64,000 nt of DNA from Candidatus Culexarchaeum nevadense. GTDB taxonomy: Archaea > Thermoproteota > Methanomethylicia > Culexarchaeales > Culexarchaeaceae. This document shows, one piece after another, positions 1-64,000 of this stretch; position 1 is the stretch's first letter; each line of letters opens with the position of its first letter. The translations under genes and the position numbers were made by a program. The notes below the pieces were generated by a model. The model was not told where the DNA came from. It saw nothing but the letters and a program-made list of their open reading frames with translations, and did not search any database. The stretch spans positions 1,101 to 65,100 of the forward strand of contig JANZKA010000003.1 of assembly GCA_025060975.1 (NCBI GenBank). Direction: 5' to 3'.

Positions 1-167
1 AGCTTCCTAGAGTAATCGTTTGTTAAGAGCTCACTCCTAGCCTCCTCAACAACCTCACTTAAAACCTTCATTGGACAATTTGCTGGGAGTCTATTGTAAT
101 CCGCAGAGTAACATGCAAATACCCCACAATATGCACATCTAGGAAACTCCAAAACGTCCATAACCAT
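1..167 (-). CDS. partial CDS (N-terminal ~55 aa; gene runs past the window start): Cys-rich hypothetical protein MDVLEFPRCAYCGVFACYSADYNRLPANCP...
   Basis: Not in the ORF track because the window edge truncates it. Reverse-strand ATG at 159-161 (alternative 165-167) opens a stop-free frame to position 1. The CxxCG...C...C pattern suggests a metal-binding protein. It lies upstream of the radical SAM gene on the same strand. Confidence 0.3.
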   Translation of the reverse strand, partial: MVMDVLEFPRCAYCGVFACYSADYNRLPANCPMKVLSEVVEEARSELLTNDYSRK

Positions 168-197
168 CAATATACACTATTATTCTGGCCATGTGAT

Positions 198-1709
198 TTA
201 AGCCTTTTTAGATATCCATTCACTTAATGGTACCCCATACCTCTCTTCAACAATACTCCTATGAATACTATTATACGTGCAAAATGGCCTAACAGTCCCA
301 TCTGGAAGAGCATAATGTATTACACATCTATTAACCCTCTGTAAATCAAAATTCCATACATCCATGAAATGCATACATCCAATCATCACAATCTTCCTCA
401 TGAACCTTCCAAGAGCCTCATAACTACCCTCCCTCAATACTGGTATGAGTAAATCCTTAAGCAATCCAAACTTCACATACCTTAAACTTGCAATAGCCCT
501 TAAGTAGGCTTTGCTCCTACCACCCTTAGATGCATCCTCATAAACCTTATCCATGGCATTAAAGAATTTATCCACATCTGCAAGTCTCGTTATAGGCTTC
601 CAACCCTCATTTGTTTTAACCATGAATGTAGCTACACCACAAAATGGACTTGTGGTAAATTCAACATACCTCTTCCCCTTAAGTGCACCCACAGCTCTAG
701 ATATTGGAACCACACATGGAACTGGTCTGAAATCGTATACTGATATTAAACCATTAGTCTGCTTCTCCACAAGCTTCATGAAATCTGAAGTATTAATCCT
801 CATGGATTCACGTTCAAGTTTACTAGCTCTACCACTAAAAGATATTGGCTGAACATTAACACATCTAATAACATCACTATTATCCAATGCGAACCGTATT
901 ATTTCTCCAAGTTGATCATCATTAACCCCCCTAGCCAATGTAACCACCAAAACTATGCTTTCATGACCAATCTTCCTAGCATTCTCAATAACCCTAAGCT
1001 TAATATCCTTCATTGGAATCCCCCTCAACTTAACGTATAAATCATCATTTAAACCATCAAACTGCAAGTAAACTGTGCTCACACCAGCATCCAATAAACG
1101 CTTATAATAATCAATATCATTAGCCAAGACAACACCATTAGTATTAACTTCAACATGCCTAAACCCCATATCCTTAGCCATCTTAACAATCTCAAAAAGG
1201 TCATCCCTAACAGTAGGTTCACCACCACTAAGTTGAAGTGCTGGTGGTGGAACTGGACCTATAGATCTAAGAGTTTCAAGCATCCTCTTAATCTGCTCCA
1301 ATGAAGGTTCATATACAAAGCCAGCTGAAGCTGCATTGGCAAAACATATTGGGCAACGCATATTACACCTATTTGTAACATCAATTATCGCTAAAACTGT
1401 AGCTGAACTATGCTTTTCACATAAACCACAATCAAATGGGCACCCCCTAACACTATTAGTATGTGGAGTTGTAATCCCACTGGGTTCATGAGCATACCTC
1501 TCAGCCCACTCATAAAGCTTAGGATCTGAGAATGTGTAAACCTCATCAAACTCCCCATGCTCAGGGCAAACCCTCCTAATCCTAACAATATTATCATCAG
1601 CCAAATAGACTTCAGCATCCAAAACCTTCAAACACTCTGGACATAAACTCTTAGTCTCCCTCAAAACCTTCATAGCCAACACCAAACCAAAATACAATAA
1701 TAAATTCAA
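198..1709 (-). CDS. radical SAM enzyme with N-terminal Zn-ribbon/rubredoxin-like CPEC...CPEHG motif; possibly tetraether-lipid-synthase (Tes)-like
   Basis: CNMRCPICF (CxxxCxxC) radical SAM cluster motif and a GGEP SAM-binding motif in a ~490-aa archaeal protein. The true start is probably the internal Met (MKVLRETKSLCPEC...). The Tes assignment rests only on architecture and size. Confidence 0.75.
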   Translation of the reverse strand: MNLLLYFGLVLAMKVLRETKSLCPECLKVLDAEVYLADDNIVRIRRVCPEHGEFDEVYTFSDPKLYEWAERYAHEPSGITTPHTNSVRGCPFDCGLCEKHSSATVLAIIDVTNRCNMRCPICFANAASAGFVYEPSLEQIKRMLETLRSIGPVPPPALQLSGGEPTVRDDLFEIVKMAKDMGFRHVEVNTNGVVLANDIDYYKRLLDAGVSTVYLQFDGLNDDLYVKLRGIPMKDIKLRVIENARKIGHESIVLVVTLARGVNDDQLGEIIRFALDNSDVIRCVNVQPISFSGRASKLERESMRINTSDFMKLVEKQTNGLISVYDFRPVPCVVPISRAVGALKGKRYVEFTTSPFCGVATFMVKTNEGWKPITRLADVDKFFNAMDKVYEDASKGGRSKAYLRAIASLRYVKFGLLKDLLIPVLREGSYEALGRFMRKIVMIGCMHFMDVWNFDLQRVNRCVIHYALPDGTVRPFCTYNSIHRSIVEERYGVPLSEWISKKA

Positions 1710-1766
1710 ACCTCAAACAATATATTAATGTAATCCAACAATTCAAATGTTGATTGGTAGGTTAAA

Positions 1767-2513
1767 TTGGAAGATAGATTGAAACTACTTAAAAAATTTG
1801 GGTTAACAAGCTATCAAGCTAAAGCATACTTGACATTGATAATTATGGGTGAAGGAGATGCAAAAAGCATTAGCAGAACTTCAGGTATACCATACGCAAA
1901 AATCCACAGCACACTACTAAGCCTAATAAAAGATGGATGGATCATTACAGTAGAGGGGAGGCCGAGAAGGTACAAAGCTAAACCCCCAATTGAAATTGTA
2001 AATGAGAAGATTAATAGAGGAATAGAGGAAATGAAGATCCAAGGAGAGAGAATAATTAGAGAGTTGCAACCAATATATGAGAAAACTGGATTTGAAGAGA
2101 GATCCGAAGTCATGATACTTAGGGGTATAGGAATAATACTCGAGAGAACTGTGAATTCAATTAGGAAGGTAAATAAAACGTTGAGAATTGCATTAACTGG
2201 GAAGGTTTTCAAAGCCCACAAAGAACTCATAGACATACTGTTATCAAATTTGAAGAAGAAAGTTGATGTGAAAATACTATTGGATGAAGAACTTAAAGAC
2301 TACTTAGAAATTCTAAGCAAATATGGATTTAAAGGGGAGGTGGGAGGAGAGATGTTTGGAGGGGGGATAATAGTTGATGAAGATGAAGCAATAATCCTAC
2401 TTGGAGAAATACTTGGAACACCTATGGCTATATGGTCAAACAATAAAGTTCTAACAAACATAGCAAAAATATATTTTGAATACTTATGGGAAATGCGGAA
2501 ACCTAAGTCTTAG
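1767..2513 (+). CDS. TrmB-family transcriptional regulator
   Basis: N-terminal winged HTH (LTSYQAKAYLTLIIMGEGDAKSISRTSGIPYAKIHSTLLSLIKDGWI) typical of TrmB. 248 aa. Confidence 0.7.
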   Translation: MEDRLKLLKKFGLTSYQAKAYLTLIIMGEGDAKSISRTSGIPYAKIHSTLLSLIKDGWIITVEGRPRRYKAKPPIEIVNEKINRGIEEMKIQGERIIRELQPIYEKTGFEERSEVMILRGIGIILERTVNSIRKVNKTLRIALTGKVFKAHKELIDILLSNLKKKVDVKILLDEELKDYLEILSKYGFKGEVGGEMFGGGIIVDEDEAIILLGEILGTPMAIWSNNKVLTNIAKIYFEYLWEMRKPKS

Positions 2514-3261
2514 GTGAAACCTTAAATATTCCAGTGGAATCCACATTGAAGCTAACCCAACCAGTATGATGGGGAGCCCCCTTCATCTTTCTAACCCTAA
2601 ACTGTTTAACTAGGAAGCCTTGCTGCATGTACTGTGGATCATACCTTAAATCTATAATTCCATCAACCACATATTCAAGTATCTGCTCCAGATCATCATA
2701 AGGTTTAACTCCAAAATGAAATGTTCCGAAAACTGTTACCCCTCTCTCCTTAGCACACTCAGCCCTAATAATCTTAACAACTTCAAGAGCCACAGCAGAC
2801 TCACTTAAACTCATAAGTTCAGTTAGAGAATCTATGAACACAGCCCCCCTCCCCCTCATCCCAAGTCTATCCATCAAACCATTTAAAATATCAACCAACA
2901 AATAAAGCTCCCTAGGATTCTCCACATAAATCGTGTATTCAGGTATTGAAGCCTTATCTGGACTCATTCTAAATGAGTAGCAATCTATGAATCTCAAAAG
3001 ACCTTTACTAGTATAATCCAATAGATTCCAGTTAAATCCCTCAGCAGATTGCAGTATACTTAATGGAGTATCATCAAGACACATGAATATACATGGCTCA
3101 CCAGCTAAAAGCCTATAGTACATCAATTGAAGCATGAAAACGGATTTACCAGTTCCACCTTCACCCAAAATCATAATCATATTATTCCTAGGTATACCAT
3201 TCGGCAGAACTTCATCTAAAATAGCCAACCCAGTTTTAAACCTCTCAAACTTAATAGACAA
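2503..3261 (-). CDS. KaiC-like / RecA-superfamily ATPase (single KaiC domain)
   Basis: Walker A ILGEGGTGKS and a Walker B-like FIDSLTEL. About 250 aa, a typical archaeal KaiC/RadA-like paralogue. Its 3' end overlaps the convergent trmB-family gene by 11 nt. Confidence 0.7.
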   Translation of the reverse strand: MSIKFERFKTGLAILDEVLPNGIPRNNMIMILGEGGTGKSVFMLQLMYYRLLAGEPCIFMCLDDTPLSILQSAEGFNWNLLDYTSKGLLRFIDCYSFRMSPDKASIPEYTIYVENPRELYLLVDILNGLMDRLGMRGRGAVFIDSLTELMSLSESAVALEVVKIIRAECAKERGVTVFGTFHFGVKPYDDLEQILEYVVDGIIDLRYDPQYMQQGFLVKQFRVRKMKGAPHHTGWVSFNVDSTGIFKVSPKT

Positions 3262-3320
3262 AGGAAATCACCATAAAGACTATGATTTAAATCCTTTAAT
3301 ATAGCTTTTGCGAGAAGAAT

Positions 3321-3334
3321 CTATATTTAAATGG
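3321..3334 (+). promoter_or_regulatory. putative TATA box (ctatatttaaatgg) about 20-30 nt upstream of the RHH-lhr operon start
   Basis: TTTAAA-type archaeal TATA element. The spacing fits a leaderless transcript starting near the ATG at 3351. Confidence 0.3.
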
Positions 3335-3350
3335 ATTCAACATAAGTATT

Positions 3351-3533
3351 GTGATTGAAATGAAGGTTATAAGCATAAGACTCCCAGAAGAATACGTTAG
3401 AATTATGGATGAAATAATAAGGTTGGGAATATATCCAAGTAGAAGTGAATTCGTTAGAGCAGCAATAAGAGAACATTTAAAAAGAGAAATAGATTCAAGT
3501 ATAAAGGTGAGGGGAATAGTGAAGGAGATTTAG
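3351..3533 (+). CDS. ribbon-helix-helix (CopG/RHH) DNA-binding protein
   Basis: KVISIRLPEEYVRIMDEII...SRSEFVRAAIREHL matches the RHH_1 pattern. 60 aa. Ends 7 nt before the helicase gene. Confidence 0.6.
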   Translation: MIEMKVISIRLPEEYVRIMDEIIRLGIYPSRSEFVRAAIREHLKREIDSSIKVRGIVKEI

Positions 3534-3539
3534 AAGCCC

Positions 3540-6338
3540 ATGAAATCCTTCCAAAAACTAAATGAAAAACTAAGGAAAGTGATAAGGGAGTATGGATACA
3601 TAGAACCCACAGAACCCCAAGAAGAAGCAATACCAAAAATACTGGATGGAAAAAATGTACTGATAATAGCACCCACAGGTTCAGGTAAAACTGAAGCAGC
3701 ACTATTCCCAGTAATGAGCAAAATACTAGATGAAGAAGCTAAAGGGATTAGAGCAATATACATAACGCCCCTCAGAGCACTGAATAGAGACATATTGAGG
3801 AGAATGCAAGAAATAGCATTAAAAGCAGGGTTAACCATTGAAGTTAGACATGGAGATACACCTGAAGCTACTAGGAGAAGGCAATCCATAAAACCACCAC
3901 AAATACTAATAACAACACCAGAAACACTACAAGCAATACTGCCGGGGAAAAGAATGCGTAGACATTTATCAAAAGTTAAACATGTAATAATAGATGAAAT
4001 ACATGAATTCCTATCAGACAAAAGAGGAGTTCAACTCGCTCTAGCACTAGAAAGACTTAGGGAGATATGTGGAAACGAATTCCAAAGAATAGGGTTATCG
4101 GCAACTATTGGAAACCCATTGGAGGCAGTAAAATTCCTATCAGGTGAAGGGAGAAATGCGGAAATAGTAGACTCAACTATTGGTAAGAAGATTGAAGTCA
4201 AAGTTGAAGCTGTAATTGAAAATGGAGAAATTGAAAGCAAAATAGATGTAGATATACCGGAGACAATAATATCCAGAATTAAGAGGATAATGGAATTAAC
4301 ATTAGAAAATGGATTTACACTACTCTTCACGAACACTAGGGAAACAGCTGAATTCCTTGCAACAATGATTAAAAGGATGAATCCACCATTCAATATAGGG
4401 GTACATCACGGTTCACTATCCAGAGAAGAGAGGATAAGAGTTGAAGAAGAATTCAAGAATGGAATAATAAAACTCTTGATATGCACATCATCCCTAGAAC
4501 TTGGATTAGACATTGGACTCGTAAACTACGTAATACAATACACATCACCAAGACAGACAGTAAACTTGATACAGAGAATTGGGAGAGCCAAACACAAAAT
4601 AACAGAAACATCCCGGGGAGTTGTAATAACATCAACCCTAGACGACACACTGGAATCAGCAGTTCTAGCTAGGAGAGGGGTTAATGGAATCCTAGAACCA
4701 ATAAAGATTCATGAGAAAGCTTTGGATGTACTAGCTCACCAAATGGTTGGATTGATAATGGATAATGGATCTATAAGTATAAGCGATATTAAAAGGATTT
4801 TCAGTAGAGCATACCCATATAGGAATATAAGTGAAAACGAAATCTCTGAAGTTGCATCATTCCTATCAAGTATAGGAGTTGTGAAATACTTCAAAGAAGA
4901 TGGAATAATAAAAGCTAGAGGGAGGAGGACATGGAAATACTACTATGAAAACCTATCAGTAATACCCGATATAAGGAGATTTAAAGTTATATCCACAGAG
5001 AACAGGAGAGCCATAGGAGAACTCGATGAAGAATTTGTTGCAATACATGTAGAGGACCCATTCATACTTGCAGGGAGAGCTTGGAAAATTGTAAATGTAG
5101 ATGAAGATGAAATGAAAGTTTACGTGGAATATATGGGTGATGAACTTGCAGCAATACCAGCATGGATAGGAGAACTAATACCAGTATCCATGGAAACAGC
5201 TATGGAAACAGCTGATTTAAGAGAGAAGATAATTAAAGGTGAAGGTATAAGTGAATATCCATTAACAAAGGAATCAATAGAGTATGCTAAGAAAGTATTA
5301 GAAGAACACTTGAAATGTGGAATACCAATACCAACATCAAATAGGATTATAGTAGAAGGGTTAGGTAGGATAATCATAATACATGTACCACTTGGAACTA
5401 ATGGTAATAGAGCTCTAGCAACAATACTCTCATCTAAGATAACTGAAAAGATGAGGATGAATGTTAGGAGAGTTACAGACCCATATAGGGTGGCATTGAT
5501 AACACCAAACCCATTAAACCCAGAATCAATAATTGAATTAATTAGAAGTCTAGATCTGGAGGAGGAAGATATCGTTAATGCATTGAAAAATACACATGAA
5601 TACCAATGGAAACTACTCCACGTAGCTAGGAGAATGGGGGTTGTGGAGAAAGATGCGAAGATAAGCAAGATAAGAGGTTTAGCAGCATACTTAGAAGATA
5701 CCGTTGCAGAGAAGGAAGCAATTAGAGAAGCAATACAAGACTACTTCGACATAAAAGCAGTTAAAAGATTTATAGAAGAAATTAGGGCTGGTAGAGTTAA
5801 AGTGGAAGCGTATAAGAGTAGAATTGATGCTGAAATATCACCATTAACAAGACAAATACTCGTCCAAGCACTACCACATGGCTTAATACCGAAAGGTGAA
5901 GCTCCATTAAACATAGTGGATATCGTTAAAGAGAGATTACAAAATAGGGAGATTATACTTGCATGTATACATTGTAGGAAGTGGATGGGTAGATATAAAG
6001 TGAAATACCTACCAGAAGAAATAGTTTGCCCAAAATGTGGTGCAAAAGCTGTGGGAGCAACGCATAGGGAAGATATATTGAAAATATTGGGGAAGTGGCA
6101 TAGGGGTATAAAGATGAGTGACGATGAAAAGAAGAGTTTTGAAGAATTCCAGAGAAGCATAAGCTTAATAATGAGTTATGGTAAAAGGGCTTTAATAGCC
6201 TTAGCAGCTAGAGGGGTTGGGCCGACAACAGCAGCGAGAATACTTAAAGGATATATGAAGACTGAAGAGGAATTCTACCTAGAAATATTGGAAGCTGAGA
6301 AAGAATATCTTAGAACTAGAATGTTCTGGGAGGGGTAA
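3540..6338 (+). CDS. lhr: Lhr-like large ATP-dependent DEXH helicase
   Basis: Walker A APTGSGKTEA, DEIHEF (DEXH), helicase C motifs (QRIGRAKH) and a C-terminal Zn-finger CIHC...CPKCG. 932 aa, the typical Lhr size. Confidence 0.85.
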   Translation: MKSFQKLNEKLRKVIREYGYIEPTEPQEEAIPKILDGKNVLIIAPTGSGKTEAALFPVMSKILDEEAKGIRAIYITPLRALNRDILRRMQEIALKAGLTIEVRHGDTPEATRRRQSIKPPQILITTPETLQAILPGKRMRRHLSKVKHVIIDEIHEFLSDKRGVQLALALERLREICGNEFQRIGLSATIGNPLEAVKFLSGEGRNAEIVDSTIGKKIEVKVEAVIENGEIESKIDVDIPETIISRIKRIMELTLENGFTLLFTNTRETAEFLATMIKRMNPPFNIGVHHGSLSREERIRVEEEFKNGIIKLLICTSSLELGLDIGLVNYVIQYTSPRQTVNLIQRIGRAKHKITETSRGVVITSTLDDTLESAVLARRGVNGILEPIKIHEKALDVLAHQMVGLIMDNGSISISDIKRIFSRAYPYRNISENEISEVASFLSSIGVVKYFKEDGIIKARGRRTWKYYYENLSVIPDIRRFKVISTENRRAIGELDEEFVAIHVEDPFILAGRAWKIVNVDEDEMKVYVEYMGDELAAIPAWIGELIPVSMETAMETADLREKIIKGEGISEYPLTKESIEYAKKVLEEHLKCGIPIPTSNRIIVEGLGRIIIIHVPLGTNGNRALATILSSKITEKMRMNVRRVTDPYRVALITPNPLNPESIIELIRSLDLEEEDIVNALKNTHEYQWKLLHVARRMGVVEKDAKISKIRGLAAYLEDTVAEKEAIREAIQDYFDIKAVKRFIEEIRAGRVKVEAYKSRIDAEISPLTRQILVQALPHGLIPKGEAPLNIVDIVKERLQNREIILACIHCRKWMGRYKVKYLPEEIVCPKCGAKAVGATHREDILKILGKWHRGIKMSDDEKKSFEEFQRSISLIMSYGKRALIALAARGVGPTTAARILKGYMKTEEEFYLEILEAEKEYLRTRMFWEG

Positions 6339-6340
6339 TC

Positions 6341-6844
6341 ATGATAATAACTGGAATGAAAGCATATAAGATGGGGATTGTGGAAAATCTCATATCACCT
6401 GAAATGCAAATTCAACCAGCAGGAATAGAATTAACTTTGAATAGCGTTTGGAAGTTTATAGATTCAGGAACCATAGACTTGACGAACAAGTATAGGAGGA
6501 TCCCAGAAGTAGAGCAAATACCATTCGATAATGAGGGTAAAGTACATTTAAAGATGGGAGCATACAAGATAATATACAATGAAATTATAAAGATACCTAG
6601 AAACATGATTGCAATAGGATTACCAAGATCATCACTATTAAGATGTGGAGCTACAATAAACACAGCACTTTGGGATCCAGGGTATATTGGTAGAAGTGAA
6701 AGTCTATTACACGTATACAATGAGCATGGAATAACACTATACAAGAATGCAAGGATAATTCAATTGATATTCATAGAATTGGAAGAAGAACCACATAAGA
6801 CATATGAGGGGAAGTATCAAAAAGAAAATATCAATTTAAACTAA
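6341..6844 (+). CDS. dCTP deaminase / dUTPase family protein
   Basis: Beta-clip dUTPase-like sequence (PAGIELTLNSVW...GLPRSSLLRCGATINTALWDPGY..G). 167 aa. Starts 3 nt after lhr. Confidence 0.7.
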   Translation: MIITGMKAYKMGIVENLISPEMQIQPAGIELTLNSVWKFIDSGTIDLTNKYRRIPEVEQIPFDNEGKVHLKMGAYKIIYNEIIKIPRNMIAIGLPRSSLLRCGATINTALWDPGYIGRSESLLHVYNEHGITLYKNARIIQLIFIELEEEPHKTYEGKYQKENINLN

Positions 6845-6846
6845 AG

Positions 6847-7458
6847 TTAACCTTGAACTCCAATCTTTGGATATATCTCTTCTCTAAGCCTCCTATAAAC
6901 CTCCCTACTTATTGAATCGTAGAAGTTGTTTCCATGTGAATCTATGGTAACCATTAATGGACCGAAATTCTCAACTTCAATAACCCACAAAGCTTCAGGG
7001 ATACCTAAATCTAGCCAGTGAACATCTAAAACCCTCTTCATACCCTTAGCAGCCAATACCGCTGCTCCACCAGTAAATATCGTGTAAACTGCTCCGAAAT
7101 TCTTACAAGCCTCAACAGTCCTACTTCCCATACCACCCTTACCAATAATCATCCTAGCACCAGTCTTCTCAATAAACTCATACTCCAATAGATCCATCCT
7201 AGTACTCGTCGTGGGACCAGCAGCTACAATAACCCACTTATCATCCTTCTTATCAACAACTGGACCACAATGGTATATTGCAAGCCCCTTCAAATCTATT
7301 GGTAAAGATCCACCAGACTTCAAGATAGATAAAGCTCTACTATGAGCTGCATCCCTAGCGGTAACAACAATCCCACTAAGGTAAACCACATCTCCAACAT
7401 TAAGCTTCCTAACATCCCCCTCACTTAACGGAGTTTTCAAATAATACTCCAAAAACAT
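6847..7458 (-). CDS. class I fumarate hydratase (or tartrate dehydratase) beta subunit, C-terminal catalytic domain
   Basis: Fe-S hydro-lyase beta type (TARDAAH, GPTTSTRMD, GKGGMG motifs). Adjacent to the alpha subunit gene. Confidence 0.8.
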   Translation of the reverse strand: MFLEYYLKTPLSEGDVRKLNVGDVVYLSGIVVTARDAAHSRALSILKSGGSLPIDLKGLAIYHCGPVVDKKDDKWVIVAAGPTTSTRMDLLEYEFIEKTGARMIIGKGGMGSRTVEACKNFGAVYTIFTGGAAVLAAKGMKRVLDVHWLDLGIPEALWVIEVENFGPLMVTIDSHGNNFYDSISREVYRRLREEIYPKIGVQG

Positions 7459-8370
7459 TCACCTCCACAATTCATTCATGAACTTATGGGTTATGAAATC
7501 TACGTTCCCCTTGGAATCCATGATCATAGTAGACCTTCTAACAGCCCAGCAATTGAAAACCACAGCCACAGCGTATGATGCTGGATGTCTATGAGCACAA
7601 TCTACATGAACATCTAGAGCAGTAGTTCTACCGCCAACCCCATGTGGACCTATACCCAAACTATTCACAAGCTCAAGCAATTCAACTTCAAGTTTAGCTA
7701 TATCTTCAACATCACTCCTAACACCAATAGGTCTAAGCAAAGCCTTCTTAGCAAGTTTAACTGCGAAATCCATGGTTCCACCTAAACCAACCCCTATAAC
7801 TGTGGGTGGGCATGGTTTAGGTCCAGCTTCCACAACAGCATCTAAAACCATCTTCTTAGCATACTTTAACCCCTCAGTGGGGAGGATGACCTTCGCTAAA
7901 CACGGCCCCTCACTACCACCACCTTTTGGAAATGCCGTTACCTTAAGTTCACTATTATTTGGTATAAGCTCCCAATCTATATGTGGCACATATCTACCAG
8001 TATTATCGCCAGGATTCTTCCCACTTAAAACATCCACTGAATTTGGTCTAAGAGGTATTTCCCTAGTGGCTCTAATGGTAGCTCTCCTAAGTATATCAGC
8101 CAATGCACCTTTAACTGGAAATTCGTCTCCCACGGAAACGTAGAATGATATGAGCCCAGTATCTTGACATATAGGTTTCCCCTCAGCTTCAGCAAGCTCA
8201 CAATTCTTAATGATCGCATCAAGCTGAGCCTTTGCAAGTGGATTATCTTCCAAATCCCTAGCTTTAATCAATGCATTCTTAACATCTTGTGGTAGATATA
8301 TTGATGCAGCTTTAAGAAGCATTACAATGGCATCTTCAATCCTCTTATCAAGAGACACATCCAACACCAA
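7459..8370 (-). CDS. class I fumarate hydratase alpha subunit, N-terminal domain
   Basis: CQDTG...C Fe-S hydro-lyase alpha motif. Contiguous with the beta subunit (stop and start abut). Confidence 0.8.
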   Translation of the reverse strand: MVLDVSLDKRIEDAIVMLLKAASIYLPQDVKNALIKARDLEDNPLAKAQLDAIIKNCELAEAEGKPICQDTGLISFYVSVGDEFPVKGALADILRRATIRATREIPLRPNSVDVLSGKNPGDNTGRYVPHIDWELIPNNSELKVTAFPKGGGSEGPCLAKVILPTEGLKYAKKMVLDAVVEAGPKPCPPTVIGVGLGGTMDFAVKLAKKALLRPIGVRSDVEDIAKLEVELLELVNSLGIGPHGVGGRTTALDVHVDCAHRHPASYAVAVVFNCWAVRRSTMIMDSKGNVDFITHKFMNELWR

Positions 8371-8400
8371 GTAATAGGATAGGCTATCAATTTAAAAATG

Positions 8401-8811
8401 TTAAGCATACGATTTATGGGAGATCCATACTTCACCTTTATCAGTAACCTCCTTCTTCCATATATGAACTTCACTCTTAACCCTCTCAACAATCTCCCTT
8501 AAAACCTTAAACCCTTCACTCCTATGCTTAGATGCAACTCCAACTATAAATGTATGTTCACCTGGTACTGCTCGCCCAACTTTATGCATAACAGCCACAG
8601 AGTAAACACCATCACACTTCATAGCATCCCCAACTATACTTTCCAATTCAGATTTAGCTAGATCACCATAAGCTTCATAATTAAGCTCCTTCACAGCCCC
8701 TCCATCAGCACCCTCAGCCCTAACGAACCCTATGAATAATAGTACGCAACCAACATTAGGCGATGAAGATTTCAAACGATCAATTATGCTATTAAAATCA
8801 ACACTCTTCAA
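8401..8811 (-). CDS. moaE: molybdopterin synthase catalytic subunit MoaE
   Basis: MoaE-like core (GCVLLFIGFVR...ELNYEAYGDLAKSEL...HKVGRAVPGE...VASKHR). The ORF-track N-terminus (to 8895) looks non-coding. The likely true start is a TTG at 8811 (or 8820), giving MKSVDFNSIIDRL. Confidence 0.6.
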   Translation of the reverse strand: MKSVDFNSIIDRLKSSSPNVGCVLLFIGFVRAEGADGGAVKELNYEAYGDLAKSELESIVGDAMKCDGVYSVAVMHKVGRAVPGEHTFIVGVASKHRSEGFKVLREIVERVKSEVHIWKKEVTDKGEVWISHKSYA

Positions 8812-8912
8812 ATCCCCCAAGAATATTAGACTCAAACAATACACCAAATTAAAATTTGAGAATTGAAAATTTATAAAAATAGCTAAACATTCCATAAACT
8901 GTGTGAACGACC

Positions 8913-9368
8913 ATGGAGAGAGGGGAGAGATATATACCTTGGAGGGAAGCTGTACTCTGGAGATGTATTAGATGTGGTGAATGTTGCAGAGCATACATAG
9001 TACCATTAAAAATGAATGAAGCAGCATCATTTACAAGGAAGTATGGACCCATAGTAGTATACTACAATGGCAAATACTACTTATCCAAAAAGAATGATAG
9101 TTCATGCATATTCCTAACAAAAGTTAATGGAATAGCATACTGCATGAACTATCTTGAAAGACCATTATGCTGTAAACTATACCCATTCCATGTATCAGTA
9201 AAACCAATAGAGAATGTTAACGAAATAAATGCGAGAATTAAAATTGATAATATGGAATTATACCTATACCTCGATGCACTATGCCCTGGAATAGGCCAAG
9301 GATATAGGATAGAAGACTTCATACCAAAAATAATTGAGCTTTGGAGGATATATTCATCAACACGTTAA
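8913..9368 (+). CDS. YkgJ-family CxxCxxCC putative Zn/Fe-chelating protein
   Basis: CIRCGECC at the N-terminus plus additional Cys (CMNY...CCKLYPF), the PF03692-like pattern. 151 aa. Confidence 0.5.
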   Translation: MERGERYIPWREAVLWRCIRCGECCRAYIVPLKMNEAASFTRKYGPIVVYYNGKYYLSKKNDSSCIFLTKVNGIAYCMNYLERPLCCKLYPFHVSVKPIENVNEINARIKIDNMELYLYLDALCPGIGQGYRIEDFIPKIIELWRIYSSTR

Positions 9369-10138
9369 ACCCAACTCACATCCCTAAACCTCTTAGCTGC
9401 AACTTCAGGTTCATCTGCCTGAAATATAGCTCTCCCCACAATAAAATATTCTGAACCTGCATCCAAGCAATTCTTAACATCCCCACCTTGAAAACCAACT
9501 CCAGGAGTATATATTGGAATATAGTCTCCAAGCAACTTTTTAACCTCCCTAATCTTCTCAGGATATGTTGCTCCAACAACAACTCCATCAGCCCCCCATT
9601 TAAGAGCTCTCTCAGCGAAAAGCATGTATAGAGGTTTAAACCCCCCCTCAACGTAAACTGGAAGCTCATAACTTTCAGGGGAAGCTTTATGACTCATATA
9701 TGTGAGGAGTATAACCCCCCTACCACCATACTCCTTAGCAACCTCAAATACGGGTTCAACACCCTCACTCCAACCAACCATTGGATTAACTATTATAGCA
9801 TCAAATCCCGCTTCAAAATAATGCTTTGTAGCCCAAAGGTTCGTGTGACCTACATCACTAAGCTTACAATCAATTATAGCTGGAATACCAAGATCATGTG
9901 CTAAATCCACAATATCACTAACCCCACCATAAAGTCCAAGAGGCAATAACAATTGCATATTAATTTTAACAGCACATATGTATTGTGAAACTAGAGATAA
10001 AATCTTCATAGCCCTCTCCTTCAAAGACCAAAACCCCTCATCCCTTGGAAGCATAGATAAATCCAAAGCCAGAATTATCCTACTCCCCCTAGACCTAGAA
10101 ACCGAGGCAATATAATCCTTAAACTTCACAAAATACAC
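9365..10138 (-). CDS. pyrF: orotidine 5'-phosphate decarboxylase (archaeal long type)
   Basis: ILALDLS and D-x-K-x-x-D (IIDCKLSDVGHT) OMP decarboxylase motifs, and a C-terminal IVGRAI. 257 aa. Confidence 0.6.
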   Translation of the reverse strand: MYFVKFKDYIASVSRSRGSRIILALDLSMLPRDEGFWSLKERAMKILSLVSQYICAVKINMQLLLPLGLYGGVSDIVDLAHDLGIPAIIDCKLSDVGHTNLWATKHYFEAGFDAIIVNPMVGWSEGVEPVFEVAKEYGGRGVILLTYMSHKASPESYELPVYVEGGFKPLYMLFAERALKWGADGVVVGATYPEKIREVKKLLGDYIPIYTPGVGFQGGDVKNCLDAGSEYFIVGRAIFQADEPEVAAKRFRDVSWV

Positions 10139-10238
10139 CTATAAACAATATCCACAAAATAGCTATATAGCTTATCATAGTACGGTGTAATGGGAAAAAT
10201 TTAACAAACACCTAAACCCATATAATCATGACCAACCT

Positions 10239-10463
10239 ATGAGTGAAGATAAAAGTAGGGATCTTGATAAACTATTACGGGAAAGACTCATATTCTATAG
10301 GTTAATGAGTGAAGGAAGCCTAACAGAATCAATACCACAAGGAATATACTTACATAATGAAACAATCAAGCTACTTATAAAGATAATCGAAGATTTAAGG
10401 AGGATCGAGGGGAAATTGGATGAAATATTAAGGAGAATACAGCAAATACAAGGGAGCTATTGA
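10239..10463 (+). CDS. small hypothetical coiled-coil protein
   Basis: ORF only. Charged, heptad-like sequence with no recognisable family. Confidence 0.25.
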   Translation: MSEDKSRDLDKLLRERLIFYRLMSEGSLTESIPQGIYLHNETIKLLIKIIEDLRRIEGKLDEILRRIQQIQGSY

Positions 10464-10490
10464 AATCAAAACGTTCTGCGAGGTGCTGGA

Positions 10491-11258
10491 ATGATACGTG
10501 AAAACGATGATGTAATATTATACTTCGATCAAAGAGTAAACTACATGATAAAACTAAAGAGAGATCAAGTACTCCACAGCCATAAGGGGTACATAAAGAT
10601 GAACGACATAATAGGGAAAAGATATGGGGAAAAAGTGAAAAGCCACCTTGGAATCGAATTCCACATACTCAAACCAACCATAAGAGACTATATAATGAAA
10701 GCTTCCAGGAAAACGCAAATAATATACCCAAAAGACATCGCAACAATAATACACTACTCTGGAATAGGCCCAGGATCAAGAGTTATAGAGGCTGGAACAG
10801 GTTCAGGAGCTCTCACAATAGCATTAGCATACTATGTGAAGCCAAACGGTAAAGTATACAGTTACGACAATAGGGAAGATCATATAAGAGTAGCTAAAAG
10901 CAATATTGAAAGAGCTGGATTAATGGATTACGTGGAATTAAAACTTAGAGATGTAAATGAAGGATTTGATGAAAAAGATGTAGATGCAGTAATACTCGAC
11001 CTACCATCACCATGGATGATAGTTGAAAAAGCATACATGGCACTAGCAGATTGGGGGGTAATAGTCAGCTATAGCCCATCAATAGAACAAGTGATAAAAA
11101 CTGTTGAAGCATTGGAAAAAGCGAAATTCGTTGGAATAGAATGTATAGAGAACATTCAGAGGAGATGGAAAGTAAAGCCAAATGAAACAAGACCAGAAAC
11201 ATTAATGATAGGACATACCGGATACATAGTATTAGCCAGAAAATCCCTGGAGGCTTGA
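10491..11258 (+). CDS. trmI: tRNA (adenine57/58-N1)-methyltransferase TrmI (Gcd14 family)
   Basis: SAM-binding motif VIEAGTGSGALT, an aspartate motif (ILDLPSPW) and a 255-aa archaeal TrmI architecture. Confidence 0.75.
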   Translation: MIRENDDVILYFDQRVNYMIKLKRDQVLHSHKGYIKMNDIIGKRYGEKVKSHLGIEFHILKPTIRDYIMKASRKTQIIYPKDIATIIHYSGIGPGSRVIEAGTGSGALTIALAYYVKPNGKVYSYDNREDHIRVAKSNIERAGLMDYVELKLRDVNEGFDEKDVDAVILDLPSPWMIVEKAYMALADWGVIVSYSPSIEQVIKTVEALEKAKFVGIECIENIQRRWKVKPNETRPETLMIGHTGYIVLARKSLEA

Positions 11259-11261
11259 AAA

Positions 11262-12851
11262 ATGGAGAAACTATGGAGAAACATTACAATACTACTAATA
11301 ATGATAGTAATCTCCATCCCCACAACAACCCATACAATACAAGCCTACAATAAATTAAACACATCACAACACAATGGATTATACACATACATATGTGATG
11401 TAGACTACGATGGAGTAACAAAGGTAACAATAACATATGACTCACATATTACAAGTGGAAGATCATGGCTTCTAGTACCCAGAAACTTCACAAAATATAC
11501 ACTAACAGTAATTAGTGGAAGCATAGTGCATGGAGAAGTTAAGAGGGCATATACGAGGGAGGGGGAGGAATTCGCATTCTACGACAACTTCACATTCACA
11601 TATCTAGGAGATCCAAACTTCAAATTAAAATTGAATTACACAATGGATAATGGTGCATTGATAGTTGAACCCCGATGTTTCTTCTATTCACCACAAATAT
11701 ACTTCAACCCAGCAGATACTGGAATAGTATACGTATATCTACCAGAAGACAGCAAAGTTTTAGAAGGAAATGTGCAACCACCACCTACAAGCATAACATT
11801 TGAAGATAGAAAGCAAAAGATAACTATAAAGCTCCAAACAAATAGTGCAAGGATAGCCATAGAATACACTACAAGCATGCCTGGAAATCTAAAGACCTAC
11901 AGTAAGGGGATATTTGAAGTTATAACACCACATAGATATATGGATATAGCGGAAAACCTAATAAGAACATACGAAACATTCTACACTAATCTAACAAAGA
12001 TATTTGGTGTAAACCTCACAAACATAAGGATAATCTTCTTTGCACCAAGAATGACAGATCTTGGAACAGGGGGGTACATACCATTCAATGGAACACACCT
12101 AGGAAACATATACCTAAACCTACTATACACGAGAACTGTACAGGGATTCTGGGAGCAAATAGCACTCCATGAACTCATACATCACTTCACATGGGCTGCC
12201 GGAATATCACCAAACGTACTATGGTTACATGAAGGGTTAGCGGAATATCTTAGCATAAATTTGACAATGAACATGGGATGGACTGGAGCACTATCAAGAG
12301 TAAAGACCTTAGAGGATACCGCTAAACAATTGAGTGGCAACTATGGATTCGTGCAATGGTGGAATCCACTACAAACACCATCAAATATACTAAGCTACTA
12401 TGCAGCATCATACATGATAGTGAAAACTGTAGTTGAAGAGAATGGCGGAACAAGCTTCCTACAAAAACTGTTCAGGGAAATTAAGGGGACAACCATAAGT
12501 GACACAGACACACTAATACAATACATGAGCATGGCTGCTGGAAGAGATCTAACATTAAAATTCATCAGTTTCGGATTTAAAGTTGCAGGGGAATCAGAAA
12601 TTTATAAGATGATAGTAGAAGCAAAATATGCATTAATGAAGAAGAGGTGGGCTCAACCCTTCGCATTGATAGCCAATTGGCTATTAGACACTTCAATAAA
12701 CATGCTATCCTCGGGGAATATCATGCTGGCAACAATTATTGGATGGATAGGCATATTTATATCTATGCTAGCAGTGACATTAACTGTAGCATTATGGGGT
12801 GGAATACTAGTATTATTAACCATGAAGGTGCGTGGTGAAGATGAACTATAA
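11262..12851 (+). CDS. membrane-anchored putative zinc metallopeptidase (HExxH...EGxAxY, Peptidase_MA-like)
   Basis: N-terminal signal/TM segment, HELIHH plus a downstream HEGLAEY gluzincin-like motif, two C-terminal TM helices and many N-glycosylation sequons (NxT/S), typical of S-layer-associated crenarchaeal exoproteins. Confidence 0.5.
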   Translation: MEKLWRNITILLIMIVISIPTTTHTIQAYNKLNTSQHNGLYTYICDVDYDGVTKVTITYDSHITSGRSWLLVPRNFTKYTLTVISGSIVHGEVKRAYTREGEEFAFYDNFTFTYLGDPNFKLKLNYTMDNGALIVEPRCFFYSPQIYFNPADTGIVYVYLPEDSKVLEGNVQPPPTSITFEDRKQKITIKLQTNSARIAIEYTTSMPGNLKTYSKGIFEVITPHRYMDIAENLIRTYETFYTNLTKIFGVNLTNIRIIFFAPRMTDLGTGGYIPFNGTHLGNIYLNLLYTRTVQGFWEQIALHELIHHFTWAAGISPNVLWLHEGLAEYLSINLTMNMGWTGALSRVKTLEDTAKQLSGNYGFVQWWNPLQTPSNILSYYAASYMIVKTVVEENGGTSFLQKLFREIKGTTISDTDTLIQYMSMAAGRDLTLKFISFGFKVAGESEIYKMIVEAKYALMKKRWAQPFALIANWLLDTSINMLSSGNIMLATIIGWIGIFISMLAVTLTVALWGGILVLLTMKVRGEDEL

Positions 12852-13602
12852 GAAGATAGAGATAATTGGGTTGAAGGGAATCCCAGATATAAAGGCTGGA
12901 GACGACTTAGCAAAAATGATATGTGAAAAAGCCGATGAACAGATTGGAGGACTAAGGGAGGGAGATATAATAGTCGTCGCAAGCAAGATAGTTGCCAAGG
13001 CTGAAGGTAGGATAGTTAGGTTAAGCGATGTACAACCATCACCATTCGCAAGGAGAGTTGCAGAATTAACTGGGAAAACCCCTGAACTTGTGGAGTTAAT
13101 ACTTAGAGAGAGCAATAAAATAGTGAAAATGAAAAATAGACATTTAATAGTTGAAACGAAACATGGATTCGTATGCGCCAATGCAGGGATAGATAAATCC
13201 AACGTCGCTGGAGATGAGGAAGTAGTTTCACTACTACCAGAAGATCCAGATCAATCAGCCAGGAGAATAAAGGAAGACATAATGAAGATAAAGAATGTTG
13301 ATGTTGCAGTTATAATATCAGACACTTTTGGGAGGGCTTGGAGGAGGGGGCATGTGAACTTTGCCATAGGGGTTGCTGGAATTAAAGTTATAAAGGATTA
13401 TAGGGGGAGTCAAGACATGTATGGCTACATGTTAAGGGTAACCCAAATAGCCGTAGTCGATGAACTTGCAGCTGCAGCTGAATTAGCTATGGGTAAAAGT
13501 GATAGAATTCCAGTAGTTGTAATTAGGGGGTATGATTACCCAAGGGGAGACGACTCAATAAAGAATCTACTATACCCAGAGGAAAAAGACTTATTTAGAT
13601 AG
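12832..13602 (+). CDS. cofE: F420-0:gamma-glutamyl ligase (CofE) family protein
   Basis: GDDLA, GDIIVVASKIVAKAEGR, ANAGID-SN and DTFGRAWRRG motifs characteristic of CofE. 256 aa. Start overlaps the preceding gene by 20 nt. Confidence 0.7.
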   Translation: MVKMNYKKIEIIGLKGIPDIKAGDDLAKMICEKADEQIGGLREGDIIVVASKIVAKAEGRIVRLSDVQPSPFARRVAELTGKTPELVELILRESNKIVKMKNRHLIVETKHGFVCANAGIDKSNVAGDEEVVSLLPEDPDQSARRIKEDIMKIKNVDVAVIISDTFGRAWRRGHVNFAIGVAGIKVIKDYRGSQDMYGYMLRVTQIAVVDELAAAAELAMGKSDRIPVVVIRGYDYPRGDDSIKNLLYPEEKDLFR

Positions 13603-14964
13603 AGATTTAATGGTATCCTTAACTAATCCAACACATATATCAAACATTTTTGAAGCCCAATTTTCATCTAGGCTCTCAACAAAAACCCTGAAAACATCTT
13701 CTGTTCCAGAAGGCCTAAGTAAAACCCAACCTTCATCGAAAATTATCTTCAAACCATCAATATCAATAATCTCCTTTGGTTGAAACATATCTAGAAGTTT
13801 TGCCTTAACGGATATGAGGGTAATTTCTTTATACTCATCTACACATGGAATTGCAATCTTGAATTGGAAGTATTTTGGGAAATCCTTAATGATATTGGAT
13901 ATCGACCCATACTTTGAAACTAGCATCAACATGTACATTATAGCATAGCCTGGATCTCCATAAAGTATGTTTTGAGGCCAAATATACTTCCCAGATTCCT
14001 CAAAAGCAAAAACAACACCATCAATCCTCCTAACAGCTTCAACTATTTCAGGTGGACCAACCCTAGTGAAATGAATTCTACCATTAAACTTCTTGGAAAC
14101 ATCAACTATCAAATTAGATGTATTTATTGGGCATACAATTACACCACCACCAGTCTTCAATAAGATTTCACGGGCAAAAATTGCTCCAGCAAGATCACCT
14201 GAAATCACACATCCATGTTCATCAACAAATATACACCTATCACCATCACCATCAACACCAAAACCGAAATCTCCAACACCATTAACTATCATACTTGAAA
14301 CATCACGTAAACTTGAAACATTGACATCAGCACCTCTACCAGGGAAAAAACCATCAGGATGAGAATTAACATCAATGAATTCAATATCTAAACGATCAAA
14401 CAATGCTTGAAAATATGGTGCATATGCACTATTACCCATATCTCCAACAACTCTAAATCCTCCAACCCTTCCAATGTTACCAAAACCCCCAATAACCGAT
14501 TCAACATATAATCCACATATATCATGTAAATATTCCAAATCCCCAATAATCCCACTAAATTGTAAATTTGAATTTAAAAGATCTTCAATTACAATGGATT
14601 CTGATTGTGAAAGCTCTCCAGTATCACCCTTAAAGAACATTATCCCACAAAATCTTGAAGGAGTATGACTTGCTGAAACCATTATGGCACCATCAAGCTT
14701 TAAAATCTTAACTAAATGTAGAAGTACTGGGGTTGGAACTAAACCAGCATAGTAAACATTTAAACCTGAAAACAATGCACCAGAAATACAGGCTTCAACT
14801 AAAACCCTAGATGGAAACCTTGCATCAAATCCAATGGCAATATCCCCAGACCCTCCTAGAAATTTTGAAAATGCCATTGAAAGTTTAACAGCCAATTCAG
14901 GAGTTAAAGTACGATTGATCTCCCCCCTCACACCAGAAGTGCCAAATAGACGTTTATGAGACAT
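13591..14964 (-). CDS. phosphomannomutase / phosphoglucomutase (alpha-D-phosphohexomutase)
   Basis: Active-site SASHTPS, metal-binding GVDGDGDR and a sugar-binding loop. 457 aa. Confidence 0.85.
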   Translation of the reverse strand: MSHKRLFGTSGVRGEINRTLTPELAVKLSMAFSKFLGGSGDIAIGFDARFPSRVLVEACISGALFSGLNVYYAGLVPTPVLLHLVKILKLDGAIMVSASHTPSRFCGIMFFKGDTGELSQSESIVIEDLLNSNLQFSGIIGDLEYLHDICGLYVESVIGGFGNIGRVGGFRVVGDMGNSAYAPYFQALFDRLDIEFIDVNSHPDGFFPGRGADVNVSSLRDVSSMIVNGVGDFGFGVDGDGDRCIFVDEHGCVISGDLAGAIFAREILLKTGGGVIVCPINTSNLIVDVSKKFNGRIHFTRVGPPEIVEAVRRIDGVVFAFEESGKYIWPQNILYGDPGYAIMYMLMLVSKYGSISNIIKDFPKYFQFKIAIPCVDEYKEITLISVKAKLLDMFQPKEIIDIDGLKIIFDEGWVLLRPSGTEDVFRVFVESLDENWASKMFDICVGLVKDTIKSLSK

Positions 14965-15237
14965 ACAATAATGTTATGTTTAGAGGAATATTTGAACTAA
15001 ACGTTTAAAGATGACATACATGCAACAGAAAAATTAAATGAAAAGGAAAATTTAAACTTTAAATCAGAAGAAATCAAAAAATAAACTCTTATTTTTAATT
15101 TAAACCAAAATTTTAGGTTTAAATTGATTTTAAACGGAAAATTTCTGTTTAAAACTAAATTTTGAATAGGAGAAGTCTAAAAAGCAATATTAAAACCGAA
15201 TTTTTCCATAAAAAGATGGAAAAAGCCATAGAAAAGT

Positions 15238-15271
15238 TTAAATTTTATATTCTATTATGATAGGAGGGGGG
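15238..15271 (+). promoter_or_regulatory. putative TATA (tttaaattttatat) plus Shine-Dalgarno (ggaggggggg) upstream of the AdoMetDC-like gene
   Basis: A/T-rich TATA-like element about 25-35 nt upstream. A GGAGG-type RBS lies 3-11 nt before the ATG at 15274. Confidence 0.3.
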
Positions 15272-15273
15272 AA

Positions 15274-15633
15274 ATGCAGGCGGAGGAGATAAAAGCTGTT
15301 GGAAAACACGTATATGGAAGCCTCTACGGATGCGACAAAAACATGTTAGCTGACATAACATTCCTAAAAGAGTTGATTGTCAAAGCAGCAGAAGTTGCAA
15401 AGGCAAAATTGGTAAGTGTTGAAGCTTATAGCATAGGTGAATACAATGCTGTGATAGGAGTTGTCCTAGAATCACATATATCAATACATGCATGGCCAAA
15501 CCTAGAATATGCCACAATAGATGCATTTACATGTGGTAGAACTGATCCTGAAGCCGCCTTTAACTACATTATAGAAACACTAAAACCTAAGAAGTACACT
15601 AAGAACTATGTAGATAGATCTAGTGAACTGTAA
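15274..15633 (+). CDS. pyruvoyl-dependent S-adenosylmethionine decarboxylase-like proenzyme (AdoMetDC or the crenarchaeal arginine decarboxylase paralogue)
   Basis: ESHISIHAWPN matches the SpeH self-cleavage/active-site region (ES cleavage site). 119 aa. Confidence 0.7.
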   Translation: MQAEEIKAVGKHVYGSLYGCDKNMLADITFLKELIVKAAEVAKAKLVSVEAYSIGEYNAVIGVVLESHISIHAWPNLEYATIDAFTCGRTDPEAAFNYIIETLKPKKYTKNYVDRSSEL

Positions 15634-15764
15634 GTTTTTACAACATCTTGATGAAAGCCCACCCCCTATTTCAACATCTCCTCACATGTGTAATGGTAGT
15701 CTATATATGGAGGAATGTAAAATTATATTTAAATTGATGAGAAAAATATTATGTCTAGCTTAAA

Positions 15765-16304
15765 TTGAATAATGAAGGCAAGTATAAGGGGCGCATGAAA
15801 TTGACTGATGGAATCTGTATATATTGTGGTAGATTAGCTGACGGGAATATATGCGATAAATGTCTTTCAGAGAGGAATATTGAAAGATTGAAGAAGGAAG
15901 TTTTATTTAAAGTTGAGGGTAGAGTTAAGTTGAATGAATTTAAGAAGTTCATACTGATATCCATAGCTAGACACAACCTATCAGTTTTAGAGCAACATTT
16001 CAATCAAAGAAACCTCTACCCAGAAATTTCTGGGAGAATATGGTTGAATGCCAATAGTAAGAGTGTTGTGGGAAGCTTTGAAATACATAGTGGTGAAATT
16101 GTGGATATAGTTAAAGCAGATGTTGTACATCAAATAACATATAAGAGTAGAAGTAAACATACAGTTTTGAAGTGGAAGGCAATATATAAAAGTGAAGGGA
16201 TAATGAGTGGAGTTGCCACAACACATGCACTTAAAAACTTGTACGATGCTGGTATAGATATAAATAAGCTGAAAATAGAGAGTGTAAAGTTAGATTTGAC
16301 TTAG
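15765..16304 (+). CDS. hypothetical protein with N-terminal Zn-ribbon (CIYCG...CDKC)
   Basis: ORF with a four-Cys ribbon. No family recognised. Confidence 0.3.
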   Translation: MNNEGKYKGRMKLTDGICIYCGRLADGNICDKCLSERNIERLKKEVLFKVEGRVKLNEFKKFILISIARHNLSVLEQHFNQRNLYPEISGRIWLNANSKSVVGSFEIHSGEIVDIVKADVVHQITYKSRSKHTVLKWKAIYKSEGIMSGVATTHALKNLYDAGIDINKLKIESVKLDLT

Positions 16305-17789
16305 AAATGATACTAGAAGATCCATGAGAATTCTCGGGTATATTCCGAGGAGAACAGTGAAGAAGACTAGCACCATCATTGGAGCTAAAACGAGGATTGA
16401 AGGTTCATGAACCTCCTCCAATTCATCCTTCAAAGGACCAAAGAAAACTCTCCTAATAGTCCACAGGGCATAACCAGCCGTCAATACACTACCTACAAGT
16501 CCAAGTGCAACTACAATAAGCCTCATAGCATCATGAGATTCTATAGCTCCATGGAAAGCTCCAGTAAAGATCATCCACTCACTTTGAAAACCATTTAATG
16601 GTGGCGTCCCAGCAATACCCAAAAACCCTATTAAAGCTGCAACCGCAGTTAAAGGCATCTTCCTAGCTAAACCACCAAATTTCGAAATACTCCTTAAACC
16701 ATGAGTTTCAAGCATCAATGCTCCAGCAACCATGAAGAGGACAGCTTTACATGTCCCATGACTAACATAATGATACATTGCTCCACCAACCCCAACGGGA
16801 TCTGCACTTGAAAGTCCCAGTAATATGTACCCCATCTGAGAAGCACTAGAATATGCTAGTAGCCTCTTAATATCATCTTGTGCAAGGGCCATGGCTCCAG
16901 CATAAACCATCGTTATAATGGCTAATGCACTTAAAGCTAAGCTAAATGAACCCCAAAGATCTGGAAATGCTGAGTAAATTATCCTTACAGTTGCATATCC
17001 ACCAAGTCCAATCATTGCTGGTGATAATAGTGCACTTATGGGTGTTGGAGCTTCTGCATGTGCATCTGGAAGCCATGTGTGTAATGGGACTATAGCCATC
17101 TTAACAGCAAAACCGAAAAACATTGCCACAACAGCCCACTTCAAATATTCACCGGGATGTGTAAAGCGACTAAGAGAAGCAATTAATGGGAGTTCGAAGG
17201 TTCCATATATTGAGTACAAAGTTAATATTCCTGCAAGTAATCCAAGTGCACCTACATGTGTATAAATGAAGTATTTCAATGCAATTTTCTCCCTCTCACC
17301 ATAACCCCAAATGTTTATCAAAGCCCATGATGGTAGCAACATAAGCTCCCAGAAGAAGTAGAATTGAATGAGGTTTGTGGATAAAGCTGTTCCAATCATC
17401 CCTAAAGCGTAAAGTATATATAAAGCGTAGTAAGCAGCATGTTGAGCTTTATCTTCTCCTATATGATGCTCCATGTAGGGCATTGAATATATCGATACTA
17501 CAGCACACAACAATGTAACTGTGAATATTATGGGTAAACTTAAACCATCAACTAGAAAGCCGAAGTTTAAACCTATAGATGGCACTAAGGGTATGAAGAA
17601 GAGCACTGGACCCATTGAAGAGACTATTGGTATGAGCATTAGTGAAGCTATGAATGAGTATAGTAGGGGGATAAATGCAATCCAACCACATTTACTTCCA
17701 ATCCACCTACCAACAATGTATGTTATTGGTAGAAAGATGGACAAGATCACTATGATTGAGAAGGCTAAACCCTCAGCGAACATCAACAC
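16290..17789 (-). CDS. complex-I-type antiporter-like subunit (NuoN/NuoM/MrpD family)
   Basis: About 14 TM helices and proton-pumping antiporter family motifs (e.g. WLPDAH, GF..K). 499 aa. Confidence 0.75.
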   Translation of the reverse strand: MLMFAEGLAFSIIVILSIFLPITYIVGRWIGSKCGWIAFIPLLYSFIASLMLIPIVSSMGPVLFFIPLVPSIGLNFGFLVDGLSLPIIFTVTLLCAVVSIYSMPYMEHHIGEDKAQHAAYYALYILYALGMIGTALSTNLIQFYFFWELMLLPSWALINIWGYGEREKIALKYFIYTHVGALGLLAGILTLYSIYGTFELPLIASLSRFTHPGEYLKWAVVAMFFGFAVKMAIVPLHTWLPDAHAEAPTPISALLSPAMIGLGGYATVRIIYSAFPDLWGSFSLALSALAIITMVYAGAMALAQDDIKRLLAYSSASQMGYILLGLSSADPVGVGGAMYHYVSHGTCKAVLFMVAGALMLETHGLRSISKFGGLARKMPLTAVAALIGFLGIAGTPPLNGFQSEWMIFTGAFHGAIESHDAMRLIVVALGLVGSVLTAGYALWTIRRVFFGPLKDELEEVHEPSILVLAPMMVLVFFTVLLGIYPRILMDLLVSFLSQI

Positions 17790-17851
17790 ACCTCCACGTC
17801 AAATTCGTAACATTAATGTTATAACTATATACAGTATAAAACTTTTATGAT

Positions 17852-19282
17852 TTAAAAGACCGTATTGTGCAGTATTTCATTCACAACATTAGATTTAACT
17901 TCCCCAATAACATAATGTATAAATTCATAGAGACGCTCAGATATTACGCTAGATCTAAGTGCATTATCAAGAATCTCTAAATCCAGTACTTTAATTTCAC
18001 AATTCGGTTTAATACATACATCTACTGCTAAATCAATATACCTCAATCTGCCAGGATAGATTTCCACAGGAGTATTTATGTTCACGTAAGCTCCAATAAA
18101 TTTGCCATCACTAGAATAGTATTTTGAAACATAATACCAATCACCAAATCTTATTGTAGTTAAAATCTTATCCCCAACTTTCCTAGCAACATTTAAACCA
18201 TCATAGATACCTGGAGATTTAACTCTCCTAACAATTTCCAGTCCACCATCAAAAACTCTAACAAATTCAATATTGCCGAGCAGTACAACTTCACCATTAA
18301 GTTTAACGTGCTCCAAGAACTTTATACTTCCAATAAACTTACGTTTAAAATGTTCAAGCTCAGAAACCATGCTCTCAACATTAACCCCAAGTTTCATTGC
18401 CTCCTCAATTTTGTCAACGAGATTAGACTGCAATTTACCGAGAGATTTGAAGTAGTGATGTGAACTCACAGTTGGAGTAACCTTCCTCCTAATATCATCT
18501 AAAACAATTTTGGAATCATGGGGGAATAATACGTTCATAAGCGAGTACCCTTCAACCAGTAAGCTCCAAACAGGGGAATTCTGCAAAGAACTCTGCAATT
18601 CCTCATATTTGCGAATTAAATTTGAAATCTCATTTAAAATATCCTCCTTAGATGCACTTTTAAATGAAGACCTAAATATTACACCGAACCCTTCTGGGAG
18701 TATATCATAGTAGGATTTCAGATCATCATCCACAACACCTTTAATACGAAGCCTCCTACTAAGCTTCACCCCCTCACCTCTAAATAGAACTACATGTTCC
18801 CCAGCCAACCCTATACGTGTAGTCAATATAGGTTTACCAAAAACCACTGAAATCTTATCCACTTGAACAATAACTTCATCACCAATCTTTAAAGATTCAT
18901 CATGAAGTTTTAAAGTCCCAATAAGCCCATCCTCTATTGAGACGTATGCAATCCCTTTAACTTTGTCAATAGCTTCAACTCTACCCTTATAAATTCCCCT
19001 AACACTATATGATTCAACATTTAAAATTGCATCAAAAAGATATTTATGTATAATCTTCCTAATTTCATCCACAAGCTTCCTTGAAGCAAGAATGTGAACC
19101 CCATACTTATCCTCACGATCAAAAACATCAATATCGTAAGGCATAAACTCAGCTTCTTCATCAATATTAAACCTATCCTCAGCTATCTTTGATGGTTGAA
19201 CAACCCTATAACCTTCATCAATAAAAATCTTTGAGAGAGCAGTAGAATATATCCCTCTAACTCTAACTCTAATGGGATTCAT
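17852..19282 (-). CDS. FAU-1-type RNA-binding protein / RNase E/G-like ribonuclease
   Basis: The N-terminus VRVRGIYSTALSKIFIDEGYRVVQPS closely resembles archaeal FAU-1 N-termini. About 475 aa with an S1-like region. The call rests on recalled family features, not a search. Confidence 0.5.
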   Translation of the reverse strand: MNPIRVRVRGIYSTALSKIFIDEGYRVVQPSKIAEDRFNIDEEAEFMPYDIDVFDREDKYGVHILASRKLVDEIRKIIHKYLFDAILNVESYSVRGIYKGRVEAIDKVKGIAYVSIEDGLIGTLKLHDESLKIGDEVIVQVDKISVVFGKPILTTRIGLAGEHVVLFRGEGVKLSRRLRIKGVVDDDLKSYYDILPEGFGVIFRSSFKSASKEDILNEISNLIRKYEELQSSLQNSPVWSLLVEGYSLMNVLFPHDSKIVLDDIRRKVTPTVSSHHYFKSLGKLQSNLVDKIEEAMKLGVNVESMVSELEHFKRKFIGSIKFLEHVKLNGEVVLLGNIEFVRVFDGGLEIVRRVKSPGIYDGLNVARKVGDKILTTIRFGDWYYVSKYYSSDGKFIGAYVNINTPVEIYPGRLRYIDLAVDVCIKPNCEIKVLDLEILDNALRSSVISERLYEFIHYVIGEVKSNVVNEILHNTVF

Positions 19283-19408
19283 GACGCTAAATCACCCATA
19301 CCATCAAACCTAAATATAAGTGGCTTTGACCCCCCATATCTCAATATTAGAATTATCTAACTCCACTAATTAAGATAGAGCTATAAAAAGTTATAAGATT
19401 TAATGAAC

Positions 19409-21574
19409 TCAGAATATCCTAAATATTATGAGGATTATTAGCAATATTATACCTAAAACCATTCCCATAATGTTAAATGATGAAACGCCAGTTTGAATTC
19501 TCCTAAAAGCTTGGGAAAACGATGCAAAGGCATATGCAATCGTATAGTTTAATCCATCCAAAACAGGTTTCTCAAAGTATCTATAGACTACACCACTAAG
19601 CTTTACAATGGAGTTAGCAAGAATGTAATTGAATGCATCAATAACAGCCTTCTCAAAATTCCTAAATAGAATCAAACTTCCATTTATCAGAGAATAGACG
19701 AATAGACGATAATACGTTGGATTAATATACCATCTATTGTAGAGGAAATTGTATAACCCCTTCAAACCATGTTTCTCCACAAACTCTGCAGGATCCACTT
19801 TTCTAGATATGTAAAGGTAATATGCAGGTAAACCTCCAATCACCAACATACAAGCAGTAATGGTTGTTGTAATCAATTGCATGGGAATACCACTATGAGA
19901 TTCCACTGCACCATAAACCATAATCGAAAACTTGACTTCATGATGTAATATGTGCATTGATGGTTCAAGGAATTCATGCATGAAATGCTCAAATAATGGA
20001 CCTACAAAGCCTAATACAATCGTGGCAGCAGCCAATATAGTGTATGGAACCCACATAACCTTTGAAACTTCATGTACATGATGACCTTCATGCTCAAGCT
20101 CCTCCAAATGCTCACTTTTAGATCCAAGGAAAGTTATTGCAATCATACGTAGACTATAGAAGAATGTTATTGCAGCCGTAACTGCTGCTAAAGCCAACAA
20201 AAAGTATTGCCCAGAAATCATGCATGCTGTGAAAACAACCTCTTTACTCCAGAAACCACTTAATGGAGGTATACCTGAAAGAGATAATGCACCTACAAGC
20301 ATCGTAGCGAAGGTTATTGGCATATCCCTCCTAATACCACCCATATCAAACATATTGGTACTCTCACATGCATGTATAACTGCTCCAGCAGCCATAAATA
20401 GGAGAGCTTTAAATATTGCATGACTAGCTAGATGGAATATACCTGCCACAAATCCAGTGGATGGATCCATAGCTAATCCACCAGCACCTAAACCAAGCAT
20501 CATATAACCAATCTGCGAAATAGTTGAGTAAGCTAAAACCTTCTTCAACTCCCTACTAACCGTAGCTTGAGTAGCAGCTAAAAAGGCTGTAAATGCACCA
20601 ATCCAAGCCACAGTTAAGAAGAAGTTTTGGCGAGCTTGAAGGATTAAGCCTTCAATTGCGAGTCCATGAACATGCTCCACCGCAACTTCAAAACCATAGT
20701 ATATTGTTGGGAATAAGCGGGCTACAAGATATACTCCAGCCTTAACCATTGTTGCAGCATGTATTAAAGCTGAAACTGATGTTGGACCAGCCATAGCTTC
20801 TGGAAGCCATTCATGAAGTGGGAATTGTGCAGATTTACCAATAGGACCCCCAAACAATAATATTGTAACCGGAACTATTAAGCCAAGCTTGGCAAGCTCA
20901 ATTATCCACTCATGATTTACCTGAAGATCAAGGAAATTGAAAGTTCCAGATATGGAGAATATTATGAATGAAGCTATCATTAGACATATATCACCAATCT
21001 TTGTGGTTATAAATGCCTTCATACCAGCATGTGATGGTGGAATATCACCAATCCAACGCTTCCTCTCATCACTATAGTAGAATCCTATAAGCTGATAACT
21101 GCATAATCCAACACCTTCCCATCCAAATAACATTTGTAAAATGTTATCTGACATAACTAGTAGGAGCATGTTTCCAATAAAGAAGTTCATGAAGAACCAG
21201 TATCTAGTTAACCCCTCTTCACCATGCATATAACCCAAACTATAAACCATAATTAGAAATGATATCCAGGCCACGATGAGCCCCATAAAAGTACTCAGGG
21301 GATCTATAAGCACCCCCACATCAAGGTAGAAGCCCGGAACAACAAACCATTTAACACGCCAATCAACTGGGGGATGAACATAACCTACTCCGGGAACATA
21401 AACTTTACCAGACAATACATATGAAAAATTGAGTGTAGCCATTAAAGCCGCTAGAAGTGAACATAAAACTGCAAAGTAATCCCTAACTTTTTCACCTAAA
21501 CGAGCTATTAAAGGTGTAAGTATCGCACCAACAATTGGTATTATCCAAACAAGCCAAGGGGAATAGTACAACAT
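19409..21574 (-). CDS. complex-I-type large antiporter subunit, NuoL-like (with long C-terminal extension)
   Basis: 721 aa, NuoL/MrpA-like TM core plus a C-terminal amphipathic/TM extension. Confidence 0.85.
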   Translation of the reverse strand: MLYYSPWLVWIIPIVGAILTPLIARLGEKVRDYFAVLCSLLAALMATLNFSYVLSGKVYVPGVGYVHPPVDWRVKWFVVPGFYLDVGVLIDPLSTFMGLIVAWISFLIMVYSLGYMHGEEGLTRYWFFMNFFIGNMLLLVMSDNILQMLFGWEGVGLCSYQLIGFYYSDERKRWIGDIPPSHAGMKAFITTKIGDICLMIASFIIFSISGTFNFLDLQVNHEWIIELAKLGLIVPVTILLFGGPIGKSAQFPLHEWLPEAMAGPTSVSALIHAATMVKAGVYLVARLFPTIYYGFEVAVEHVHGLAIEGLILQARQNFFLTVAWIGAFTAFLAATQATVSRELKKVLAYSTISQIGYMMLGLGAGGLAMDPSTGFVAGIFHLASHAIFKALLFMAAGAVIHACESTNMFDMGGIRRDMPITFATMLVGALSLSGIPPLSGFWSKEVVFTACMISGQYFLLALAAVTAAITFFYSLRMIAITFLGSKSEHLEELEHEGHHVHEVSKVMWVPYTILAAATIVLGFVGPLFEHFMHEFLEPSMHILHHEVKFSIMVYGAVESHSGIPMQLITTTITACMLVIGGLPAYYLYISRKVDPAEFVEKHGLKGLYNFLYNRWYINPTYYRLFVYSLINGSLILFRNFEKAVIDAFNYILANSIVKLSGVVYRYFEKPVLDGLNYTIAYAFASFSQAFRRIQTGVSSFNIMGMVLGIILLIILIIFRIF

Positions 21575-21684
21575 AACCCCTCACCAAACAAGCATCAATT
21601 AAACTAACAAAATTAGTTACTTATGAACATTATAAAAAGATAACGGTTAAAAATTGAGGAGGAAATTCATTTAAGTGAAGACTT

Positions 21685-22206
21685 ATGATCGAAGAAGACT
21701 TATATGTAGAGCCAACGGAAAAGGTTTTAAATGCCATTAAAACTGCCATGGAAACCATTGGGAGAGAGAATTTCATTATCAGAGTAAAAGTTGAAAGCAC
21801 TAAAATTGATGATTGGATGAAACGTGCAGAGTATGTACCGATAAGAGTGATATATGAGGCATGCAAGATAAACATGGAAAACAATAAACCATACAATTCA
21901 ATTCAAAAAGTTGTGGAAGGCGCAAAGATCATAATTAAAAGTAAAGGGGGAATGAGAGAAGAAGCGAGAATTGAAAGGAAAGCAACAATTGAGGAGATGA
22001 GGAGAGAGAGGATCGTGTTCAGATACATGATGACTAAAAGCATAATACTACTACTAACAATGATACCATTAATCGTTCTAGGTTACTTCCTTGGAAGAAT
22101 GATAAGTGAATTCTATGCTGGAATAGGGATGACAATAGGAGTTTTCATATGGCTAATAATTATAACAGTATATCTACTGACAAAAAAGGATAAGTATAAG
22201 ATGTAA
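21685..22206 (+). CDS. hypothetical protein with two C-terminal TM helices
   Basis: ORF only. Confidence 0.3.
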   Translation: MIEEDLYVEPTEKVLNAIKTAMETIGRENFIIRVKVESTKIDDWMKRAEYVPIRVIYEACKINMENNKPYNSIQKVVEGAKIIIKSKGGMREEARIERKATIEEMRRERIVFRYMMTKSIILLLTMIPLIVLGYFLGRMISEFYAGIGMTIGVFIWLIIITVYLLTKKDKYKM

Positions 22207-22246
22207 ATAAAAGAGTTCAAAAGAGTTCTGTAAAGGTTGATGAGAA

Positions 22247-23296
22247 TTGCTTGGAATATTGAGGTATGGATTTATAAACACTAAGATTAGGGGGATGAAA
22301 AGGGAGTTCATAGCATATGAGCAATACCTTAAACTTGCAGAATTAAGCTATGATGAGTTAATAGATGAATTGAAAAGAACACCATATGGACATGCGTTTA
22401 GGGGGATGTATAAAACTCCAACACCAATTGAATTGGAAAAAATACTTTTAGAAGAATTGACGAAAAGCTATATTAAAGTATTGAAGTGGCTTCCAACAGA
22501 AGCCATGAAGGTTATAGCACTACATATGATGAAATATGAAGCTGAAAACATAAAAGCACTGCTAAGATTAAAAACACTCAATGCTGAAGTAGAAAGATTA
22601 AAGCAACATATAACACCAATACCTCTAGGGTTAAGTGTAGAGGAATACGTAAAGGTTTATGAAGAATCAAAGGATATAGAGGAAGTTATAGGAAAATTGA
22701 TGGAATTAGGATTACCAATACCATTAAATGAAGCTATAGAAGGTGGAGTGAAGGATATAAAGATAATTGAAGCAAGAATAGAAAGAATGACGTATAGGGA
22801 ATTGATGAATGAAGCTAAGAAGCTCGATGGGAAAAGCTTGAAAAGCATCAGGGAACTGTTAGGATTAGAAATAGATTTAACAAACGTAAAGAACGTTTTA
22901 AGAGCAAAGAAGATTGGAATAGATTGGAGCGAACTAGAAGAATACGTAATAACACCAACATATAAAGTTAAGTTAAAGAAGCTTAAGAGTGCATTTGAAA
23001 AGGGAAATTATAATGAAGCATTAAGGGAAGCATTAAGTAAGGATTACCCAAACCTACTGAATAGAGGATTAGAAGCATTGGCGAAGGGTGAATTAGACGC
23101 TCTGGAAAAATTGTTCAGCAAAGAGATATACAAGAATTATAAGAGGGTTTGGGTGTCTGGATTCAGATACGACATATCACCAGTACTAGCATACTTAACA
23201 CGGAAAATGATTGAAATGAAGAATCTAAAGGTCATAGCATATGGGAAGAGCTTTGAACTGCCAAAAGAAAAGATAATGGAGGAAATTATAATTTAA
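22247..23296 (+). CDS. atpC: A-type (A1A0) ATP synthase subunit C (V-ATPase d homologue)
   Basis: The N-terminal YGFINTKIRGMK...L...TPYG pattern corresponds to the conserved Y-x-N-A-R-V-R-x-M-K start of the subunit C/d family. 349 aa. Confidence 0.6.
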   Translation: MLGILRYGFINTKIRGMKREFIAYEQYLKLAELSYDELIDELKRTPYGHAFRGMYKTPTPIELEKILLEELTKSYIKVLKWLPTEAMKVIALHMMKYEAENIKALLRLKTLNAEVERLKQHITPIPLGLSVEEYVKVYEESKDIEEVIGKLMELGLPIPLNEAIEGGVKDIKIIEARIERMTYRELMNEAKKLDGKSLKSIRELLGLEIDLTNVKNVLRAKKIGIDWSELEEYVITPTYKVKLKKLKSAFEKGNYNEALREALSKDYPNLLNRGLEALAKGELDALEKLFSKEIYKNYKRVWVSGFRYDISPVLAYLTRKMIEMKNLKVIAYGKSFELPKEKIMEEIII

Positions 23297-23317
23297 AATT
23301 GTTGTCATGTTAACAGC

Positions 23318-23980
23318 TCAATCGAAGAATCTCCTAATAGCGTTCTTACCCCTCTGAATAGAGTTCTCAATTCTCTCCCTAATCATGCCTTTAGAACCAT
23401 CTATTCTAATCTTATAATTGCCCAAATTAGACTTCCAACGTATAAAAGCATTCTTAAATCCCTTAAATCTAAGGGTCAACCTCCCATAAACGCCAGTATA
23501 CCAAAATCTGAGTTCAATCATTGAAAGAGGGTAGGATTTAGAGTAAAGTATTGGTGGTGTGGAAAACTCGTCTGCAAGGAAAGCCTTAAAACGGGCTAGT
23601 GAATTTACAATGCCACCTAAAGCTCTGGTTAAATAATACTTTACCATTAGAATTTTTGAGGGCTTAACTTTCAGAATGTAGCTTGGTTTATCAATCATAC
23701 CATATATTTTTGTCAAACTCTCCTCGGGTCTGAAGCCAGGTCTATGTATACGCTTAATATTGTCATGAATAGCATTTTCAACCTTGTCGTGAAGTCCAGA
23801 CTTAACCTCCTCAATCCTACTATGAAGTTCAGCCCTAACGTAGGCAAACCGCTTAATACCGATTTTAGCCTTTAAAATAGATTGCCTATACCTTCTCTTA
23901 GTGGATTTAGCTTTTCTCTCCAGCTCTTCAATTTCAGTTTTAAAGCATTCTATTGAAGACATGGATGCCGCCATATACAC
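23318..23980 (-). CDS. hypothetical protein, possibly A-ATPase peripheral-stalk subunit (E-like)
   Basis: N-terminal coiled coil and C-terminal globular part. Immediately downstream of atpK on the same strand. No motif-level support. Confidence 0.25.
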   Translation of the reverse strand: MYMAASMSSIECFKTEIEELERKAKSTKRRYRQSILKAKIGIKRFAYVRAELHSRIEEVKSGLHDKVENAIHDNIKRIHRPGFRPEESLTKIYGMIDKPSYILKVKPSKILMVKYYLTRALGGIVNSLARFKAFLADEFSTPPILYSKSYPLSMIELRFWYTGVYGRLTLRFKGFKNAFIRWKSNLGNYKIRIDGSKGMIRERIENSIQRGKNAIRRFFD

Positions 23981-24430
23981 TTATATTGTACCTATCAGCA
24001 TAATGGATATTAGCAGTCCATAGATTGCTAAAGCCTCAGCTAGAACTACTGCTAATAGTGTTCTCGTAACAATTTCAGGTTTTTCAACTCCAGCTCCAGC
24101 CATAGCTGAGCCTGTATAGGCTATGGCTATTGAAGCCATTAAACCACATACAGCCATTATAGCACCCGCCGTTAAACTTTTCATGGCAGCTTCATAGGAT
24201 GTCACAATTATGGATAGTTTTCCTATTAGCATTATTGATGTTAATAGCCCATAGATTCCTATAGCCTCAGCCAATACCACTGCAAGAAGCAATCTCGTAA
24301 CTATCTCCGGGCGTTCAGTTCCAGCTCCAGCCATTGATATTCCTGCAGTTATAATTCCATAGGCTGCTCCAGCTATGGGCACACAACTTGATAGCAAAAC
24401 GCCTAATAGGCCTGTGATTACCTGGTCCAT
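23981..24430 (-). CDS. atpK: A-type ATP synthase proteolipid subunit K (c subunit, duplicated hairpin)
   Basis: Two tandem hairpins, each ending in ERPEIVTR..L.AVVLAEA.(A/G)IYGL with the conserved carboxylate. 149 aa. Confidence 0.8.
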   Translation of the reverse strand: MDQVITGLLGVLLSSCVPIAGAAYGIITAGISMAGAGTERPEIVTRLLLAVVLAEAIGIYGLLTSIMLIGKLSIIVTSYEAAMKSLTAGAIMAVCGLMASIAIAYTGSAMAGAGVEKPEIVTRTLLAVVLAEALAIYGLLISIMLIGTI

Positions 24431-24496
24431 ACGCCATATACCCCCAGCATTGAAGCTATACTATCATGATATAAACAACTTATAAATCTTATGAGG

Positions 24497-26140
24497 TTAA
24501 TGAATCCCTAGAGGTTTATATTCTCTTCCTCCACCACGGAAATATTTGAATCCAAATTCAACCCACGTTAACCTTAAGACGTGTGTGAAGGATACTAGTC
24601 CCTCTAAAGCCATTACAAGGAATATTGTTCCTATGGCTAGTACAATGTATCCAAGCATGCCTAAAGCTGGAGCTGCTGAAGAGAGGAGGTGACTTAACAT
24701 TCCATGTGAAAGGGATAATGCAAGTACACGTCCATAGGAAACTGTGTGGGAGAGGGAGCTTATTGCAGCTTCAAATGCATGGGCGAATCCATCTATTGGA
24801 CCTTCAGTTATCATCATTCCCACGAGCATTAAGACTATTGGTAGAATTACTAATGGTACTGTTAATGTTAATCCAGACATCCACTTTCCAATATCAAACT
24901 TGTATACGAATAGTCCAAGGTACATTGCTCCAAGATAGAACCACAACCAACATGCTGATCCAAAGAATGCCTTCCTATATTCACCTTCAAGTATATCGTT
25001 TATTATGCTTAATATTAAGCCAATACTTATATGAATAATTCCAACCATTAATGAGAGTTTAAACATCTTCATAGGCTCCTTGAGTGGGCTGAAGACGTGA
25101 CCTATACCTGGAATATGCTCAAATATGAACCCTAAGGGTGGTTCATGTATGTGGAATCCAAATATTTCACCAAACATTAACCCCCCAATGATCGCCATAA
25201 TTCCACATAGTATGTATAATTCAGCTCCAGACATCAGTAAACCTATCATCTCACTGCTACTCTTAAACCCTCTACGCTTATATATGTAGAGTAGTACTCC
25301 AAATAATGCTAGTAGTAGGCCGTGACCAACATCTGCAAAAGCTAATCCGAATAATATTGGGAAAGTTATGCTCACTATGAGTGTTGGATTAACTTCATGT
25401 GTTGATGGAATATCGTAAGTTTTTATCAGAGATTCAAAAGGTTTCAGGAATTTTGGAGATCTAGAGAGGAATGGTGGATGATCATGTTTGGATGGTGGTG
25501 AAACTAATACCATTGACGAGTTTTCCGTAACCTTTTGAACTGTTTCAACTATATCATCAACCTTATCTGGAGGAACCCATCCAACCATATATGAGAAGAA
25601 GTTTGAATGAAAGACATTTCCATCCCTATCCAACAAGACTCTGAGTATATTGATAGCTTCCGCTATGAGGGATTCATAGTTCGGGAAGAATTCACTAATT
25701 TTACTCTTAAATTCCGCAAACCCCCCTTCACCACTTTCAAGTATCTGTGAAAACTCTTTGACTATGGATTCAAGACGTGATACATTGTCTTCAATGAATT
25801 TTAAATGAGACCTGTTTAGAAGCTCCTCATTAAATGTAAAGCTAGCTACATTGATTTTAAGTGTGTCAGCCAAATTCAAGTATCTCTTCAGTAACCCATT
25901 GAATTTAACTGTTTCAGGATGCTCTTTAACCAAAGATTTCACATCAACATTTTCATCAACAGAATACTCCTCCCTAATTAATTCAACGAACTCCTCATCA
26001 TGCCACCATTCATCTAGATGTAAAACCTTCAATTTTATAAGTGCCAACTTAACATCATAATAGCAGCTTTTTGGAACCACTATCCTAACTTTAGCCATCT
26101 CCACAGGTTTAAACATACTTGACATGCACAGCCACTCCAT
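24497..26140 (-). CDS. atpI: A-type ATP synthase subunit I (V-ATPase a homologue)
   Basis: N-terminal soluble domain followed by TM helices. The C-terminal VSYGRVLALSLSHGMLS matches the conserved SY-LR-WALSLAH arginine motif of a/I subunits. Confidence 0.75.
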   Translation of the reverse strand: MEWLCMSSMFKPVEMAKVRIVVPKSCYYDVKLALIKLKVLHLDEWWHDEEFVELIREEYSVDENVDVKSLVKEHPETVKFNGLLKRYLNLADTLKINVASFTFNEELLNRSHLKFIEDNVSRLESIVKEFSQILESGEGGFAEFKSKISEFFPNYESLIAEAINILRVLLDRDGNVFHSNFFSYMVGWVPPDKVDDIVETVQKVTENSSMVLVSPPSKHDHPPFLSRSPKFLKPFESLIKTYDIPSTHEVNPTLIVSITFPILFGLAFADVGHGLLLALFGVLLYIYKRRGFKSSSEMIGLLMSGAELYILCGIMAIIGGLMFGEIFGFHIHEPPLGFIFEHIPGIGHVFSPLKEPMKMFKLSLMVGIIHISIGLILSIINDILEGEYRKAFFGSACWLWFYLGAMYLGLFVYKFDIGKWMSGLTLTVPLVILPIVLMLVGMMITEGPIDGFAHAFEAAISSLSHTVSYGRVLALSLSHGMLSHLLSSAAPALGMLGYIVLAIGTIFLVMALEGLVSFTHVLRLTWVEFGFKYFRGGGREYKPLGIH

Positions 26141-26198
26141 CCACCTTGAGAAAACCCAGAAAAATATGTTTATAAAAATATTATTAACTTTTCGAAAA

Positions 26199-27707
26199 TC
26201 AGAACCTTAACACACTTGTAATATACACTAACCTTTGGAAAGTAAAGTGAGCCGCCAACTCAGCAACATAAGATAATGGTTGAGGCCATACACCGAAAAT
26301 TATGCACAGCAATGATAGGATTACAAGTGATGATGTGATTAATGGTGGAGATTCATGGGCTTTCATAACGGCTTCAATTGGCTTCCTAAACAATACTTGT
26401 ATTACACGAACATAATACACGACTCCAACCGCGCTATTCAATAACCCTATAAATGTTAATAGATATGCTTGAGCATCTATCGCCGCAGCAAATATCAAGT
26501 ATTTACTTATAAAACCATTCAAGAAGGGCATTCCAGCTAGGGATAAGAGGGCTATTGCAAAGGATACACCAGTAACTGGCATCCTCCTACCAATACCAGT
26601 AAGCTCATCAATATTCCTAGTTCCAAGCACATGTATTATTGATCCAGCACAAAGGAATGCCAATCCCTTCATCAATGCATGATTGAAGAAGTGAACTATA
26701 CCTGCTAAGAGGCCAAACTCAGTTCCAAGTGATAACGCCAATACCAGGTAGCCTATCTGCGCTATACTGGAATAAGCCAATAAACGCTTAATATCCTTTT
26801 GAACTAAGGCGAGGATATTCCCAACAGTCATAGTCAAAACTGAGAGAAGAGCAAGCATGGGTCTAAAATCCACAGTGGGTATTGCTATTAGAGTATATGA
26901 TGCTCTTATAATGGCGTAAACCCCAGTCTTTATAACCACACCTGAAAGCATAGCACTTATGGGGCTTGGAGCAGCTGGATGAGCATCTGGAAGCCATGAA
27001 TGAAATGGAACTATTGCCGCTTTAACCCCAAATCCAACTAAAAGCAATATGAAAATGGCGTACAATAGTATCGATGGGCTAGCACCAGTTAACGATGATG
27101 CTATACGTGCAAAACTTAGGGAGCCAGTTAAACCATAGAGGAGGGACATGGAGAACAATACTAGCGCTGAACCAGCAGCACTCATTAGCAAATATTTGAA
27201 ACCAGCCTCCACAGGCTCCCATAAATGCTTCCTAAATCCAACAAGACAATAGGAGGATATGCTCATCAACTCCCAGAATACGTATAGTGTTAGGAAATCT
27301 CCTGCAAGCGTCACACCAACCATACCACAAACCATTAATAAGAGTAGTGAATAGTATGAGGGGAGACCAGTATCATGAGACATATAATCTATGGAATGCA
27401 ATGTAGATATCAATCCTAGAAATATGAATCCAATGGAAAATGTAAAGCTAAGCCAATCCAAAACAATGAATCCAGCAACATACTCGCCAATACTGGGATA
27501 CAATGAGACTACTATAACTGGATTTTTGTTCAATAAGTTCATAAGCCTAAAGCAAGCCATAAAGGATATTATGAAGCCAAATAACGCCCATGCACTAACT
27601 AGATTTCTAACTCTACCCCTCTCACATATAAAACCTATTATAGGTGTGAGGATACCAAATAATGCTAATATTATCATTGGGGATAGAATCTCCATCAATT
27701 CTACCAC
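26199..27707 (-). CDS. complex-I-type antiporter-like subunit (NuoM-like)
   Basis: 502 aa, 14 TM helices. Overlaps the nuoK-like stop by 7 nt, suggesting translational coupling. Confidence 0.8.
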   Translation of the reverse strand: MVELMEILSPMIILALFGILTPIIGFICERGRVRNLVSAWALFGFIISFMACFRLMNLLNKNPVIVVSLYPSIGEYVAGFIVLDWLSFTFSIGFIFLGLISTLHSIDYMSHDTGLPSYYSLLLLMVCGMVGVTLAGDFLTLYVFWELMSISSYCLVGFRKHLWEPVEAGFKYLLMSAAGSALVLFSMSLLYGLTGSLSFARIASSLTGASPSILLYAIFILLLVGFGVKAAIVPFHSWLPDAHPAAPSPISAMLSGVVIKTGVYAIIRASYTLIAIPTVDFRPMLALLSVLTMTVGNILALVQKDIKRLLAYSSIAQIGYLVLALSLGTEFGLLAGIVHFFNHALMKGLAFLCAGSIIHVLGTRNIDELTGIGRRMPVTGVSFAIALLSLAGMPFLNGFISKYLIFAAAIDAQAYLLTFIGLLNSAVGVVYYVRVIQVLFRKPIEAVMKAHESPPLITSSLVILSLLCIIFGVWPQPLSYVAELAAHFTFQRLVYITSVLRF

Positions 27708-28018
27708 CTCAACCTCCTAAGCTCCCTAATATCAAGAGTCTTATAATGCCTATAAGCATTAATTACGAATGCAAGTGCAATACCAATTAAACATGCTTCA
27801 ACAGATATGGCTATTATGGCAGTAACATGAAGTATTGGGTCTACAAAGCCATACATCCTAAAATACGCGAAGTTAACCAAGCTGAGTATTGCTGAACTGA
27901 ACATTATCTCGAGAGCCATAACCATTTTGATCATATTCCTCTTAACCATTAAACCATATATGCCCACGGCCAATAATACTCCAGAAGTTGCTATGAAAGT
28001 GTATGGTTCAATGGGCAC
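27701..28018 (-). CDS. NuoK-like (MrpC/MbhG-like) small membrane subunit
   Basis: 105 aa, 3 TM helices with a conserved Glu in TM2. Overlaps the upstream gene by 11 nt. Confidence 0.7.
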   Translation of the reverse strand: MPIEPYTFIATSGVLLAVGIYGLMVKRNMIKMVMALEIMFSSAILSLVNFAYFRMYGFVDPILHVTAIIAISVEACLIGIALAFVINAYRHYKTLDIRELRRLRW

Positions 28019-28295
28019 TATGCCTCACCTCTTCACGTAAAAGTGCAATAACACCCATAGCAGAAGCAAACAATACGATTGCCTGTATCAAAACATCTAT
28101 TCCACAATACCCCCACAACAAGTCACTAATATTCATTGCAAGATTATAAAATGACTCATCCGGTTTAACCAGTATCCTCGGAGCTTCATCATAAGCAAAT
28201 AAACCAACACCTGAAAAACCATAAACAAGTAATTGAGCTAAAAGGAAGGCTAATAGCAATCCCAAAAACAATCCAAAAATGTCAATAGCCTTCAA
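28008..28295 (-). CDS. NuoJ-like C-terminal half (MbhE-like small membrane subunit)
   Basis: TTG start at 28295 immediately after the TAA of the preceding ORF in the same frame. Hydrophobic NuoJ C-terminal-type sequence. Confidence 0.5.
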   Translation of the reverse strand: MKAIDIFGLFLGLLLAFLLAQLLVYGFSGVGLFAYDEAPRILVKPDESFYNLAMNISDLLWGYCGIDVLIQAIVLFASAMGVIALLREEVRHSAH

Positions 28296-28556
28296 TTAAT
28301 CCACCTCCACCTTTCCAGTCAACATTAAAGCTATTATGAATAAAACTGTGACTGCACCAGCTAAAACAGCCAACTGAAAAACCCCGACTAGAGGTGCTGA
28401 TAGATAAAAGAAGGCTAATGCTAAAACCACACTAAAAAGACATAGAGCCATAATGGAATGCATAATCCTCTTAAATTCCAAAGTTAAAACAGCCAAAACA
28501 ACAGCTGAAACCCCCAAAACTACACTGAGAATATCAACACTCAAACCCATCACCAA
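28296..28556 (-). CDS. NuoJ-like N-terminal half (MbhD-like small membrane subunit)
   Basis: 86 aa, 3 TM helices. Ends in a TAA followed directly by the in-frame TTG of the next gene. Confidence 0.5.
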   Translation of the reverse strand: MVMGLSVDILSVVLGVSAVVLAVLTLEFKRIMHSIMALCLFSVVLALAFFYLSAPLVGVFQLAVLAGAVTVLFIIALMLTGKVEVD

Positions 28557-28668
28557 CCATAACGGCGCAAAACTGTTATGTGTAATTATTGTATGTTGAT
28601 TAAGCTTTAAAGTTTTCTAAAGGTAAAATGTTATAACCATGTGGAGACTTATGTTCTAGTGGATAAAA

Positions 28669-29343
28669 TTGTTTGAATGGTTAACGGATGTAATGATGAA
28701 AATAGCGTTAAACTATGGGTATATAGGAGCTCTAGTAGTATCAATACTTGGAAATTTCCTACCATTTATCCCCATACCATACTTAATCGCAATATACTAT
28801 ATGGCTTCATACATGCCAGTAGACCCCATAATTCTTGGGATAGCTGCTGGAATTGGGGGGGCAATAGGTAAAAGCGTAATATACCTACTGGGATTCGAGG
28901 GGGGTAAAATCATAATAACTGAAGGGAAAAGGAGGCAAATTGAGAAGTTTAAGGAGATGCTTGGAAAATACGGGGCAATAGCAGTATTCTTCGTGACAGT
29001 TACACCATCACCAGACGATATAGTGATAATACCACTTGGATTAGTGAGGTATAGCTTCATAAAATTCTTCATAGCAACAGCACTTGGAAAAATATTGCTA
29101 AGTATAGCAGTAGCATCATTCGGAAGATACTTCACAGAACAGCTAAACATAGTCTTTGGGGAGGGGAGTATATATGGGATATTAATATCAGTAATTGTCC
29201 TATTGATAATGACCTGGATTATAGTGAAAATAAATTGGATAAAGGTTGCAGAAATAATGGATACTAGTGGATTGAGAGGGTTAATTGGAATTATAGTTAA
29301 GGGGAGATGGAGGGAGCTATTATCAAGTAATGAGAATGGATGA
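28669..29343 (+). CDS. DedA / SNARE-associated (TVP38) family membrane protein
   Basis: Typical DedA re-entrant loop motifs (G.LPFIPIPYL, VTPSPDDIVIIPLG). 224 aa. Opposite strand to the surrounding membrane-complex genes. Confidence 0.6.
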   Translation: MFEWLTDVMMKIALNYGYIGALVVSILGNFLPFIPIPYLIAIYYMASYMPVDPIILGIAAGIGGAIGKSVIYLLGFEGGKIIITEGKRRQIEKFKEMLGKYGAIAVFFVTVTPSPDDIVIIPLGLVRYSFIKFFIATALGKILLSIAVASFGRYFTEQLNIVFGEGSIYGILISVIVLLIMTWIIVKINWIKVAEIMDTSGLRGLIGIIVKGRWRELLSSNENG

Positions 29344-29346
29344 TTG

Positions 29347-30630
29347 CTAACGATTAATGAAATCCCTCAAATCCATAGAAACCCCAAACATGTTTATCTT
29401 CCCATAAACACCATCAAATCCAGGATTTATAGAATACTTACCATACCTCAAACTCTTAATGTATGATGCTATGACAGGATTAGATGCCTTCGCAATATCA
29501 TCTATTGAAGCATCAAGTAAGACATTGAATTCAGAACCAAATTTTGATACTAAATTAGCATATAAACTCCAAACTTTACCACTATTAAGCTTTGAAATAT
29601 CATCTTCACTAATACCCATACTGAAAGCTATGATAGTCTGTAGAGGTAGAACTTTAATGAATGGTATAGCGTTCTCTGGTTTAAACCCCCTCGGTCTATC
29701 AGCAAGTTCCTCAACCCTATCTTCAACCCCCTTAGTAAGCTTCCTACCACAAACTGGACATATATAATTAAGCTTCCTAGCCTCTTCCGGAGATAATGGA
29801 CCAACATTACAATTCCTATGACCAGACCAATGATACTTCCCATAAGCTGGATCAACCTCAATGGTCATTAGGAAACGCTTTGCATCTCTAGACTTTATGG
29901 CATCTATAAGCTCTAAATACTCCATTCTATCTAAATTAAATAGGCATGCCTCCCTACCAAGTCTAAATGGGTATGGAGAGTGGCTATCTGAGAAGCTTAA
30001 AATTGAGAATCTATGTAGTTGGCTAACCCGCCAATTCATTTCAGGATCACTACTTAAACCAGTTTCAATAGCATATATCTTGTCAACCATATCACCATAG
30101 CAATCCTCAATTCTATCAACACCACTAAAAGATCCAAACAAACTCCACCAAGGAGTCCAAATGTGGGCTGGAAATATAAAGCATGACTGCTCAACACCCA
30201 AAACTAAATCCACAAGTTCAGATGGATGCATATTGAAGACTGGACGACCATTAGATTCCACATCACCATAACGTGACAGGACATCTGAAAGCTGCTCAGC
30301 AACTTCAAGACTTGGCATTAAAATGACGTGATGAACCCTCCTAGATTTACCATTAAATTCGAAGACAGTTCCAACTTCACATTCAACAACAAATAGCACT
30401 TCAGGGTTAAGCCTATATGCATAGAATCCTCCACCAACATGTATAAGGTCATCCTTCAACTCCCTAAGCCAACGTGGATTTAAACAATCACCAGTTCCGA
30501 GGATCTTCAACCCTTTAATAAGAGCGTATGATACGAGGGTGGGGATATTCATCTTTTCACTTGATCCGCCACTATACTTAGAGTGTATGTGGAGATCAGC
30601 GTAAACCTTCATTCCAATAAACACTTCCAA
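29347..30630 (-). CDS. PHP-domain nuclease, endonuclease Q (EndoQ / TIGR00375)-like, with C-terminal C4 Zn finger
   Basis: The N-terminal ADLHIHSKYSGG...KGLKILGTGDCLNP PHP metal-binding start and CPVCGRK...C near the C-terminus match the EndoQ architecture (~425 aa). 427 aa. The call rests on recalled family features, not a search. Confidence 0.5.
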   Translation of the reverse strand: MEVFIGMKVYADLHIHSKYSGGSSEKMNIPTLVSYALIKGLKILGTGDCLNPRWLRELKDDLIHVGGGFYAYRLNPEVLFVVECEVGTVFEFNGKSRRVHHVILMPSLEVAEQLSDVLSRYGDVESNGRPVFNMHPSELVDLVLGVEQSCFIFPAHIWTPWWSLFGSFSGVDRIEDCYGDMVDKIYAIETGLSSDPEMNWRVSQLHRFSILSFSDSHSPYPFRLGREACLFNLDRMEYLELIDAIKSRDAKRFLMTIEVDPAYGKYHWSGHRNCNVGPLSPEEARKLNYICPVCGRKLTKGVEDRVEELADRPRGFKPENAIPFIKVLPLQTIIAFSMGISEDDISKLNSGKVWSLYANLVSKFGSEFNVLLDASIDDIAKASNPVIASYIKSLRYGKYSINPGFDGVYGKINMFGVSMDLRDFINR

Positions 30631-30671
30631 AATAATGTTTAAAATTTATACAGATAACCTTTACCAGAAAC

Positions 30672-31016
30672 CTACCCAGCACTATACACAAGTGTTTTAC
30701 GATCAGGTGATGCTAACTCATAGAATTTCGTCAAGCGTATAGCTGCCCTTGGACATATCCTCTCACACTGCCCACAGAATATACATTTATCAAGGTAGAA
30801 CACTGGAATCCTACCATTAACATTCTTGTCTGATGGAACTAGCTCAATAGCTAGTGCTGGACATTCACGGGCACATAAACCACAACCAACACATCTATCA
30901 ACATAAAATTCATGTTTCCCCCTATACCTCTCAGCAATTGGAGTTTTCTCAAATGGATACTTAACGGTTACTGGACGTTTGAATAGATGTTTAAATACTT
31001 CACGTATCATAGCCAT
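30672..31016 (-). CDS. NuoI-like 2x[4Fe-4S] ferredoxin subunit
   Basis: Two CxxCxxCxxxCP motifs (CVGCGLCARECP, CIFCGQCERICP). The true start is probably the ATG at 31016 or 31010 (ATGA overlap with the nuoH-like stop), not the upstream ATG at 31088 in the ORF track. Confidence 0.85.
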   Translation of the reverse strand: MAMIREVFKHLFKRPVTVKYPFEKTPIAERYRGKHEFYVDRCVGCGLCARECPALAIELVPSDKNVNGRIPVFYLDKCIFCGQCERICPRAAIRLTKFYELASPDRKTLVYSAG

Positions 31017-31972
31017 CTTAAACCAACCTCCACAAACCTGGTTAAAATTAATTGTAGAATTGATAATGGTATTAGATACCTCCAGCAACCTGAAACCATT
31101 TGATCAATCCTAAACCTTGCAAATAGAGATCTAATGTAAGAGCTTAATAACACTATGAAGATCATTTTCAATACAAACCATACCACTGGAGGCAGGATCG
31201 GACCACTACCACCAGCAAGGAATATTGCTGTGGCTAAACCTGAACAAAATACGAGCCTCAAATCCTCTGCAAAACGTAGAAATGCAAGTTTTGGACCACA
31301 ATACTCAGTAAGCCATCCAGCTACAATTTCACTTTCAGCTTCAGGTATATCGAAGGGGATCCTTTCAAGTTCAGCTTGCATTGAAATTATGAAGACTATG
31401 AAACCTATTGGTTGAAGCAAAATCATGGGTACAGGTTGATTCATAGATATGTAGGTTAATGATGTTGAACCAACATACACAGCAACAGAAGCTACTGAAA
31501 TGAACATTGGAATCTCATAAGCTAAGAATTGCAGTATAGCCCTAGCAGCTCCAACAGTACTAAACCTATTTGTGGAAGCCCAACCTGCAATAAAGACTAT
31601 TATGGTATATAATGTCATTAAAGTTAATAATAGCACTACATCACCCTCAAAGGATGATAGAATCGGACTTCCATCCAATGGGAGATATAGAGAAGCAAAG
31701 AATGGGATTGCCACTGCAAATATAGGTGCATTATTGAATATCAGGGTATCAACATATCTGGGCGTTATATCCTCCTTACCCATAAGCTTAATGAAATCTG
31801 CTATTGGTTGCAAAATCCCACTTGGACCAGCATATAATGGGCCTATTCTATTCTGAAACCTAGCATAAGCCTTCCTATCAATCCATTCAAATAAGAATGC
31901 AAGTATTGAGAGGAATAGTAAGCCAGGGAATATGAAGATCCTAATCAATGTGAAAACATTATCCATAGACAC
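31007..31972 (-). CDS. NuoH-like (MbhM/EchB-like) membrane subunit
   Basis: 321 aa, 8 TM helices with NuoH family signatures (FNNAPIFAVAIPFF..., E-rich loops). Confidence 0.85.
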   Translation of the reverse strand: MSMDNVFTLIRIFIFPGLLFLSILAFLFEWIDRKAYARFQNRIGPLYAGPSGILQPIADFIKLMGKEDITPRYVDTLIFNNAPIFAVAIPFFASLYLPLDGSPILSSFEGDVVLLLTLMTLYTIIVFIAGWASTNRFSTVGAARAILQFLAYEIPMFISVASVAVYVGSTSLTYISMNQPVPMILLQPIGFIVFIISMQAELERIPFDIPEAESEIVAGWLTEYCGPKLAFLRFAEDLRLVFCSGLATAIFLAGGSGPILPPVVWFVLKMIFIVLLSSYIRSLFARFRIDQMVSGCWRYLIPLSILQLILTRFVEVGLRWL

Positions 31973-33147
31973 TACACCCCCACACCATAATACTTACGAC
32001 TATAATTACGAAGCTCATCATAACTCCAAACCCACTTCTCACCCCTATTTGGATCAATGAATATAACCCTCTCAGTACAGCAATAACATGGATCTATGCT
32101 GGCAACTATTGCAGGTATATCTGCAATATGATACCCCTTCAACATCTCACAAAGGGACGGTATATTAGCCATAGTTGGAGTTCTCATTTTAGCTCTATAT
32201 GGAGTTTCCTTACCATCAGATTTCACATAATGCAATAATTCTCCCCTGGGAGCTTCAACCCTAGCAGTTGCTTCACCAACTGGTGGAATACGCTTAACCT
32301 TAACATTTATAGGTCCAGGCCTCATCTTATCCAAAGCTTGCCTAACAACACTAATGGATTCCAGAGTTTCATCAACCCTAACCATAGCTCTACCCCAAAC
32401 ATCACATGTATCATATGTTATTAAATTGAAATCTATAGTATCATATAAAGTGTATGGATCGTCAAATCTAACATCACTTTTAACATTAGATGCTCTAGCC
32501 GTTGGACCTACAGCACATAAATCTAAAGCCTTCTCAGTACTAAGAACCCCAACATCCACAGTTCTAGCTCTAATACTTGGATCCTCCTCCAAGACAGATT
32601 TATAATACTTAGTTCTTTCCTCAAGGTAATCCAAATTCCTCTTAATTATTGGAATCATTTCCGGAGTTATATCGTAAACTACTCCGCCAATACAATTCAT
32701 TGATGGTGTAACCCTATTACCACTAATCATCTCCACAAGATCCATAACCTTCTCCCTATCCCTCCAAACATACATGAAAAGTGTGTGGAAACCCAACTCC
32801 ATACCCAAAATTCCAATCCATAAAAGGTGACTGTGAATTCTGTTAAGCTCATTAATTATTATCCTAAGGTATTTAGCTCTCTCAGGGACATCAATATCAT
32901 AAAGCTTCTCCACAGCCAAACAGTAACATGTTGTATGTGGAACATTACATATACCACAAATCCTCTCAGCTAAGAATATCCCCTGAACCCATGTCCTAAG
33001 CTCCATACCCTTCTCAATACCCCTATGTACAAATCCCAGTCTAGGCTTAACATCAACTATAACCTCACCATCCAAAATGAAGTTGAATTGGAAAGCCTCC
33101 TTAATAGCTGGATGCTGTGGACCTATTGGAACTTGATAATAGCTCAA
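31972..33147 (-). CDS. NuoD homologue that retains [NiFe] ligands: group-4 [NiFe]-hydrogenase large-subunit-like
   Basis: N-terminal L1 motif ERICGICNVPH (RxCGxCxxxH) and C-terminal DPCYCCTER (DPCxxC), both intact. Bona fide NuoD/FpoD have lost these cysteines. PIGPQHP and HRGIEK core motifs are present. The start is either the ATG at 33207 (59-nt overlap with the nuoC-like gene) or, more likely, the TTG at 33147 just after the nuoC-like stop. Confidence 0.8.
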   Translation of the reverse strand: MSYYQVPIGPQHPAIKEAFQFNFILDGEVIVDVKPRLGFVHRGIEKGMELRTWVQGIFLAERICGICNVPHTTCYCLAVEKLYDIDVPERAKYLRIIINELNRIHSHLLWIGILGMELGFHTLFMYVWRDREKVMDLVEMISGNRVTPSMNCIGGVVYDITPEMIPIIKRNLDYLEERTKYYKSVLEEDPSIRARTVDVGVLSTEKALDLCAVGPTARASNVKSDVRFDDPYTLYDTIDFNLITYDTCDVWGRAMVRVDETLESISVVRQALDKMRPGPINVKVKRIPPVGEATARVEAPRGELLHYVKSDGKETPYRAKMRTPTMANIPSLCEMLKGYHIADIPAIVASIDPCYCCTERVIFIDPNRGEKWVWSYDELRNYSRKYYGVGV

Positions 33148-33148
33148 C

Positions 33149-33619
33149 CTACCCCACCTCCACCTTATAATCCTTCCTAAGTGGATAAACACCCTCAGGC
33201 CAATCATCTGGCAATATTAGTCTTTCAAGAGATGGATGACCATCAAAAATTACCCCCAAAAGATCATGAACTTCACGTTCATATAAAACAGCTCCAGGCA
33301 ATAACGGAACTATTGAGGGGATGTGTGGATTATCTCTAGAAATCCTAACTTTAACGTTTACCAGAACCCTCCGATCCAATGGAGATAAGTGATAGATCAA
33401 TTCAATAGAATCCCCAAGATCAGTTCCAGTTATAGTTGTTATATGCTTCAAATAGTATCTATCCTTCAAGTAACGTATAACATCATGAAGTATACCAGTA
33501 TCAACACTTACAAATACACTCCTAGCACCATCAAACTTGTAATCCAGAATCTTATTTGGAAATGCATTCATAAGATCCTTAACAATAAACTCCATATTGA
33601 AAGTTGACAATACATCCAC
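33149..33619 (-). CDS. NuoC-like (30-kDa / MbhK-like) subunit
   Basis: 156 aa, conserved ERE.HDL.G..F..HP motif. Confidence 0.8.
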   Translation of the reverse strand: MDVLSTFNMEFIVKDLMNAFPNKILDYKFDGARSVFVSVDTGILHDVIRYLKDRYYLKHITTITGTDLGDSIELIYHLSPLDRRVLVNVKVRISRDNPHIPSIVPLLPGAVLYEREVHDLLGVIFDGHPSLERLILPDDWPEGVYPLRKDYKVEVG

Positions 33620-33622
33620 CTC

Positions 33623-34048
33623 CTATCCAGACTTAAGTTTAGCTATAAGTTTTGCAACTGCATCTATCACCGCTTCTGGTCTAACGGGGCATCCTGGAAC
33701 ATACATGGTTACAGGTATAACCTTATCTATACCCCCCAAAACATTATAGCAACCCCAATAAACTCCACCCGAAGTAGCACATGTTCCAGCTGCAATAACA
33801 AATTTTGGGTCAGGCATCTGTTCATATATCCTCTTAAGCCTTGGAGCAACCTGCCTACTAACAGCCCCAGTAACAATCAATACATCAGCATGCCTTGGAC
33901 TCCCCTTCAAAAGTATCCCAAACCTCTCCACATCATACTTAGGGGCTAAAGCAGCTAAAACCTCAATATCACATGCATTACAAGCACCAGTACACATGTA
34001 CAATATCCACGGACTTCTAATCCTAGACCAAGCTAGAATTGAAGGCAT
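33623..34048 (-). CDS. NuoB-like (20-kDa / hydrogenase small-subunit-like) [4Fe-4S] subunit
   Basis: CTGACNACDIE ... C ... GCP cysteine pattern. 141 aa. Confidence 0.85.
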   Translation of the reverse strand: MPSILAWSRIRSPWILYMCTGACNACDIEVLAALAPKYDVERFGILLKGSPRHADVLIVTGAVSRQVAPRLKRIYEQMPDPKFVIAAGTCATSGGVYWGCYNVLGGIDKVIPVTMYVPGCPVRPEAVIDAVAKLIAKLKSG

Positions 34049-34052
34049 AAAT

Positions 34053-34391
34053 TCACCTCCTCGGAAGAATAGTTATTGCTGAAAGAACCACCGCCAAATA
34101 TATTAAGACGTAAATTATGTTTGCATTTAAAGATAAAAGCAATATGAAAGCCATCACATCAAATATGGTGAAATACAATGCATACTTGTAAAGTTGAACA
34201 TTCAACTGAATCTTCTCAGGTGGAAATCTATCAGTACCCTCACCACAAGCATAAGGCTCTAAACTCAACTCACTACGCCTAGGTGGAGGGGAAAGCCTCT
34301 TAAGAAATCTAAAGGAAACATAGCTTAACAGTAAGATTACAATGAAAATCATCAATGGTGAGAAGGCAATCTCAAACCACAACTTCAGCAC
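34053..34391 (-). CDS. NuoA-like small membrane subunit
   Basis: EPYACGEG matches the NuoA PYECG signature. 3 TM helices, 112 aa. Confidence 0.7.
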   Translation of the reverse strand: MLKLWFEIAFSPLMIFIVILLLSYVSFRFLKRLSPPPRRSELSLEPYACGEGTDRFPPEKIQLNVQLYKYALYFTIFDVMAFILLLSLNANIIYVLIYLAVVLSAITILPRR

Positions 34392-34476
34392 ACCACACTT
34401 GACAATGGATTAATAATATCAATTTAATTTATAAGTTTTAAGTTTTACTTTATTATAATTAAGAGTTCTCAATTTA

Positions 34477-35928
34477 TTGGTGAAACCCATGTCACTATCC
34501 ATGAGGGAGAAATGGTCAAAAGAGTTTGGAGAATGGTTTAGAGATGTATTAGATGAAGCTGAAATCTACGATTACAGGTATCCAGTAAAGGGATGTGGAG
34601 TATGGATGCCATATGGATTTGCCATTAGGAAGAATGTTCTAGAAGTTGTGAGGTCAATTCTAGATTCACTTGGACATGAAGAAATCCTCCTACCACTCCT
34701 AATACCAGAAGATCTATTTAAAAAGGAGGCTGAACACGTAAAAGGGTTTGAAAGACAAGTATTCTGGGTTACAAAAGGTGGAGAAACAGAATTAGATGTC
34801 AAATTGGCTTTAAGACCAACAAGCGAAACAGCCATAGGGCCAATGCTAAAACTATGGATAAAAGCCCATAGTGATTTACCCAAAAAATACTATCAAATAG
34901 TAAGCACATTTAGATATGAAACAGAAGCAACAAAGCCAATGATAAGAGTTAGGGAAATAACAACATTCAAAGAAGCTCATACAGCCCATGCAACCTTCGA
35001 AGATTCCGAAAGACAAGTAAAGGAAGCTGCTGAAGCATATAGCAGAATATTTGATGAGATAGGCATACCATACATGAGGAATAAGAGACCTGAATGGGAC
35101 AAATTTGCTGGAGCACTATATACAGTAGCCTTTGACACCATAATGCCAGATGGAAGAGTTATGCAAATAGGAACCGTACATAACCTTGGACAAAACTTTG
35201 CAAAAGCCTTCGACATAAAATATCTAACAATAGATGGTAAACAAGAATATGTTTGGCAAACATGCTATGGAATCTCAGAGAGAGTAATAGCCGCACTCAT
35301 AGCCATACATGGAGACGATAGAGGAATGATACTACCCCCAAACATAGCTCCAATACAAGTCATAATAGTTCCAATACCATACAAAGGATTTGAAGAAGCA
35401 GTTGACAAAACATGCAAGGAAATATTGAGCAAGCTACTGGAAAAAGGGGTTAGAGCCAAATATGATGATAGGGAAATAACTCCAGGAAATAAGTTTTACT
35501 ACTGGGAGAAGAGGGGGGTTCCAATAAGAATAGAAGTAGGCCCAGAAGATCTAAAGATGAACTCTGTTACCATAGCCAGGAGAGACACTCTAAGCAGAGA
35601 GAGAGTCGAAATGACTGAAGTCTTAAAGAGAGTTAATGAACTTATGGTGGAAATAATGGAGTACATTAAAAGTAGAGCATGGAGCTGGATGAAGCAAAAT
35701 ACACGTAAAGCTACAGATTACAATGAACTGAAGAATATGGCTGAAATGGGTAGAGGGGTTATAGAGGTAGATTGGTGTGGAAGATTTAAATGTGCACATA
35801 AAATAGAGGAAGATACCGACTTAAGAGTTTTGGGAGAACCATGGAATGAAGATATAGAACCTCCAGTAAAATGCATTGTATGTGGAGAAAGTGCTTGTAA
35901 GAAACTTAGACTTGCAAAAACATATTGA
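34477..35928 (+). CDS. proS: prolyl-tRNA synthetase, archaeal/eukaryal type
   Basis: Class II motifs, archaeal ProRS architecture (~480 aa) and a C-terminal Zn-binding CIVCGESAC...Y. Confidence 0.85.
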
Positions 35929-35961
35929 TATGCAAAGATATATTTATTGGTAATGCAGAAA

Positions 35962-36270
35962 ATGGAGTGGTGTGAAAATTTGCCTAAAAAGAGGAAGTCT
36001 AGAGGGAGGGGGAAAGGGCAAAAAGGCAGAGAACCCAGAGTTCAATGTGATTCCTGTGGAGCATGGGTTCCAAGAAGTAAAGCTAAAAGGATAACTACAT
36101 ACGCATCACCAGTAGACCCGCAATTAGCAAAGGAATTGGAGAAGAAGGGGACTGCAATAGCAAAATACCCAGTTACAAAGACATACTGCATATCATGTGC
36201 AATATATAGAGGACTCGTAAAAGTAAGAGCTGAAGAAGAGAGGAAGATAGTTAAACCAAAAAAGACCTAA
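35962..36270 (+). CDS. rps26e: 30S ribosomal protein S26e
   Basis: PKKRKSRGRGKG...VQCDSCGAWVPRSKA...YCISCAIY matches S26e. The start is uncertain: the ORF track begins at a TTG at 35947, and ATG 35962 or TTG 35980 (giving MPKKRK) are the candidates. Confidence 0.7.
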   Translation: MEWCENLPKKRKSRGRGKGQKGREPRVQCDSCGAWVPRSKAKRITTYASPVDPQLAKELEKKGTAIAKYPVTKTYCISCAIYRGLVKVRAEEERKIVKPKKT

Positions 36271-36283
36271 ACTAACTTGAACT

Positions 36284-36871
36284 CTACTCAAATCCAAGTC
36301 CATCCATAAAATTATTAACCAACCATATACATTGACTGGAGAGATACGCTATACGGCCAAGACTCACCATTGGAACTCCCATGGAAATCAATAGTTTCTC
36401 CGAATCCCTATCTAAACCAATTTGATCCCCTAATATGAAGCAATAATCGGCACCCAACTCAAAACCATAATTCTCTATTGGAATACCATCCTCATGTAAA
36501 TAAAGCAATTTAGCACCAGAAGCCCTAATTAAATTCACCAAACTATTGAAACTCATTTTTAAAATATTAAACCCCTTGAAATATTTGCCATGCATCAAAT
36601 CTAATATTACATTAGCCACCCAAACTTCATCTAGAAGAAAACTATCAATACTAGATCCATCCACCACAATGGTTTTAGGAGGGTCAGGGGGGCCTTCAAG
36701 AACACCATAAAATACGACATTACGTCTAAACATGTCCTTATCAATGAAGAAAGCATTCAAAATACATCTACAAATAATATCAAGTCTACCACTAGAACTA
36801 GCTAAACTCCTAATGTTAAATATGGGTGCAGTAAAAGCTGTTGAAGATTTAACTATAAATATCCTCTTCAA
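36284..36871 (-). CDS. trmY: tRNA (pseudouridine54-N1)-methyltransferase TrmY (SPOUT, DUF358)
   Basis: GRLDIICRCILNAFF...VVFYGVLEG matches the conserved TrmY core. 195 aa. Confidence 0.6.
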   Translation of the reverse strand: MKRIFIVKSSTAFTAPIFNIRSLASSSGRLDIICRCILNAFFIDKDMFRRNVVFYGVLEGPPDPPKTIVVDGSSIDSFLLDEVWVANVILDLMHGKYFKGFNILKMSFNSLVNLIRASGAKLLYLHEDGIPIENYGFELGADYCFILGDQIGLDRDSEKLLISMGVPMVSLGRIAYLSSQCIWLVNNFMDGLGFE

Positions 36872-37497
36872 CTAAAACCACCACGAAGAAAGCGTACAAC
36901 CCTATAGAACCTCTCCACAACAGTCACAATAACAAGTGTTGATAGTAGGTAAATGGATAATTGAATAACACCGAAAATTAAACCAGCAGAAATTATTATT
37001 AGCCTTTCAGAACGCTCAGCTAAACCTACACCAGCCAATCGAAGCCCAAAACACTCACCCTTACACCTAATATAGCTAATCATAAATCCCCCAACTAAAA
37101 CAAGTAATCCTAGAGGTAAATCACACATACCAGAGAGAATTACTGAAGAAATTATAAGAGCATCTGAAAAGCGATCAAAAACTGAATCTAGAAATTCACC
37201 TAAACTTGAAGATGAACCAGTCATCCTAGCCACAAAACCATCCATAACATCAAAAAAACCTGAAATTAATATCAAAATCCCCCCATAAATAGCGTTACCA
37301 AAAATTATTTGGATAGAAGAGCATAATGCAAATAGTAGACCTAGAAAGGTTAGCATATTGGGAGATATATGAAGTCTAATCATAAATGAAGCAAATGGGC
37401 GGAGAAAACCCTCCAAGAAAACCCTCAACCTTTCAAGCAAAGACAAATACACCCAAACATACTTATGAGGAAATACAAAATATAAAAAGCTACACAC
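36868..37497 (-). CDS. CDP-alcohol phosphatidyltransferase (archaetidylinositol-phosphate/archaetidylserine synthase-like)
   Basis: D-G-x2-A-R-x8-G-x3-D-x3-D signature present (DVMDGFVARMTGSSSSLGEFLDSVFD). 6 TM helices, 209 aa. Confidence 0.75.
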   Translation of the reverse strand: MCSFLYFVFPHKYVWVYLSLLERLRVFLEGFLRPFASFMIRLHISPNMLTFLGLLFALCSSIQIIFGNAIYGGILILISGFFDVMDGFVARMTGSSSSLGEFLDSVFDRFSDALIISSVILSGMCDLPLGLLVLVGGFMISYIRCKGECFGLRLAGVGLAERSERLIIISAGLIFGVIQLSIYLLSTLVIVTVVERFYRVVRFLRGGFS

Positions 37498-37514
37498 AAA
37501 ATATATAAATCCAA

Positions 37515-39146
37515 ATGGAAACCCCTAATGATAATGGTGTAACCAAAATGCAAGAAATTGATGTGAAACACTGGGTAGATGTACTCGCAGAGCGTCTAGC
37601 ATCAAAAAACATAAAAGAACACGTAATAAATGGTGGAATGGCAGCTTCAGGAACAATACACATAGGTAAAACCCGTGGAGAAATATTCCTCCAAGCAGCA
37701 GTCGCCAATAGACTGAGAAAAATGAACAAAGAAGTAAAACATCTACTAGTAATATACACACAAGACCCATTAAAAGCGAAACCACCACTAATAACAAAGG
37801 AATTTGAAGAGAAATGGAGAGGTGTTAGAATACTTGATGTACCATGTCCAGTGGGATGTTGCGAAAACTGGGTTGAACACTGGATGACCCCATTCTACAA
37901 ATCATACAGGAAGTACGATCTAGGTGAAATAACTTTCGTAGAGACTTCAAAAATATATGAATCCAGAGAAATGATTGAAACCATAAAGACATACATAGAG
38001 AAGAGAGATGCTGTTAGAGAGATACTAAATAGATTTAGAGGACAAAAGTATGGAAAAGACTGGATACCATTCAAACCACTATGCCCAAAATGCAAAAACA
38101 TATCCACAACAAAAGCAGTATCAGTAGATCTTGAGGCAGAAGAGGCAGAATACGAATGTCCAAGATGTGGGAGTAATGGGGTTGTGAAATTAAATGAAGG
38201 GAAACTAGAATGGAGATTGGAATGGGCAGCTTTATGGAAAGTTCTAAATGTAACCTTCGAACCATACGGAAAAGATCATGCCGCTGCAGGAGGTAGCAGA
38301 GAAACATGCACAGCATTAGCAAAAGAGATACTTGGAATAGAACCACCAGAAGGATTCCCATACGAATGGGTATATTTAAATGGAGAAGCAATGTCAAGTT
38401 CTGGAGGCATATCCTTCGACTTCGCAGAATGGGATAAAGTTGCAGACCCACATGTGCTAAAGTACTGGTACTATGTATCAAAACCAATGACACACCTCGA
38501 ATTCTCAGTAAGCAAGATACCACAACTCTGCGAAGAATACGAGAAAGCTGAAAGAATATATTATGGATTAGAATCCTTGAAAGATAAGAAGATTGAGAAG
38601 ATAATTAAACGGAGCTATGAATTGACGCATAATGAAAAACCAAGCCCCGAAATGCCATTACAAATACCATACACATTTGCATTAGTACTTGTACAAGTAA
38701 CACCGAGTGGAGAAAAGCAAATTGAAGAAATAGTGAAGAGATTAATGAGAACTGGACACTTGAAAAGGTATCCAACAAGCGATCAAATGGAGCAAATAAG
38801 GATAGTTATGGAGCGAGCAAAATACTACATTGAAAAATATGCTCCAGAGAATCTTAAGATAAAAGTTCTAGATAAATTACCAGAAGATATTGTTGAAAGT
38901 ATAAACCCGGAAGAAAGGGAGTATCTTGCTAAGTTGGCAGATAGAATTTCAAGTAGAAGATTTACACCAAAAGAACTTGAAGCTGAAATATTAGAAATCG
39001 CAAGGGAGAAGGGGATCGATGTTAAAAGAGCATTTCAAGTAATATATAAGGTACTCATGGGAAAAGATAGTGGACCAAGACTTGCACCATTCATGTTAAG
39101 CTTAAATGAAGAATTCATAGTTAAGAGGCTAAAACTCCTAGCATGA
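37515..39146 (+). CDS. lysK: class I lysyl-tRNA synthetase
   Basis: HIGH-type motif (TIHIGK), KMSSS motif (AMSSSGG), Zn-binding CPKC...CPRC and ~530 aa length typical of LysRS-I. The start may be the internal Met (MQEIDVKHW). Confidence 0.8.
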   Translation: METPNDNGVTKMQEIDVKHWVDVLAERLASKNIKEHVINGGMAASGTIHIGKTRGEIFLQAAVANRLRKMNKEVKHLLVIYTQDPLKAKPPLITKEFEEKWRGVRILDVPCPVGCCENWVEHWMTPFYKSYRKYDLGEITFVETSKIYESREMIETIKTYIEKRDAVREILNRFRGQKYGKDWIPFKPLCPKCKNISTTKAVSVDLEAEEAEYECPRCGSNGVVKLNEGKLEWRLEWAALWKVLNVTFEPYGKDHAAAGGSRETCTALAKEILGIEPPEGFPYEWVYLNGEAMSSSGGISFDFAEWDKVADPHVLKYWYYVSKPMTHLEFSVSKIPQLCEEYEKAERIYYGLESLKDKKIEKIIKRSYELTHNEKPSPEMPLQIPYTFALVLVQVTPSGEKQIEEIVKRLMRTGHLKRYPTSDQMEQIRIVMERAKYYIEKYAPENLKIKVLDKLPEDIVESINPEEREYLAKLADRISSRRFTPKELEAEILEIAREKGIDVKRAFQVIYKVLMGKDSGPRLAPFMLSLNEEFIVKRLKLLA

Positions 39147-39826
39147 ATTGATTCATGAATACAAGTGTCAATTAAAGATGTAATTCTAACCCCCAGTGGA
39201 CTCATAAAATCCAATAGAATGGCAAATGGATAACCATTAACCTTAACATTCAACACAACACAACCATAAGAACATTCAAAGTAATCAGAGATATCTATCC
39301 ATGAAGAATTCACAAAAACATAGAAAGCCATCCGTGATGGATGAACTAAATGTCCATTCTCAATGAATAAGTATTTCAAAATAATCTGTGAAGAATTAAC
39401 CCTACAATCAAATACTTGAAGAGATAAATTGTAACTTAAACTACGTGTTAAAACTATATTGCCAACACGAATCTTAAATCTACAGAAACAATAGATATGG
39501 GAATCCGTCGAATTATACTTAAACTTCGAGATCGTTGAAAAGTGAAATTCATCAACACCAACTGTAGATCTATACTTGAAAAGAGCATAAGCCAAATTAC
39601 AAATAGAGGAGTTAATGAACATAGAATCTAAGGGGTAATGTCTAAGAATACCTTGAAAATACCTATCTAGAAGATTGTTCAATAAATGTAAATATAAGAA
39701 TTCAACCTCTGGAAAGTAAGTGTTTCCAAGAGTAAACATGCACACGTAAGCTCCATAAAATAGTATTACTACTGAAATTATCAAAGAGAATATTAAGAAA
39801 GCTTCACCCCTCAAAATCAACACCAA
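39035..39826 (-). CDS. pilin-like protein with putative class III (type IV prepilin) signal peptide
   Basis: N-terminus MVLILRG|EAFLIFSLIISVVILF: a charged residue and small residue before a hydrophobic helix. First gene of a four-gene same-strand cluster facing pibD. Confidence 0.4.
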   Translation of the reverse strand: MVLILRGEAFLIFSLIISVVILFYGAYVCMFTLGNTYFPEVEFLYLHLLNNLLDRYFQGILRHYPLDSMFINSSICNLAYALFKYRSTVGVDEFHFSTISKFKYNSTDSHIYCFCRFKIRVGNIVLTRSLSYNLSLQVFDCRVNSSQIILKYLFIENGHLVHPSRMAFYVFVNSSWIDISDYFECSYGCVVLNVKVNGYPFAILLDFMSPLGVRITSLIDTCIHESIHARSFSLLTMNSSFKLNMNGASLGPLSFPMSTLYIT

Positions 39827-40200
39827 GAAAATGAAATTATGAAGAAACCATTATTGGAATAGAAATAGTAGTAGAGGATTTTATTAAATGAAGCCCCCTC
39901 AGGATACTTAAATAAAACCACACCACTAAAACCATCAATAACTATGATTCCAAAATCCAATTTAAAAACAGATTTCAAAACATTATAAAGCTTCATGTAA
40001 TCCCTACACATAAAAATTTCATCTAAATAACCCGATTTATCTAGCGATAACATAAACGATAAAAACTTAACATCATTACTGATTTCACCACTTGATGGAG
40101 GAATATACTTTGAAATCAAACTATACGATAATAGTAGAGATGAGAGAAGAAGTATCACCGATAAGAATGCTTCTACGAAGAACATAGCTCCAACCCTCAA
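39817..40200 (-). CDS. pilin-like protein with putative class III signal peptide
   Basis: N-terminus MRVGA|MFFVEAFLSVILLL, sharing the EAF motif with the neighbouring gene. 127 aa. Confidence 0.4.
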   Translation of the reverse strand: MRVGAMFFVEAFLSVILLLSSLLLSYSLISKYIPPSSGEISNDVKFLSFMLSLDKSGYLDEIFMCRDYMKLYNVLKSVFKLDFGIIVIDGFSGVVLFKYPEGASFNKILYYYFYSNNGFFIISFSWC

Positions 40201-40203
40201 ACA

Positions 40204-40569
40204 CTACACCCCAGGAACTCCAGCAATATATATTCTGCCATTAAACTCGATGAATATGGGATAAGAAAGGTTCAGTAAACATTCAGCCCCATAGACATTA
40301 TACTCGAAAAGAACTATTGAGAACTTACAGTTTAAATCTTTAAAATCATAATCATATTGTAATCTAAACTCAACAGTGGAACTGTTTAAAGGTATCTTAG
40401 AATTTACAATGCTTACTTCAACCCCCCTAACAATAATAGATTTACAAGACTTGTCAATACACAAATAAACATAATCGCCAATTAAAGCTAGATTGTGAAG
40501 GGAGAAGAATAAAACCGAAATCAGAAGAACTATTGAAAACGAGAATTCAATGGTCATAGACATCTTCAA
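40204..40569 (-). CDS. pilin-like protein with putative class III signal peptide
   Basis: N-terminus MKMS|MTIEFSFSIVLLISVLF. The IEFSF motif is shared with the 40566..41009 product. 121 aa. Confidence 0.4.
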   Translation of the reverse strand: MKMSMTIEFSFSIVLLISVLFFSLHNLALIGDYVYLCIDKSCKSIIVRGVEVSIVNSKIPLNSSTVEFRLQYDYDFKDLNCKFSIVLFEYNVYGAECLLNLSYPIFIEFNGRIYIAGVPGV

Positions 40570-41009
40570 CCACCATAAATCAAAATCTCAACAATTCCAC
40601 CATAACATTTCAATTTCAAAATTATGATACCACCACAAATTTTCAAGTATGATTCTGAAGCCCTCACATAATGTGGCAATTTAATAGAATAAGCCGATTC
40701 ACCTTCACCAACAATTATCATCACACAGCCATCATCATTAACAAGCCTTAAAATGTATGGAGCTGAAGAAAGCCTATAAGGAAGAGTTATTTTCAACTCA
40801 ACTTCTTCAACCCCAGAATAACTTGCTAAACTAAGCAATCCATTAATAGATGAATATATCAATGCACAAATAAGCCTATCATGCTCAAATCTTAGCCTAT
40901 CAACACCACCATAAACTATGATCCCAAAATAGTATGCAACTGAAGAGCAAATGATCATTGAAATAAGCAGTAAAAATGAAAATTCAATACTCTTAAATTC
41001 AACCACCAT
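40566..41009 (-). CDS. pilin-like protein with putative class III signal peptide
   Basis: N-terminus MVVEFKS|IEFSFLLLISMII. Paralogous N-terminus to 40204..40569. 147 aa. Confidence 0.4.
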   Translation of the reverse strand: MVVEFKSIEFSFLLLISMIICSSVAYYFGIIVYGGVDRLRFEHDRLICALIYSSINGLLSLASYSGVEEVELKITLPYRLSSAPYILRLVNDDGCVMIIVGEGESAYSIKLPHYVRASESYLKICGGIIILKLKCYGGIVEILIYGG

Positions 41010-41056
41010 TTAAACAGATCAAAATAGTATTTAAAGGATAACACTTAATAATACAA

Positions 41057-41200
41057 TTATTCAATTGGAAATTCATGCCCACACTTTGGACATTTAGCAT
41101 AGCCACATGAACCAAAAACAGAATACCTACATCCACTACATGAAAACGTTCTAGAATAAGTTAAATCAAACTTATACCCACAATTTGGGCAAATAAGCAT
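41057..41200 (-). CDS. 47-aa Zn-ribbon protein (MLICPNCGYKFDLTYSRTFSCSGCRYSVFGSCGYAKCPKCGHEFPIE)
   Basis: Not in the ORF track (<60 aa). ATG at 41198-41200, TAA at 41057-41059, six Cys in CxxC pairs. Lies between the pilin-like cluster and pibD. Confidence 0.35.
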   Translation of the reverse strand: MLICPNCGYKFDLTYSRTFSCSGCRYSVFGSCGYAKCPKCGHEFPIE

Positions 41201-41341
41201 TTTAGAGCCACTAGACTTAAACTTCAAACTTCACACCAATAAGCAAAGTAAAGAAGCTTAAAAATAAATCTTTCACATATCACTTAAACATGATTACATG
41301 ATTAATATATGTAATACGAGAAATAGTAATTTGAGGATTAA

Positions 41342-42145
41342 ATGATTGATGGAGTATACTACGTTAGATACATAATTGCAGCAATAGGCTTAACCATATC
41401 ATCATGGCAGGATTGGAGAAGTAGAGAGATAAATGATCTAATATGGGTTTTCATGACAGCTTCCGGAATACCATTACTAATATATGAAGCTTATATTAGG
41501 GGATTTGGATTCTGGATTATACTCTCAGCTACATCAATACTCTTCTCCACAATAACTGGATTAACATTATACAAATTAGACTTCTTTGGAGGAGCAGATG
41601 CTAAAGCACTTATATCCCTAAGCCTACTTATACCAGTAATACCAGAGGAATTATCCATAAAACTTGGTACACATCCAATAACATCGATATCGATATTCAA
41701 CAACTCAATAATATTATCCACAACACCAGCAATTTATCTGCTGATAAGGAATACATGTAGAATGGCTACTGGTGAGAGTATATTTACTGGATTAGAAAGG
41801 GAAAGCATCATTAAAAAGATCTTGGCAATGATGACTGGATATAGGATAAAATTGAGTGAACTTAAAGACAAAAGATTCCTATACCCAATAGAAGAAGTGA
41901 AATTGGAAAATGGAGTTATTAAGAGGAAGTTGAGTGTAAGAATTGGAGCATCATTAGGTGAAGAAAGGTTAGAGGATATAATAAAACTTTACAATGATGG
42001 AGTATTGGAAGGAGAAATATGGGTAACACCAGCTCTACCACTAATAATATTCATAGCTATAGGCACACTCATAACTTTCACTTATGGAGATATTGTGATG
42101 AAATTCATGCGTAGTTTAGGCGATATACGATTCAACTTAAGATAA
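41342..42145 (+). CDS. pibD: type IV prepilin / preflagellin peptidase (PibD/FlaK, A24 family)
   Basis: Two catalytic Asp contexts: SWQDWRSREIND near TM1 and FFGGADAKAL (GxGD-like). Polytopic, 267 aa. Confidence 0.75.
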   Translation: MIDGVYYVRYIIAAIGLTISSWQDWRSREINDLIWVFMTASGIPLLIYEAYIRGFGFWIILSATSILFSTITGLTLYKLDFFGGADAKALISLSLLIPVIPEELSIKLGTHPITSISIFNNSIILSTTPAIYLLIRNTCRMATGESIFTGLERESIIKKILAMMTGYRIKLSELKDKRFLYPIEEVKLENGVIKRKLSVRIGASLGEERLEDIIKLYNDGVLEGEIWVTPALPLIIFIAIGTLITFTYGDIVMKFMRSLGDIRFNLR

Positions 42146-42625
42146 AAGCATTTTTATTGGATTCAAACCTAAGTCAATATACAATTTACATATGGAATCC
42201 AATAGCTCATCATGATCTATGAATCTAAAATAATGTAAATGACTTAGACATCTACAATCAGAACACCCAAAACCAATTATTGGAACACCATTAAGCATAC
42301 TAAGTAGAGCTGTAGCTATACTACACTCAAATCTAAAAGCACTATGGGATGCACATAAACTCTTCACATAAACCACATCTGCTGACAACAAGTAGTCTAT
42401 ATGCCACTTCAACCTTTTACCATACTTCCTTAAATGTCTTGAAATCCTATTATACAACCCAAACTTTCCACCAAGAGCTGAACCAGTATAAGTGTATAAT
42501 CCAGCTTTGAAGTGAATTAAACCCATACAGCCAACTCTAATGCTGATATCCCGTGAAACCATAATTATAAGTGTGTAAGTCCCACCATCAAGAGGTTTAA
42601 GTTCTTCTAACAACCCATGAAACAC
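42137..42625 (-). CDS. GIY-YIG domain protein (DUF123 / Uri-superfamily endonuclease-like)
   Basis: GIY-YIG-like core (TYTLIIMV...GLYTYTGSA) and conserved Arg/Glu downstream. 162 aa. Confidence 0.45.
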   Translation of the reverse strand: MFHGLLEELKPLDGGTYTLIIMVSRDISIRVGCMGLIHFKAGLYTYTGSALGGKFGLYNRISRHLRKYGKRLKWHIDYLLSADVVYVKSLCASHSAFRFECSIATALLSMLNGVPIIGFGCSDCRCLSHLHYFRFIDHDELLDSICKLYIDLGLNPIKMLLS

Positions 42626-42720
42626 TAAAGTTAATTAGTATGAAACCAATAAATAAACTATTGGGCTATGAAGAGGAACTCGGGTTCTGATTTTAATGAA
42701 GACGTTAGACCATCTGAGCC

Positions 42721-42786
42721 TGCGCAACGATGAATAACGGGACAAAGCGCTGATCAATGATGATGCCGCTATAAATGAGTTGCGCA
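42721..42786 (+). ncRNA. candidate C/D-box sRNA (2'-O-methylation guide)
   Basis: Palindromic UGCGCA at both ends forms a terminal stem. Layout: C-like box ACGAUGA, 16 nt, D' CUGA, 3 nt, C' AUGAUGA, 11-12 nt, D-like AUGA/UGAG. The segment is locally GC-rich, intergenic, and on the strand opposite both flanking genes. Confidence 0.35.
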
Positions 42787-42815
42787 ATCAAAATCTGATA
42801 TTGAGAAATGAAAAT

Positions 42816-43028
42816 TCACTTTGGGGTAAACTCTTTAGGTTTAATCCAAGCATATCTAGTAGGGGTAGTCTTCACTATCTCAAATATCTGATCCCAAATT
42901 AAACCATACTTCTTGGCAAGTTCATCAAAAGTGTAATTGTAATGCACCCATTCATAGAAAATCCTATGCTTCAAATCTTCAGGGATACTTGAAATATCTG
43001 AACCACTACTCTCACTCATATAAATCAC
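42816..43028 (-). CDS. small hypothetical protein (70 aa)
   Basis: ORF only. Confidence 0.25.
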   Translation of the reverse strand: MIYMSESSGSDISSIPEDLKHRIFYEWVHYNYTFDELAKKYGLIWDQIFEIVKTTPTRYAWIKPKEFTPK

Positions 43029-43134
43029 AAAATGAATGATACATTATGGAGGTAAATAACATTTTCGCAACCTTAAACCAACAAAGATAAATATTTGTCT
43101 TTGGCTTAAAGCATTAGGCAAGGGTGTAAATTAA

Positions 43135-43443
43135 ATGACTGCCAAGAAGATAATCGTGGTTTCAGCATCATGGGAAGAAGCTTCAAAGTACGTTAAAAAA
43201 GCTGTATCAGAATTAGCTAAAGAAATGGGATTTGAAGTGGAATTCAAGGAAGAAGACTATGAATTCCTAGACAAATACGGCGTAAAAAATGAGTATGGAG
43301 GCATAGACATACCACAAGTATTCATACAAGATAAAGAGGTAATAAAGTACGTGATGTCCAGAGTACCATTAAATGAGAGGGGGCAACCAGATATAGATGC
43401 AGCTAAGAAAATACTATTGGAAGCTATGGGTGAAAAATCTTGA
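43135..43443 (+). CDS. hypothetical thioredoxin-fold-like protein lacking the CxxC pair
   Basis: A beta-alpha-beta start (KKIIVVSASW) and a glutaredoxin-like IPQVFIQDKEV, but no redox cysteines. Overlaps the next gene by 4 nt (ATGA). Confidence 0.3.
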   Translation: MTAKKIIVVSASWEEASKYVKKAVSELAKEMGFEVEFKEEDYEFLDKYGVKNEYGGIDIPQVFIQDKEVIKYVMSRVPLNERGQPDIDAAKKILLEAMGEKS

Positions 43444-43865
43444 AAAGCATAGTAATACTCTCCGAAAACGGGAATTCCAAAATATACAAGGAGATGAATT
43501 TAGATTTAGATAAAGCTGTAAAGGAGATAGCCAAGGAAGCCATGGAATTATGGGATTGCAAGAAATCAGATTTCATCATAATAAAAGATAGCTATCCAAT
43601 GGAGATAAAATTACCATTAACAAGTGAGGAATATGAGGTATACTCCAAATTAAACATTCAAAGAACTCAGCAAAAAACCATTATAGTAGATCTACCAGTA
43701 TACATAATATCATTTGATAATGAATGGTTTAACGATGGATACAAAGATAACAAAGTATTCATAGTAACCATTGGAGCCCCATTTAGAGAAGAAGCTAAGA
43801 AGGAGATTATGGATTGGTGTAGTGAAATAACCTCAAAGGAAACTAGCGAGGAAGGGGAGAAGTAA
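43440..43865 (+). CDS. hypothetical protein (141 aa)
   Basis: ORF only. Translationally coupled to the upstream gene. Confidence 0.3.
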   Translation: MKSIVILSENGNSKIYKEMNLDLDKAVKEIAKEAMELWDCKKSDFIIIKDSYPMEIKLPLTSEEYEVYSKLNIQRTQQKTIIVDLPVYIISFDNEWFNDGYKDNKVFIVTIGAPFREEAKKEIMDWCSEITSKETSEEGEK

Positions 43866-43867
43866 AC

Positions 43868-44263
43868 TCAACTACCAAAAATCCAAAATCTTTTCTTCTT
43901 ATCAGTTGAAGCTGAAGCCATCTGCTTAGCCCTCTTTTTAGCTTCTTTAGCAGCTCTCTCCTTCTCCTTCTCAATCTCCACAAGTTCTTCAATCCTCTTA
44001 ATAAGTTCTTCAACAGCAGACCTATCATGGAATATTGCTGTTATCTCATCAACTATTGGATTTGTAGTTATAGCTTTAATGTAGGGGAAAAGATAGAATA
44101 TTGCCATTTCAGCTCCAATAAAGCTTAATGGTTTAAAGGTTTCAAGAAGCATTATTGCAGGGGTTTCAAGACCACGTTTAACTATTTCAGTTGCAATCTT
44201 ATCTATAAGTTCCTTCCTCCTTTCAGGTGTTAATTCTAAATTTACATATGCCAATGTAAGCAC
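43868..44263 (-). CDS. hypothetical protein with Lys/Glu-rich C-terminal tail
   Basis: ORF only. Confidence 0.3.
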   Translation of the reverse strand: MLTLAYVNLELTPERRKELIDKIATEIVKRGLETPAIMLLETFKPLSFIGAEMAIFYLFPYIKAITTNPIVDEITAIFHDRSAVEELIKRIEELVEIEKEKERAAKEAKKRAKQMASASTDKKKRFWIFGS

Positions 44264-44305
44264 CCTATAAATATTTAGTTCAACATAGGATAATTAATTT
44301 TTCCA

Positions 44306-45217
44306 TCATGTATGCATGAGAAGGTCTCTAAGTCTAGACTCAGCAAATTGCCTATAAGACTTAATTACCTCTGGAAAGTTTTCAGCAGTACTAACATTTT
44401 CCTCTAGAATAACATAATATTTTTGATGTGCCCCAGGAATATGCTTCCTCAAAGCCTCATACAATTTTATTCCAAGTTCAGCAGCTTTTTCACATTTAGG
44501 ATCATGTGGTATGAAATTGCTTGAGAAGAATGAGAACACATTTGGCTTATCCCCAGCCATCCTCAGATTCTTGATCTGTTCAGATATCCTACCCTCAACA
44601 TAAATTCCTGAAGCCCTTTCCTCAGCATACCTCTTAACACAACACTCAGGATATCCAAGTATACTTCCAAGTTCACTAACAAATTTTGAAGAAAGCTCCT
44701 CCGGATATGCAAGTAGAGATGGTGGTAAACTAATATTTTGCATTTGGTATATTGCCCTCCTAATCTCCCTTCTAATGTAAAATAGATTCTTCAACCTTTT
44801 CCCCACATTTTTATCCTTGAACAAATAGACTTCACATATGCTAGGTCTAACTTTATCCATCTCCATTCTTAAACCAAGCTTCTTAGCCCAATACTCATGA
44901 GCCTTAAATACATCAGACTCCAAAACATACTTTTTAAACAATTCATCAATCTTCTTCCTTAACTCAATTATCAACTCCCCTCTCAACTGTATATCCCTAG
45001 TAGACATTATCAACGCCAGATCATCCTTACATTCAAGATCGATCTTAGCACCAAGCTCTCTAGCATTTGGAAGCTCTGCAACCATAGTGAAGAAGGATGC
45101 TGGTCTAACATCAAAATAAACTGAGAGGTAATCTTCAAATTTAACCCTATCCAAAATACGTTTATCCTCCATAAAAGACCTCAACAATTCACTCATGAAA
45201 TTCACCAAAATACTCAT
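44306..45217 (-). CDS. conserved hypothetical protein with GYPECC ... HDPKC motif
   Basis: 303-aa ORF with clustered Cys/His (ECC, H-x3-C) suggesting a metal site. No family assigned. Confidence 0.35.
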   Translation of the reverse strand: MSILVNFMSELLRSFMEDKRILDRVKFEDYLSVYFDVRPASFFTMVAELPNARELGAKIDLECKDDLALIMSTRDIQLRGELIIELRKKIDELFKKYVLESDVFKAHEYWAKKLGLRMEMDKVRPSICEVYLFKDKNVGKRLKNLFYIRREIRRAIYQMQNISLPPSLLAYPEELSSKFVSELGSILGYPECCVKRYAEERASGIYVEGRISEQIKNLRMAGDKPNVFSFFSSNFIPHDPKCEKAAELGIKLYEALRKHIPGAHQKYYVILEENVSTAENFPEVIKSYRQFAESRLRDLLMHT

Positions 45218-45244
45218 ATAAAAATTACATAAACATGTAAATAA

Positions 45245-45631
45245 GTGTTGGGGGATCTAATGGAAGGAAGAATGCCCAGCTTGAAAGAATATGTTGCAAG
45301 TGCACTTCTAGCAGATGCACCTGGATGGCTAGTAATAGCCTTAATATCATACATCACGGAATATATGAAAGAACTATTATCTGTTGCTGAAGCAATAATA
45401 GTAGCTTCATTCCTAATATCAACAATAATTTCAAGCTACCTGATATGTAGAGTGGCATATAGAGATAGGGTGAAAATTGGTTTAACCATTGGATTAACAG
45501 CAGTAATGTTAAACATATTTTTCCTATCAATTTTCGGCAGGATTCCTATATTTCTCGTAATAGAACTTCTAAGTGTTCAAGTATTTGGGGGGGTTTTAGG
45601 AGCATACATGGTGGAGAGAAAGGCTAAGTAA
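45245..45631 (+). CDS. small membrane protein (4 TM)
   Basis: ORF only, hydrophobic. Confidence 0.3.
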   Translation: MLGDLMEGRMPSLKEYVASALLADAPGWLVIALISYITEYMKELLSVAEAIIVASFLISTIISSYLICRVAYRDRVKIGLTIGLTAVMLNIFFLSIFGRIPIFLVIELLSVQVFGGVLGAYMVERKAK

Positions 45632-45637
45632 AACATT

Positions 45638-48262
45638 TCACTTTTTAAAGAAGAATTTATCAAGGCTCCTAACCCCAAATATTTCATCCAGATTTATCCC
45701 TATAGCTTCGAGGATTTGCCTCAAAGTAGTCTCCATATGACCAATATACTTATCCACATCAACTTCATCAATTCTGGCAAGCTGAATAGGCTTAACCCCC
45801 ATCTCCCCCTTAACCTTAACATACGATATTATATCTCCAGCCCCAAGCCTCCTATGTTGGAACTTCTCAAGAAGCTTTGCAGCCTTAACATGTTGAGGGG
45901 TAGTTTTAACGTAATGATCGAGATCTCTTGAAAGCTTAACTTTAAAGGCTAAATCATCTAGATTTAGCTCCCTACACTTCAACTTAACATAGTAATCTCT
46001 AACTACACTCCTAATCTTCATTTTAGCCTCCTCAAAATCCTTTGGGCTCTGAACTTTCCCAAGTATCTCCACAACATCCATGAAAAGCTTCTTCAAGAAT
46101 TCAGGTGTATTCCTCTTCTTACCCACAAGACCTTTAATGTCCACGGAACCATCATTGAAGACTCCAAGATAATTCTTCTTAAGACCGGAGAAGGTGACAT
46201 ACCTATAAACCTTATCCACATCCAAATCTATCTTAAACTCACTAATAGACCAATCTATTAAACTCTTAATCTGACTCTGTGTTGGTTGATGTAAGAATAT
46301 GCTATCAGTATCACCATATAGTACATCAACACCCAAAACCTTAGCTTTCTCAATTGTCTTGGAAATTATGTATCTACCAATTGCAGTAATACTTTCAGCT
46401 ACAGGTGGACAGTACAACGGGAAATTCTCATCCCCCATAACACCGTAACTGGCATTTAGAAAGACCTTTAAACCTTGCTCAACAACAGAATACCAAGTTC
46501 TCACATTGGGATCTAAACTCTTATCCTTGGCTTTAGGTTTAAACCAGTAAACCCTCATGTTCCTAAGCATTCCAATAATAATTGAGGAAAGCCCTCTCCT
46601 CTTAGTGCATATCCAATGTGGAAGTTCTGGGACCTTGTTCCTCTTACACTCTTCATGTGGACAATTTATAGTCTCATAAGATAGATTCCACCTATATAAC
46701 ACTGATGGGTATAGTGATGCAAAATCAAGTACGGTGACATTGAAGTATATTCCAGGTTTAGGTTCAATAACTATAGCCCCCATATACTTCTTACCTTTAA
46801 TTAAAGCTCTAGTTACTGAAACCCCCTTAGCTGCAATTATGTCCTCCTTTGACGGTATCAAATAATTCCTCTTCCTATGCTCATAATAAAGCATATTCCT
46901 AATCCAAACTGAAACACCCCTCCTCACAACATCACCCATACTGAGCTTACTAATTCTCATCAATAGAATTATCAATTTCATAACAATTCCATCATTGAAA
47001 GATGTTAAGTTGAGAGTTATCTCAGCATCTCTAAAACAGTAGGCTGCCAAATCATAATAGGATAACTCGCTTATCAGTCTATCCAATGTTATCTTCCCAA
47101 CACCCAAGAGGGATGTAGCCACAGCATCGAGGGTTGCATCCTTATACCTATTCCCAAAAGCATAAACTTGAATGGACCTATTACTGAAAAACTTATACAA
47201 ATCTATATGAACCCCTGGAACTACATCAACATAATTTCTGCCCATGGCTAAGGGGATCTCCTCACGCTTAATACCAATATTTGAAGCTCTATGCCTAAGA
47301 TAGTTTAAATCGAAATCATCACCATTAAAAGTGACTATTATTGGATATGAAGTTATAAGCTTGAAAACTTCACGCAACATCTCCCCCTCATCATCATAAA
47401 ACCTTATCTCAACATCTTCGGGGAGAGTTTTAGGTTTAACACCCTCATCAATCCCCTCCCTCTTAAGCATGAAAACCCTCTTCAAACCATTAGAAGAAAC
47501 GCAAGAAACGCATATAACTGGATCCTCAGCTTTAGAGGGTTCTGGAATCCTATTAGCTGTGGAGAGAACCTCAATATCTATAGCTAATCTAGGTATATCT
47601 GGAACTGGAATCAAGAATAATGGAAGCCAATCCTTAACGCAATCCAAAACCTCACTAGGCTCACCATTAAAAATCTTCAATATTTCCGAAGCTACATCCA
47701 TAGGAATCTCTATGGGTGCAAGCTTCAAATCCCCATCAACAACCATATAGTAGAGACCAGGGATTAATCTAGCATCATAAATATAGCAATTATTATATGG
47801 AATTCTATCCTCCCAAGCCTTTGGAAGTATTTCCCTAATACTCTTCCTCCTACCACCAATTGAAAGAGGATCTGAAGCAACTATTTTAGAAAACTTTAAA
47901 ACTCTATCCCTAATTGGATCATACTTCTCAATTTCATAAACCCCTCTAAATCCCTTATGAACTACAACAGCATGCCTCTTAACTTGATCAGGAGTTAAAT
48001 CTGTTAAGCAATACGGCATATGCCCAGTATTATCATGCCAATAATATATCTTATCATTAGATGGATCATAAAGTTTACATAAAGCTTTACCAGCAGAACC
48101 ATCATATGTAACTGCAAGCAGTATGCATGGACCAGTATTCTTAGGCTCCTCAACAGTTATGGGAACTACCTCAAGCTCCTCCTCTTCAAAAGACTCCCTA
48201 AACTCCTCCTCTTCCTCTTCAAAAGACTCCTCAACCCTCTCATCTAAACCTCCAACGCTCAT
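45638..48262 (-). CDS. polB: family B DNA polymerase (replicative PolB) with acidic N-terminal tail
   Basis: Exo I AIDIEV, Pol motif A LDFASLYPS, Pol motif C YGDTDS. 874 aa. The first ~35 residues are Glu-rich (SFEEEEEEFRESFEEEELE). Confidence 0.85.
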   Translation of the reverse strand: MSVGGLDERVEESFEEEEEEFRESFEEEELEVVPITVEEPKNTGPCILLAVTYDGSAGKALCKLYDPSNDKIYYWHDNTGHMPYCLTDLTPDQVKRHAVVVHKGFRGVYEIEKYDPIRDRVLKFSKIVASDPLSIGGRRKSIREILPKAWEDRIPYNNCYIYDARLIPGLYYMVVDGDLKLAPIEIPMDVASEILKIFNGEPSEVLDCVKDWLPLFLIPVPDIPRLAIDIEVLSTANRIPEPSKAEDPVICVSCVSSNGLKRVFMLKREGIDEGVKPKTLPEDVEIRFYDDEGEMLREVFKLITSYPIIVTFNGDDFDLNYLRHRASNIGIKREEIPLAMGRNYVDVVPGVHIDLYKFFSNRSIQVYAFGNRYKDATLDAVATSLLGVGKITLDRLISELSYYDLAAYCFRDAEITLNLTSFNDGIVMKLIILLMRISKLSMGDVVRRGVSVWIRNMLYYEHRKRNYLIPSKEDIIAAKGVSVTRALIKGKKYMGAIVIEPKPGIYFNVTVLDFASLYPSVLYRWNLSYETINCPHEECKRNKVPELPHWICTKRRGLSSIIIGMLRNMRVYWFKPKAKDKSLDPNVRTWYSVVEQGLKVFLNASYGVMGDENFPLYCPPVAESITAIGRYIISKTIEKAKVLGVDVLYGDTDSIFLHQPTQSQIKSLIDWSISEFKIDLDVDKVYRYVTFSGLKKNYLGVFNDGSVDIKGLVGKKRNTPEFLKKLFMDVVEILGKVQSPKDFEEAKMKIRSVVRDYYVKLKCRELNLDDLAFKVKLSRDLDHYVKTTPQHVKAAKLLEKFQHRRLGAGDIISYVKVKGEMGVKPIQLARIDEVDVDKYIGHMETTLRQILEAIGINLDEIFGVRSLDKFFFKK

Positions 48263-48548
48263 ACATCCTCTCCTTCCTTAAAACCTTCTTAACAGCCTTA
48301 TAATGCTCCTCACACAAATACACCCTACGGGCAGAGTCAGATGAAAGTTTAAGTCCAAGCTTTGAAAGAGCATTTAAAACCTCCTTAACAGATAATGAGT
48401 GGGAAGCATTATTTACACAACCAACAACACTACAACCCACACCCCTATCAACCCTACCCAAACACAACACACCAAAATATAGAATAGATAAGAGGAAGCT
48501 ATAAATGTATAGGCAGATGAAACCATAACTCAACATTAAGGACCACAC
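48240..48548 (-). CDS. small Cys/His protein (C-x4-C...C-x2-H) overlapping the polB start
   Basis: C-terminal region GCSVVGC...LCEEHY suggests a Zn-ribbon. The N-terminal 30 aa of the ORF are hydrophobic and may lie upstream of the true start. 23-nt overlap with polB. Confidence 0.35.
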   Translation of the reverse strand: MWSLMLSYGFICLYIYSFLLSILYFGVLCLGRVDRGVGCSVVGCVNNASHSLSVKEVLNALSKLGLKLSSDSARRVYLCEEHYKAVKKVLRKERMYERWRFR

Positions 48549-49086
48549 GATCCCTACTTATCCTTCGCCATTTAAAGATTTTAATACTAAGTTTAGAGCC
48601 TATAAAATTGGAGCTTTCTAATAAAGTTATACCTTTATTTTATAGACTATTATTGCTTGCATATCATTCTTTTAACCTCACATATGCAAACTCTACTTAT
48701 CAATATTTTAAATGTAAGTAGATTGGAGAATAAAACGACAGTAGCGGGATGCTGTACCACTTAGCTTTGGACACCGAAGCAAGGTAATTTAGAAACGAAT
48801 ATTTCAACTTTACTGACATGAGCTATACTCTATCTCCTTGAACACTACTTCAACGATTTACATGCTTGGGCAAACGTCCATGATCTTTATTTTGCCTCCA
48901 TTGAAAACCAGATTGAAATCACTATTAAGCCATATTTACTGAGCTCCTCGCACAGGTCAATACGCTTTATTACTTCAACCCTTTCATCATATTTCGCCTT
49001 AATCAAGTCTGCACACCCTAGGAATTTTAGGCATCACACATATTGCTGTTTAACTGTGAAAATTTCAACAACCATTCCACAACCCC

Positions 49087-49410
49087 CTAAACTATTTGTT
49101 CAACAACATGCCTAACAATGGCATTCACAAAATCGACATCTATAGCATCAATAACTTTAAAAATTGCTGGATTAGTAACAGAATAGAACCTCCTACTCTT
49201 GTCTCTTCTATCCCTTACAAGACCACAACGTTTCAATATTGCTAAGTGCCTAGAAACAAGTGGTTGAGGCACCCCCACATAATAGATGATCTCACAAACA
49301 CATCTCTCACCATCACGCAAACACTCAAGAATCTTAAGTCTCACAGGGTCGGCAAACGCATTGAAAACTTTTGCTCTAAACTTTTCTATGTTTTTCATTG
49401 TTGAATGCAT
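49087..49410 (-). CDS. ArsR/SmtB-family metalloregulatory HTH repressor
   Basis: FADPVRLKILECL...CVCEII...LVSRHLAILKRCGLV, a classic ArsR wHTH with a Cys pair. Confidence 0.75.
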   Translation of the reverse strand: MHSTMKNIEKFRAKVFNAFADPVRLKILECLRDGERCVCEIIYYVGVPQPLVSRHLAILKRCGLVRDRRDKSRRFYSVTNPAIFKVIDAIDVDFVNAIVRHVVEQIV

Positions 49411-49473
49411 ATAAAAATAAGTATATAACAGTCTATATATAACAATTTACACAATTATTTAAGGTGAAAAGTA

Positions 49474-49752
49474 ATGAAAGAGGTGAAAGTCGAAGTCATA
49501 GGGACAGATCCACCATGTATCCGTTGCCAAGCAGCAAGAAAAGCCGTGGAAAAAACCGCAGAAAAACTCAAACAATCAAGTGTGATTGTACACATTGAAA
49601 AAGCAAACATAATGTCTAAAGAAGTTGTCCAAAAATATGGCGTTCTGGTTTCGCCAGCTATAGCCATAAACAACACTATCAAGATCGTGGGGCGTGTTCC
49701 AAGTCCAGAGGAAATTGAAAAACTTATAATGGAAGTAGTCAAACAAGGGTAA
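49474..49752 (+). CDS. thioredoxin-like 'redox-active disulfide protein 2' (Thioredoxin_3 family)
   Basis: 92 aa, CIRC (CxxC) near the N-terminus, KYGV..SPAIAIN glutaredoxin-like C-terminus. This family classically pairs with an ArsR regulator and a DUF318 permease. Confidence 0.65.
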   Translation: MKEVKVEVIGTDPPCIRCQAARKAVEKTAEKLKQSSVIVHIEKANIMSKEVVQKYGVLVSPAIAINNTIKIVGRVPSPEEIEKLIMEVVKQG

Positions 49753-49766
49753 AAGGCGAAAAACAT

Positions 49767-50825
49767 ATGAAAGAAGAAACTAAGAGGACTGTTCGAACAG
49801 CTGTTTTGCTAGTCTTCTTCATAATAGTGATAAGTCTCTTCATTTACAGTCGAGTTACAGCTAGACCTACGAAAGAAACATTTAAGGATAAACTGGACAC
49901 GCTTGGTTTATGGGAAACCCCACTTGTATACTTGGCTATTCCAGCGCTATATATTGTCGACTACTTTAGCCACTCTTGGATATGTCTCCTTTTTGCCTTC
50001 AGCGTTGCCGGTCTAATTTACGAGTTTGTACCAAAGGAAGTTATAACCAAGTATATGGGGAGAGGAAAAACCGTTGGGTATATTTTGGCTCTTGGAATGG
50101 CACCCTTCCTAACAGTTTGTTCATGCACAATGGTTCCACTATTTGGCGGAATGTTATATGCTGGAGCTGGAATAGGACCGGCAATCGCATTCCTCCTAAT
50201 GGCGCCAGCGGCAAACATTTTGACAATTCTTATGACTGGTGAAATGATTTCATGGGAAATAGCTGGAGTACGCATCCTTGCATCAGCAGTAGTAGCCTTA
50301 ATAGCAGGTTTAATAGTCTCCATGACACCGTGGGGTAAGGCTATTGAAAAAGAATTTCAAGTAGCCAATTCCGCTATGCCTTCCACAAAAGTGGAAATTG
50401 TTAAACCATCCTTAGATGAGAGACTCTGGGCTGTACTAAAATTTGCTGGATACTTAGCCAAACAGATCCTCCCATTCTTTATCATAGGGCTAATAGTTGT
50501 AGGCTACCTCTCGGTCTTCGTACCAGAAGAAATTGTTGAAGCATACTTGAGGGGGTCCGCGGGAATTTTGATTGCATCTGTCCTCGGCGGCCCACTTTAC
50601 ACGCCCACGCTCGTTGAAATCGCTCTAGGACAAGAATTGTGGAATAAGGGCATGTCAAAGGGTGCTTTGCTTAGCTGGCTTATGGGACAACCCTACGACT
50701 TCGCCAATGCTATGGCTGTTTCCAGAATAGTTAAATGGAAGATTGTGGTAACCTATTTCATAGTCGCATGGGCTGGAAGCGTAACCTTTGGATTCCTATA
50801 CGGCATGTTAAGCGGGTCGCTATAG
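49767..50825 (+). CDS. DUF318 / ArsP-like permease
   Basis: 8 TM helices and a TVCSC motif corresponding to the ArsP T-P-F-C-S-C signature. 352 aa. Confidence 0.6.
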   Translation: MKEETKRTVRTAVLLVFFIIVISLFIYSRVTARPTKETFKDKLDTLGLWETPLVYLAIPALYIVDYFSHSWICLLFAFSVAGLIYEFVPKEVITKYMGRGKTVGYILALGMAPFLTVCSCTMVPLFGGMLYAGAGIGPAIAFLLMAPAANILTILMTGEMISWEIAGVRILASAVVALIAGLIVSMTPWGKAIEKEFQVANSAMPSTKVEIVKPSLDERLWAVLKFAGYLAKQILPFFIIGLIVVGYLSVFVPEEIVEAYLRGSAGILIASVLGGPLYTPTLVEIALGQELWNKGMSKGALLSWLMGQPYDFANAMAVSRIVKWKIVVTYFIVAWAGSVTFGFLYGMLSGSL

Positions 50826-52022
50826 CCCATGATCAGTAAAAACAATTTAGAAGTAAAGCGTCCTCACCCACACACCCAAGAAGCATAAAAGCCAAGGCTA
50901 TTCAGCCAATAAGAAGTCAAGTACTAAGATCAGCGTTTCAGCTTCAGTTAACTTAGAATATGGGTAAGCGTTTAGATGTCAAATGTAAGGATTTGAATAC
51001 ATCAGGTACCCCGTTAAATGATCCAGAGACTGTTTTGAACATAAACTTGCGACAAGATTCACATATCTTCGTAATTTATAATGCTAGAAAATAAGGGAAA
51101 GATAAAAAATGCAAGTCATGACAACCAAATAGGAAACTGGAATAAGCTTAAATACCCCCCTACAGACTAAAAATCTAAAGTTTCTAGAAGTTTTATCCAA
51201 TTCCAATTTGCTAAACAAAGGTTTCAAGAATCAGAAAAATCAAATTGCTCATCGCAAACGTGACGGCACGTAGAGGTACACATCTGAATCGATAATCAAA
51301 GTCTAGTCAAATTTCGACTTCGGAAAAACGTTAAGATGGATAACCCTACCAGCTATTTGAATTGTAAAGAGAATTTATGAAAGTTGAATCAACACGATTT
51401 AACTCATACTTAACTTTATTCAAGAGTTTTCAGACACATCAATCAGCTGTATGAAACGATCAAACATAAAAATCCCTTACGTATCTAAGATACTTTAAAC
51501 AATCTTCAATAACCATTAAAGCTAATAAAAATTTCGAAAATGAATTTGGCAGAATAATGTTTTCATCATACCACATATAAAACTTAAGTATTCTAAAAAT
51601 ATTCTTTTAATCACCATTAACAGAAACTCATTAAACTTTCAAATGACCGAATACGCTTCGCCTTTTCTTAAATTGCGGGTTTCTTACAGTCTACTTAATT
51701 GAAAAATCTAAGATTTGAATGTTTAAATATGATGTCCTAAAGAAAGTTGTTAAAGGGGATGCTAAAAGACAGACAGCTTAATGAAATGACTAAAAAAGGT
51801 AAGAGAAACATGATGAAAAACGATTATGTTTTGAAAATACTGAAAACTTACCCCTTGAATAGAATCTCTTGTGATGATAACAAGCTTACACACCACCATT
51901 ATTCCGCTAAATATTTCTCAAGCTCTTTAAAAGAGGATTACATGTCTGTAACTAAACTTTTCAAAGATATATCAAGAAAACAAGAGAGGAAAAAATATAT
52001 GAACGTTCGAGTAGGGGGAATC

Positions 52023-52100
52023 GGGCCCGTAGCTCAGTTTGGATAGAGCACTGGCCTCCGGAGCCAGGGGTCCCGGGTTCAAATCCCGGCGGGCCCGCCA
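52023..52100 (+). tRNA. tRNA-Arg: tRNA-Arg (anticodon CCG), CCA encoded
   Basis: Cloverleaf: acceptor GGGCCCG/CGGGCCC, D-arm GCUC/GAGC, anticodon stem CUGGC/GCCAG with loop CUCCGGA (anticodon CCG), T-arm CCGGG-UUCAAAU-CCCGG, discriminator G, 3' CCA. 78 nt, no intron. Confidence 0.9.
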
Positions 52101-52529
52101 CCTTTTAAATACAGTATACTTTGAAATTGTTTAAGGGATAATTGACTCTCCCGAAATGAAGATTGAAAATAGTATATTGAGTTTCTGAAAATTACCGAAA
52201 ATGTTTATCTTGTTCAGAAAGTTAAACAAAACTGGGCATTAGCATTTCACCTTTCTAAGTGGAGAAGAATGCGAATATGATTGAAAGATCGTTTGGAAAG
52301 TAAGCTGAGACAGTACGAGGAAATAATTAAAAAATAAGTATTTTCTTGAACAATTCCAAGTAATTGTAGTGTAAATAGCCTTGAAAAGGGATATGGCGTT
52401 TTGCTCATGTAATTATAATCGCCTTCATCACCACCCTACTGTGGATTTCACTATTAAAGGGTTTTTGCCCGAAGAACTCTGTCAAGCTTACTTAACCTAC
52501 TTTAACATTCTACGAGTGATAACAGTTTA

Positions 52530-53303
52530 ATGATAGGCGCCCTCATAATTGAATTGTTGACATCACTTATTACTGCTAGGCTTAAACATTTGAAGAGAGA
52601 AATCTACCTAGTTCGAAACGTTGTTGTCGTGATAGGGTATGTGGTGATAAGCCTCATAGCGTTAGCCATGTTTGAAGTTACAGGTGTAAGCGTCCTTGCA
52701 GGAGCCACAGTTTCAGGTTTAGTGATCGGTTTAGGGTTACAACTAATCCTAGCCAACTTTTTCGCTGGACTAATTATTCTTGAAACAGGTTTCCTTAGAC
52801 CAGAGGCCAGCGTTAAAATTTCTGACGGTATACCACTTTCAGTAGTGTCTTTTCCAGCCTATAAAATGTTCAGTTTAAATGAGTTTATGCCAACCTTACG
52901 TGGCGTAGTTGTTGAAGTCAACTTGATGCATACTAAAATTCTATCTGAAAGTGATGAACTTGTGAATATTCCAAACATGGCCTTCAACAATAGCGTTATC
53001 ATTGAGAAGAAGAAGGAGCCAAAAACCATGCGAGTCCGCTATGAGTTTTCAGTACAATACGACCCGGACACTGTGCTAAAGAAGATACGAGAAGAACTTG
53101 ACAAGAATAATATCAGCGAGTACAAAGTTTATCTTGAAGAACAAAGCGACAAAAACTATTACATAGTTCTCCTAGTGGCAACAGCACTTTCAAACATGAA
53201 AGTTAGGGATTTTCGGTCAGAGATTCTAAAGCATATAATAAAAGTTCATAGAATGCTTATTCAACAAGCATGGAATATAACACGTTCCATAATTGCTGTA
53301 TGA
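52530..53303 (+). CDS. small-conductance mechanosensitive channel (MscS family)
   Basis: Pore-lining TM3 motif GLVIGLGLQLILANFFAGLIIL followed by a beta-domain. 257 aa. Confidence 0.75.
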   Translation: MIGALIIELLTSLITARLKHLKREIYLVRNVVVVIGYVVISLIALAMFEVTGVSVLAGATVSGLVIGLGLQLILANFFAGLIILETGFLRPEASVKISDGIPLSVVSFPAYKMFSLNEFMPTLRGVVVEVNLMHTKILSESDELVNIPNMAFNNSVIIEKKKEPKTMRVRYEFSVQYDPDTVLKKIREELDKNNISEYKVYLEEQSDKNYYIVLLVATALSNMKVRDFRSEILKHIIKVHRMLIQQAWNITRSIIAV

Positions 53304-53430
53304 AATGAAAACCATGGCTAGGGGGATTCCCGAAAAGTTTATCAAAAACTACACTTGAAAGACATTACTAGCTTATGTAGGCTATCCTAAGCTTCAGTAA
53401 CTTTATTTAAATTTTAGTATACAAAAAGCC

Positions 53431-53460
53431 TTTTAAAGTGTGTATAGTAAGAGGAGGGGG
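53431..53460 (+). promoter_or_regulatory. putative TATA (ttttaaag) plus Shine-Dalgarno (gaggaggggg) upstream of the FNT gene
   Basis: A/T box about 30 nt upstream. A strong GGAGG RBS lies 6-15 nt before the ATG at 53466. Confidence 0.3.
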
Positions 53461-53465
53461 AGGGG

Positions 53466-54278
53466 ATGCCCTTAAAATCTCCATCTGAAATTGCGAGTGC
53501 TATATGTAAAGCTGGTGTAGAGAAAGCTAAGCTACCTCTTGATAAGATGTTTGTACTTGGAACACTTGCTGGAGTATATATAGGTTTTGGATGCCAGTTA
53601 ATGATAACAGTAACACAAGATTTAACTTCAATAAGTCTTGGCCTTTCACAACTGTTGGGTGGAGCTGTATTCTCCGTGGGATTGATGCTAGTTGTAATTG
53701 CTGGAGCTGAACTTTTCACGGGGAATTGCCTAATGATGATACCATTATGTAGTGGAGAAATAAACTGGAGGGGGTTGGCTGGGAATTGGATCATCGTTTA
53801 CATATCAAATTTCATTGGATCCGTATTACTTGCCTCTATTGTTTTCCTTAGTGGATTGTATTCAATGGGGAATTATGCTGTTGGGGTGAGAGCTCTTTCA
53901 ATAGCAAACATGAAGGTGAATCTCCCCTTTCTACAGGCGTTAATGAGGGGTATTGGATGTAATTGGCTAGTTTGTTTAGCAGTTTGGCTTGCAAATTCAT
54001 CAGACACTGTAACTGGTAAAATACTCTCCTGCCTTTTCCCGATAATGGCTTTCGTTGCAATTGGATTTGAACATAGCATTGCTAACATGTACTTTATTCC
54101 AATGGGGATCTTCCTTAAAGGAGTTCCTGAAGTTATAGCTAGATTTAAAGAACCTATAACTAACCTTACATGGGAAGGCTTCTTATACAACAACCTTCTA
54201 CCAGTAACCATTGGGAATATAATTGGAGGCAGTCTTTTCGTTGGAGTACTCTATTGGTATGCATACTTAAAGAAATGA
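53466..54278 (+). CDS. formate/nitrite transporter (FNT) family channel
   Basis: FNT signatures (LVVIAGAELFTGN, GIGCNWLVCLAVW, GFEHSIANMY). 270 aa. Confidence 0.8.
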   Translation: MPLKSPSEIASAICKAGVEKAKLPLDKMFVLGTLAGVYIGFGCQLMITVTQDLTSISLGLSQLLGGAVFSVGLMLVVIAGAELFTGNCLMMIPLCSGEINWRGLAGNWIIVYISNFIGSVLLASIVFLSGLYSMGNYAVGVRALSIANMKVNLPFLQALMRGIGCNWLVCLAVWLANSSDTVTGKILSCLFPIMAFVAIGFEHSIANMYFIPMGIFLKGVPEVIARFKEPITNLTWEGFLYNNLLPVTIGNIIGGSLFVGVLYWYAYLKK

Positions 54279-54381
54279 TTAAGTGAAGATAAAACTCATA
54301 TTTACTCATCCCTTTTCAATTTTCAATAGATTTAGGAAGCTAACGACACCATGTAATGTTAGTAGCATCTTAGAAATGCAG

Positions 54382-54720
54382 TTAATGTTTGTGCTTCATA
54401 AGTTTTCCACGAAACACATAAAACATTACTGAAAACACTATTACCATTACCATTACAAATTCGAGGAAAACATTCCCAGTAACAATGTATCCATACATGA
54501 GAATAGCAAGAGAGCCTATTATTGAGAGTAAATTAAATAGAGTTTTCAATCTAGGCTTATCCATGGCAATCGTAGATGAAAATATAAGCACTATCGTAGT
54601 GAAACATAAAGCTGAACCAAGAGTTAATGTAATAGTATCACTGGAAGAAATACCCTCAAAAATCATGAATAACCCAATTACAATCCAGAATAGGTATGTG
54701 AAGCTTATGGAGCTACTCAT
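54382..54720 (-). CDS. small membrane protein (3-4 TM)
   Basis: ORF only. Confidence 0.3.
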   Translation of the reverse strand: MSSSISFTYLFWIVIGLFMIFEGISSSDTITLTLGSALCFTTIVLIFSSTIAMDKPRLKTLFNLLSIIGSLAILMYGYIVTGNVFLEFVMVMVIVFSVMFYVFRGKLMKHKH

Positions 54721-54777
54721 TCACAACACAAACAATATAAGGGGGTTACAGGAATTTAAGTGTTAAGTACGTAATTA

Positions 54778-55473
54778 ATGAATCACAAAATACTAAGCTC
54801 ATTCTGTGTGGTGACTAGATTGGAGGAATTAGTACTTGATGGAAAGATTTTGGAATTGGAAAAGTTAATTGAAGAATTAAGAGACCATACAAACTTTTTA
54901 AAATGGTGTTTTAAGAGGTTTCTAGTGCCATTAATGGGACTTATTATGATACTAAGCCTAATTTGGAACGTGAACCTTGTGGGGTTAATATTTTTCTCAA
55001 CCATAACGTTCTTTTATGGTGGGTTCCTGCCAGACATAGATATACTTGTGAGGAAGACCGATAATCCACTTGAAGAGTCATTATGGTATGAAAAATACAC
55101 GTATCTCTTCTTAGCTCCAATAGTATTATATTACACTTTGATTGGCAGAGCTAAACCAATATATTCGATTAAAAGTAAATGCTTCCATAACATTGAATCA
55201 GCATTAATTTACGGTTTGTTAATCTTTGTAGTTTCATGCATATTCTGGCATGAATTTTGGATGAGAATAACTCCATCCATAACTGGCTTCATAGGATATT
55301 TAACACACTTAATTGTAGATGGCTTCATAAATATATCCAGTGAAATGAATAAAAGGATATACTATTGGTTTAGTTTGAAATGTGGCACCATAATTACCGA
55401 TGACAATTTAATAATGGAATTCTATAGTTTCCCCATAGTATTCGAGAATTACATAATTCTCCAGCTTGTGTAG
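54778..55473 (+). CDS. membrane-bound metal-dependent hydrolase-like protein (YdjM/DUF457 family)
   Basis: GGFLPDIDIL and GYLTHLIVDGF His/Asp motifs within TM segments. Confidence 0.45.
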   Translation: MNHKILSSFCVVTRLEELVLDGKILELEKLIEELRDHTNFLKWCFKRFLVPLMGLIMILSLIWNVNLVGLIFFSTITFFYGGFLPDIDILVRKTDNPLEESLWYEKYTYLFLAPIVLYYTLIGRAKPIYSIKSKCFHNIESALIYGLLIFVVSCIFWHEFWMRITPSITGFIGYLTHLIVDGFINISSEMNKRIYYWFSLKCGTIITDDNLIMEFYSFPIVFENYIILQLV

Positions 55474-57840
55474 ATCTCTCAACTCATCAATTATATCAGC
55501 ATACTCCTTGGAAAACTTTATTTCAACTTTAATTGGACTACTCAAACTTAACCCTAAATTCTTCTTCAAATTCCATATCTTGCTATTAGCGTTCACAAGT
55601 AACTCCAGGGGTTTAGATGAATAACGCCAATCACTCCTTGGATCATCAATCCTCTCAAGATGTATACTTCTCTTAGAGTAAAGCCTCCTCCATATGGAGT
55701 CTGTTATTATCGGCATTATTGGAGCCAACAGTTTTAAGACGTTACTTAAAACTTCATGTAGAACATACCATGAAGCCTTCTGCTGTCCATATGGATACTT
55801 TCCATTGAAGTTGTAAGCTCTCGACTTTACCGCTTCAATATAATGTGATGCAAATAGATTCCATGTGAAATTGTAAATTTCATTGATAGGTGTATAGACA
55901 TCCATGGAATTATATGCTGATATACATTTATCTAGAAGCATGTTTAAACTTGAGAGCATAGCCTTATCTAAGGGTCTAAGTTCAATTTCACTTGGATCTG
56001 GACGTGGGAATGATGATATAAATCTAGATATATTCCAAAGCTTGGTAATAAAGAGTGATCCAGTCTTAATTAGCTGTTCTGAAAATCTATAATCACTCCC
56101 AAGCTTGGAAGCTGAAGCTGCCCAAAACCTAAATGCATCCACACCATACTTCTTAAGGTATGGCTCTGGATCTATCACGTTACCCTTAGATTTATGCATA
56201 GCCTCCCCCTTCTCATCTAGACCCATACCGCTAATCCTAACATACTTGAACGCTGGCTTACCCATTAATTGATAGATTCTTAGAACTGAGTAGTATAACC
56301 AAGTCCTAATGATATCATAACCTTGAGGTCTAACAGTATTCGGGAATAGCTTATTGAATAACTTGTCATCACCATACTTTGAGACATATAGGACGCTTAT
56401 GGAAGAATCAAACCAAGTGTCGAGTACCTTCAACTCCCCCCTAAGCCTACCCCTAGGAGCATTACATTTCGGGCATTGCTGAAATGGAGGTTCATCAATC
56501 CAAGGCCTATAATATCTTCCAGGTTCAGGTAGTAGGATTTCACCACAATCAAGACATCTCCAAACGGGAACCTCGGTAGCATAATATCTATCCTTACTGA
56601 TAGGCCAATCAGTAGATACGGATTCAATCCAATCTAAAAGCCTCCTCCTATGCTCTTCTGGATAGAATATCATGAGCTGAGACACCCTCTTCAAATCCCC
56701 CTTGAAATCCAATTGTTTAAGGAAATATTCCTTGGAATTTATGAATTCAATTGGAGTTTTACATCTCCAGCAAACTGGATGTTCACGCACAAGATCCTCA
56801 ACTTTAACGATCAACCCCCTGGAATAAAGCTCCTCCACAATCCTCATCCTAGCTTCAACAATACTCAACCCCCTCAGAAATCCTGAAAACTCATTCATCC
56901 TTCCATCCCTATCAATTATAACTCTAGGCTCTAAACCCATATCCCTAAAAATCTTAACATCTACACTATCACCATAACTACATATCATGGCAAGTCCAGT
57001 TCCAAACTCCGGTTTAGCTTCCCCCCTCTCAACTATTGGAACTATTTGACCATATATTGGGACCACTGCATGAAGACCATGCAACCTCTTATACCTATCA
57101 TCAAATGGATTATAAATGACTATGGAGCATGCAGCTAAAAGTTCAGGTCTAGTTGTAGCTATAACTATATCTTCACCAGTCTCATGAACTTTAAACTTAA
57201 TATAATAGAGTTTAGCTACATCAGACTTGTACTCAAGCTCTGCATCAGCAAGCGTTGTCCTACAACGTGGACACCAATTTACAGGCCTCTCATCCTCATA
57301 TATGAGTCCACGCTTAAACAATTCAATGAATGTTGCTTGAGTTATACGCCTATACTCTGGACTATCAGTCCCCGAAGGCCAATACTCAAAGCTACATCCA
57401 CCCCTAATCAACCCATCAACCAAAATCTTCTCCACCGAATCAAGCTCAGATTTACATAATTTCAAGAACTCCATTCTACCATTAGGTGTTGAAGCAAGCT
57501 CATGTATGTTTAAATTAAACTTACGCTCCACTTGAACCTCTACTGGAAGACCATTCCTATCAGCGTAGAAGGGGAGCAACACATTGTAACCTCTCATCCT
57601 AAAGTATCTTGCCACCATATCTATCTGCATATAGTGAGCCAAGTTTCCAACATTCCACGGCCCTGAAACGTAGGGCGGCGGTGTATCAAAGACTATTACT
57701 GGTCTATCATCACTTGGATCATAATTGAACTTGTATATCCCCTCAGACCACCAAGACTCTATAATCTTAGATTCCTCAGCCCTATCCCAACGTTTCTCAA
57801 CTATAATGGGTTTAAACTCTTCACCAATAAAACCCACCAA
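55408..57840 (-). CDS. class Ia aminoacyl-tRNA synthetase, ValRS-like, with non-canonical HIGH and KMSKS motifs
   Basis: TPPPYVSG, editing-domain ATTRPEL, Zn knuckles (CPRCRT, CWRCKTP, CLDCG, CPKCN) and the overall 810-aa layout resemble archaeal ValRS. The HIGH position reads NVGN/NLAH and the KMSKS position reads AMHKSKG. Confidence 0.6.
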   Translation of the reverse strand: MVGFIGEEFKPIIVEKRWDRAEESKIIESWWSEGIYKFNYDPSDDRPVIVFDTPPPYVSGPWNVGNLAHYMQIDMVARYFRMRGYNVLLPFYADRNGLPVEVQVERKFNLNIHELASTPNGRMEFLKLCKSELDSVEKILVDGLIRGGCSFEYWPSGTDSPEYRRITQATFIELFKRGLIYEDERPVNWCPRCRTTLADAELEYKSDVAKLYYIKFKVHETGEDIVIATTRPELLAACSIVIYNPFDDRYKRLHGLHAVVPIYGQIVPIVERGEAKPEFGTGLAMICSYGDSVDVKIFRDMGLEPRVIIDRDGRMNEFSGFLRGLSIVEARMRIVEELYSRGLIVKVEDLVREHPVCWRCKTPIEFINSKEYFLKQLDFKGDLKRVSQLMIFYPEEHRRRLLDWIESVSTDWPISKDRYYATEVPVWRCLDCGEILLPEPGRYYRPWIDEPPFQQCPKCNAPRGRLRGELKVLDTWFDSSISVLYVSKYGDDKLFNKLFPNTVRPQGYDIIRTWLYYSVLRIYQLMGKPAFKYVRISGMGLDEKGEAMHKSKGNVIDPEPYLKKYGVDAFRFWAASASKLGSDYRFSEQLIKTGSLFITKLWNISRFISSFPRPDPSEIELRPLDKAMLSSLNMLLDKCISAYNSMDVYTPINEIYNFTWNLFASHYIEAVKSRAYNFNGKYPYGQQKASWYVLHEVLSNVLKLLAPIMPIITDSIWRRLYSKRSIHLERIDDPRSDWRYSSKPLELLVNANSKIWNLKKNLGLSLSSPIKVEIKFSKEYADIIDELRDLHKLENYVILEYYGETIEFHY

Positions 57841-57887
57841 TCAGCAGTAAACTATAATTTTGATATGTGAAATAAACTTTTCGCAGT

Positions 57888-59831
57888 CTACATCCTCTTA
57901 GGAGCCTCTATACCCAAAATCCCTAAACCATTCCTAAGAGTCTTCATAACTGATTTTACAAGCATAACCCTAGCATTCCTTAACCCCTCATCAGTACACT
58001 TCAAAACTGGAAGTTTATCATAGAATAAATTGAAGTCCATAGCTAAATCATTCAAATATGCACAGAGGGATTCAAAACTCAATTTCGAAACAGCATCTGA
58101 AACAACTTCTGGAAACATGGCTAAATCCAAAATCAATTTACATTCTAAGGGATCCACAAGCTTACTCACATCATAATCACTATAATCCCAATCCACCTTG
58201 GCAAGAATATTATATGCCCTTGCATGGGCATACTGTATGAATGGACCACTATTCTGATCGAAATCCAAAATCTTACTCCAATCAAACACAATCCTCTTAC
58301 TTGGAGACACTGAAAGCATAGCATAACGTATAGCTCCAACAGCCACAATTCTAGCTATATCTTCAACTTCAGACATACTTAAACCCGGATTCCTCTTCAA
58401 AACCTCAACCTTACATCTCTCAACAGCTTCCCTCAGCAATCCATCAAGATCCACATATCTACCACGCCTACTGGACATTTTAAATCCAGGTAGATGGACA
58501 AGCTCATAGGAGTAGTGTAATAGGTTTAAAGCATAATCCATTAAACCCATACATGCCAAGGCAACTCTCAACTGAAGTTGAGCTAAAGACTGCTCATTCC
58601 CAATAACATGTATAACCATATCAGCATCTCTAAACTGTCTTATCGTATAGGCTATATCCCTAGTAGTATACAGAGTTCTACCATCAGACCTCGTTAAAAC
58701 CAGTTCTGGAATTTCATGACGCTCATCAACTTTAAAAAGCTTCTTCAAACCAAGACTTCTACAAGCAGACTCCACATCAAACACCCATACACCCTCAAAC
58801 CTCAAAAACCCAGTACCCTTAAGCTTCTCCAAAACTCTACCCACATCACCACTCCAAACCACATCACTCTCCCAATCCCAGAATTCATGGTGAACATTTA
58901 TCTTTGAAAGAGTCTCCTTAAACCCTTCAATAACCATACTGCAAAGTTCACGTATAACCCTTTTAGCATACTCCACTCCACGCTCATAATCTAAATCAAG
59001 CTTATTTATTGAACTCAATGGATCAGCATCTGAGTTAACATGATCCAGCAATGCTTCAAAGAGTTCAGGACTCCTACCCCTCAATTCCTCAGCAACAGAA
59101 ACCCACTCCGAAAGCTCAGCATTCAACTTTGAAATTTCATCTGGATCTGGATTCTGAAGAGCTTTTAAGGTTGCCAATCTATCTTTTAACCTCCTAATCT
59201 CAACAAGACAATTGGTCATGGCATAAATTAAACCTATAAAGTGATCAGGCTTCAAATTCAATTTAACCTTATCTTTAACACCCATAAACCCATAAGCTGC
59301 TATTGAAACTTGAAGACCAACATCATCTATGTAGAAGTGCGTTCTAACCTTATGACCAACACCCCTCAAAAGCCTAGCTAAACTATCCCCCAAAATTGCA
59401 TTCCTACCAGCACCTATATGAAGAGGATGTATAGGATTGGCGCTAGTATGCTCCACAACAATCCTCAAAGGTTTATCCACAGGTATAAAACCATAATTGT
59501 GATCTAAAATTTCAATAGACTTAAAGGTTAATGATGCAAGTTTTTGATAATTAACCCTAAAATTCACATATCCACCAGATGGTTCAACACCACCTATAAG
59601 GCTATAACTGGATAAATCAATCCCCCCAGCTATCTTTAAAGCAAGATCCATTGGGTTTATACCTAGAGATTTTGCCAATGCAAATGTTGGGAAAGCCATT
59701 TCAGCTGAAATCCCACTTGGAGGTCTCTCCAAAGATACACTTACATCACCAACAACAATCCCACTCAAAGCCTTTGAAATAGCATCAGCACATTCAAACC
59801 TGAATCTCCCAAATGGATTGTATTCGACCAT
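57888..59831 (-). CDS. argS: arginyl-tRNA synthetase
   Basis: HIGH region PIHPLHIGAGRN, KMSKS-equivalent FKMSSRRG and DALR anticodon-binding C-terminus. The true start is likely the ATG at 59831 (MVEYNPF...), not the TTG at 59891 in the ORF track. Confidence 0.85.
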   Translation of the reverse strand: MVEYNPFGRFRFECADAISKALSGIVVGDVSVSLERPPSGISAEMAFPTFALAKSLGINPMDLALKIAGGIDLSSYSLIGGVEPSGGYVNFRVNYQKLASLTFKSIEILDHNYGFIPVDKPLRIVVEHTSANPIHPLHIGAGRNAILGDSLARLLRGVGHKVRTHFYIDDVGLQVSIAAYGFMGVKDKVKLNLKPDHFIGLIYAMTNCLVEIRRLKDRLATLKALQNPDPDEISKLNAELSEWVSVAEELRGRSPELFEALLDHVNSDADPLSSINKLDLDYERGVEYAKRVIRELCSMVIEGFKETLSKINVHHEFWDWESDVVWSGDVGRVLEKLKGTGFLRFEGVWVFDVESACRSLGLKKLFKVDERHEIPELVLTRSDGRTLYTTRDIAYTIRQFRDADMVIHVIGNEQSLAQLQLRVALACMGLMDYALNLLHYSYELVHLPGFKMSSRRGRYVDLDGLLREAVERCKVEVLKRNPGLSMSEVEDIARIVAVGAIRYAMLSVSPSKRIVFDWSKILDFDQNSGPFIQYAHARAYNILAKVDWDYSDYDVSKLVDPLECKLILDLAMFPEVVSDAVSKLSFESLCAYLNDLAMDFNLFYDKLPVLKCTDEGLRNARVMLVKSVMKTLRNGLGILGIEAPKRM

Positions 59832-59894
59832 AAACCCCAAAAGGAGATTGTGGGAGGAGACATATAAAATTAGAGTTACAGTTAAAACCAAATG

Positions 59895-61079
59895 CTAACG
59901 CTTAACAGATGGGTTTGGAGGTTTCAAGAGGAGGGAGGAGAAACCAGCAACAATAGATGAGAATGATAGGAATAATAGGATTTGATGATAGGAACCGAAG
60001 ACCATATATAAATATCCAGTCAACCAACCAGATATCAATCCAGCCCAAGCCTTAGCAGTATAAGTTAAACCATAATTTGTAGTAGCATACCTAGAACCAT
60101 AATAATCACCTATAATAGAGGGGTAGAAGGCGAAAGGTGAACCGCCAAATAAAGCTACAACAAAACTTAAACACACAAACAATATTGGATTAAAGCCGAA
60201 GAAAACTAAAGCCAAAGTTGAAATACCCAATAGAACATAAAAGATGAACATACATTTAACTCTACCAATCCTATCAGAAATAAATCCAGCTAGAATTCTA
60301 CTCAAACCATTACCCACAGGGAATAATGTTAAAGCCAAATTCAGATAATAGCTTGAAATACCAAAATACTTAGCCAAAAACTTCAATTGAGCTGCAAATA
60401 CCAAGACTATCGCCACAGTAAACGTAAAGGATACGTAGATGAGATACCACTGCCAAGTTGAGAGCATACCCCTCACATTGAAATCAAGCCCAAAAGAGGA
60501 TCTTGAACGCTCAACCCCACTCTCAGGATAAACATATAATAGCGATGCTGAAAAAGTAACTAGCAACATAATTAAACCGAGAATTTTCAATGTAAAACTT
60601 AAACCATAAATTGATAAAAGCCATTGAATAATCAAATTGAATAATGCAGCTCCAGAACCAAAACCGAAAACAACAATTCCAGTAGCGAATCCACGTTTCT
60701 CAGGAAACCACTTAACAGCCAAAGCAGTTGAAACACCGTAAAGTATTCCAACACCAAACCCTCCAAATCCATAAGCTAAATAAAGTAGTAATGGACTCTC
60801 AACCATAGATGAAAATATTAAACCAAAACCACAAATAACTGAAGCAATTATAGAAACCCTCCTAGCACCATAATTATCAGCCAAGAAACCGGAAAATGGT
60901 TGAATGAATGTTGCAGTATAAGTGAAGATTGTGAAAGCTAAACCCACAACAGCAGCATCCCAACCGAAAACAGTCATAAAGGCATCTGCAAATAGAGACC
61001 AAGAATACTGATAAACACTAATAAACATCATCACAGCAACAGCGAAGAACAATATCACAATCCTACGTTCCAAAACCAA
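59895..61079 (-). CDS. MFS transporter
   Basis: 12 TM helices and an MFS loop motif (G.L.DR.GRR-like: SDRIGRVK). 394 aa. Confidence 0.7.
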   Translation of the reverse strand: MVLERRIVILFFAVAVMMFISVYQYSWSLFADAFMTVFGWDAAVVGLAFTIFTYTATFIQPFSGFLADNYGARRVSIIASVICGFGLIFSSMVESPLLLYLAYGFGGFGVGILYGVSTALAVKWFPEKRGFATGIVVFGFGSGAALFNLIIQWLLSIYGLSFTLKILGLIMLLVTFSASLLYVYPESGVERSRSSFGLDFNVRGMLSTWQWYLIYVSFTFTVAIVLVFAAQLKFLAKYFGISSYYLNLALTLFPVGNGLSRILAGFISDRIGRVKCMFIFYVLLGISTLALVFFGFNPILFVCLSFVVALFGGSPFAFYPSIIGDYYGSRYATTNYGLTYTAKAWAGLISGWLTGYLYMVFGSYHQILLFLSFSSIVAGFSSLLLKPPNPSVKR

Positions 61080-61165
61080 ACACCCAAACTAAAACCATTT
61101 AGACATAAATTCAAATATAAAAGGATAGCGAAATACAAGTATGCAATAAAATTTATGGTTTAATG

Positions 61166-62989
61166 TTATGGTACAGTAACACTTTTAGCTAGATTCCTAG
61201 GTTTATCTGGGTCAAGCCCTCTCTCAACAGCAACATAATATGCGAAGAGCTGTAATGGAACAACATATGGTATTGGGCTTAAGATATCTGGAACCCCCTT
61301 AGGCATAGGTATATGATGATCGACTAATCCAATAAGCTCTCCATCATCCTCTTCACATAAAGCTATGATCTCAGCCCCCCTAGCCTTCATCTCCATAATA
61401 TTCCCAACAATCTCCTTCCTAGTAGAATCTCTTGGAGCTATAAATATCACTGGAACCCCCTTCTCAACAATACTTATAGGGCCATGTTTAGATTCAGCTG
61501 CACTAAAAGCCAGCGATGGAATATAAGTTATCTCGAGAAGCTTCAATCTACCCTCAAGTGCAGTGGCAACATTGATCCCCCTACCAAGGAATAAGAATAA
61601 ATTCTTCTTAGCATAACGTTTAGCTAAAAGCTTAACATTATCAGCACAGGAATTCAAAACTCTATTAACAACTTCAGGCATACTCTTAAGGCTATCCCTA
61701 AGATGATCAGACTCCTGCTGGGAAAGCTTCCCCCTCAAATTCGCAACCTTCATAGCCAATTGAGCTAAAACAATAAGCTGAGAAGTAAACGTCTTAGTAG
61801 CTGCAACACCAATCTCTGGACCAGACTGCTGAACAATATAAGCCCTAGAAATCCTAGTAAGTGTTGAACCAACAGTATTGGTTAAACCCAGAACTGTAGC
61901 AGCCTTCATCCTAGCATGATCCACAGCCCTCAAAACATCATAAGTCTCACCAGATTGACTTACCGCGAGAATAACATCATCAATACCAACAGAATCACCA
62001 TACTGCTCCAGAAATTCAGAAGCCACCACAGGAAAGGCTGCAACCTTAGCAATCTTGGAAAACATGTATGAAGCAGCTAAACATGCATGATAAGAAGTTC
62101 CACAAGCCACAAGAAATACCCTCTCACCACGATCAATAAATCTTGAAAGCAAATCTAAATACTGCTCTTGAAGTCTAAGGGCATTCCTAAGACTTAAGGG
62201 TTGCTCATATATCTCCTTAAGCATAAAGTGAGGGTAACCTTGCTTCTCAGCCAACTCAACACTCCAATCCACAGTAAAAGATTTCTTCGAAACAATTTCA
62301 CCACTAGATATCTTCCTAAACTCAACACCACCAAGACTTAGAATGGCTATCTCACCATTATCCATGGAAATAAAGTTCCTAGTATATTCGAGGATTGCAG
62401 GTATATCTGAAGCACAATAATACGCTCCATCACCAATACCAACTATCAATGGACTCTCATTTCTAGCACAAACAATCTTATCAGGTTCAACTGTTGAAAT
62501 AACGGCTATAGCATAAGACCCCCTAAGCCTCCTAACAGCTTGAAGAGTAGCTTCATAGAGATTTAAACCAGATTCAACCCCTTCCTCAATTAGATGAGGG
62601 ATAACCTCAGTATCAGTTCTTGAAGTAAATCTATGCCCCCTATCCTCAAGCTCCCTCTTCAACTCCAGAAAGTTCTCTATAACACCATTATGTACAACAG
62701 CAATCCTCCCACTACAATCCAGATGTGGATGAGCATTCTCCCTACTCGGAGCACCATGCGTAGCCCACCTAGTATGAGCAATACCCAAACTCCCAGGCAT
62801 ATCCATAAAGTTAAGTCTAGCATTAATATCATCAATCTTACCAGAATCCTTCTTCAAATACAACTTACCCTCACAGATAGTAGCCATACCAGCAGAATCA
62901 TACCCCCTATACTCAAGTCTCTTCAAACCACTAAACAGTATTGGAGCCACTAAACCACTGGATAGTATACACCCAATTATACCACACAT
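61166..62989 (-). CDS. glmS: glutamine--fructose-6-phosphate aminotransferase (isomerising)
   Basis: N-terminal MCGIIG (Ntn Cys), class II glutaminase domain and two SIS domains ending ...KSVTVP. 607 aa. Confidence 0.9.
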   Translation of the reverse strand: MCGIIGCILSSGLVAPILFSGLKRLEYRGYDSAGMATICEGKLYLKKDSGKIDDINARLNFMDMPGSLGIAHTRWATHGAPSRENAHPHLDCSGRIAVVHNGVIENFLELKRELEDRGHRFTSRTDTEVIPHLIEEGVESGLNLYEATLQAVRRLRGSYAIAVISTVEPDKIVCARNESPLIVGIGDGAYYCASDIPAILEYTRNFISMDNGEIAILSLGGVEFRKISSGEIVSKKSFTVDWSVELAEKQGYPHFMLKEIYEQPLSLRNALRLQEQYLDLLSRFIDRGERVFLVACGTSYHACLAASYMFSKIAKVAAFPVVASEFLEQYGDSVGIDDVILAVSQSGETYDVLRAVDHARMKAATVLGLTNTVGSTLTRISRAYIVQQSGPEIGVAATKTFTSQLIVLAQLAMKVANLRGKLSQQESDHLRDSLKSMPEVVNRVLNSCADNVKLLAKRYAKKNLFLFLGRGINVATALEGRLKLLEITYIPSLAFSAAESKHGPISIVEKGVPVIFIAPRDSTRKEIVGNIMEMKARGAEIIALCEEDDGELIGLVDHHIPMPKGVPDILSPIPYVVPLQLFAYYVAVERGLDPDKPRNLAKSVTVP

Positions 62990-63085
62990 TCCAATACACC
63001 AAGTAAACTTGTTTTAAGTAAAAAACAGTTAAAGTAATTTCTACAGAGCAAACTTAAAAGCTTTATCATGAAATTACAATTCAAA

Positions 63086-63937
63086 TCAAATGACATTAGC
63101 CAGACATCTAAACAGGTAATTCAATTGACTTAAAACTATAAGGGATATTATTGATGAACGCATCCTAATACCAATACTCCTTGCATTTGAAAGCCAATAC
63201 ACCAGCACTGCAGAGTAAACTTCAAGGGGGAGGTTAAATAAAACCCTACTCTGAAGCATACCATCAAGAAATGGATATACAATTGAAGATGTGATTATAG
63301 TAAATCTCAAAATATCATCACAAACCCCACGAGACGGAGTTAACAAAGCTATAAAAGCCGAAATTAACGTGAAGAAGTTAAGTTGAAAACCACCATACAA
63401 TATGAAACCAATGAAGAATGAGTTATACCAGTAATTGTATAGGTTGCCGAGATTTAAAGTCTTAATCAAACCATAGATAATCCAAAACTGACTTCCACCA
63501 GGGATTAGGAGGATTAAAGTTAGAGGGATTGATGGAGCTAACATTAAAACCACACTATGATATCCCCTTAAAACTCTAATAAACCCCCTAAACTTAAAAA
63601 TAGAGTATAAGAGGAATAAAGCTAAGGAAGCTGAAAACTGAATGTAAGTCCATGGATGAATTAATAAAGCCATATTATAAAGAGCTGCAGCCAATATCAA
63701 TACAACTCTAGATTTAGAATTAAAATACGTGAATAAAAGAGACAATGAGAAGAATATGACTATCAATGCAAAAATGTTAGCTAGAAAGTATGAATACATG
63801 TTAACTGTAATTTTAAATCCCATGGAAGTAAGCAAAGCAGAAATTGAAGCTAACCTCAAATCACCAAACCCCCTCCAAACAATCATGAAAATGGAGAAAA
63901 CCAACAATGGGTTAAGTATAATTGGAGCAAATGTCAC
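63086..63937 (-). CDS. polytopic membrane protein, function unknown
   Basis: ORF, about 8 TM helices. Confidence 0.35.
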   Translation of the reverse strand: MTFAPIILNPLLVFSIFMIVWRGFGDLRLASISALLTSMGFKITVNMYSYFLANIFALIVIFFSLSLLFTYFNSKSRVVLILAAALYNMALLIHPWTYIQFSASLALFLLYSIFKFRGFIRVLRGYHSVVLMLAPSIPLTLILLIPGGSQFWIIYGLIKTLNLGNLYNYWYNSFFIGFILYGGFQLNFFTLISAFIALLTPSRGVCDDILRFTIITSSIVYPFLDGMLQSRVLFNLPLEVYSAVLVYWLSNARSIGIRMRSSIISLIVLSQLNYLFRCLANVI

Positions 63938-64000
63938 AGCAGTCCTAACATCAAAACCAAATAAACACTTAAAGAAATACAGAAATACTATGAGGAGAGG

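What the first reader, a model, noticed from the sequence alone, without database searches (positions are those of the whole stretch)
16290..34391. Complex-I-ordered 11-subunit locus whose NuoD homologue retains a complete [NiFe] site: a group-4 hydrogenase in Nuo clothing
The minus-strand genes follow complex-I order (A-B-C-D-H-I ... J(split)-K-M ... L ... N), with three large antiporter-like subunits and a NuoA with the PYxCG signature. The NuoD homologue (31972..33207) keeps ERICGICNVPH (RxCGxCxxxH) and a C-terminal DPCYCCTER (DPCxxC). All four Ni-Fe cysteine ligands are therefore present, whereas genuine NuoD/FpoD subunits have lost them (ERLDY...). The C-terminal motif is close to E. coli HycE (DPCYSCTDR). 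This indicates an energy-converting [NiFe] hydrogenase with a complex-I-like membrane arm. It could be a group 4g-type crenarchaeal enzyme or an evolutionary intermediate between Mbh/Ech and Nuo. Such enzymes are poorly characterised. No hyp/hyc maturation or endopeptidase genes lie in the window.
Basis: partly seen in the sequence, partly recalled or inferred. Interest (0 to 1): 0.75.

Follow-up and report, generated by a model that had tools for sequence, protein, structure and literature searches.

The report
Known complex-I-shaped [NiFe] hydrogenase (Hfo-type)
This hot-spring archaeon (Candidatus Culexarchaeum nevadense) encodes a hydrogen-handling [NiFe] enzyme built like respiratory complex I; it is real and relevant to how complex I evolved, but both the enzyme type and this gene are already published and annotated.

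Summary
Twelve minus-strand genes (16290-34391) encode the 11 core complex-I subunit types. The NuoD homologue has RICGICNVPH and DPCYCCTER, and these align with the [NiFe] ligands of P. furiosus MbhL. All 120 nearest protein clusters keep both motifs. The NuoB homologue has the hydrogenase-type CxxC. A 31-residue HycE-like C-terminal extension is present. Relatives have hypCDEF and hycI next to the cluster. The D subunit falls on the hydrogenase side of a split with 97% bootstrap support, away from NuoD. NuoH, NuoL and NuoM are complex-I-like, whereas B, D, J1/J2 and the subunit after K are MBH-like.

It is not new. The D protein is identical to MCS7368464.1, "nickel-dependent hydrogenase large subunit", of Ca. 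Culexarchaeum nevadense GBS-70-058. Kohtz et al. 2022 list its orthologues as the Culexarchaeia group 4g hydrogenase and list hypA/C/D/E/F and hycI in this genome. Loh et al. 2021 described the architecture as Hfo, an Fpo-like 11-subunit hydrogenase.

Most likely function: a reversible ferredoxin:H+ oxidoreductase coupled to ion translocation. Verdict: interpretation supported, already known, biochemically uncharacterised.

The parts
34053..34391 (-). Subunit A (NuoA/FpoA-like, 112 aa) with EPYACGE loop motif
   Evidence: Pfam PF00507 scores 30.5 bits against a cut-off of 23.3. PDB hits are weak and only to NuoA/NdhC. Sequence.
33623..34048 (-). Subunit B, hydrogenase small subunit type (141 aa). 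Inferred [4Fe-4S] ligands are C23, C26, C90 and C120.
   Evidence: PF01058. Best PDB hit is MbhJ at 159.7 bits, against about 130 for complex I/NDH-1. The motif is TGACNACDIE (CxxC), as in MbhJ, HycG and HyfI, not the CC of E. coli NuoB.
33149..33619 (-). Subunit C (NuoC/FpoC-like, 156 aa)
   Evidence: PF00329 at 118 bits. NCBIfam FpoC/NuoC models match, all below their cut-offs.
31972..33147 (-). Subunit D, the [NiFe] large subunit (391 aa from TTG 33147; the ORF extends to 33207). L1 is R62-H71 (RICGICNVPH) and L2 is D352-R360 (DPCYCCTER). A 31-aa C-terminal extension follows.
   Evidence: Identical to NCBI MCS7368464.1, 'nickel-dependent hydrogenase large subunit'. AF2 model has pLDDT 87.9.
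31007..31972 (-). Subunit H (NuoH-like, 321 aa), complex-I type
   Evidence: PF00146 at 309 bits. PDB: E. coli NuoH 169 bits, NdhA 161, MbhM 98, HycD 63. Acidic residues and one Lys aligned to E. coli NuoH positions E157, D213, E216, E218, E220, E228 and K274 are conserved.
30672..31016 (-). Subunit I (NuoI-like 2x[4Fe-4S] ferredoxin-type, 114 aa from ATG 31016; the ORF extends to 31088)
   Evidence: Fer4 Pfam families. TIGR01971 NuoI scores 110.6 bits. Two complete CxxCxxCxxxCP motifs. Start inferred from 114-aa orthologues.
28296..28556 (-). Subunit J1 (N-terminal part of NuoJ; MbhD-like, 86 aa)
   Evidence: PF00499 at 36.9 bits and PF13244 MbhD at 31.3 bits.
28008..28295 (-). Subunit J2 (C-terminal part of NuoJ; MbhE-like, 95 aa)
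   Evidence: No Pfam hit. The only PDB hit is MbhE (6cfw_E), E=0.0024, over residues 7-88. A gene of 72-95 aa occupies the same position in L001-L005.
27701..28018 (-). Subunit K (NuoK-like, 105 aa)
   Evidence: PF00420 at 73 bits. The Glu aligned to E. coli E36 is conserved, as E37.
26199..27707 (-). Antiporter-like subunit of NuoN/MbhH type (502 aa).
   Evidence: PDB: MbhH 285.7 bits, MbsH 213, NuoN 189, NdhB 184, E. coli NuoM 126. NCBIfam best hits are PRK08376 and NuoN TIGR01770. TM5 Glu, TM7 Lys and TM12 Lys are conserved. Orthologues follow K in L001-L004.
19409..21574 (-). Subunit L (NuoL/NdhF type, 721 aa) with a C-terminal extension: inferred lateral helix plus final TM
   Evidence: TIGR01974 scores 491 bits against a cut-off of 407. 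PF01010 covers the C-terminal part. PDB: NdhF 334 bits over residues 2-628, E. coli NuoL 282, MbhH 139. Residues aligned to E. coli E144, K229, H334, H338, K342, K399 and D400 are conserved.
16290..17789 (-). Antiporter-like subunit of NuoM type (499 aa).
   Evidence: TIGR01972 NDH_I_M scores 346.6 bits against a cut-off of 263.8. PDB: NuoM 199/175 bits and NdhD 185-190, against NuoN 122. TM12 carries Glu (E404), as in NuoM. Orthologues pair with L in L002 and L003.

Best explanation
The locus encodes an Hfo-type enzyme: an Fpo/Nuo-like, 11-subunit energy-converting group 4 [NiFe] hydrogenase. HydDB files it in the catch-all subgroup 4g. The organism is Ca. Culexarchaeum nevadense.

Proposed mechanism. 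Reduced ferredoxin donates electrons to the two [4Fe-4S] clusters of subunit I. They pass through the single cluster of subunit B to a Ni-Fe centre in subunit D, held by C64, C67, C354 and C357, where protons are reduced to H2. The reaction is reversible. As in complex I, the redox step is coupled through the H/A/J/K 'heel' to three antiporter-like subunits (N, M, L, with L's lateral helix) that move H+ or Na+ across the membrane. The A-type ATP synthase then uses this gradient.

Shown here: the subunit complement, the intact metal-ligand motifs, intact charged residues in the pump subunits, relatedness to hydrogenases rather than NuoD, and linkage to maturation genes in relatives. Inferred: ferredoxin as partner, the ion pumped, and the direction. 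My commitment for this fermentative hyperthermophile is net H2 evolution with ion export (about 0.55). H2 uptake driving ferredoxin reduction is the main alternative (about 0.35).

The enzyme is a mosaic. Subunits B, D, J1/J2 and N resemble P. furiosus MBH. Subunits H, L, M and A resemble complex I/NDH-1.
For: - L1 and L2 cysteines are present and aligned to MbhL's. They are invariant in relatives.
- Glu17 (391-aa numbering) aligns with MbhL Glu21 and is invariant.
- The small subunit has the hydrogenase-type CxxC, and its best PDB hit is MbhJ.
- A 24-41-residue C-terminal extension follows L2 in all 120 relatives. It aligns with the HycE/HyfG C-terminal tails. From my own knowledge, HycI removes that tail from HycE.
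- hypD, hypE, hypC, hypF and hycI are adjacent in L002. hypF, C, D, E and A are adjacent in L006. hypE is adjacent in L005.
- This genome has hycI and hypA/C/D/E/F elsewhere (PMC9723716 supplement).
- NJ tree: 97/100 bootstrap split from the Nuo clade.
- The membrane arm is complete and its key residues are conserved.
- The same 12 genes form one contiguous operon in L003.
- No NuoEFG, FpoF or FpoO domain was found in the window.
- Published assignments agree: Kohtz 2022, group 4g, Fd-oxidising and H2-evolving; Loh 2021, Hfo.
Against: - No member of this clade has been purified or assayed (PMC7886697), so H2 chemistry, partner, ion and stoichiometry are all inferred.
- Energetics (my own estimate from textbook potentials): ferredoxin to H+ spans only about 90 mV at 1 bar H2. 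That pays for roughly one ion, whereas a complex-I-type arm offers about four paths. The enzyme therefore needs low H2, a lower ion ratio, or reverse operation.
- The genes are split into four blocks by unrelated genes, so co-expression is not shown.
- NCBIfam's NuoD model PRK06075 passes its cut-off (380.9 against 360).
- The fold search cannot separate HycE, MbhL and NuoD.
- The hyp genes in the genome also serve its group 3 and Ehe hydrogenases, so they are not specific evidence for this enzyme.
Confidence: 0.85

Rival explanations
1. Same enzyme, opposite physiological direction. It takes up H2 and uses the membrane potential (several ions flowing in per 2 e-) to reduce ferredoxin for the Wood-Ljungdahl pathway and other reductive reactions. 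This is what Loh et al. proposed for Hfo in Bathyarchaeia.
For: Loh et al. 2021 argue this for Hfo. Culexarchaeia encode a Wood-Ljungdahl pathway. A three-antiporter arm with all key residues intact suits a high ion-per-electron ratio, which would make ferredoxin reduction feasible at low H2 (inference).
Against: Kohtz et al. 2022 model Culexarchaeia as fermentative generalists that dispose of reduced ferredoxin as H2. The genome also has group 3 hydrogenases and Hdr for H2 uptake. Nothing in the sequence sets the direction.
Confidence: 0.35
2. The complex has an additional redox partner encoded elsewhere: an FpoF/FrhB-like F420 module or an HdrB/C-like disulfide reductase. It would then link H2 to F420 or to a disulfide rather than, or as well as, to ferredoxin.
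For: In L006 a close relative has B-C-D-I followed by an FrhB-like gene. L003 and L005 have Fer4+CCG (HdrC/B-like) genes beside the cluster. Appler et al. describe Hdr-bearing Asgard relatives. The window encodes the F420 ligase CofE at 12832-13602, and the genome has an frhB homologue.
Against: No FrhB, FpoF or CCG-domain gene lies in or next to the window's cluster, nor in L001 or L004. In this genome the HdrB-linked hydrogenase is a different complex, Ehe.
Confidence: 0.1
3. It is a true respiratory Nuo/Fpo-like complex that reduces a membrane quinone or phenazine, and the four cysteines are a vestige.
For: NCBIfam NuoD PRK06075 passes its cut-off. JGI names the cluster members 'NADH-quinone oxidoreductase subunit D'. 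H, L, M and A are complex-I-like.
Against: - The cysteines are invariant across relatives down to 54% identity, which argues for selection.
- The positions of the Nqo4 quinone ligands His38 and Tyr87 (roles recalled from the literature) are Lys and Gly here (alignment).
- Subunit B has CxxC, not CC.
- The C-terminal extension and the hyp/hycI linkage.
- The 97% bootstrap split from Nuo.
- The words 'quinone' and 'respirat*' do not occur in the main text of Kohtz et al. 2022.
Confidence: 0.03
4. The dispersed L and M genes (and possibly N) do not belong to the hydrogenase. They would form a separate Mrp-like antiporter, leaving a smaller Ech/MBH-like hydrogenase.
For: L and M are separated from the rest by ATPase genes and a FAU-1-like gene. 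In L002 the L-M pair is transcribed divergently.
Against: Orthologous N, L and M directly follow K in one operon in L003. No small Mrp subunits (MnhB, C, E, F or G domains) occur in the window. L carries a NuoL-type C-terminal extension that makes sense only alongside neighbouring antiporter subunits. The arrangement is conserved in L001 and L004.
Confidence: 0.05

Closest known systems
Hfo, the 'Fpo-like 11-subunit [NiFe] hydrogenase' of Bathyarchaeia subgroup 6, with Hfo-like clusters in Ca. Methanomethylicus mesodigestum and Pyrodictium delaneyi (Loh et al. 2021, PMC7886697)
   Same: The same 11 Nuo/Fpo core subunits. No FpoFO or NuoEFG. No MbhABCF Na+ module. L1 and L2 motifs kept in D. 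HydDB subgroup 4g. The D subunit is 70-77% identical to Methanomethylicota-labelled proteins and 54-58% to Bathyarchaeota proteins.
   Different: Here the cluster is broken into four blocks: ABCDHI | J1J2KN | L | M. The intervening genes are a TIGR00375-family gene plus DedA, A-ATPase genes, and a FAU-1-like gene. The order after K is N-L-M rather than L-M-N. Loh et al. favour H2 uptake; Kohtz et al. favour H2 evolution for Culexarchaeia.
'Group 4g [NiFe]-hydrogenase' of Culexarchaeia (Kohtz et al. 2022, PMC9723716)
   Same: This is the same gene. The window's D protein is identical to MCS7368464.1 of Ca. Culexarchaeum nevadense GBS-70-058. The paper's 4g gene identifiers for two marine MAGs lie on the contigs of my orthologous loci L012 and L013.
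   Different: The paper treats it as an MBH-like hydrogenase. Its main text contains no word starting with Nuo or Fpo, so it does not describe the complex-I-type 11-subunit architecture.
Asgard 'complex I-like' group 4 [NiFe] hydrogenases (Valentin-Alvarado et al. 2024, PMC11291895; Appler et al. 2024, bioRxiv 10.1101/2024.07.04.601786)
   Same: An intact NiFe site in NuoD, Nuo-like membrane subunits including an L-type subunit with a lateral helix, no NuoEFG, and co-location with ATP synthase genes. Asgard sequences (P0011 Baldrarchaeia; P0122 Promethearchaeota/Hodarchaeota) fall in the window's NJ clade.
   Different: [quoted passage not shown] The window has all three antiporter-like subunits and no Hdr genes.
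Pyrococcus furiosus membrane-bound hydrogenase MBH (group 4d; PDB 6CFW)
   Same: Best solved-structure match for D (275 bits), B (160), the N-type subunit (286) and J2 (MbhE). Same NiFe ligands and the same CxxC small subunit.
   Different: MBH has one antiporter-like subunit plus an Mrp-type Na+ module (MbhA-C, F). MbhL ends at the L2 Arg with no extension. The window's H subunit scores far higher against NuoH than against MbhM (169 against 98 bits).
E. coli formate hydrogenlyase large subunits HycE/HyfG (group 4a; PDB 7Z0S)
   Same: The L2 motif DPCYSCTDR is nearly identical. The C-terminal extension has a comparable length (32 aa in HycE and HyfG, 31 aa here) and similar sequence. HycE is the top Foldseek hit.
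   Different: HycE is a NuoC-D fusion fed by formate dehydrogenase through HycB/F. FHL lacks NuoA, NuoJ and a NuoL with a lateral helix. HycD matches the window's H subunit only weakly (63 bits).
Respiratory complex I, Fpo and NDH-1 (11-subunit core)
   Same: The same subunit set. H, L, M and A are closest to these enzymes. The gene order A-B-C-D-H-I-J-K is shared. Pump residues are conserved.
   Different: In those enzymes NuoD/FpoD has lost the NiFe ligands and binds quinone or phenazine, and NuoB has the tandem CC motif. The window's D and B subunits are hydrogenase-type.

Membership tests
Group 4 (energy-converting) [NiFe] hydrogenase | L1 motif (RxCGxCxxxH) with two NiFe cysteine ligands in the large subunit | tested here: met
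   RICGICNVPH at residues 62-71 (391-aa form), aligned to MbhL RMCGICSFSH. Invariant in 50 relatives.
Group 4 (energy-converting) [NiFe] hydrogenase | L2 motif (DPCxxCxxR/H) with the other two cysteine ligands | tested here: met
   DPCYCCTER at residues 352-360, aligned to MbhL DPCLSCTDR and matching HycE DPCYSCTDR. Present in all 120 nearest clusters.
Group 4 (energy-converting) [NiFe] hydrogenase | Small subunit with a single [4Fe-4S] cluster bound by a CxxC...C...C pattern, not the tandem CC of NuoB | tested here: met
   C23, C26, C90 and C120. The motif TGACNACDIE matches those of MbhJ, HycG and HyfI, whereas E. coli NuoB has LSCCYVE.
Group 4 (energy-converting) [NiFe] hydrogenase | Large subunit groups with hydrogenases rather than NuoD/FpoD in a phylogeny | tested here: met
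   NJ tree of 157 sequences over 360 columns: a 97/100 bootstrap split puts the window with MbhL, HycE and HyfG, and E. coli NuoCD and Nqo4 on the other side. Caveats: NJ only, no named FpoD reference, and the backbone inside the hydrogenases is unresolved. The ML tree of Loh et al. agrees for this family.
Group 4 (energy-converting) [NiFe] hydrogenase | Hyp maturation machinery and, where a C-terminal extension exists, a HycI-type endopeptidase | tested here: met
   None in the window. In relatives, hypCDEF plus hycI (L002) and hypFCDEA (L006) are adjacent. The genome's own hycI and hypA/C/D/E/F are listed in the PMC9723716 supplement. A 31-aa HycE-like extension is present. Specificity for this hydrogenase is not shown.
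Group 4 (energy-converting) [NiFe] hydrogenase | Ni-Fe cofactor present and H2 evolution or uptake activity | not testable with these tools
   Needs biochemistry. None of the subgroup 4g hydrogenases had been characterised as of 2021.
Hfo (Fpo-like 11-subunit hydrogenase; Loh et al. 2021) | All 11 Nuo/Fpo core subunits (A, B, C, D, H, I, J, K, L, M, N) encoded | tested here: met
   Twelve genes, with J split in two.
Hfo (Fpo-like 11-subunit hydrogenase; Loh et al. 2021) | No electron-input module (NuoEFG or FpoFO) and no Mrp-type Na+ module (MbhABCF) in the cluster | tested here: met
   No such Pfam domains in any locus ORF of at least 70 aa, nor in any window ORF of at least 100 aa. Smaller ORFs outside the locus were not scanned.
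Hfo (Fpo-like 11-subunit hydrogenase; Loh et al. 2021) | D subunit related to the Bathyarchaeia / Methanomethylicus 4g lineage | tested here: met
   70-77% identity to Methanomethylicota-labelled proteins and 54-58% to Bathyarchaeota proteins. NJ clade of 18 with 59% bootstrap support.
Hfo (Fpo-like 11-subunit hydrogenase; Loh et al. 2021) | Gene cluster organised like fpo/nuo: one contiguous operon, A-B-C-D-H-I-J-K-L-M-N | tested here: not met
   The window has four blocks separated by unrelated genes, and the order after K is N-L-M. The relative L003 is contiguous but also has the order K-N-L-M. I treat this as a variant in arrangement, not in composition.
Respiratory complex I / Fpo / NDH-1 | NuoD/FpoD without NiFe ligands, forming the quinone/phenazine site (His38 and Tyr87 in T. 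thermophilus numbering; roles recalled from the literature) | tested here: not met
   All four cysteines are present. Lys and Gly occupy the positions aligned to Nqo4 His38 and Tyr87.
Respiratory complex I / Fpo / NDH-1 | NuoB with tandem-cysteine (CC) ligation of cluster N2 | tested here: not met
   CxxC instead of CC.
Respiratory complex I / Fpo / NDH-1 | Complex-I-type membrane arm: NuoH, A, J, K plus three antiporter-like subunits, with NuoL carrying a lateral helix | tested here: met
   The lateral helix is inferred from PF01010, the NdhF alignment to residue 628, and an amphipathic C-terminal stretch followed by a hydrophobic end. It was not modelled.
MBH (group 4d, Pyrococcus type) | Single antiporter-like subunit plus the Mrp-derived Na+ module MbhA-C, F | tested here: not met
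   Three antiporter-like subunits, and no small Mrp subunit domains.
MBS/Mbx (sulfane-sulfur reductase) | Large subunit that has lost part of the NiFe cysteine set (my recollection of MbsL; not checked here) | tested here: not met
   All four cysteines are retained. MbsL (6u8y_L) scores 196 bits, against 275 for MbhL.

The most novel reading that the evidence does not exclude
The most novel reading still open concerns energetics and organisation, not identity. The enzyme has a full complex-I-type arm (three intact antiporter-like subunits plus the heel) on a redox span of only about 0.1-0.25 V. Its genes are interleaved with the membrane-sector genes of the A-type ATP synthase (atpI, atpK, atpC), and this arrangement is conserved in L001 and L004. 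Together these could mean one of two things. The enzyme may run with a variable or reduced ion:electron ratio. Alternatively it may run mainly in reverse and be co-regulated or co-assembled with the ATP synthase as one energy-converting unit. A related point: the mosaic (MBH-like B, D, J1/J2 and N; complex-I-like H, L, M and A) and the K-N-L-M order would show that the L-M pair was added as a module to an MBH-like core before the NiFe site was lost.
Probability: 0.15. Interest if true: 0.55.

Novelty: already known. Interest (0 to 1): 0.28.

Why it matters
Hfo-type enzymes are the closest living analogues of the presumed ancestor of respiratory complex I: a hydrogenase active site on a complete complex-I proton-pumping arm. 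A structure or an ion/electron stoichiometry for one of them would test how the coupling machinery worked before quinone chemistry arose. It would also show how much energy can be conserved from the small ferredoxin/H2 redox span. For this window, however, the practical lesson is about annotation. JGI calls these proteins 'NADH-quinone oxidoreductase subunit D', and one NCBIfam NuoD model passes its cut-off. NCBI and two published papers already recognise the gene as a [NiFe] hydrogenase. The finding is correct but adds nothing new beyond small corrections: the order is K-N-L-M, and the cluster is fragmented.

Tried and rejected
- AF2 model of subunit D (pLDDT 87.9) with Foldseek against the PDB. 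HycE, many complex I NuoD chains and MbhL all give TM about 0.82-0.85, so fold does not discriminate hydrogenase from NuoD. Not used as evidence.
- NJ tree. Only the hydrogenase/Nuo split (97%) and the shallow clades are supported. The backbone among group 4 lineages has 0-5% support, so I make no claim about which hydrogenase lineage is sister to Nuo or to this clade. No ML program was available, and no named FpoD, EchE or CooH references could be fetched.
- The TIGR00375/MJ0043_C-family gene (29347-30630) and DedA (28669-29343) were considered as accessory subunits because they lie inside the cluster. Rejected. In L003 the MJ0043_C gene lies outside the contiguous operon on the other strand. 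In L002 both are absent.
- HdrB/C as a partner was considered. No such genes lie near the window's cluster.
- Literature search for 'Hfo' or 'Fpo-like hydrogenase' after 2021 returned only Loh et al. plus noise, so I found no biochemical or structural follow-up in the held library.
- The genome-contig scan did not return the source genome itself (best hit 87%). The exact-sequence look-up did identify it.
- A Pfam call with a bad coordinate range failed. Three paper look-ups failed on term syntax.

Full report
**What is in the sequence**

Between 16290 and 34391, the minus strand carries twelve genes whose products match the eleven core subunit types of complex I:
- A: 34053-34391
- B: 33623-34048
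- C: 33149-33619
- D: 31972-33147
- H: 31007-31972
- I: 30672-31016
- J in two pieces: 28296-28556 and 28008-28295
- K: 27701-28018
- Three antiporter-like proteins: 26199-27707, 19409-21574 and 16290-17789

Unrelated genes lie between these blocks:
- A TIGR00375/MJ0043_C-family gene and a DedA/VTT gene, between I and J.
- A-type ATPase genes I, c and AC39 plus two unknown ORFs, between the first antiporter-like gene and L.
- A FAU-1/RNase E/G-like gene, between L and the last antiporter-like gene.

The D product contains RICGICNVPH and DPCYCCTER. Relatives and the deposited protein are 391 aa and start at TTG 33147.

**Is the NiFe site real?**

- In the phmmer alignment to P. furiosus MbhL (6CFW chain L), the best solved-structure match at 275 bits, the four cysteines lie on MbhL's RMCGICSFSH and DPCLSCTDR.
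- Glu17 (391-aa numbering) lies on MbhL Glu21.
- T. thermophilus Nqo4 (255 bits) has RMDYLHSFAH and DPVM at the same places.
- All 120 nearest 90%-identity clusters keep both motifs.
- In a 50-sequence alignment reaching down to 54% identity, E17, R62, C64, G65, C67, H71, D352, P353, C354, C357 and R360 are invariant.
- The B subunit has TGACNACDIE, the CxxC pattern of MbhJ, HycG and HyfI, not the tandem CC of NuoB. Its best PDB hit is MbhJ (159.7 bits, against about 130 for complex I).
- After the L2 arginine the protein continues for 31 residues (VIFIDPNRGEKWVWSYDELRNYSRKYYGVGV). This stretch aligns with the 32-residue C-terminal tails of E. coli HycE and HyfG. All 120 relatives carry a 24-41-residue tail there. 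From my own knowledge, HycI removes this tail from HycE.

**Phylogeny**

I combined the 150 best representatives from the 50%-identity library with 15 close relatives. As references I added E. coli HycE, HyfG and NuoCD, plus MbhL and Nqo4 taken from the alignments. I then built an NJ tree with 100 bootstraps (157 sequences, 360 columns).

A split with 97% support separates two sides:
- 120 sequences, including the window, MbhL, HycE and HyfG. Most have both motifs.
- 37 sequences, all lacking both motifs, including E. coli NuoCD and Nqo4.

The window sits in a clade of 18 (59% support) with Methanomethylicota-labelled, Thermoprotei, Bathyarchaeota and Asgard sequences. The deeper backbone is unresolved. 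I had no ML program and no named FpoD reference.

**Genomic context in relatives**

- L004 (Culexarchaeia MAG YNP-WB-040) and L001 share the window's fragmented layout, including the ATPase genes.
- L003 has all twelve genes as one operon, A-B-C-D-H-I-J-J'-K followed by proteins of 518, 691 and 503 aa.
- L002 (Thermoprotei) has A through the first antiporter-like gene, a divergent L+M pair, and immediately beside them hypD, hypE, hypC, hypF and hycI.
- L006 (Bathyarchaeota) has hypF, C, D, E, A and an Mrp/ParA-like gene directly upstream of B-C-D-I.
- L005 (Baldrarchaeia) has hypE next to I.

This linkage to maturation genes is independent support for a working hydrogenase. The window itself has no hyp or hycI gene.

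**The membrane arm**

| Subunit | Best matches (bits) |
|---|---|
| H | E. coli NuoH 169, NdhA 161, MbhM 98, HycD 63 |
| 721-aa protein (L) | NuoL/NdhF type: TIGR01974 491 against a cut-off of 407; NdhF 334 over residues 2-628; has the NuoL-type C-terminal region |
| 499-aa protein | NuoM: TIGR01972 346.6 against a cut-off of 263.8 |
| 502-aa protein (after K) | MbhH 286, MbsH 213, then NuoN/NdhB 184-189 |

- The 502-aa protein has Lys at the TM12 position, as in NuoN. The 499-aa protein has Glu there, as in NuoM.
The order is K-N-L-M, as in L003.
- J2 matches only MbhE, and J1 matches both the NuoJ and MbhD Pfam families.
- Key charged residues of L, M, N, K and H are conserved.
- The enzyme is thus a mosaic. 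B, D, J1/J2 and N are MBH-like. H, L, M and A are complex-I/NDH-like.

**Identity of the organism and prior knowledge**

- The 391-aa D protein is identical to NCBI MCS7368464.1, 'nickel-dependent hydrogenase large subunit', from Ca. [quoted passage not shown] Its reported GC of 37.0% fits the window.
- Kohtz et al. 2022 (PMC9723716) assign each Culexarchaeia MAG a 'group 4g [NiFe]-hydrogenase'. They propose that it oxidises ferredoxin, evolves H2 and exports ions.
- Their gene identifiers for two marine MAGs lie on the very contigs of my orthologous loci L012 and L013.
- Their table lists hycI, hypA, hypC, hypD, hypE and hypF under the prefix Ga0197143. I assign that prefix to GBS-70-058 by column order and elimination.
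- Loh et al. [quoted passage not shown] They noted Hfo-like clusters in Ca. Methanomethylicus and Pyrodictium delaneyi, and argued that Hfo closes the gap between hydrogenases and complex I.
- Comparable 'complex I-like' group 4 hydrogenases have been described in Asgard archaea.
- Subgroup 4g is acknowledged to be polyphyletic.

**Mechanism**

Most likely, reduced ferredoxin delivers electrons through the two clusters of I and the one cluster of B to the Ni-Fe site in D. There protons are reduced to H2, reversibly. The reaction is coupled through H/A/J/K to N, M and L, which translocate H+ or Na+.

- The composition and the intact motifs are shown here.
- The partner, the ion, the stoichiometry and the direction are inferred.

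My own estimate from textbook potentials is as follows. Ferredoxin (about -500 mV) to H+/H2 (-414 mV at 1 bar) yields about 17 kJ per 2 e-. That pays for roughly one ion at 150 mV, whereas a complex-I arm offers about four paths. So the enzyme needs low H2, a lower ion ratio, or reverse operation (H2 plus gradient driving ferredoxin reduction, as Loh et al. propose). I favour H2 evolution in this fermentative organism (about 0.55) over uptake (about 0.35).

**Verdict**

The kind of enzyme and this very gene are already published and annotated. What remains open is biochemical, not genomic.

Noticed in passing
window 22247-26140: Membrane-sector genes of the A-type ATP synthase are wedged between the N-type and L genes of the hydrogenase: subunit I at 24497-26140 (-), proteolipid c at 23981-24430 (-), an unknown 220-aa ORF at 23318-23980 (-), and AC39/subunit C at 22247-23296 (+). 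The same layout occurs in L001 and L004. The catalytic ATPase subunits A and B are not in the window.
   Followed up: partly
window 28669-30630: A TIGR00375/MJ0043_C-family gene (29347-30630, -) and a DedA/VTT-domain gene (28669-29343, +) split subunit I from subunit J. This is conserved in L001 and L004. In L003 the MJ0043_C gene lies just downstream of the intact operon, next to ProRS. This looks like an old neighbourhood rather than an accessory subunit.
   Followed up: partly
window 17852-19282: A FAU-1-like protein (DUF402 plus an RNase E/G domain, 476 aa) lies between the L and M-type genes.
   Followed up: no
L006 355-10570: A Bathyarchaeota relative has hypF-hypC-hypD, hypE, hypA and an Mrp/ParA-like gene directly followed by B-C-D-I and a 517-aa FrhB/CBS-domain protein. 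It has no membrane subunits at all. This appears to be a soluble, possibly F420-linked, offshoot of the same hydrogenase lineage.
   Followed up: no
L003 7119-8416; L005 5388-8512: HdrC/HdrB-like genes (Fer4 plus CCG domains) sit beside the hydrogenase cluster in two relatives. In the Baldrarchaeia locus they sit together with GcvH and a lipoate-protein ligase. This suggests disulfide-reductase-linked variants like those reported for Asgard archaea.
   Followed up: no
window 50826-52529: A 1.7-kb stretch has no ORF of 100 aa or more. It holds a single tRNA-Arg (CCG) at 52023-52100, and nothing else reached any Rfam gathering score.
   Followed up: partly
window 39035-42145: Four consecutive small ORFs without Pfam matches (39035-41009, -) lie next to an archaeal type IV prepilin peptidase (41342-42145, +). 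The same set occurs in L004. They may be pilin- or archaellin-like substrates.
   Followed up: no
window 198-1709, 12832-13602, 53466-54278: Cofactor and C1-related genes are scattered in the window: an HMPTM-type radical SAM enzyme, the F420 gamma-glutamyl ligase CofE, and a FocA-type formate/nitrite transporter. They fit the H4MPT/F420-using metabolism reported for Culexarchaeia.
   Followed up: no
window 11262-12851: A 529-aa ORF with no Pfam match lies between a TrmI/GCD14-type tRNA methyltransferase and CofE.
   Followed up: no
window 31972-33147: Annotation conflict. JGI names members of this protein cluster 'NADH-quinone oxidoreductase subunit D', and the NCBIfam NuoD model PRK06075 passes its cut-off (380.9 against 360). 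NCBI names the same proteins 'nickel-dependent hydrogenase large subunit'.
   Followed up: yes
L015 8185-9333: A Planctomycetota MAG encodes a 46%-identical homologue of the D subunit. Kosmotoga and Neomoorella proteins also appear among the closer representatives. Related large subunits therefore occur in bacteria.
   Followed up: no

What the first reader, a model, noticed from the sequence alone, without database searches (positions are those of the whole stretch)
17852..30630. Respiratory/hydrogenase operon interleaved with A-ATPase membrane subunits, a FAU-1 RNase, a PHP nuclease and DedA
Same-strand foreign genes sit between the core modules. A PHP/EndoQ-like nuclease (29347..30630) follows nuoI. 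atpI, atpK and an E-like gene follow the M-like antiporter (23318..26140). A FAU-1-type RNase (17852..19282) lies between the L-like and N-like antiporter genes. DedA (28669..29343), atpC (22247..23296) and a small membrane protein sit on the opposite strand inside the locus. Co-clustering of the ion-translocating rotor/stator genes of the ATP synthase (a and c subunits) with the ion-pumping arm of a hydrogenase/complex-I is unusual. It may mean a shared coupling ion and co-regulation, or genomic scrambling in this lineage.
Basis: seen in the sequence. Interest (0 to 1): 0.55.

Follow-up and report, generated by a model that had tools for sequence, protein, structure and literature searches.

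The report
ATP-synthase membrane genes nested in hydrogenase cluster
In this hot-spring archaeon (Ca. Culexarchaeum nevadense) the membrane-part genes of the ATP synthase sit inside the gene cluster for an ion-pumping hydrogenase, and similar nesting occurs in two other distant archaeal groups, so it looks like an old linkage of the two halves of a minimal energy-conserving chain, not random scrambling.

Summary
The gene order is real. The window matches Ca. Culexarchaeum nevadense GBS-70-058. The "nuo" genes encode an 11-subunit, Fpo-like group-4g [NiFe]-hydrogenase (Hfo type); both NiFe-binding motifs are intact. It is split into hABCDHI / hJ1J2KM / hL / hN. Between these lie EndoQ, DedA, atpI-atpK-X, Y-atpC and FAU-1. 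Published gene tables list one atpK and one atpC per MAG where annotated. The A1 head genes lie elsewhere. The "E-like" gene X is not E-like. X and Y are uncharacterised proteins that sit inside complete atp clusters in Bathyarchaeia.

The order is identical across Culexarchaeia, down to 47% AtpI identity. atp genes are also nested in Hfo-like clusters in a Bathyarchaeia clade and in Borrarchaeia (Asgard). From the AtpI side, 28 of 79 loci are linked to complex-I-like genes. From the hydrogenase side, only 4 of 40 are.

Conserved BRE/TATA-like blocks precede hA, hJ1, atpK, hL and hN, and less clearly atpI. This predicts several transcription units, not one operon. The c-subunit is a duplicated hairpin with two glutamates and no Na+ ligands, so H+ coupling is predicted.

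Best reading: a relic of an older atp-in-hydrogenase supercluster. I found no paper describing it. Interest is moderate.

The parts
34053..34391 (-). hA (NuoA-like membrane subunit), first gene of unit hABCDHI
   Evidence: Weak NCBIfam NuoA hits. The orthologue is marked Oxidored_q4 in L001 and L004.
34426..34439 (-). BRE/TATA-like block AAAACTTATAAATT upstream of hA (predicted promoter)
   Evidence: Conserved in the window, L001, L004 and L006, while the flanking intergenic sequence diverges.
33623..34048 (-). hB, hydrogenase small subunit (NuoB-like)
   Evidence: Pfam Oxidored_q6, E 8.2e-33. Sequence read.
33149..33619 (-). hC (NuoC-like, 30 kDa)
   Evidence: Pfam Complex1_30kDa, E 3.7e-34.
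31972..33150 (-). hD, [NiFe]-hydrogenase large subunit (group 4g, Hfo type). The mechanical ORF runs to 33207.
   Evidence: Pfam Complex1_49kDa plus NiFeSe_Hases. L1 motif RICGICNVPH and L2 motif DPCYCCTER are present. A gene on the same contig, at the position expected for hD, is listed as the group 4g catalytic subunit in Kohtz 2022 Suppl. 2.
31007..31972 (-). hH (NuoH-like)
   Evidence: Pfam NADHdh, E 3.7e-92.
30672..31019 (-). hI (NuoI-like 2x[4Fe-4S] ferredoxin subunit). The ORF runs to 31088; orthologues are 114-120 aa.
   Evidence: Pfam Fer4 families. Orthologue lengths.
29347..30612 (-). Endonuclease Q homologue (PHP-type DNA repair nuclease). The likely start is the ATG at 30612.
   Evidence: TIGR00375, E 1.3e-65. 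PfuEndoQ 5zb8, E 3.5e-65 over residues 9-414. The orthologue is marked PF27218 MJ0043_C.
28669..29343 (+). DedA/VTT-domain membrane protein, convergent with EndoQ and divergent from hJ1
   Evidence: Pfam VTT_dom, E 3.3e-15. Weak UptA similarity.
28604..28616 (-). BRE/TATA-like block AAAACTTTAAAGC in the 112-nt hJ1/DedA divergent spacer (predicted bidirectional promoter)
   Evidence: Conserved in the window, L001, L004 and L006.
28296..28556 (-). hJ1, N-terminal half of NuoJ (MbhD-like)
   Evidence: Pfam Oxidored_q3 and MbhD.
28008..28295 (-). hJ2, probable C-terminal half of NuoJ (MbhE/DUF4040-like)
   Evidence: Weak NCBIfam PRK12504 hit. A separate ORF is conserved in all Culexarchaeia loci.
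27701..28018 (-). hK (NuoK-like)
   Evidence: Pfam Oxidored_q2, E 1.3e-20.
26199..27707 (-). hM, antiporter-like subunit (NuoM/N-like)
   Evidence: Pfam Proton_antipo_M, E 4.1e-77.
26168..26181 (-). TATA-like block ATATTTTTATAAAC in the 58-nt hM-atpI spacer (predicted internal promoter)
   Evidence: Identical in L001 apart from one upstream base, partly kept in L004, not aligned in L006 or L011.
24497..26140 (-). atpI, A-type ATP synthase subunit I/a (short, 547 aa)
   Evidence: Pfam V_ATPase_I, E 2.6e-47. The motif LRLTWVEF contains an invariant Arg523. 91% identical to the YNP-WB-040 protein.
24478..24490 (-). BRE/TATA-like block AAGATTTATAAGT in the 66-nt atpI-atpK spacer (predicted promoter)
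   Evidence: The TTTATAA core is kept in four of five Culexarchaeia loci, and L006 has CTTATAA.
23981..24430 (-). atpK, c/proteolipid subunit with a duplicated hairpin (4 TMH) and a Glu in both TM2 and TM4
   Evidence: Pfam ATP-synt_C with two stretches. Alignments to V-type proteolipids and to E. hirae NtpK.
23318..23974 (-). X, an uncharacterised basic helical protein, 6 nt downstream of atpK
   Evidence: No Pfam or NCBIfam hit. 14 homologues, all unnamed or given an uninformative name. Positional homologues follow atpK in many Bathyarchaeia. hhalign probability to them is 77%, and to AtpE or AtpH below 1%. The AF2 model is all-helical with pLDDT 53.
22247..23296 (+). atpC, A-type ATP synthase subunit C (d-like rotor socket)
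   Evidence: Pfam vATP-synt_AC39, E 5.5e-53. TIGR02923 AhaC.
21685..22206 (+). Y, a membrane protein with an XRE-HTH-like N-domain and a C-terminal 2-TM glycine-zipper hairpin, 40 nt upstream of atpC
   Evidence: No Pfam hit. Homologues lie inside or next to atp clusters in Bathyarchaeia, and short 2-TM forms in Asgard loci. Short forms give sub-threshold PF09527 hits. The AF2 N-domain has pLDDT around 90. Foldseek top hits are XRE regulators, but E is above 1. Only 22 cluster representatives were found in 1.84 billion proteins.
21628..21639 (-). TATA-like block CTTTTTATAATG in the 110-nt hL/Y divergent spacer (predicted bidirectional promoter)
   Evidence: Conserved in the window, L001, L004 and L006.
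19409..21574 (-). hL, NuoL-like antiporter subunit with a C-terminal extension (721 aa)
   Evidence: Pfam Proton_antipo_M and Proton_antipo_N, plus a weak Proton_antipo_C hit.
17852..19282 (-). FAU-1-type RNA-binding protein / RNase E/G-like protein
   Evidence: Pfam DUF402 (E 1.9e-16) plus RNase_E_G (E 6.9e-08). TIGR00757 partial hit.
17833..17845 (-). BRE/TATA-like block AAAGTTTTATACT in the 62-nt FAU-1-hN spacer (predicted promoter)
   Evidence: Conserved in the window, L001 and L004.
16290..17789 (-). hN, antiporter-like subunit (NuoN/M-like), last gene of the cluster
   Evidence: Pfam Proton_antipo_M, E 3.4e-73. The flanking genes are housekeeping genes.

Best explanation
The locus is a conserved chemiosmotic gene neighbourhood in Ca. 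Culexarchaeia.

It encodes an Hfo-type enzyme: an Fpo/complex-I-like, 11-subunit, group 4g [NiFe]-hydrogenase. This enzyme is predicted to oxidise reduced ferredoxin, evolve H2 and pump ions through a complex-I-like membrane arm (A, H, J, K and three antiporter-like subunits).

Nested inside it, between hM and hL, are membrane-sector genes of the A-type ATP synthase. These are stator a = atpI, c-ring = atpK, rotor socket = atpC, and two uncharacterised companions, X and Y. Gene tables list one atpK and one atpC per MAG where annotated. The c-ring is predicted to be H+-coupled.

The A1 head and stalk genes lie elsewhere in the genome (atpH-E-F-A-B in one operon where recovered, atpD separately).

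The arrangement is best explained as a relic. In an ancestor, a whole atp cluster (H-E | I-K-X | C-Y-D-B-A-F, as still seen in Bathyarchaeia) sat inside or next to the hydrogenase cluster. In Culexarchaeia the A1 genes later moved away. Unrelated housekeeping genes (EndoQ, DedA, FAU-1; also TtuA and RtcA in the marine family) settled at the module boundaries.

The modules are predicted to start from their own BRE/TATA promoters. The locus is therefore a set of neighbouring transcription units, not one operon.

Shown: gene identities, motifs, synteny and its distribution. Inferred: ion specificity, promoters, direction of evolution, and that linkage reflects the functional pairing of ion pump and ATP synthase.
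For: Identity of the parts:
- Pfam, NCBIfam and PDB matches.
- NiFe L1 and L2 motifs.
- Invariant stator Arg in AtpI.
- Glu in both c hairpins, and none of the NtpK Na+ ligands T64, Q65, Q110 or T140 conserved.

Source and genome context:
- Y is 100% identical to a protein of MAG GBS-70-058.
- Kohtz 2022 Suppl. 2 lists at most one atpK and one atpC per MAG. Their gene numbers sit next to the cluster-linked atpI and about 10 genes from the 4g catalytic subunit. atpA, B, E, F and D are on other contigs or far away.

Conservation:
- The 20-gene order is identical in L001, L002, L004, L011, L012 and L089.
- It is the same, with extra insertions, in Ca. Culexmicrobium (L006, L013), where AtpI identity is only 47%.

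Recurrence outside the class:
- 28 of 79 AtpI-anchored loci have complex-I-like genes within 5 kb of an atp gene, and 13 of 30 loci of at least 18 kb do. These are species-representative genomes.
- Bathyarchaeia L108 reads hABCDHIJK | E | I-K | C-Y-D-B. L032 and L034 continue ...A-F | hL-hN.
- L029 (Bathyarchaeia) shows the same atp cluster beside an hKJHA | hBCDI block.
- L023 is sandwiched between hN and hM.
- Borrarchaeum L113 reads hK-hL-hN-hM-atpI-atpC-atpK-hD(NiFe)-hH-hI-hA-hB, all on one strand.
- X and Y lie inside complete atp clusters in Bathyarchaeia.

Promoters: conserved TATA-like blocks in spacers of 58 nt or more. Genes within a module overlap or are at most 6 nt apart.

Physiology: Kohtz et al. 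independently proposed the pairing of the 4g hydrogenase with the ATP synthase.
Against: - From the hydrogenase side, only 4 of 40 contigs of at least 9 kb carrying related large subunits have atp genes nearby. Linkage is therefore restricted to some clades.
- Published Hfo clusters are described as an Fpo-like gene cluster, and the passages I read mention no atp genes in them (Loh et al. 2021).
- Within Culexarchaeia the housekeeping flank (ProRS, S26e) is equally conserved. Strict order inside the class may simply reflect slow rearrangement.
- Loci are phylogenetically non-independent, and the AtpI sample was chosen by similarity to this AtpI.
- Promoters are inferred from sequence footprints only, in AT-rich spacers where TATA-like strings are common.
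- No transcript, protein or ion-specificity data exist.
Confidence: 0.6

Rival explanations
1. Neutral genomic hitch-hiking. An ancestral hydrogenase cluster was broken by chance insertions of unrelated genes, atp genes among them. The order persists in Culexarchaeia only because this genome region rearranges slowly. The linkage has no functional or selective meaning.
For: - Clearly unrelated genes (EndoQ, DedA, FAU-1; TtuA and RtcA in L006) are interleaved in the same way.
- Each module seems to have its own promoter.
- The housekeeping flanks ProRS and S26e are conserved too.
- 36 of 40 related hydrogenase clusters lack atp genes.
Against: - atp-hydrogenase adjacency recurs in different gene orders in three distant lineages.
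- It is seen in 28 of 79 AtpI-anchored loci. My rough estimate for random placement in 1.5-3 Mb genomes is only a few percent.
- No other inserted gene shows comparable recurrence. The one exception is EndoQ, which appears in two Asgard loci.
Confidence: 0.22
2. True polycistronic coupling. hJ1-hJ2-hK-hM-atpI-atpK-X (and hL-FAU1-hN) are read through as single mRNAs. The membrane arm of the hydrogenase and the Ao sector would then be made together, in fixed proportion, at the same membrane site.
For: - The genes are on the same strand with short spacers of 58 and 66 nt, and no long T-run follows hM or atpI.
- In Borrarchaeum L113 the Ao genes are tightly packed on one strand between hM and hD.
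Against: - Conserved BRE/TATA-like blocks sit in exactly these spacers.
- In Ca. Culexmicrobium an opposite-strand TtuA gene separates hM from atpI.
- atpC-Y is on the opposite strand.
Confidence: 0.15
3. Physical or assembly coupling. AtpI, AtpK and AtpC, with X and/or Y, would form a complex with the hydrogenase membrane arm or be assembled on it. Alternatively they would act as an ion path for it independently of the A1 head.
For: - In Culexarchaeia and in Borrarchaeia only Ao-sector genes (I, K, C), not A1 genes, are nested in the cluster.
- Two conserved unknown proteins accompany them.
- Culexarchaeia carry a second atpI paralogue.
Against: - No fusion proteins were found.
- Gene tables list no second atpK or atpC per MAG, and the separately encoded A1 head needs them.
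- In Bathyarchaeia the whole atp cluster, including A1 genes and X and Y, is nested.
- No precedent is known to me.
Confidence: 0.04

Closest known systems
Hfo, the Fpo-like 11-subunit group 4g [NiFe]-hydrogenase of Bathy-6 Bathyarchaeia, Ca. Methanomethylicus and Pyrodictium (Loh et al. 2021, PMC7886697)
   Same: - Homologues of NuoA, B, C, D, H, I, J, K, L, M and N, with no NuoEFG or FpoFO genes in the cluster.
- The large subunit keeps the NiFe L1 and L2 motifs.
- Three antiporter-like subunits instead of the Mrp-type Na+ module of Mbh.
- Classified as 4g in the lineage paper.
   Different: - Here the cluster is cut into four blocks (ABCDHI / J1J2KM / L / N), with ATP-synthase and housekeeping genes in between.
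- NuoJ is split into two ORFs, as MbhD and MbhE are in Mbh.
- No biochemical data exist for any 4g enzyme.
The Pyrococcus furiosus 'simple respiratory system': membrane-bound hydrogenase Mbh plus A1Ao ATP synthase. This rests on established knowledge and is cited as the analogy by Kohtz et al. 2022.
   Same: The predicted physiology is the same: ferredoxin to H+ (H2) with ion pumping, and the gradient is then used by an A-type ATP synthase.
   Different: - In Thermococcales, mbh and atp are separate operons (my own knowledge, not tested here).
- Mbh carries an Mrp-type Na+ module, and its ATP synthase is Na+-coupled.
- Here the membrane arm is complex-I-like, the c-subunit lacks Na+ ligands, and the two gene sets are physically interleaved.
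Complete A-type atp clusters of Bathyarchaeia with the same AtpI family (for example L046, L043, L053: H-E | I-K-X | C-D-B-A-F)
   Same: - The same short AtpI (about 545 aa).
- A duplicated c-subunit of about 150 aa.
- X directly after atpK, and Y next to atpC or atpI.
   Different: Culexarchaeia keep only the central I-K-X / C-Y piece at this site. H-E-F-A-B and D lie elsewhere.
Borrarchaeia (Asgard) hydrogenase cluster, L113 and L068
   Same: Only Ao genes (atpI, atpC, atpK) lie inside an Hfo-like cluster whose large subunit keeps its NiFe motifs.
   Different: - A different order (I-C-K between hM and hD), all on one strand.
- No detectable X, and a short 2-TM form of Y.
- A longer AtpI (688 aa).
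AtpZ / 'ATPase_gene1' (PF09527) small membrane proteins of bacterial F-type atp operons
   Same: The C-terminal hairpin of Y, and the 70-100-aa Y-like ORFs next to atpI, are 2-TM glycine-zipper proteins encoded in atp clusters. Four of the six short forms give PF09527 hits that cover almost the whole model.
   Different: - All those hits are below Pfam's threshold (E 0.014-0.1).
- Culexarchaeia and Bathyarchaeia Y carries an extra XRE-HTH-like N-domain.
- No functional data exist.

Membership tests
Group 4 (4g, Hfo-type) energy-converting [NiFe]-hydrogenase | Large subunit with the L1 (RxCGxCxxxH) and L2 (DPCxxCxxR/H) NiFe-binding motifs | tested here: met
   RICGICNVPH and DPCYCCTER are present in window 31972-33150. 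They are conserved in all Culexarchaeia orthologues.
Group 4 (4g, Hfo-type) energy-converting [NiFe]-hydrogenase | Eleven Nuo/Fpo-core homologues (A, B, C, D, H, I, J, K, L, M, N) and no NuoEFG or FpoFO input module in the cluster | tested here: met
   All eleven were found, with J split into two ORFs. The interleaved and flanking genes are not EFG or FO homologues. The rest of the genome was not searched.
Group 4 (4g, Hfo-type) energy-converting [NiFe]-hydrogenase | Phylogenetic placement of the large subunit in subgroup 4g (HydDB) | not tested
   Taken from Kohtz et al. 2022 Suppl. 2. It lists a gene on the atpI/atpC contig of the same MAG, nine genes before the cluster-linked atpI, as the group 4g catalytic subunit. 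No tree was built here.
Group 4 (4g, Hfo-type) energy-converting [NiFe]-hydrogenase | Ferredoxin-dependent H2 evolution or uptake coupled to ion translocation | not testable with these tools
   No 4g enzyme has been characterised biochemically (Loh et al. 2021).
A-type (A1Ao) ATP synthase, membrane sector | Subunit I/a with the conserved stator arginine in the C-terminal membrane domain | tested here: met
   Pfam V_ATPase_I, E 2.6e-47. R523 in HVLRLTWVEF is invariant across 14 family members.
A-type (A1Ao) ATP synthase, membrane sector | c/K proteolipid with an ion-binding carboxylate in the C-terminal helix of each hairpin | tested here: met
   E55 (VVLAEAIGIYG) and E132 (VVLAEALAIYG). E132 aligns with E139 of NtpK.
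A-type (A1Ao) ATP synthase, membrane sector | Subunit C (d) present, and A1 partner genes (A, B, D, E, F, H) present in the genome | tested here: met
   atpC: vATP-synt_AC39, E 5.5e-53. A1 genes are absent from the window. A, B, D, E and F are listed on another contig of the same MAG; atpH is not listed for this MAG (Kohtz Suppl. 2).
Na+-coupled c-subunit (E. hirae NtpK type) | Na+ ligands equivalent to T64, Q65, Q110 and a Thr/Ser next to the carboxylate | tested here: not met
   The aligned positions are A56, I57, a Gly-rich stretch without Gln, and A133. H+ coupling is therefore inferred.
Endonuclease Q (TIGR00375 / PHP-type) | Full-length similarity to a characterised EndoQ, including the N-terminal PHP metal-binding motif | tested here: met
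   PfuEndoQ 5zb8, E 3.5e-65, query residues 9-414 aligned to 3-382. The DLHIHS motif is aligned. The TIGR00375 score of 222 bits is below the equivalog cut-off of 326.6.
FAU-1 family RNA-binding / RNase E/G-like protein | A protein of about 470 aa with an RNase E/G-like central region and a C-terminal DUF402 domain | tested here: met
   476 aa. RNase_E_G covers residues 159-253 and DUF402 covers residues 372-436. Activity was not tested.
DedA / VTT-domain membrane proteins | VTT domain above the Pfam threshold | tested here: met
   PF09335, 57.1 bits against a cut-off of 33.9.
   hhalign of the X profiles against AtpE and AtpH profiles gives probability of 0.3% or less, while the E-versus-H control gives 95%. 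There is no vATP-synt_E Pfam hit. X coexists with separate E and H genes in Bathyarchaeia clusters.
AtpZ / ATPase_gene1 (PF09527), for Y | Pfam match above the gathering score | tested here: inconclusive
   Window Y has no hit. Four of six short Y-like ORFs hit PF09527 at E 0.014-0.1, at 13-16 bits against a cut-off of 26.6.

The most novel reading that the evidence does not exclude
The nesting of only the Ao genes (atpI, atpK, atpC) in Hfo-like clusters of two phyla, together with the two conserved unknown proteins, reflects a mechanistic link and not just co-inheritance. X would be an undescribed subunit or assembly factor of this TACK-type ATP synthase. Y would be a membrane-anchored HTH protein that senses the membrane state and controls the divergent hL/Y-atpC promoter. 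The Ao sector and the hydrogenase membrane arm would be assembled or regulated as one unit.
Probability: 0.12. Interest if true: 0.75.

Novelty: new variant of a known kind. Interest (0 to 1): 0.5.

Why it matters
Ferredoxin-dependent, ion-pumping hydrogenases plus a rotary ATP synthase are regarded as the simplest and possibly oldest chemiosmotic chain.

Their genes are physically nested in three deep archaeal lineages: Culexarchaeia, a Bathyarchaeia clade and Borrarchaeia (Asgard). This is a concrete genomic trace of that pairing. It offers a marker for reconstructing how complex-I-like enzymes and ATP synthases were inherited together.

It also flags two conserved but unannotated proteins, X and Y, as candidates for new components or regulators of the ATP synthase in TACK archaea.

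For annotation, it warns that Culexarchaeia 'nuo operons' are really hydrogenase clusters broken into several transcription units.

Tried and rejected
- Exact look-up of the window's AtpI found nothing. The source was identified later through Y, which is 100% identical to a GBS-70-058 protein.
- 'Extra, headless Ao module' was rejected. The MAG tables list no second atpK or atpC per MAG.
- 'X is subunit E or H' was rejected by profile-profile comparison. A first attempt with freely iterated E and H HMMs drifted into AtpI coiled-coil regions and was discarded.
- The structure of X had pLDDT 53, so it was not used for a fold search.
- The fold search with Y gave XRE-family regulators as top hits, but all with E above 1. 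I treat this as a hint only.
- A Culexarchaeia X HMM did not reach the Bathyarchaeia positional homologues. hhalign gives only 77% probability, so homology of X across classes remains probable, not proven.
- 'Complex I / quinone reductase' was rejected because the NiFe motifs are intact.
- 'Na+-coupled ATP synthase' was rejected on ligand positions.
- Five literature searches for a description of atp genes inside hydrogenase or nuo clusters found none. The library lacks most subscription journals, so absence is not proof.
- tRNA and Rfam scans of the window found only one tRNA-Arg, which is unrelated.
- The sigma-70 promoter scanner was not used because it does not apply to archaea.

Full report
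**1. What is in the sequence**

They also show that the locus extends from 16290 to 34391. Read on the minus strand, the order is:

- hA, hB, hC, hD, hH, hI
- EndoQ, DedA(+)
- hJ1, hJ2, hK, hM
- atpI, atpK, X
- atpC(+), Y(+)
- hL, FAU-1, hN

Genes within a module overlap or are at most 6 nt apart. Modules are separated by spacers of 58-126 nt, or by strand switches. The flanks are housekeeping genes: ProRS, S26e, LysRS, AdoMet decarboxylase, phosphoglucomutase and CofE. No atpA, B, D, E or F is present in the 64 kb window (tblastn).

**2. Organism and published context**

- The closest AtpI (91%) comes from 'archaeon YNP-WB-040'.
- ORF Y is 100% identical to a protein of MAG GBS-70-058.
- Both are Culexarchaeia MAGs of Kohtz et al. 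2022 (PMC9723716). GBS-70-058 is the type material of Ca. Culexarchaeum nevadense, with 37% G+C. The window has a matching composition.
- Where they were recovered, the table shows atpH-E-F-A-B as one run of adjacent genes elsewhere, and atpD separately.
- It lists at most one atpC and one atpK per MAG, and up to three atpI entries. atpC, atpK and one atpI have gene numbers next to each other and about 10 genes from the hydrogenase subunit. For example, they are genes 117, 119, 120 and 129 of one scaffold. In YNP-WB-040, atpC is gene 24, atpI gene 27 and the 4g subunit gene 36.
- The passages I read propose that the 4g hydrogenase and the ATP synthase conserve energy together, as in Pyrococcus furiosus. 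They do not mention the interleaved arrangement.

**3. The 'nuo' genes encode a hydrogenase**

- The large subunit keeps both NiFe-binding motifs, RICGICNVPH and DPCYCCTER. So do all its Culexarchaeia orthologues.
- The subunits are homologues of NuoA, B, C, D, H, I, J, K, L, M and N, with no EFG or FpoFO module.
- There are three antiporter-like subunits, including a 721-aa L-like protein.
- This matches the 'Hfo' Fpo-like 11-subunit hydrogenase defined by Loh et al. 2021 for Bathy-6, Ca. Methanomethylicus and Pyrodictium.
- NuoJ is split into an MbhD-like and a DUF4040/MbhE-like ORF. This is an Mbh-like trait.

**4. The ATP-synthase genes**

- AtpI (547 aa) belongs to a family of short I subunits. 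It retains the invariant stator arginine in LRLTWVEF.
- AtpK is a duplicated hairpin. Its best solved relatives are eukaryotic V-type 16-kDa proteolipids (E 1.8e-16). Unlike them, it has a glutamate in both TM2 and TM4.
- I aligned AtpK to E. hirae NtpK, whose sequence I verified against 2bl2. The Na+ ligands T64, Q65, Q110 and the Thr after E139 correspond to Ala, Ile, a Gly-rich stretch and Ala. I therefore infer H+ coupling.
- atpC is a clear subunit C/d.

**5. X and Y**

X (23318-23974):
It has no Pfam or NCBIfam match.
- It has only 14 homologues, all unnamed or given an uninformative name.
- It shows no profile similarity to AtpE or AtpH: probability of 0.3% or less, against 95% for the E-versus-H control.
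- Its AF2 model is all-helical but of low confidence, pLDDT 53.
- A gene of similar size, charge and motifs follows atpK in many Bathyarchaeia atp clusters that also contain separate E and H genes. The shared motifs are an LK-S-TK helix and a PPS/PPI...S...W segment. hhalign between the two sets gives 77% probability.

Y (21685-22206):
- It has a confidently modelled N-domain (pLDDT about 90). The domain resembles XRE-type HTH domains, but Foldseek E-values are above 1.
- It also has a C-terminal 2-TM glycine-zipper hairpin.
- Y homologues lie between atpC and atpD, or directly before atpI, in Bathyarchaeia. Short forms containing only the hairpin lie beside atpI in Asgard loci.
- Four of the six short forms give sub-threshold hits to PF09527, the AtpZ-like family.
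- The family is rare: 22 cluster representatives in 1.84 billion proteins.

Both X and Y are therefore conserved, uncharacterised companions of this ATP-synthase type.

**6. Conservation of the arrangement**

- The complete 20-gene order, including EndoQ, DedA and FAU-1, is identical on independent contigs of Culexarchaeaceae: L001, L002, L004, L011, L012 and L089. AtpI identity ranges from 67% to 91%.
- It is retained in Ca. Culexmicrobium profundum (L006, L013; AtpI 47%, hD 77%). There, TtuA, RtcA and a second atpI are additionally inserted at module boundaries.
- The arrangement is therefore class-wide and is not scrambling specific to one genome.

**7. Beyond Culexarchaeia**

From the AtpI side:
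- I scanned species-representative genomes with an AtpI-family alignment and mapped window proteins by tblastn.
- 28 of 79 loci have complex-I-like genes within 5 kb of atp genes. Among loci of at least 18 kb, 13 of 30 do.
- By lineage, the linked loci number 4 of 5 in Culexarchaeia, 14 of 37 in Bathyarchaeia, 8 of 19 in Asgard, plus 2 others.
- My rough estimate for random placement in 1.5-3 Mb genomes is a few percent.

From the hydrogenase side:
- A metagenome scan with the large subunit found atp genes in only 4 of 40 contigs of at least 9 kb.
- Most of these related large-subunit clusters are therefore not linked to atp genes.

The linked cases are instructive:
- In a Bathyarchaeia clade, L108 reads hA-B-C-D-H-I-J-K | atpE | atpI-atpK | atpC-Y-atpD-atpB.
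- Its relatives L032 and L034 continue ...atpA-atpF | hL-hN.
- The relative L029 shows the same atp cluster beside an hKJHA | hBCDI block.
- In that clade the whole atp cluster lies between the K and L genes of a NiFe-motif-bearing hydrogenase.
- In L023 the atp genes are sandwiched between hN and hM.
- In Borrarchaeum (Asgard; L113, whose AtpI is 93% identical to that of L068), the order is hK-hL-hN-hM-atpI-atpC-atpK-hD(NiFe)-hH-hI-hA-hB, on one strand.
- The piece retained in Culexarchaeia (I-K-X / C-Y) is exactly the centre of the Bathyarchaeia atp cluster (H-E | I-K-X | C-Y-D-B-A-F).
- This fits loss, by relocation, of the A1 genes from an ancestral nested supercluster.

**8. Transcription units (in silico only)**

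- Most intermodule spacers contain a BRE/TATA-like block, and these blocks stay conserved across Culexarchaeia while the surrounding spacer diverges.
- The blocks are AAAACTTATAAAT before hA, AAAACTTTAAAGC in the hJ1/DedA spacer, a TTTATAA core before atpK, CTTTTTATAATG in the hL/Y spacer and AAAGTTTTATACT before hN. Less clearly, there is ATATTTTTATAAAC before atpI and TATA-like strings before EndoQ and FAU-1.
- atpK-X, Y-atpC and the genes inside each h block are too close together for internal promoters.
- I therefore predict about 8-10 units and not a single operon. Read-through cannot be excluded.

**9. Interpretation**

- The best-supported reading is a conserved neighbourhood that pairs a ferredoxin-oxidising, H2-evolving ion pump with the membrane sector of the ATP synthase that consumes the gradient.
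- It would be inherited from an older arrangement in which the entire atp cluster was nested in the hydrogenase cluster.
- EndoQ, DedA, FAU-1, TtuA and RtcA look like passengers at module boundaries.
- The main rival is neutral hitch-hiking. It is weakened by the recurrence of atp-hydrogenase nesting in three distant lineages with different gene orders.
- It is not excluded, because linkage is absent from most related hydrogenase clusters and the samples are phylogenetically non-independent.
- A physical Ao-hydrogenase coupling is possible, but nothing supports it directly.

**10. Novelty**

- The components are known: Hfo/4g hydrogenase, A-type ATP synthase, EndoQ, FAU-1 and DedA. The genes are listed in the lineage paper.
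- I found no paper describing the nested organisation, its recurrence in Bathyarchaeia and Borrarchaeia, or the X and Y families. The searchable library is limited to open-access papers and preprints.
- I rate it a new variant of a known kind, of moderate interest.

Noticed in passing
window 23318-23974; L009:12161-12721, L029:14189-14752, L046:11564-12097 and others: An unannotated family of basic, helical proteins of 170-255 aa (X) lies immediately downstream of atpK in Culexarchaeia and many Bathyarchaeia. Members share an LK-S-TK helix and a PPS/PPI...S...W motif. The family is unrelated to subunits E or H, and may be an undescribed ATP-synthase component or assembly factor.
   Followed up: partly
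window 21685-22206; L032:7903-8472, L009:8696-9355, short forms e.g. L007:9614-9895, L059:7281-7541: Protein Y combines an XRE-HTH-like soluble domain with a 2-TM glycine-zipper hairpin and is encoded inside atp clusters. Versions of 70-100 aa containing only the hairpin sit next to atpI in Asgard and Bathyarchaeia loci and give sub-threshold AtpZ (PF09527) hits. A membrane-anchored HTH protein beside a divergent promoter could be a regulator.
   Followed up: partly
window 28008-28556: NuoJ is split into two ORFs, one MbhD-like and one DUF4040/MbhE-like, in all Culexarchaeia loci. tblastn hits for both halves are also present in some Bathyarchaeia and Asgard loci. This is an Mbh-like trait in an otherwise complex-I-like membrane arm.
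   Followed up: partly
L052:9758-10915; L006:14667-16043: Culexarchaeia carry a second atpI paralogue. In Culexarchaeaceae it is a 385-aa orphan, shortened at the N-terminus, located next to a Rad50-like ATPase gene and a calcineurin-like (Metallophos) phosphoesterase gene. In Ca. Culexmicrobium it is a 458-aa copy inside the cluster. Several Bathyarchaeia loci also have two adjacent atpI genes (L020, L029).
   Followed up: partly
L007 (GCA_964460055.1) 2864-17283: One Bathyarchaeia MAG has a single atpH-E-F-A-B-D operon followed by two different I/K/C sets. One set has a duplicated 149-aa c-subunit and the other a single-hairpin 105-aa c-subunit. This suggests two alternative membrane sectors for one head.
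   Followed up: no
L021:12496-~13700 and L027:9750-~11000: An EndoQ homologue (39-41% identical) lies directly after, and convergent with, hJ1-hK-hM in two Asgard loci, about 4 kb from atpI-atpK-atpC. EndoQ-hydrogenase adjacency is therefore not unique to Culexarchaeia. This may be chance.
   Followed up: no
window 23981-24430: The c-subunit's best solved relatives are eukaryotic V-type 16-kDa proteolipids (E 1.8e-16), against 9.6e-05 for bacterial NtpK. Unlike the eukaryotic proteins, it keeps the carboxylate in both hairpins.
   Followed up: partly
L006:8949-9986 and 19114-20157: In Ca. Culexmicrobium, TtuA (tRNA thiolation) is inserted between hM and atpI, and RtcA (RNA 3'-phosphate cyclase) between hL and FAU-1. 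The same module boundaries repeatedly accept unrelated genes. RtcA next to FAU-1 makes an RNA-processing pair.
   Followed up: no
L101:6333-~7700: A FAU-1-like gene (31% identical) lies about 1.4 kb upstream of hB-hC-hD-hI of another 4g-like hydrogenase on a Guaymas Basin contig.
   Followed up: no
window 52023-52100: A single tRNA-Arg(CCG) is the only tRNA or Rfam-recognised RNA in the 64 kb window.
   Followed up: yes

What the first reader, a model, noticed from the sequence alone, without database searches (positions are those of the whole stretch)
39035..42145. Compact pilin-like gene cassette facing the prepilin peptidase PibD, with a hidden 47-aa Zn-ribbon gene
Four consecutive minus-strand genes (263, 127, 121 and 147 aa) all begin with a short charged N-terminus followed by a long hydrophobic helix. 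Two pairs share post-cleavage motifs, IEFSF and EAF(L). This is the hallmark of archaeal class III signal peptides processed by PibD. The PibD-type peptidase gene (41342..42145) is divergently adjacent. An unannotated 47-aa six-Cys Zn-ribbon ORF (41057..41200) lies between them. No assembly ATPase or platform gene is nearby, so this is not a canonical ups/aap/archaellum locus. It may encode minor pilins or pseudopilins, or an uncharacterised surface structure whose peptidase is co-encoded.
Basis: partly seen in the sequence, partly recalled or inferred. Interest (0 to 1): 0.55.

Follow-up and report, generated by a model that had tools for sequence, protein, structure and literature searches.

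The report
Pilin-like gene set beside archaeal prepilin peptidase
Next to the only prepilin peptidase gene of a hot-spring archaeon (Candidatus Culexarchaeum nevadense) sit a small zinc-ribbon gene and four lineage-specific genes for pilin-like membrane or surface proteins; these are probably accessory subunits of a type IV pilus whose motor genes lie beside the same cassette in marine relatives but elsewhere in this genome.

Summary
The ORFs are real and conserved, with corrections. The order on the minus strand is Zn-ribbon (41057..41227), A (40566..41009), B (40204..40563), C (39817..40200) and D (39035..39820). The Zn-ribbon protein is 56 aa with 7 Cys and a TTG start, and GenBank already annotates it. 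B is 119 aa. D is 261 aa, of which about 40 aa are a species-specific tail.

PibD (41342..42145) is a genuine A24 peptidase. The cassette lies divergent from PibD in about 9 Culexarchaeia lineages. In two Culexmicrobium species the PibD operon also carries a KaiC/FlaH-like ATPase, three canonical pilins, a T2SSE ATPase and two T2SSF genes. The cassette therefore belongs to a type IV pilus neighbourhood that has been pruned in Culexarchaeum.

D has a canonical class III motif ([KR][GA]|[EQ]) in all 10 sequences and is rich in glycosylation sequons. C is canonical in 5 of 9 lineages and keeps a conserved Glu. A has K-S, and B has essentially no leader, so the claim that all four carry the PibD hallmark is only half right.

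AlphaFold gives A a 60-residue N-terminal helix plus a beta domain, which is a pilin-like shape. No Pfam, NCBIfam or PDB match reaches significance. D has only 9 orthologue clusters among 1.84 billion representative proteins.

Verdict: a new, lineage-specific member of the known kind "archaeal pilin-like protein sets", of moderate interest.

The parts
41342..42145 (+). Archaeal A24 prepilin peptidase (PibD/FlaK type), 267 aa. It is probably the single such gene of this genome.
   Evidence: Pfam PF01478 and PF06847 both score above their cut-offs. D24 and the GGAD86 motif are invariant in three lineages. GenBank names it 'prepilin peptidase' (MCS7368477.1). The MAG's published table lists only one flaK, as gene 51 of its contig.
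41228..41341 (.). Divergent intergenic region between PibD and the Zn-ribbon gene. It holds conserved A/T-rich boxes that look like archaeal promoters for both directions.
   Evidence: TATATTAA and TGAAAGATTTAT are conserved in five lineages, as is a GGTG just upstream of the Zn-ribbon TTG start. Promoter function is inferred and was not tested.
41057..41227 (-). 56-aa zinc-ribbon protein with seven invariant Cys (CPxC...CxGC...C...CPxC). It is predicted to be cytoplasmic.
   Evidence: The TTG start is conserved, whereas the internal ATG is not. Identity across lineages is 84-87% and dN/dS is 0.07-0.19. Only generic Zn-ribbon Pfam hits below cut-off were found. It is present divergent from the PibD operon in every Culexarchaeia locus, including L020/L029, which lack A-D.
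41010..41056 (-). Spacer between the Zn-ribbon gene and gene A, with a conserved TATA-like box (TTTAAATA) 24-27 nt upstream of the start of A. This is a possible separate promoter for A-D.
   Evidence: Alignment of five lineages. Inferred only.
40566..41009 (-). Gene A, 147 aa. N-terminus MVVEFKS|IEFSF, then a long helix and a beta domain. It has a pilin-like architecture and a non-canonical leader (K at -2, S at -1).
   Evidence: Orthologues occur in about 9 lineages. AlphaFold2 gives pLDDT 83.7, helix 3-62 and strands 69-146. It fails the FlaFind-type pattern in 9 of 9 lineages. The best Pfam match is Class_IIIsignal at E = 0.49. Foldseek against the PDB found nothing with E <= 0.001.
40204..40563 (-). 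Gene B, 119 aa. N-terminus MSMTIEFSF, with no leader peptide. An acidic residue sits at position 6, which becomes +5 if the initiator Met is removed.
   Evidence: The ATG start is conserved. In L026 (MMDKG|FSMVID) and L019 (MSSG|ISTGID) a short leader is present, and Met1 of the short forms aligns with their +1 residue. dN/dS is 0.34.
39817..40200 (-). Gene C, 127 aa. N-terminus MRVGA|MFFVEAFL. It is a class III-type prepilin-like protein with a conserved Glu-Ala.
   Evidence: Orthologues read MSKG|QLLSFEAF, RG|QLHSLEAL, KRG|QLQVLES, RG|ISSIEAV and RRG|ELFSLEAF. E10 and A11 are invariant in the four-lineage alignment. The stop of C overlaps the start of D as TTGA.
39035..39820 (-). Gene D, 261 aa here, with a core of about 221 aa. 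N-terminus MILRG|EAFLIF, which is a canonical class III signal. It then has two helices, a three-stranded sheet and a C-terminal Ig/BACON-like beta sandwich rich in N-glycosylation sequons. The last 40 or so codons (about 39035..39160) are a species-specific read-through, antisense to the 3' end of lysS.
   Evidence: [KR][GA]|[EQ] is present in all 10 sequences. AlphaFold2 gives pLDDT 86.6. There are 4-8 sequons per protein, 2.6 per 100 aa against 0.29 in a cytosolic background. The D profile finds only 9 orthologue clusters plus 2 BACON-repeat proteins among 1.84e9 representatives. Best Foldseek matches are Ig domains and ArlG/ArlF/archaellin, all with E > 0.001.

Best explanation
A, B, C and D are four unrelated, Culexarchaeia-specific type IV pilin-like proteins. 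Each has one N-terminal membrane helix followed by an extracellular globular domain. Together they form an accessory or 'minor pilin' set of a TACK-type type IV pilus.

**Proposed mechanism (inferred).** All four insert in the membrane N-in/C-out.
- D, C in most lineages, and possibly A are trimmed by the adjacent PibD. PibD is the genome's only A24 peptidase. The cut falls just before the helix, after R-G in D, after G/A in C and after K-S in A.
- B, and A in some lineages, is made with an N-terminus that already corresponds to the processed form.
- The four proteins then act together at the membrane or at the end of a filament. D would be outermost, carrying a glycosylated Ig/BACON-like domain suited to adhesion.
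- Assembly is driven by a FlaI/FlaJ-type ATPase and platform. In Culexmicrobium these are encoded next door. In Culexarchaeum they are encoded elsewhere in the genome.

**The Zn-ribbon protein.** This 56-aa protein is a separate, much more conserved cytoplasmic partner of the PibD/pilus operon. It is not a structural member of the cassette. It probably has its own promoter.

**Shown.**
- The genes, their conservation and their order.
- The peptidase identity.
- The signal-peptide motifs.
- The predicted folds.
- The linkage to a complete pilus operon in sister lineages.

**Inferred.**
- Cleavage.
- Filament or tip association.
- Adhesion.
For: 1. **Genomic linkage.** The Zn-A-B-C-D cassette is divergent from the PibD operon in every locus that carries D and extends far enough: the window, L005, L010, L019, L022, L023, L024, L025 and L026.
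   - In Culexmicrobium profundum and C. cathedralense that operon reads KaiC-like ATPase, pilin, PibD, pilin, pilin, T2SSE, T2SSF, T2SSF, with TackOD1 next to it.
   - Its three small proteins have textbook class III signals and hit UpsA, UpsB, BasA and arch_flag_Nterm models.
2. **Signal peptides.** D matches [KRDE][GA][ALIFQMVED][ILMVTAS] in 9 of 10 sequences. C matches at the expected site in 5 of 9.
   - The leaders are 3-11 aa, and PibD is reported to cut leaders as short as 3 aa (PMC10117864).
   - RAQ and KGQ are the processing sites listed for the M. maripaludis Epd pilins (PMC4371748).
   - The same review states that G, A or S at -1 and a charged -2 residue are what archaeal peptidases need. 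A's K-S fits this.
3. **Folds.** The model of A is one 60-residue helix plus a beta domain. The model of D is an N-terminal helix, a helical layer and a beta sandwich. Its weak structural neighbours include ArlG, ArlF and an archaellin.
4. **Extracellular location of D.** D has a 9-fold excess of N-x-S/T sequons.
5. **The genes are under purifying selection where the ATPase genes have left the locus.** dN/dS is 0.12-0.34.
6. **The genome has partners for the cassette.** The same MAG has 3 FlaI, 2 FlaJ and 1 FlaK (Kohtz et al. 2022, supplement).
7. **Precedent.** Stand-alone pilin sets and modular exchange between ATPase/TadC modules and pilin sets are described for archaea (PMC4858521).
Against: - No cassette protein reaches the cut-off of any pilin, archaellin, ArlF/G or class III signal family. 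The best is Class_IIIsignal at E = 0.49 for A and DUF7288 at E = 0.021 for one C orthologue.
- Foldseek found no PDB match with E <= 0.001 for A or D.
- A and B lack the G/A at -1. B also lacks any basic residue before the helix, so at least one member is probably not a PibD substrate.
- The window's own C has no charged -2 residue.
- The whole neighbourhood is syntenic across Culexarchaeia: NADH dehydrogenase, proS, S26e, trmY, lysS, DUF123, DUF2286, DUF483, polB. Adjacency to PibD could therefore be inherited gene order rather than functional coupling.
- One lineage (L020/L029) keeps the full pilus operon and the Zn-ribbon gene but has no A-D at this place.
- The MSAs behind the AlphaFold models are shallow, at 12-14 sequences.
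Confidence: 0.55

Rival explanations
1. A-D are ordinary N-terminally anchored (type II / signal-anchor) surface proteins, for example adhesins or envelope-associated proteins. They are not assembled into or onto a type IV filament. Their position next to PibD is inherited synteny. At most, C and D are trimmed by PibD, in the way Sulfolobus sugar-binding proteins are.
For: - The cassette proteins hit no pilin family at a significant level.
- There is no significant structural match.
- A and B lack a canonical cleavage motif.
- The entire 20-kb neighbourhood is collinear in all Culexarchaeia loci.
- L020/L029 has the pilus operon without A-D.
- In Sulfolobales and Haloferax volcanii PibD has a broad substrate range that includes substrate-binding proteins (PMC4858521).
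Against: - All four share the architecture of one N-terminal helix followed by a small domain.
- The four genes are tightly coupled translationally, with 2-nt and 3-nt gaps and a TTGA overlap.
- Conserved acidic residues sit at the head of the helix, as in Epd-type and bacterial pilins.
- A's 60-residue continuous helix is longer than a plain membrane anchor needs to be.
- The cassette never occurs away from the PibD operon in the loci recovered.
Confidence: 0.25
2. A-D are functional analogues of the archaellum stator or anchor proteins ArlF/ArlG (FlaF/FlaG). On this view they are uncleaved monotopic membrane proteins with beta-sandwich ectodomains that anchor the pilus machinery to the cell envelope, rather than being part of the fibre.
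For: - Among the best Foldseek matches of D are ArlG (5tuh, TM-score normalised to the target 0.51-0.52) and the ArlF-ArlG complex (5tug).
- A and B look uncleavable.
- The Culexmicrobium operon has a FlaH-like KaiC ATPase but no recognisable ArlF, ArlG or ArlX.
Against: - The Foldseek E-values are 0.01-0.03, and the same list is headed by unrelated Ig domains.
- No cassette protein hits the NCBIfam ArlF or ArlG models. Only the control pilins do, and weakly.
- C and D carry conserved cleavage motifs that ArlF and ArlG are not known to need.
- C. nevadense has no archaellin gene.
Confidence: 0.12
3. The cassette in Culexarchaeum is a decaying remnant of the pilus locus after loss of the ATPase and platform genes. 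It no longer functions.
For: - The T2SSE, T2SSF, KaiC-like and canonical pilin genes that flank PibD in Culexmicrobium are missing between PibD and DUF123 in the window, L005, L010, L022, L024 and L025.
- D has lost its normal stop codon in C. nevadense.
- A has lost its ATG in two lineages.
Against: - All five ORFs are intact in every lineage and in four independent assemblies of C. nevadense.
- dN/dS is 0.12-0.34 at dS 0.4-0.9, comparable to the neighbouring DUF123 gene at 0.24.
- Signal motifs and sequon density are maintained.
- FlaI/FlaJ pairs exist elsewhere in the genome.
Confidence: 0.04

Closest known systems
Epd pili of Methanococcus maripaludis: major pilin EpdE with minor pilins EpdA-D (DUF361 / Pfam Class_IIIsignal, processed by EppA)
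   Same: - Several small, mutually dissimilar pilin-like proteins are encoded together.
- The processing sites RAQ and KGQ (PMC4371748) are the same tripeptides found in D and C of the marine Culexarchaeia.
- An acidic residue sits at +5 or +6.
- A and B carry an x-x-[ST]-x-E-F motif like the mature Q-x-S-x-E-F.
   Different: - Pfam Class_IIIsignal is not met (best E = 0.49).
- The peptidase here is the short PibD/FlaK form with an Arc_PepC_II domain, not the 9-TM EppA.
- A and B lack the [KR]G-Q leader.
- The globular domains have no detectable similarity.
Bacterial minor pilin / minor pseudopilin operons (GspH-I-J-K of type II secretion; FimU-PilV-W-X of type IVa pili)
   Same: - A compact operon of four different pilin-like genes, encoded apart from the assembly ATPase and the major pilin.
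- A conserved Glu near the start of the helix.
- One larger member with an extra domain (D here, GspK/PilX-like there).
- This comparison rests on established knowledge of those systems, not on a test run here.
   Different: - There is no sequence or significant structural similarity.
- No evidence yet exists for a tip or priming complex in archaea.
- Two members appear to be leaderless.
Crenarchaeal pilins and pilin-like proteins UpsA/UpsB and BasA/B/C (Sulfolobales)
   Same: - PibD-dependent small proteins with short leaders.
- The canonical pilins in the Culexmicrobium operon next to the cassette hit these NCBIfam models (UpsA E = 4.5e-9). This shows what a standard pilin of this lineage looks like.
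   Different: The 33 cassette proteins scanned give no hit to these models even at E <= 1.
ArlF/ArlG (FlaF/FlaG) archaellum stator proteins
   Same: An N-terminal membrane helix plus a beta-sandwich ectodomain. They are weak Foldseek neighbours of D.
   Different: - The similarity is not significant.
- C and D have cleavage motifs.
- No archaellin gene is listed for this genome.
Zn-binding cytoplasmic proteins of archaeal T4P loci (e.g. arCOG06883 double Zn-ribbon proteins in thaumarchaeal loci; Makarova et al. 2016, PMC4858521)
   Same: A small Cys-rich, Zn-ribbon-type protein encoded at a type IV pilus locus of a TACK archaeon. The 56-aa protein here gives weak hits to double-Zn-ribbon Pfam models.
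   Different: - Membership in arCOG06883 could not be tested.
- The 7-Cys family was found only in Culexarchaeia loci.
- Zn-ribbon ORFs next to other TACK T2SSE genes are a different, generic C4 type.

Membership tests
Peptidase A24, archaeal PibD/FlaK type (gene 41342..42145) | Pfam Peptidase_A24 and Arc_PepC_II domains above the gathering score | tested here: met
   PF01478 scores 36.6 bits against a cut-off of 26.5. PF06847 scores 74.3 bits against a cut-off of 29.9.
Peptidase A24, archaeal PibD/FlaK type (gene 41342..42145) | Two catalytic aspartates, the second in a GxHyD motif | tested here: met
   D24 and G83-G-A-D86 are invariant in three lineages. The motif is as described in PMC4371748.
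Peptidase A24, archaeal PibD/FlaK type (gene 41342..42145) | NCBIfam equivalog FlaK_Arch or EppA above cut-off | tested here: not met
   FlaK_Arch scores 84.4 bits against a cut-off of 330. EppA scores 15.4 bits against a cut-off of 450. Membership therefore holds at superfamily level only.
Archaeal class III signal peptide / type IV pilin-like proteins (FlaFind-type) | [KRDE][GA][ALIFQMVED][ILMVTAS] within the first residues, directly before the hydrophobic stretch. This is my approximation of the FlaFind rule. | tested here: inconclusive
   - D: 9 of 10 strict matches, and 10 of 10 with [KR][GA].
- C: 5 of 9 at the expected site. The window's C matches only through an alternative E-A|F-L site.
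- A: 0 of 9, with K/R then S/T instead.
- B: 1 of 9.
The feature is met for D, partly met for C, and not met for A and B.
Archaeal class III signal peptide / type IV pilin-like proteins (FlaFind-type) | A single N-terminal hydrophobic helix that continues as the long alpha-1 helix of a 'lollipop' pilin fold | tested here: met
   Each protein has one dominant hydrophobic segment at residues 6-32. The AlphaFold model of A has helix 3-62 followed by a beta domain. In the model of D the helix is 2-28, followed by a low-confidence break at 28-34.
Archaeal class III signal peptide / type IV pilin-like proteins (FlaFind-type) | Sequence match to a curated pilin or archaellin model (Pfam Pilin_N, Arch_flagellin, Class_IIIsignal; NCBIfam UpsA/B, BasA-C, arch_flag_Nterm) | tested here: not met
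   None of the 33 cassette proteins reaches any of these models' cut-offs. The best is Class_IIIsignal at E = 0.49. All recorded hits to these models belong to the three control pilins of L019.
Archaeal class III signal peptide / type IV pilin-like proteins (FlaFind-type) | Actual cleavage by the prepilin peptidase and incorporation into a filament | not testable with these tools
   This needs N-terminal proteomics or an in vitro PibD assay.
Epd-type (DUF361) pilins | +1 Gln and +5 Glu after a [KR][GA] cleavage site | tested here: inconclusive
   - +1 Q is present in C of L019, L022 and L023, and in D of L019, L022, L023, L026 and L027.
- In the window, D has +1 E and C has +1 A or M.
- Glu is at +5 or +6 in C and absent in the Q-type D proteins.
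- The Pfam model is not met.
ArlF/ArlG stator proteins | Match to the NCBIfam ArlF/ArlG models, or a significant structural match | tested here: not met
   No cassette member hits these models. Foldseek gives E = 0.011-0.03 for D and nothing for A.
BACON / Ig-like carbohydrate-binding repeat (C-terminal domain of D) | Match to Pfam BACON, or reciprocal profile similarity | tested here: inconclusive
   - D proteins do not hit Pfam BACON.
- The D profile (positions 138-217) hits two BACON-repeat proteins at E = 4.4e-26 and 4.7e-5.
- Each repeat contributes only -5 to +9 bits, always in the same register. The near-identical repeats inflate the total score.
- AlphaFold predicts a beta sandwich for this region.

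The most novel reading that the evidence does not exclude
The cassette may encode an archaeal counterpart of the bacterial minor-pilin priming or tip complex. Two of its four members, B everywhere and A in several lineages, would be 'leaderless pilins'. These would be translated directly in the register of a mature type IV pilin and would need no prepilin peptidase.
- After Met removal B reads S-x-[ST]-I-E-F. A reads M-K-S-V-E-[FY].
- Both match the mature Q-x-S-x-E-F motif, with the acidic residue at +5.
- In B, Met1 of the short forms aligns with the +1 residue of the forms that still have an M-M-D-K-G or M-S-S-G leader.
- In A, the leaderless form is reached through ATT start codons that co-vary with loss of the upstream ATG.
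Probability: 0.15. Interest if true: 0.7.

Novelty: new member of a known kind. Interest (0 to 1): 0.38.

Why it matters
- Archaeal type IV pili are assembled from fast-evolving, lineage-specific pilin sets. Almost nothing is known about how assembly is primed or what sits at the tip.
- This locus gives four new protein families plus a conserved Zn-ribbon partner. All are currently annotated as 'hypothetical'. They are restricted to the uncultured class Culexarchaeia and physically tied to its only prepilin peptidase.
- The two locus states form a natural comparison. Marine Culexmicrobium keeps the full pilus operon beside the cassette, while hot-spring Culexarchaeum keeps only PibD and the cassette. 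This shows that pilin sets and ATPase/platform modules evolve as separate modules.
- If the leaderless members are real, they would show that the mature pilin N-terminus can be made without a peptidase.
- For annotation, A-D and the Zn-ribbon gene can be labelled as 'type IV pilus-associated, pilin-like' with appropriate caution.

Tried and rejected
1. **Pfam and NCBIfam on the window proteins and on 33 orthologues.** No significant family was found.
2. **The search for homologous proteins with A.** Only genus-level relatives were returned.
3. **A concatenated A+B+C+D profile in the search for homologous proteins.** This is a method failure, not a biological result.
4. **Genome-contig scan with a PibD alignment.** The derived patterns were too narrow, and only 4 loci came back, one of them useful.
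5. **Profile-profile comparison of A/B, C/D and A/C.** No paralogy was found beyond the N-terminal helix (probabilities 0.3-1.4%). The shared IEFSF and EAFL motifs are therefore helix-head motifs. They are not evidence that the globular domains are duplicates.
6. **Foldseek of both AlphaFold models against the PDB.** Nothing had E <= 0.001.
7. **Local HMM search with all five families in 79 metagenomic loci around related T2SSE genes.** A-D were absent from all non-Culexarchaeia loci. Weak 'Zn' hits there are a different, generic C4 ribbon and were rejected.
8. **Assigning YNP T2SSE/FlaJ loci (L040, L100) to Culexarchaeum by GC content.** This was not conclusive and was dropped.
9. **The sigma-70 promoter/terminator scanner.** It was not used because it does not apply to archaea.
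I worked around this by registering orthologues through the listing of cluster members.

Full report
**Source and gene models.**
- The window comes from the metagenome-assembled genome of Candidatus Culexarchaeum nevadense (archaeon GBS-70-058). Exact matches of genes C, A, Zn and PibD are GenBank MCS7368473.1, MCS7368475.1, MCS7368476.1 and MCS7368477.1.
- I compared the locus with C. yellowstonense (L005-L008) and a third lineage whose PibD is 54% identical (L009-L014). This refines three gene models.
  - The Zn-ribbon gene starts at a conserved TTG and encodes 56 aa (41057..41227). The ATG behind the 47-aa reading is ATA in both other lineages. The gene is annotated in GenBank and has seven invariant Cys.
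  - Gene B starts at a conserved ATG at 40563 and encodes 119 aa.
  - Gene D starts at the TTG at 39820, which overlaps the stop of C as TTGA. In C. nevadense alone, D reads through the position where every orthologue stops. It adds about 40 residues, antisense to the 3' end of lysS. The same ORF is seen in four independent assemblies.
- The genes are packed tightly. The gap is 47 nt between Zn and A, 2 nt between A and B, and 3 nt between B and C. C and D overlap by 4 nt.
- A conserved TATA-like TTTAAATA lies 24-27 nt upstream of gene A, inside the Zn-A spacer. Further conserved boxes lie in the PibD-Zn spacer. Zn and A-D may therefore be separate transcription units. This is inferred only.

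**The genes are real and selected.**
- Identities between the window and the third lineage are 87% for Zn, 45% for A, 34% for B, 43% for C, 40% for D and 54% for PibD.
- Between C. nevadense and C. yellowstonense, dN/dS is 0.19 (Zn), 0.12 (A), 0.34 (B), 0.17 (C), 0.28 (D) and 0.13 (PibD). For comparison it is 0.06 for LysRS and 0.24 for the neighbouring DUF123 gene.
- The cassette evolves fast but is under purifying selection.

**The peptidase.**
- The protein from 41342..42145 passes both Pfam models of archaeal A24 peptidases.
- It keeps D24 and the GGAD86 motif.
- It does not reach the NCBIfam FlaK or EppA equivalog cut-offs.
- The published gene table of the MAG lists a single flaK, three flaI, two flaJ, one flaG-like gene and no flaB (Kohtz et al. 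2022, PMC9723716, supplement).
- No T2SSE or T2SSF gene lies anywhere in the 64-kb window.

**Comparative context is the key result.** I took PibD homologues and D homologues as entry points.
- In Ca. Culexmicrobium profundum (L019) and Ca. C. cathedralense (L023) the same cassette Zn-A-B-C-D is divergently adjacent to a complete pilus operon. That operon reads KaiC/FlaH-like ATPase, pilin, PibD, pilin, pilin, T2SSE, T2SSF, T2SSF. A TackOD1 gene follows it.
- The three small proteins in that operon have textbook class III signals, such as MQNGKNSKG|VSPVIAVLLL and MKNTKG|ISPVV. They hit NCBIfam UpsA (E = 4.5e-9), UpsB, BasA and arch_flag_Nterm, and Pfam Pilin_N.
- In Culexarchaeum and four further lineages (L010, L022, L024, L025) PibD abuts DUF123 directly. 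Only PibD and the cassette remain.
- One lineage (L020/L029) keeps the pilus operon and the Zn-ribbon gene but has no A-D at this place. The Zn-ribbon gene therefore tracks the PibD operon rather than A-D.
- A caveat applies. The whole 20-kb neighbourhood is collinear across the class, so adjacency alone is weak evidence of function.

**Distribution.**
- A profile of D was searched against 1.84 billion representative proteins. It found only nine D-type clusters, all from syntenic Culexarchaeia loci where context could be read, plus two BACON-repeat giants.
- HMMs of all five families were searched in 79 metagenomic loci around related T2SSE genes. A-D were found nowhere outside Culexarchaeia.
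- Profile-profile comparison finds no paralogy among A, B, C and D beyond the helix.

**Signal peptides (with sequences).**
- **D.** MILRG|EAF in the window. Elsewhere MRG|E, MKG|E, SRA|QIF, IRA|QAY, CRA|QVF, DRA|QFF and FKG|QAF. All 10 have [KR][GA] before the helix, and 9 of 10 pass my FlaFind-type pattern.
- **C.** MRVGA|MFFVEAF in the window, which has no charged -2 residue. Elsewhere MSKG|QLLSFEAF, DRG|QLHSLEAL, KRG|QLQVLES, RRG|ELFSLEAF and VRG|ISSIEAV. Five of 9 are canonical, and Glu is conserved at +5 or +6.
- **A.** [KR][ST] before [IV][EV][FY]S in nearly all lineages. It never has G or A at -1.
- **B.** M-S-x-[ST]-I-E-F in Culexarchaeaceae, and MSSELDF or MSADFDV in two marine lineages. 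Two other marine lineages read MMDKG|FSMVID and MSSG|ISTGID. Met1 of the short forms aligns with the +1 residue of these long forms.
- **Literature context.**
  - G, A or S at -1 plus a charged -2 residue are required by archaeal peptidases.
  - Only some archaeal pilins have an acidic +5 residue.
  - The Epd pilins are cut at RAQ or KGQ (PMC4371748).
  - PibD cuts leaders as short as 3 aa (PMC10117864).
- **Summary.** D is a strong predicted PibD substrate. C is a good one in most lineages. A is possible. B is unlikely.
- **Gene A start codons.** The upstream ATG and a downstream TTT (window, L005, L025) co-vary with ATA and ATT (L010, L024). L010 has a stop codon between the two positions. 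L022 has only an ATT after a GGTGGG. This suggests ATT initiation and an N-terminus M-K-S-V-E in those lineages.

**Structures.**
- AlphaFold2 with a 14-sequence alignment gives D a confident model (pLDDT 86.6, pTM 0.73). It has helix 2-28, a low-confidence linker, helices 37-59 and 66-87, three long strands, and a C-terminal beta sandwich at 145-218.
- Foldseek against the PDB gives no match with E <= 0.001. The list is headed by Ig domains and includes ArlG (5tuh), ArlF-ArlG (5tug) and an archaellin (9eq7).
- A, with 12 sequences, gives pLDDT 83.7. It has one continuous helix at 3-62 followed by a beta domain at 69-146, which is the overall shape of a type IV pilin. No significant PDB neighbour was found.
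- D carries 4-8 N-x-S/T sequons in every lineage, or 2.6 per 100 aa against 0.29 in ten cytosolic proteins of the window. This points to an extracellular, probably glycosylated domain.
- The match of D's C-terminal domain to BACON repeats is consistent in register but only -5 to +9 bits per repeat. I treat it as weak support for an Ig/BACON-like adhesion-type domain.

**Interpretation.**
- The best reading is that A-D form a Culexarchaeia-specific accessory pilin-like set of a TACK-type type IV pilus. PibD processes D, C and perhaps A. The assembly ATPase and platform are encoded next door in Culexmicrobium and elsewhere in Culexarchaeum.
- This fits the modular picture of archaeal T4P, in which pilin sets and ATPase/TadC modules recombine and many pilin genes stand alone (PMC4858521).
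- The Zn-ribbon protein is a conserved cytoplasmic companion of the PibD operon. That paper notes metal-binding and double-Zn-ribbon proteins at other archaeal T4P loci. Membership of any such arCOG could not be tested.
- Rivals, weighed in the dedicated fields, are plain signal-anchored surface proteins that are only syntenic with PibD, an ArlF/ArlG-like anchoring complex, and a decaying remnant.
- No membership in any curated pilin family is claimed, because those tests were not met. The claim is that the proteins are pilin-like, not that they belong to a named family.

**Novelty and score.**
- These are four new, unannotated families and one Zn-ribbon family, confined to one uncultured class. 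They are of a kind already known to be diverse, namely lineage-specific archaeal pilin-like sets.
- The possibly leaderless members and the pruned-locus comparison add some interest.
- Nothing here overturns current understanding.
- Interest is 0.38.

Noticed in passing
window 39035..39160 (also L001-L004): In C. nevadense gene D has lost the stop codon that all orthologues use. It runs about 40 codons further, antisense into the 3' end of lysS. The convergent overlap with lysS is 112 nt (39035..39146). The same ORF is present in four independent assemblies, so this is not an assembly error.
   Followed up: partly
window 40995..41009; L010 10199..10222; L024 5816..5840; L022 7693..7716: The start of gene A shows co-variation. 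It reads ATG...TTT in three lineages and ATA...ATT in two others, one of which has an in-frame TAA between the two positions. L022 has only an ATT after a GGTGGG Shine-Dalgarno-like box. This suggests ATT initiation codons in these archaea.
   Followed up: partly
L020 7557..7730 and L029 4871..5038: The 7-Cys Zn-ribbon gene is retained divergent from the KaiC-pilin-PibD-T2SSE operon in a Culexarchaeia lineage. In that lineage genes A-D, and lysS, are absent from this position.
   Followed up: partly
L019 7752..14051; L023 1098..7363; L029 5112..11190: This is a complete TACK-type pilus operon with a split T2SSF (two genes of about 280-293 aa) and a FlaH-like KaiC ATPase with DUF7125. PibD sits between the pilin genes, and a TackOD1 gene is adjacent. 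It is the ancestral-looking state of the locus.
   Followed up: partly
window 42137..42145: The convergent DUF123 gene (42137..42625, minus strand) overlaps the 3' end of PibD by 9 nt. The same arrangement is seen in the PibD-only lineages whose coordinates were read (L005, L010, L022, L025); in L024 the two genes abut without overlap.
   Followed up: no
window 1767..3261: A TrmB-family regulator (1767..2513, plus strand) and a KaiC-like ATPase (2503..3261, minus strand) form a convergent, slightly overlapping pair. They are unrelated in position to the PibD locus.
   Followed up: no
window 11262..12851, 29347..30630, 63086..63937, 23318..23980, 54778..55473: These are long ORFs (220-529 aa) with no Pfam family at E <= 1e-5.
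   Followed up: no
proteins P0154 (2123 aa) and P0158 (1020 aa): These giant BACON-repeat proteins are the only non-orthologous hits of the D profile. Each repeat aligns to D positions 138-194 in the same register, at only -5 to +9 bits per repeat.
   Followed up: partly
cluster 3: The 90%-identity cluster of the 56-aa Zn-ribbon protein lists a 391-aa actinobacterial acetyl-CoA acetyltransferase (P0013) as a member. This is evidently a clustering artefact of the collection.
   Followed up: no
L100 7137..13542 (Ga0272441_10000032, GC 0.30): This Yellowstone contig carries a response regulator, a 592-aa T2SSE, a 589-aa FlaJ-like protein, and two large proteins (479 and 309 aa) with class III-like N-termini (…CEG|VSEIIGTILLL and …DIG|VVGIVTAILLV). 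The organism could not be assigned.
   Followed up: no
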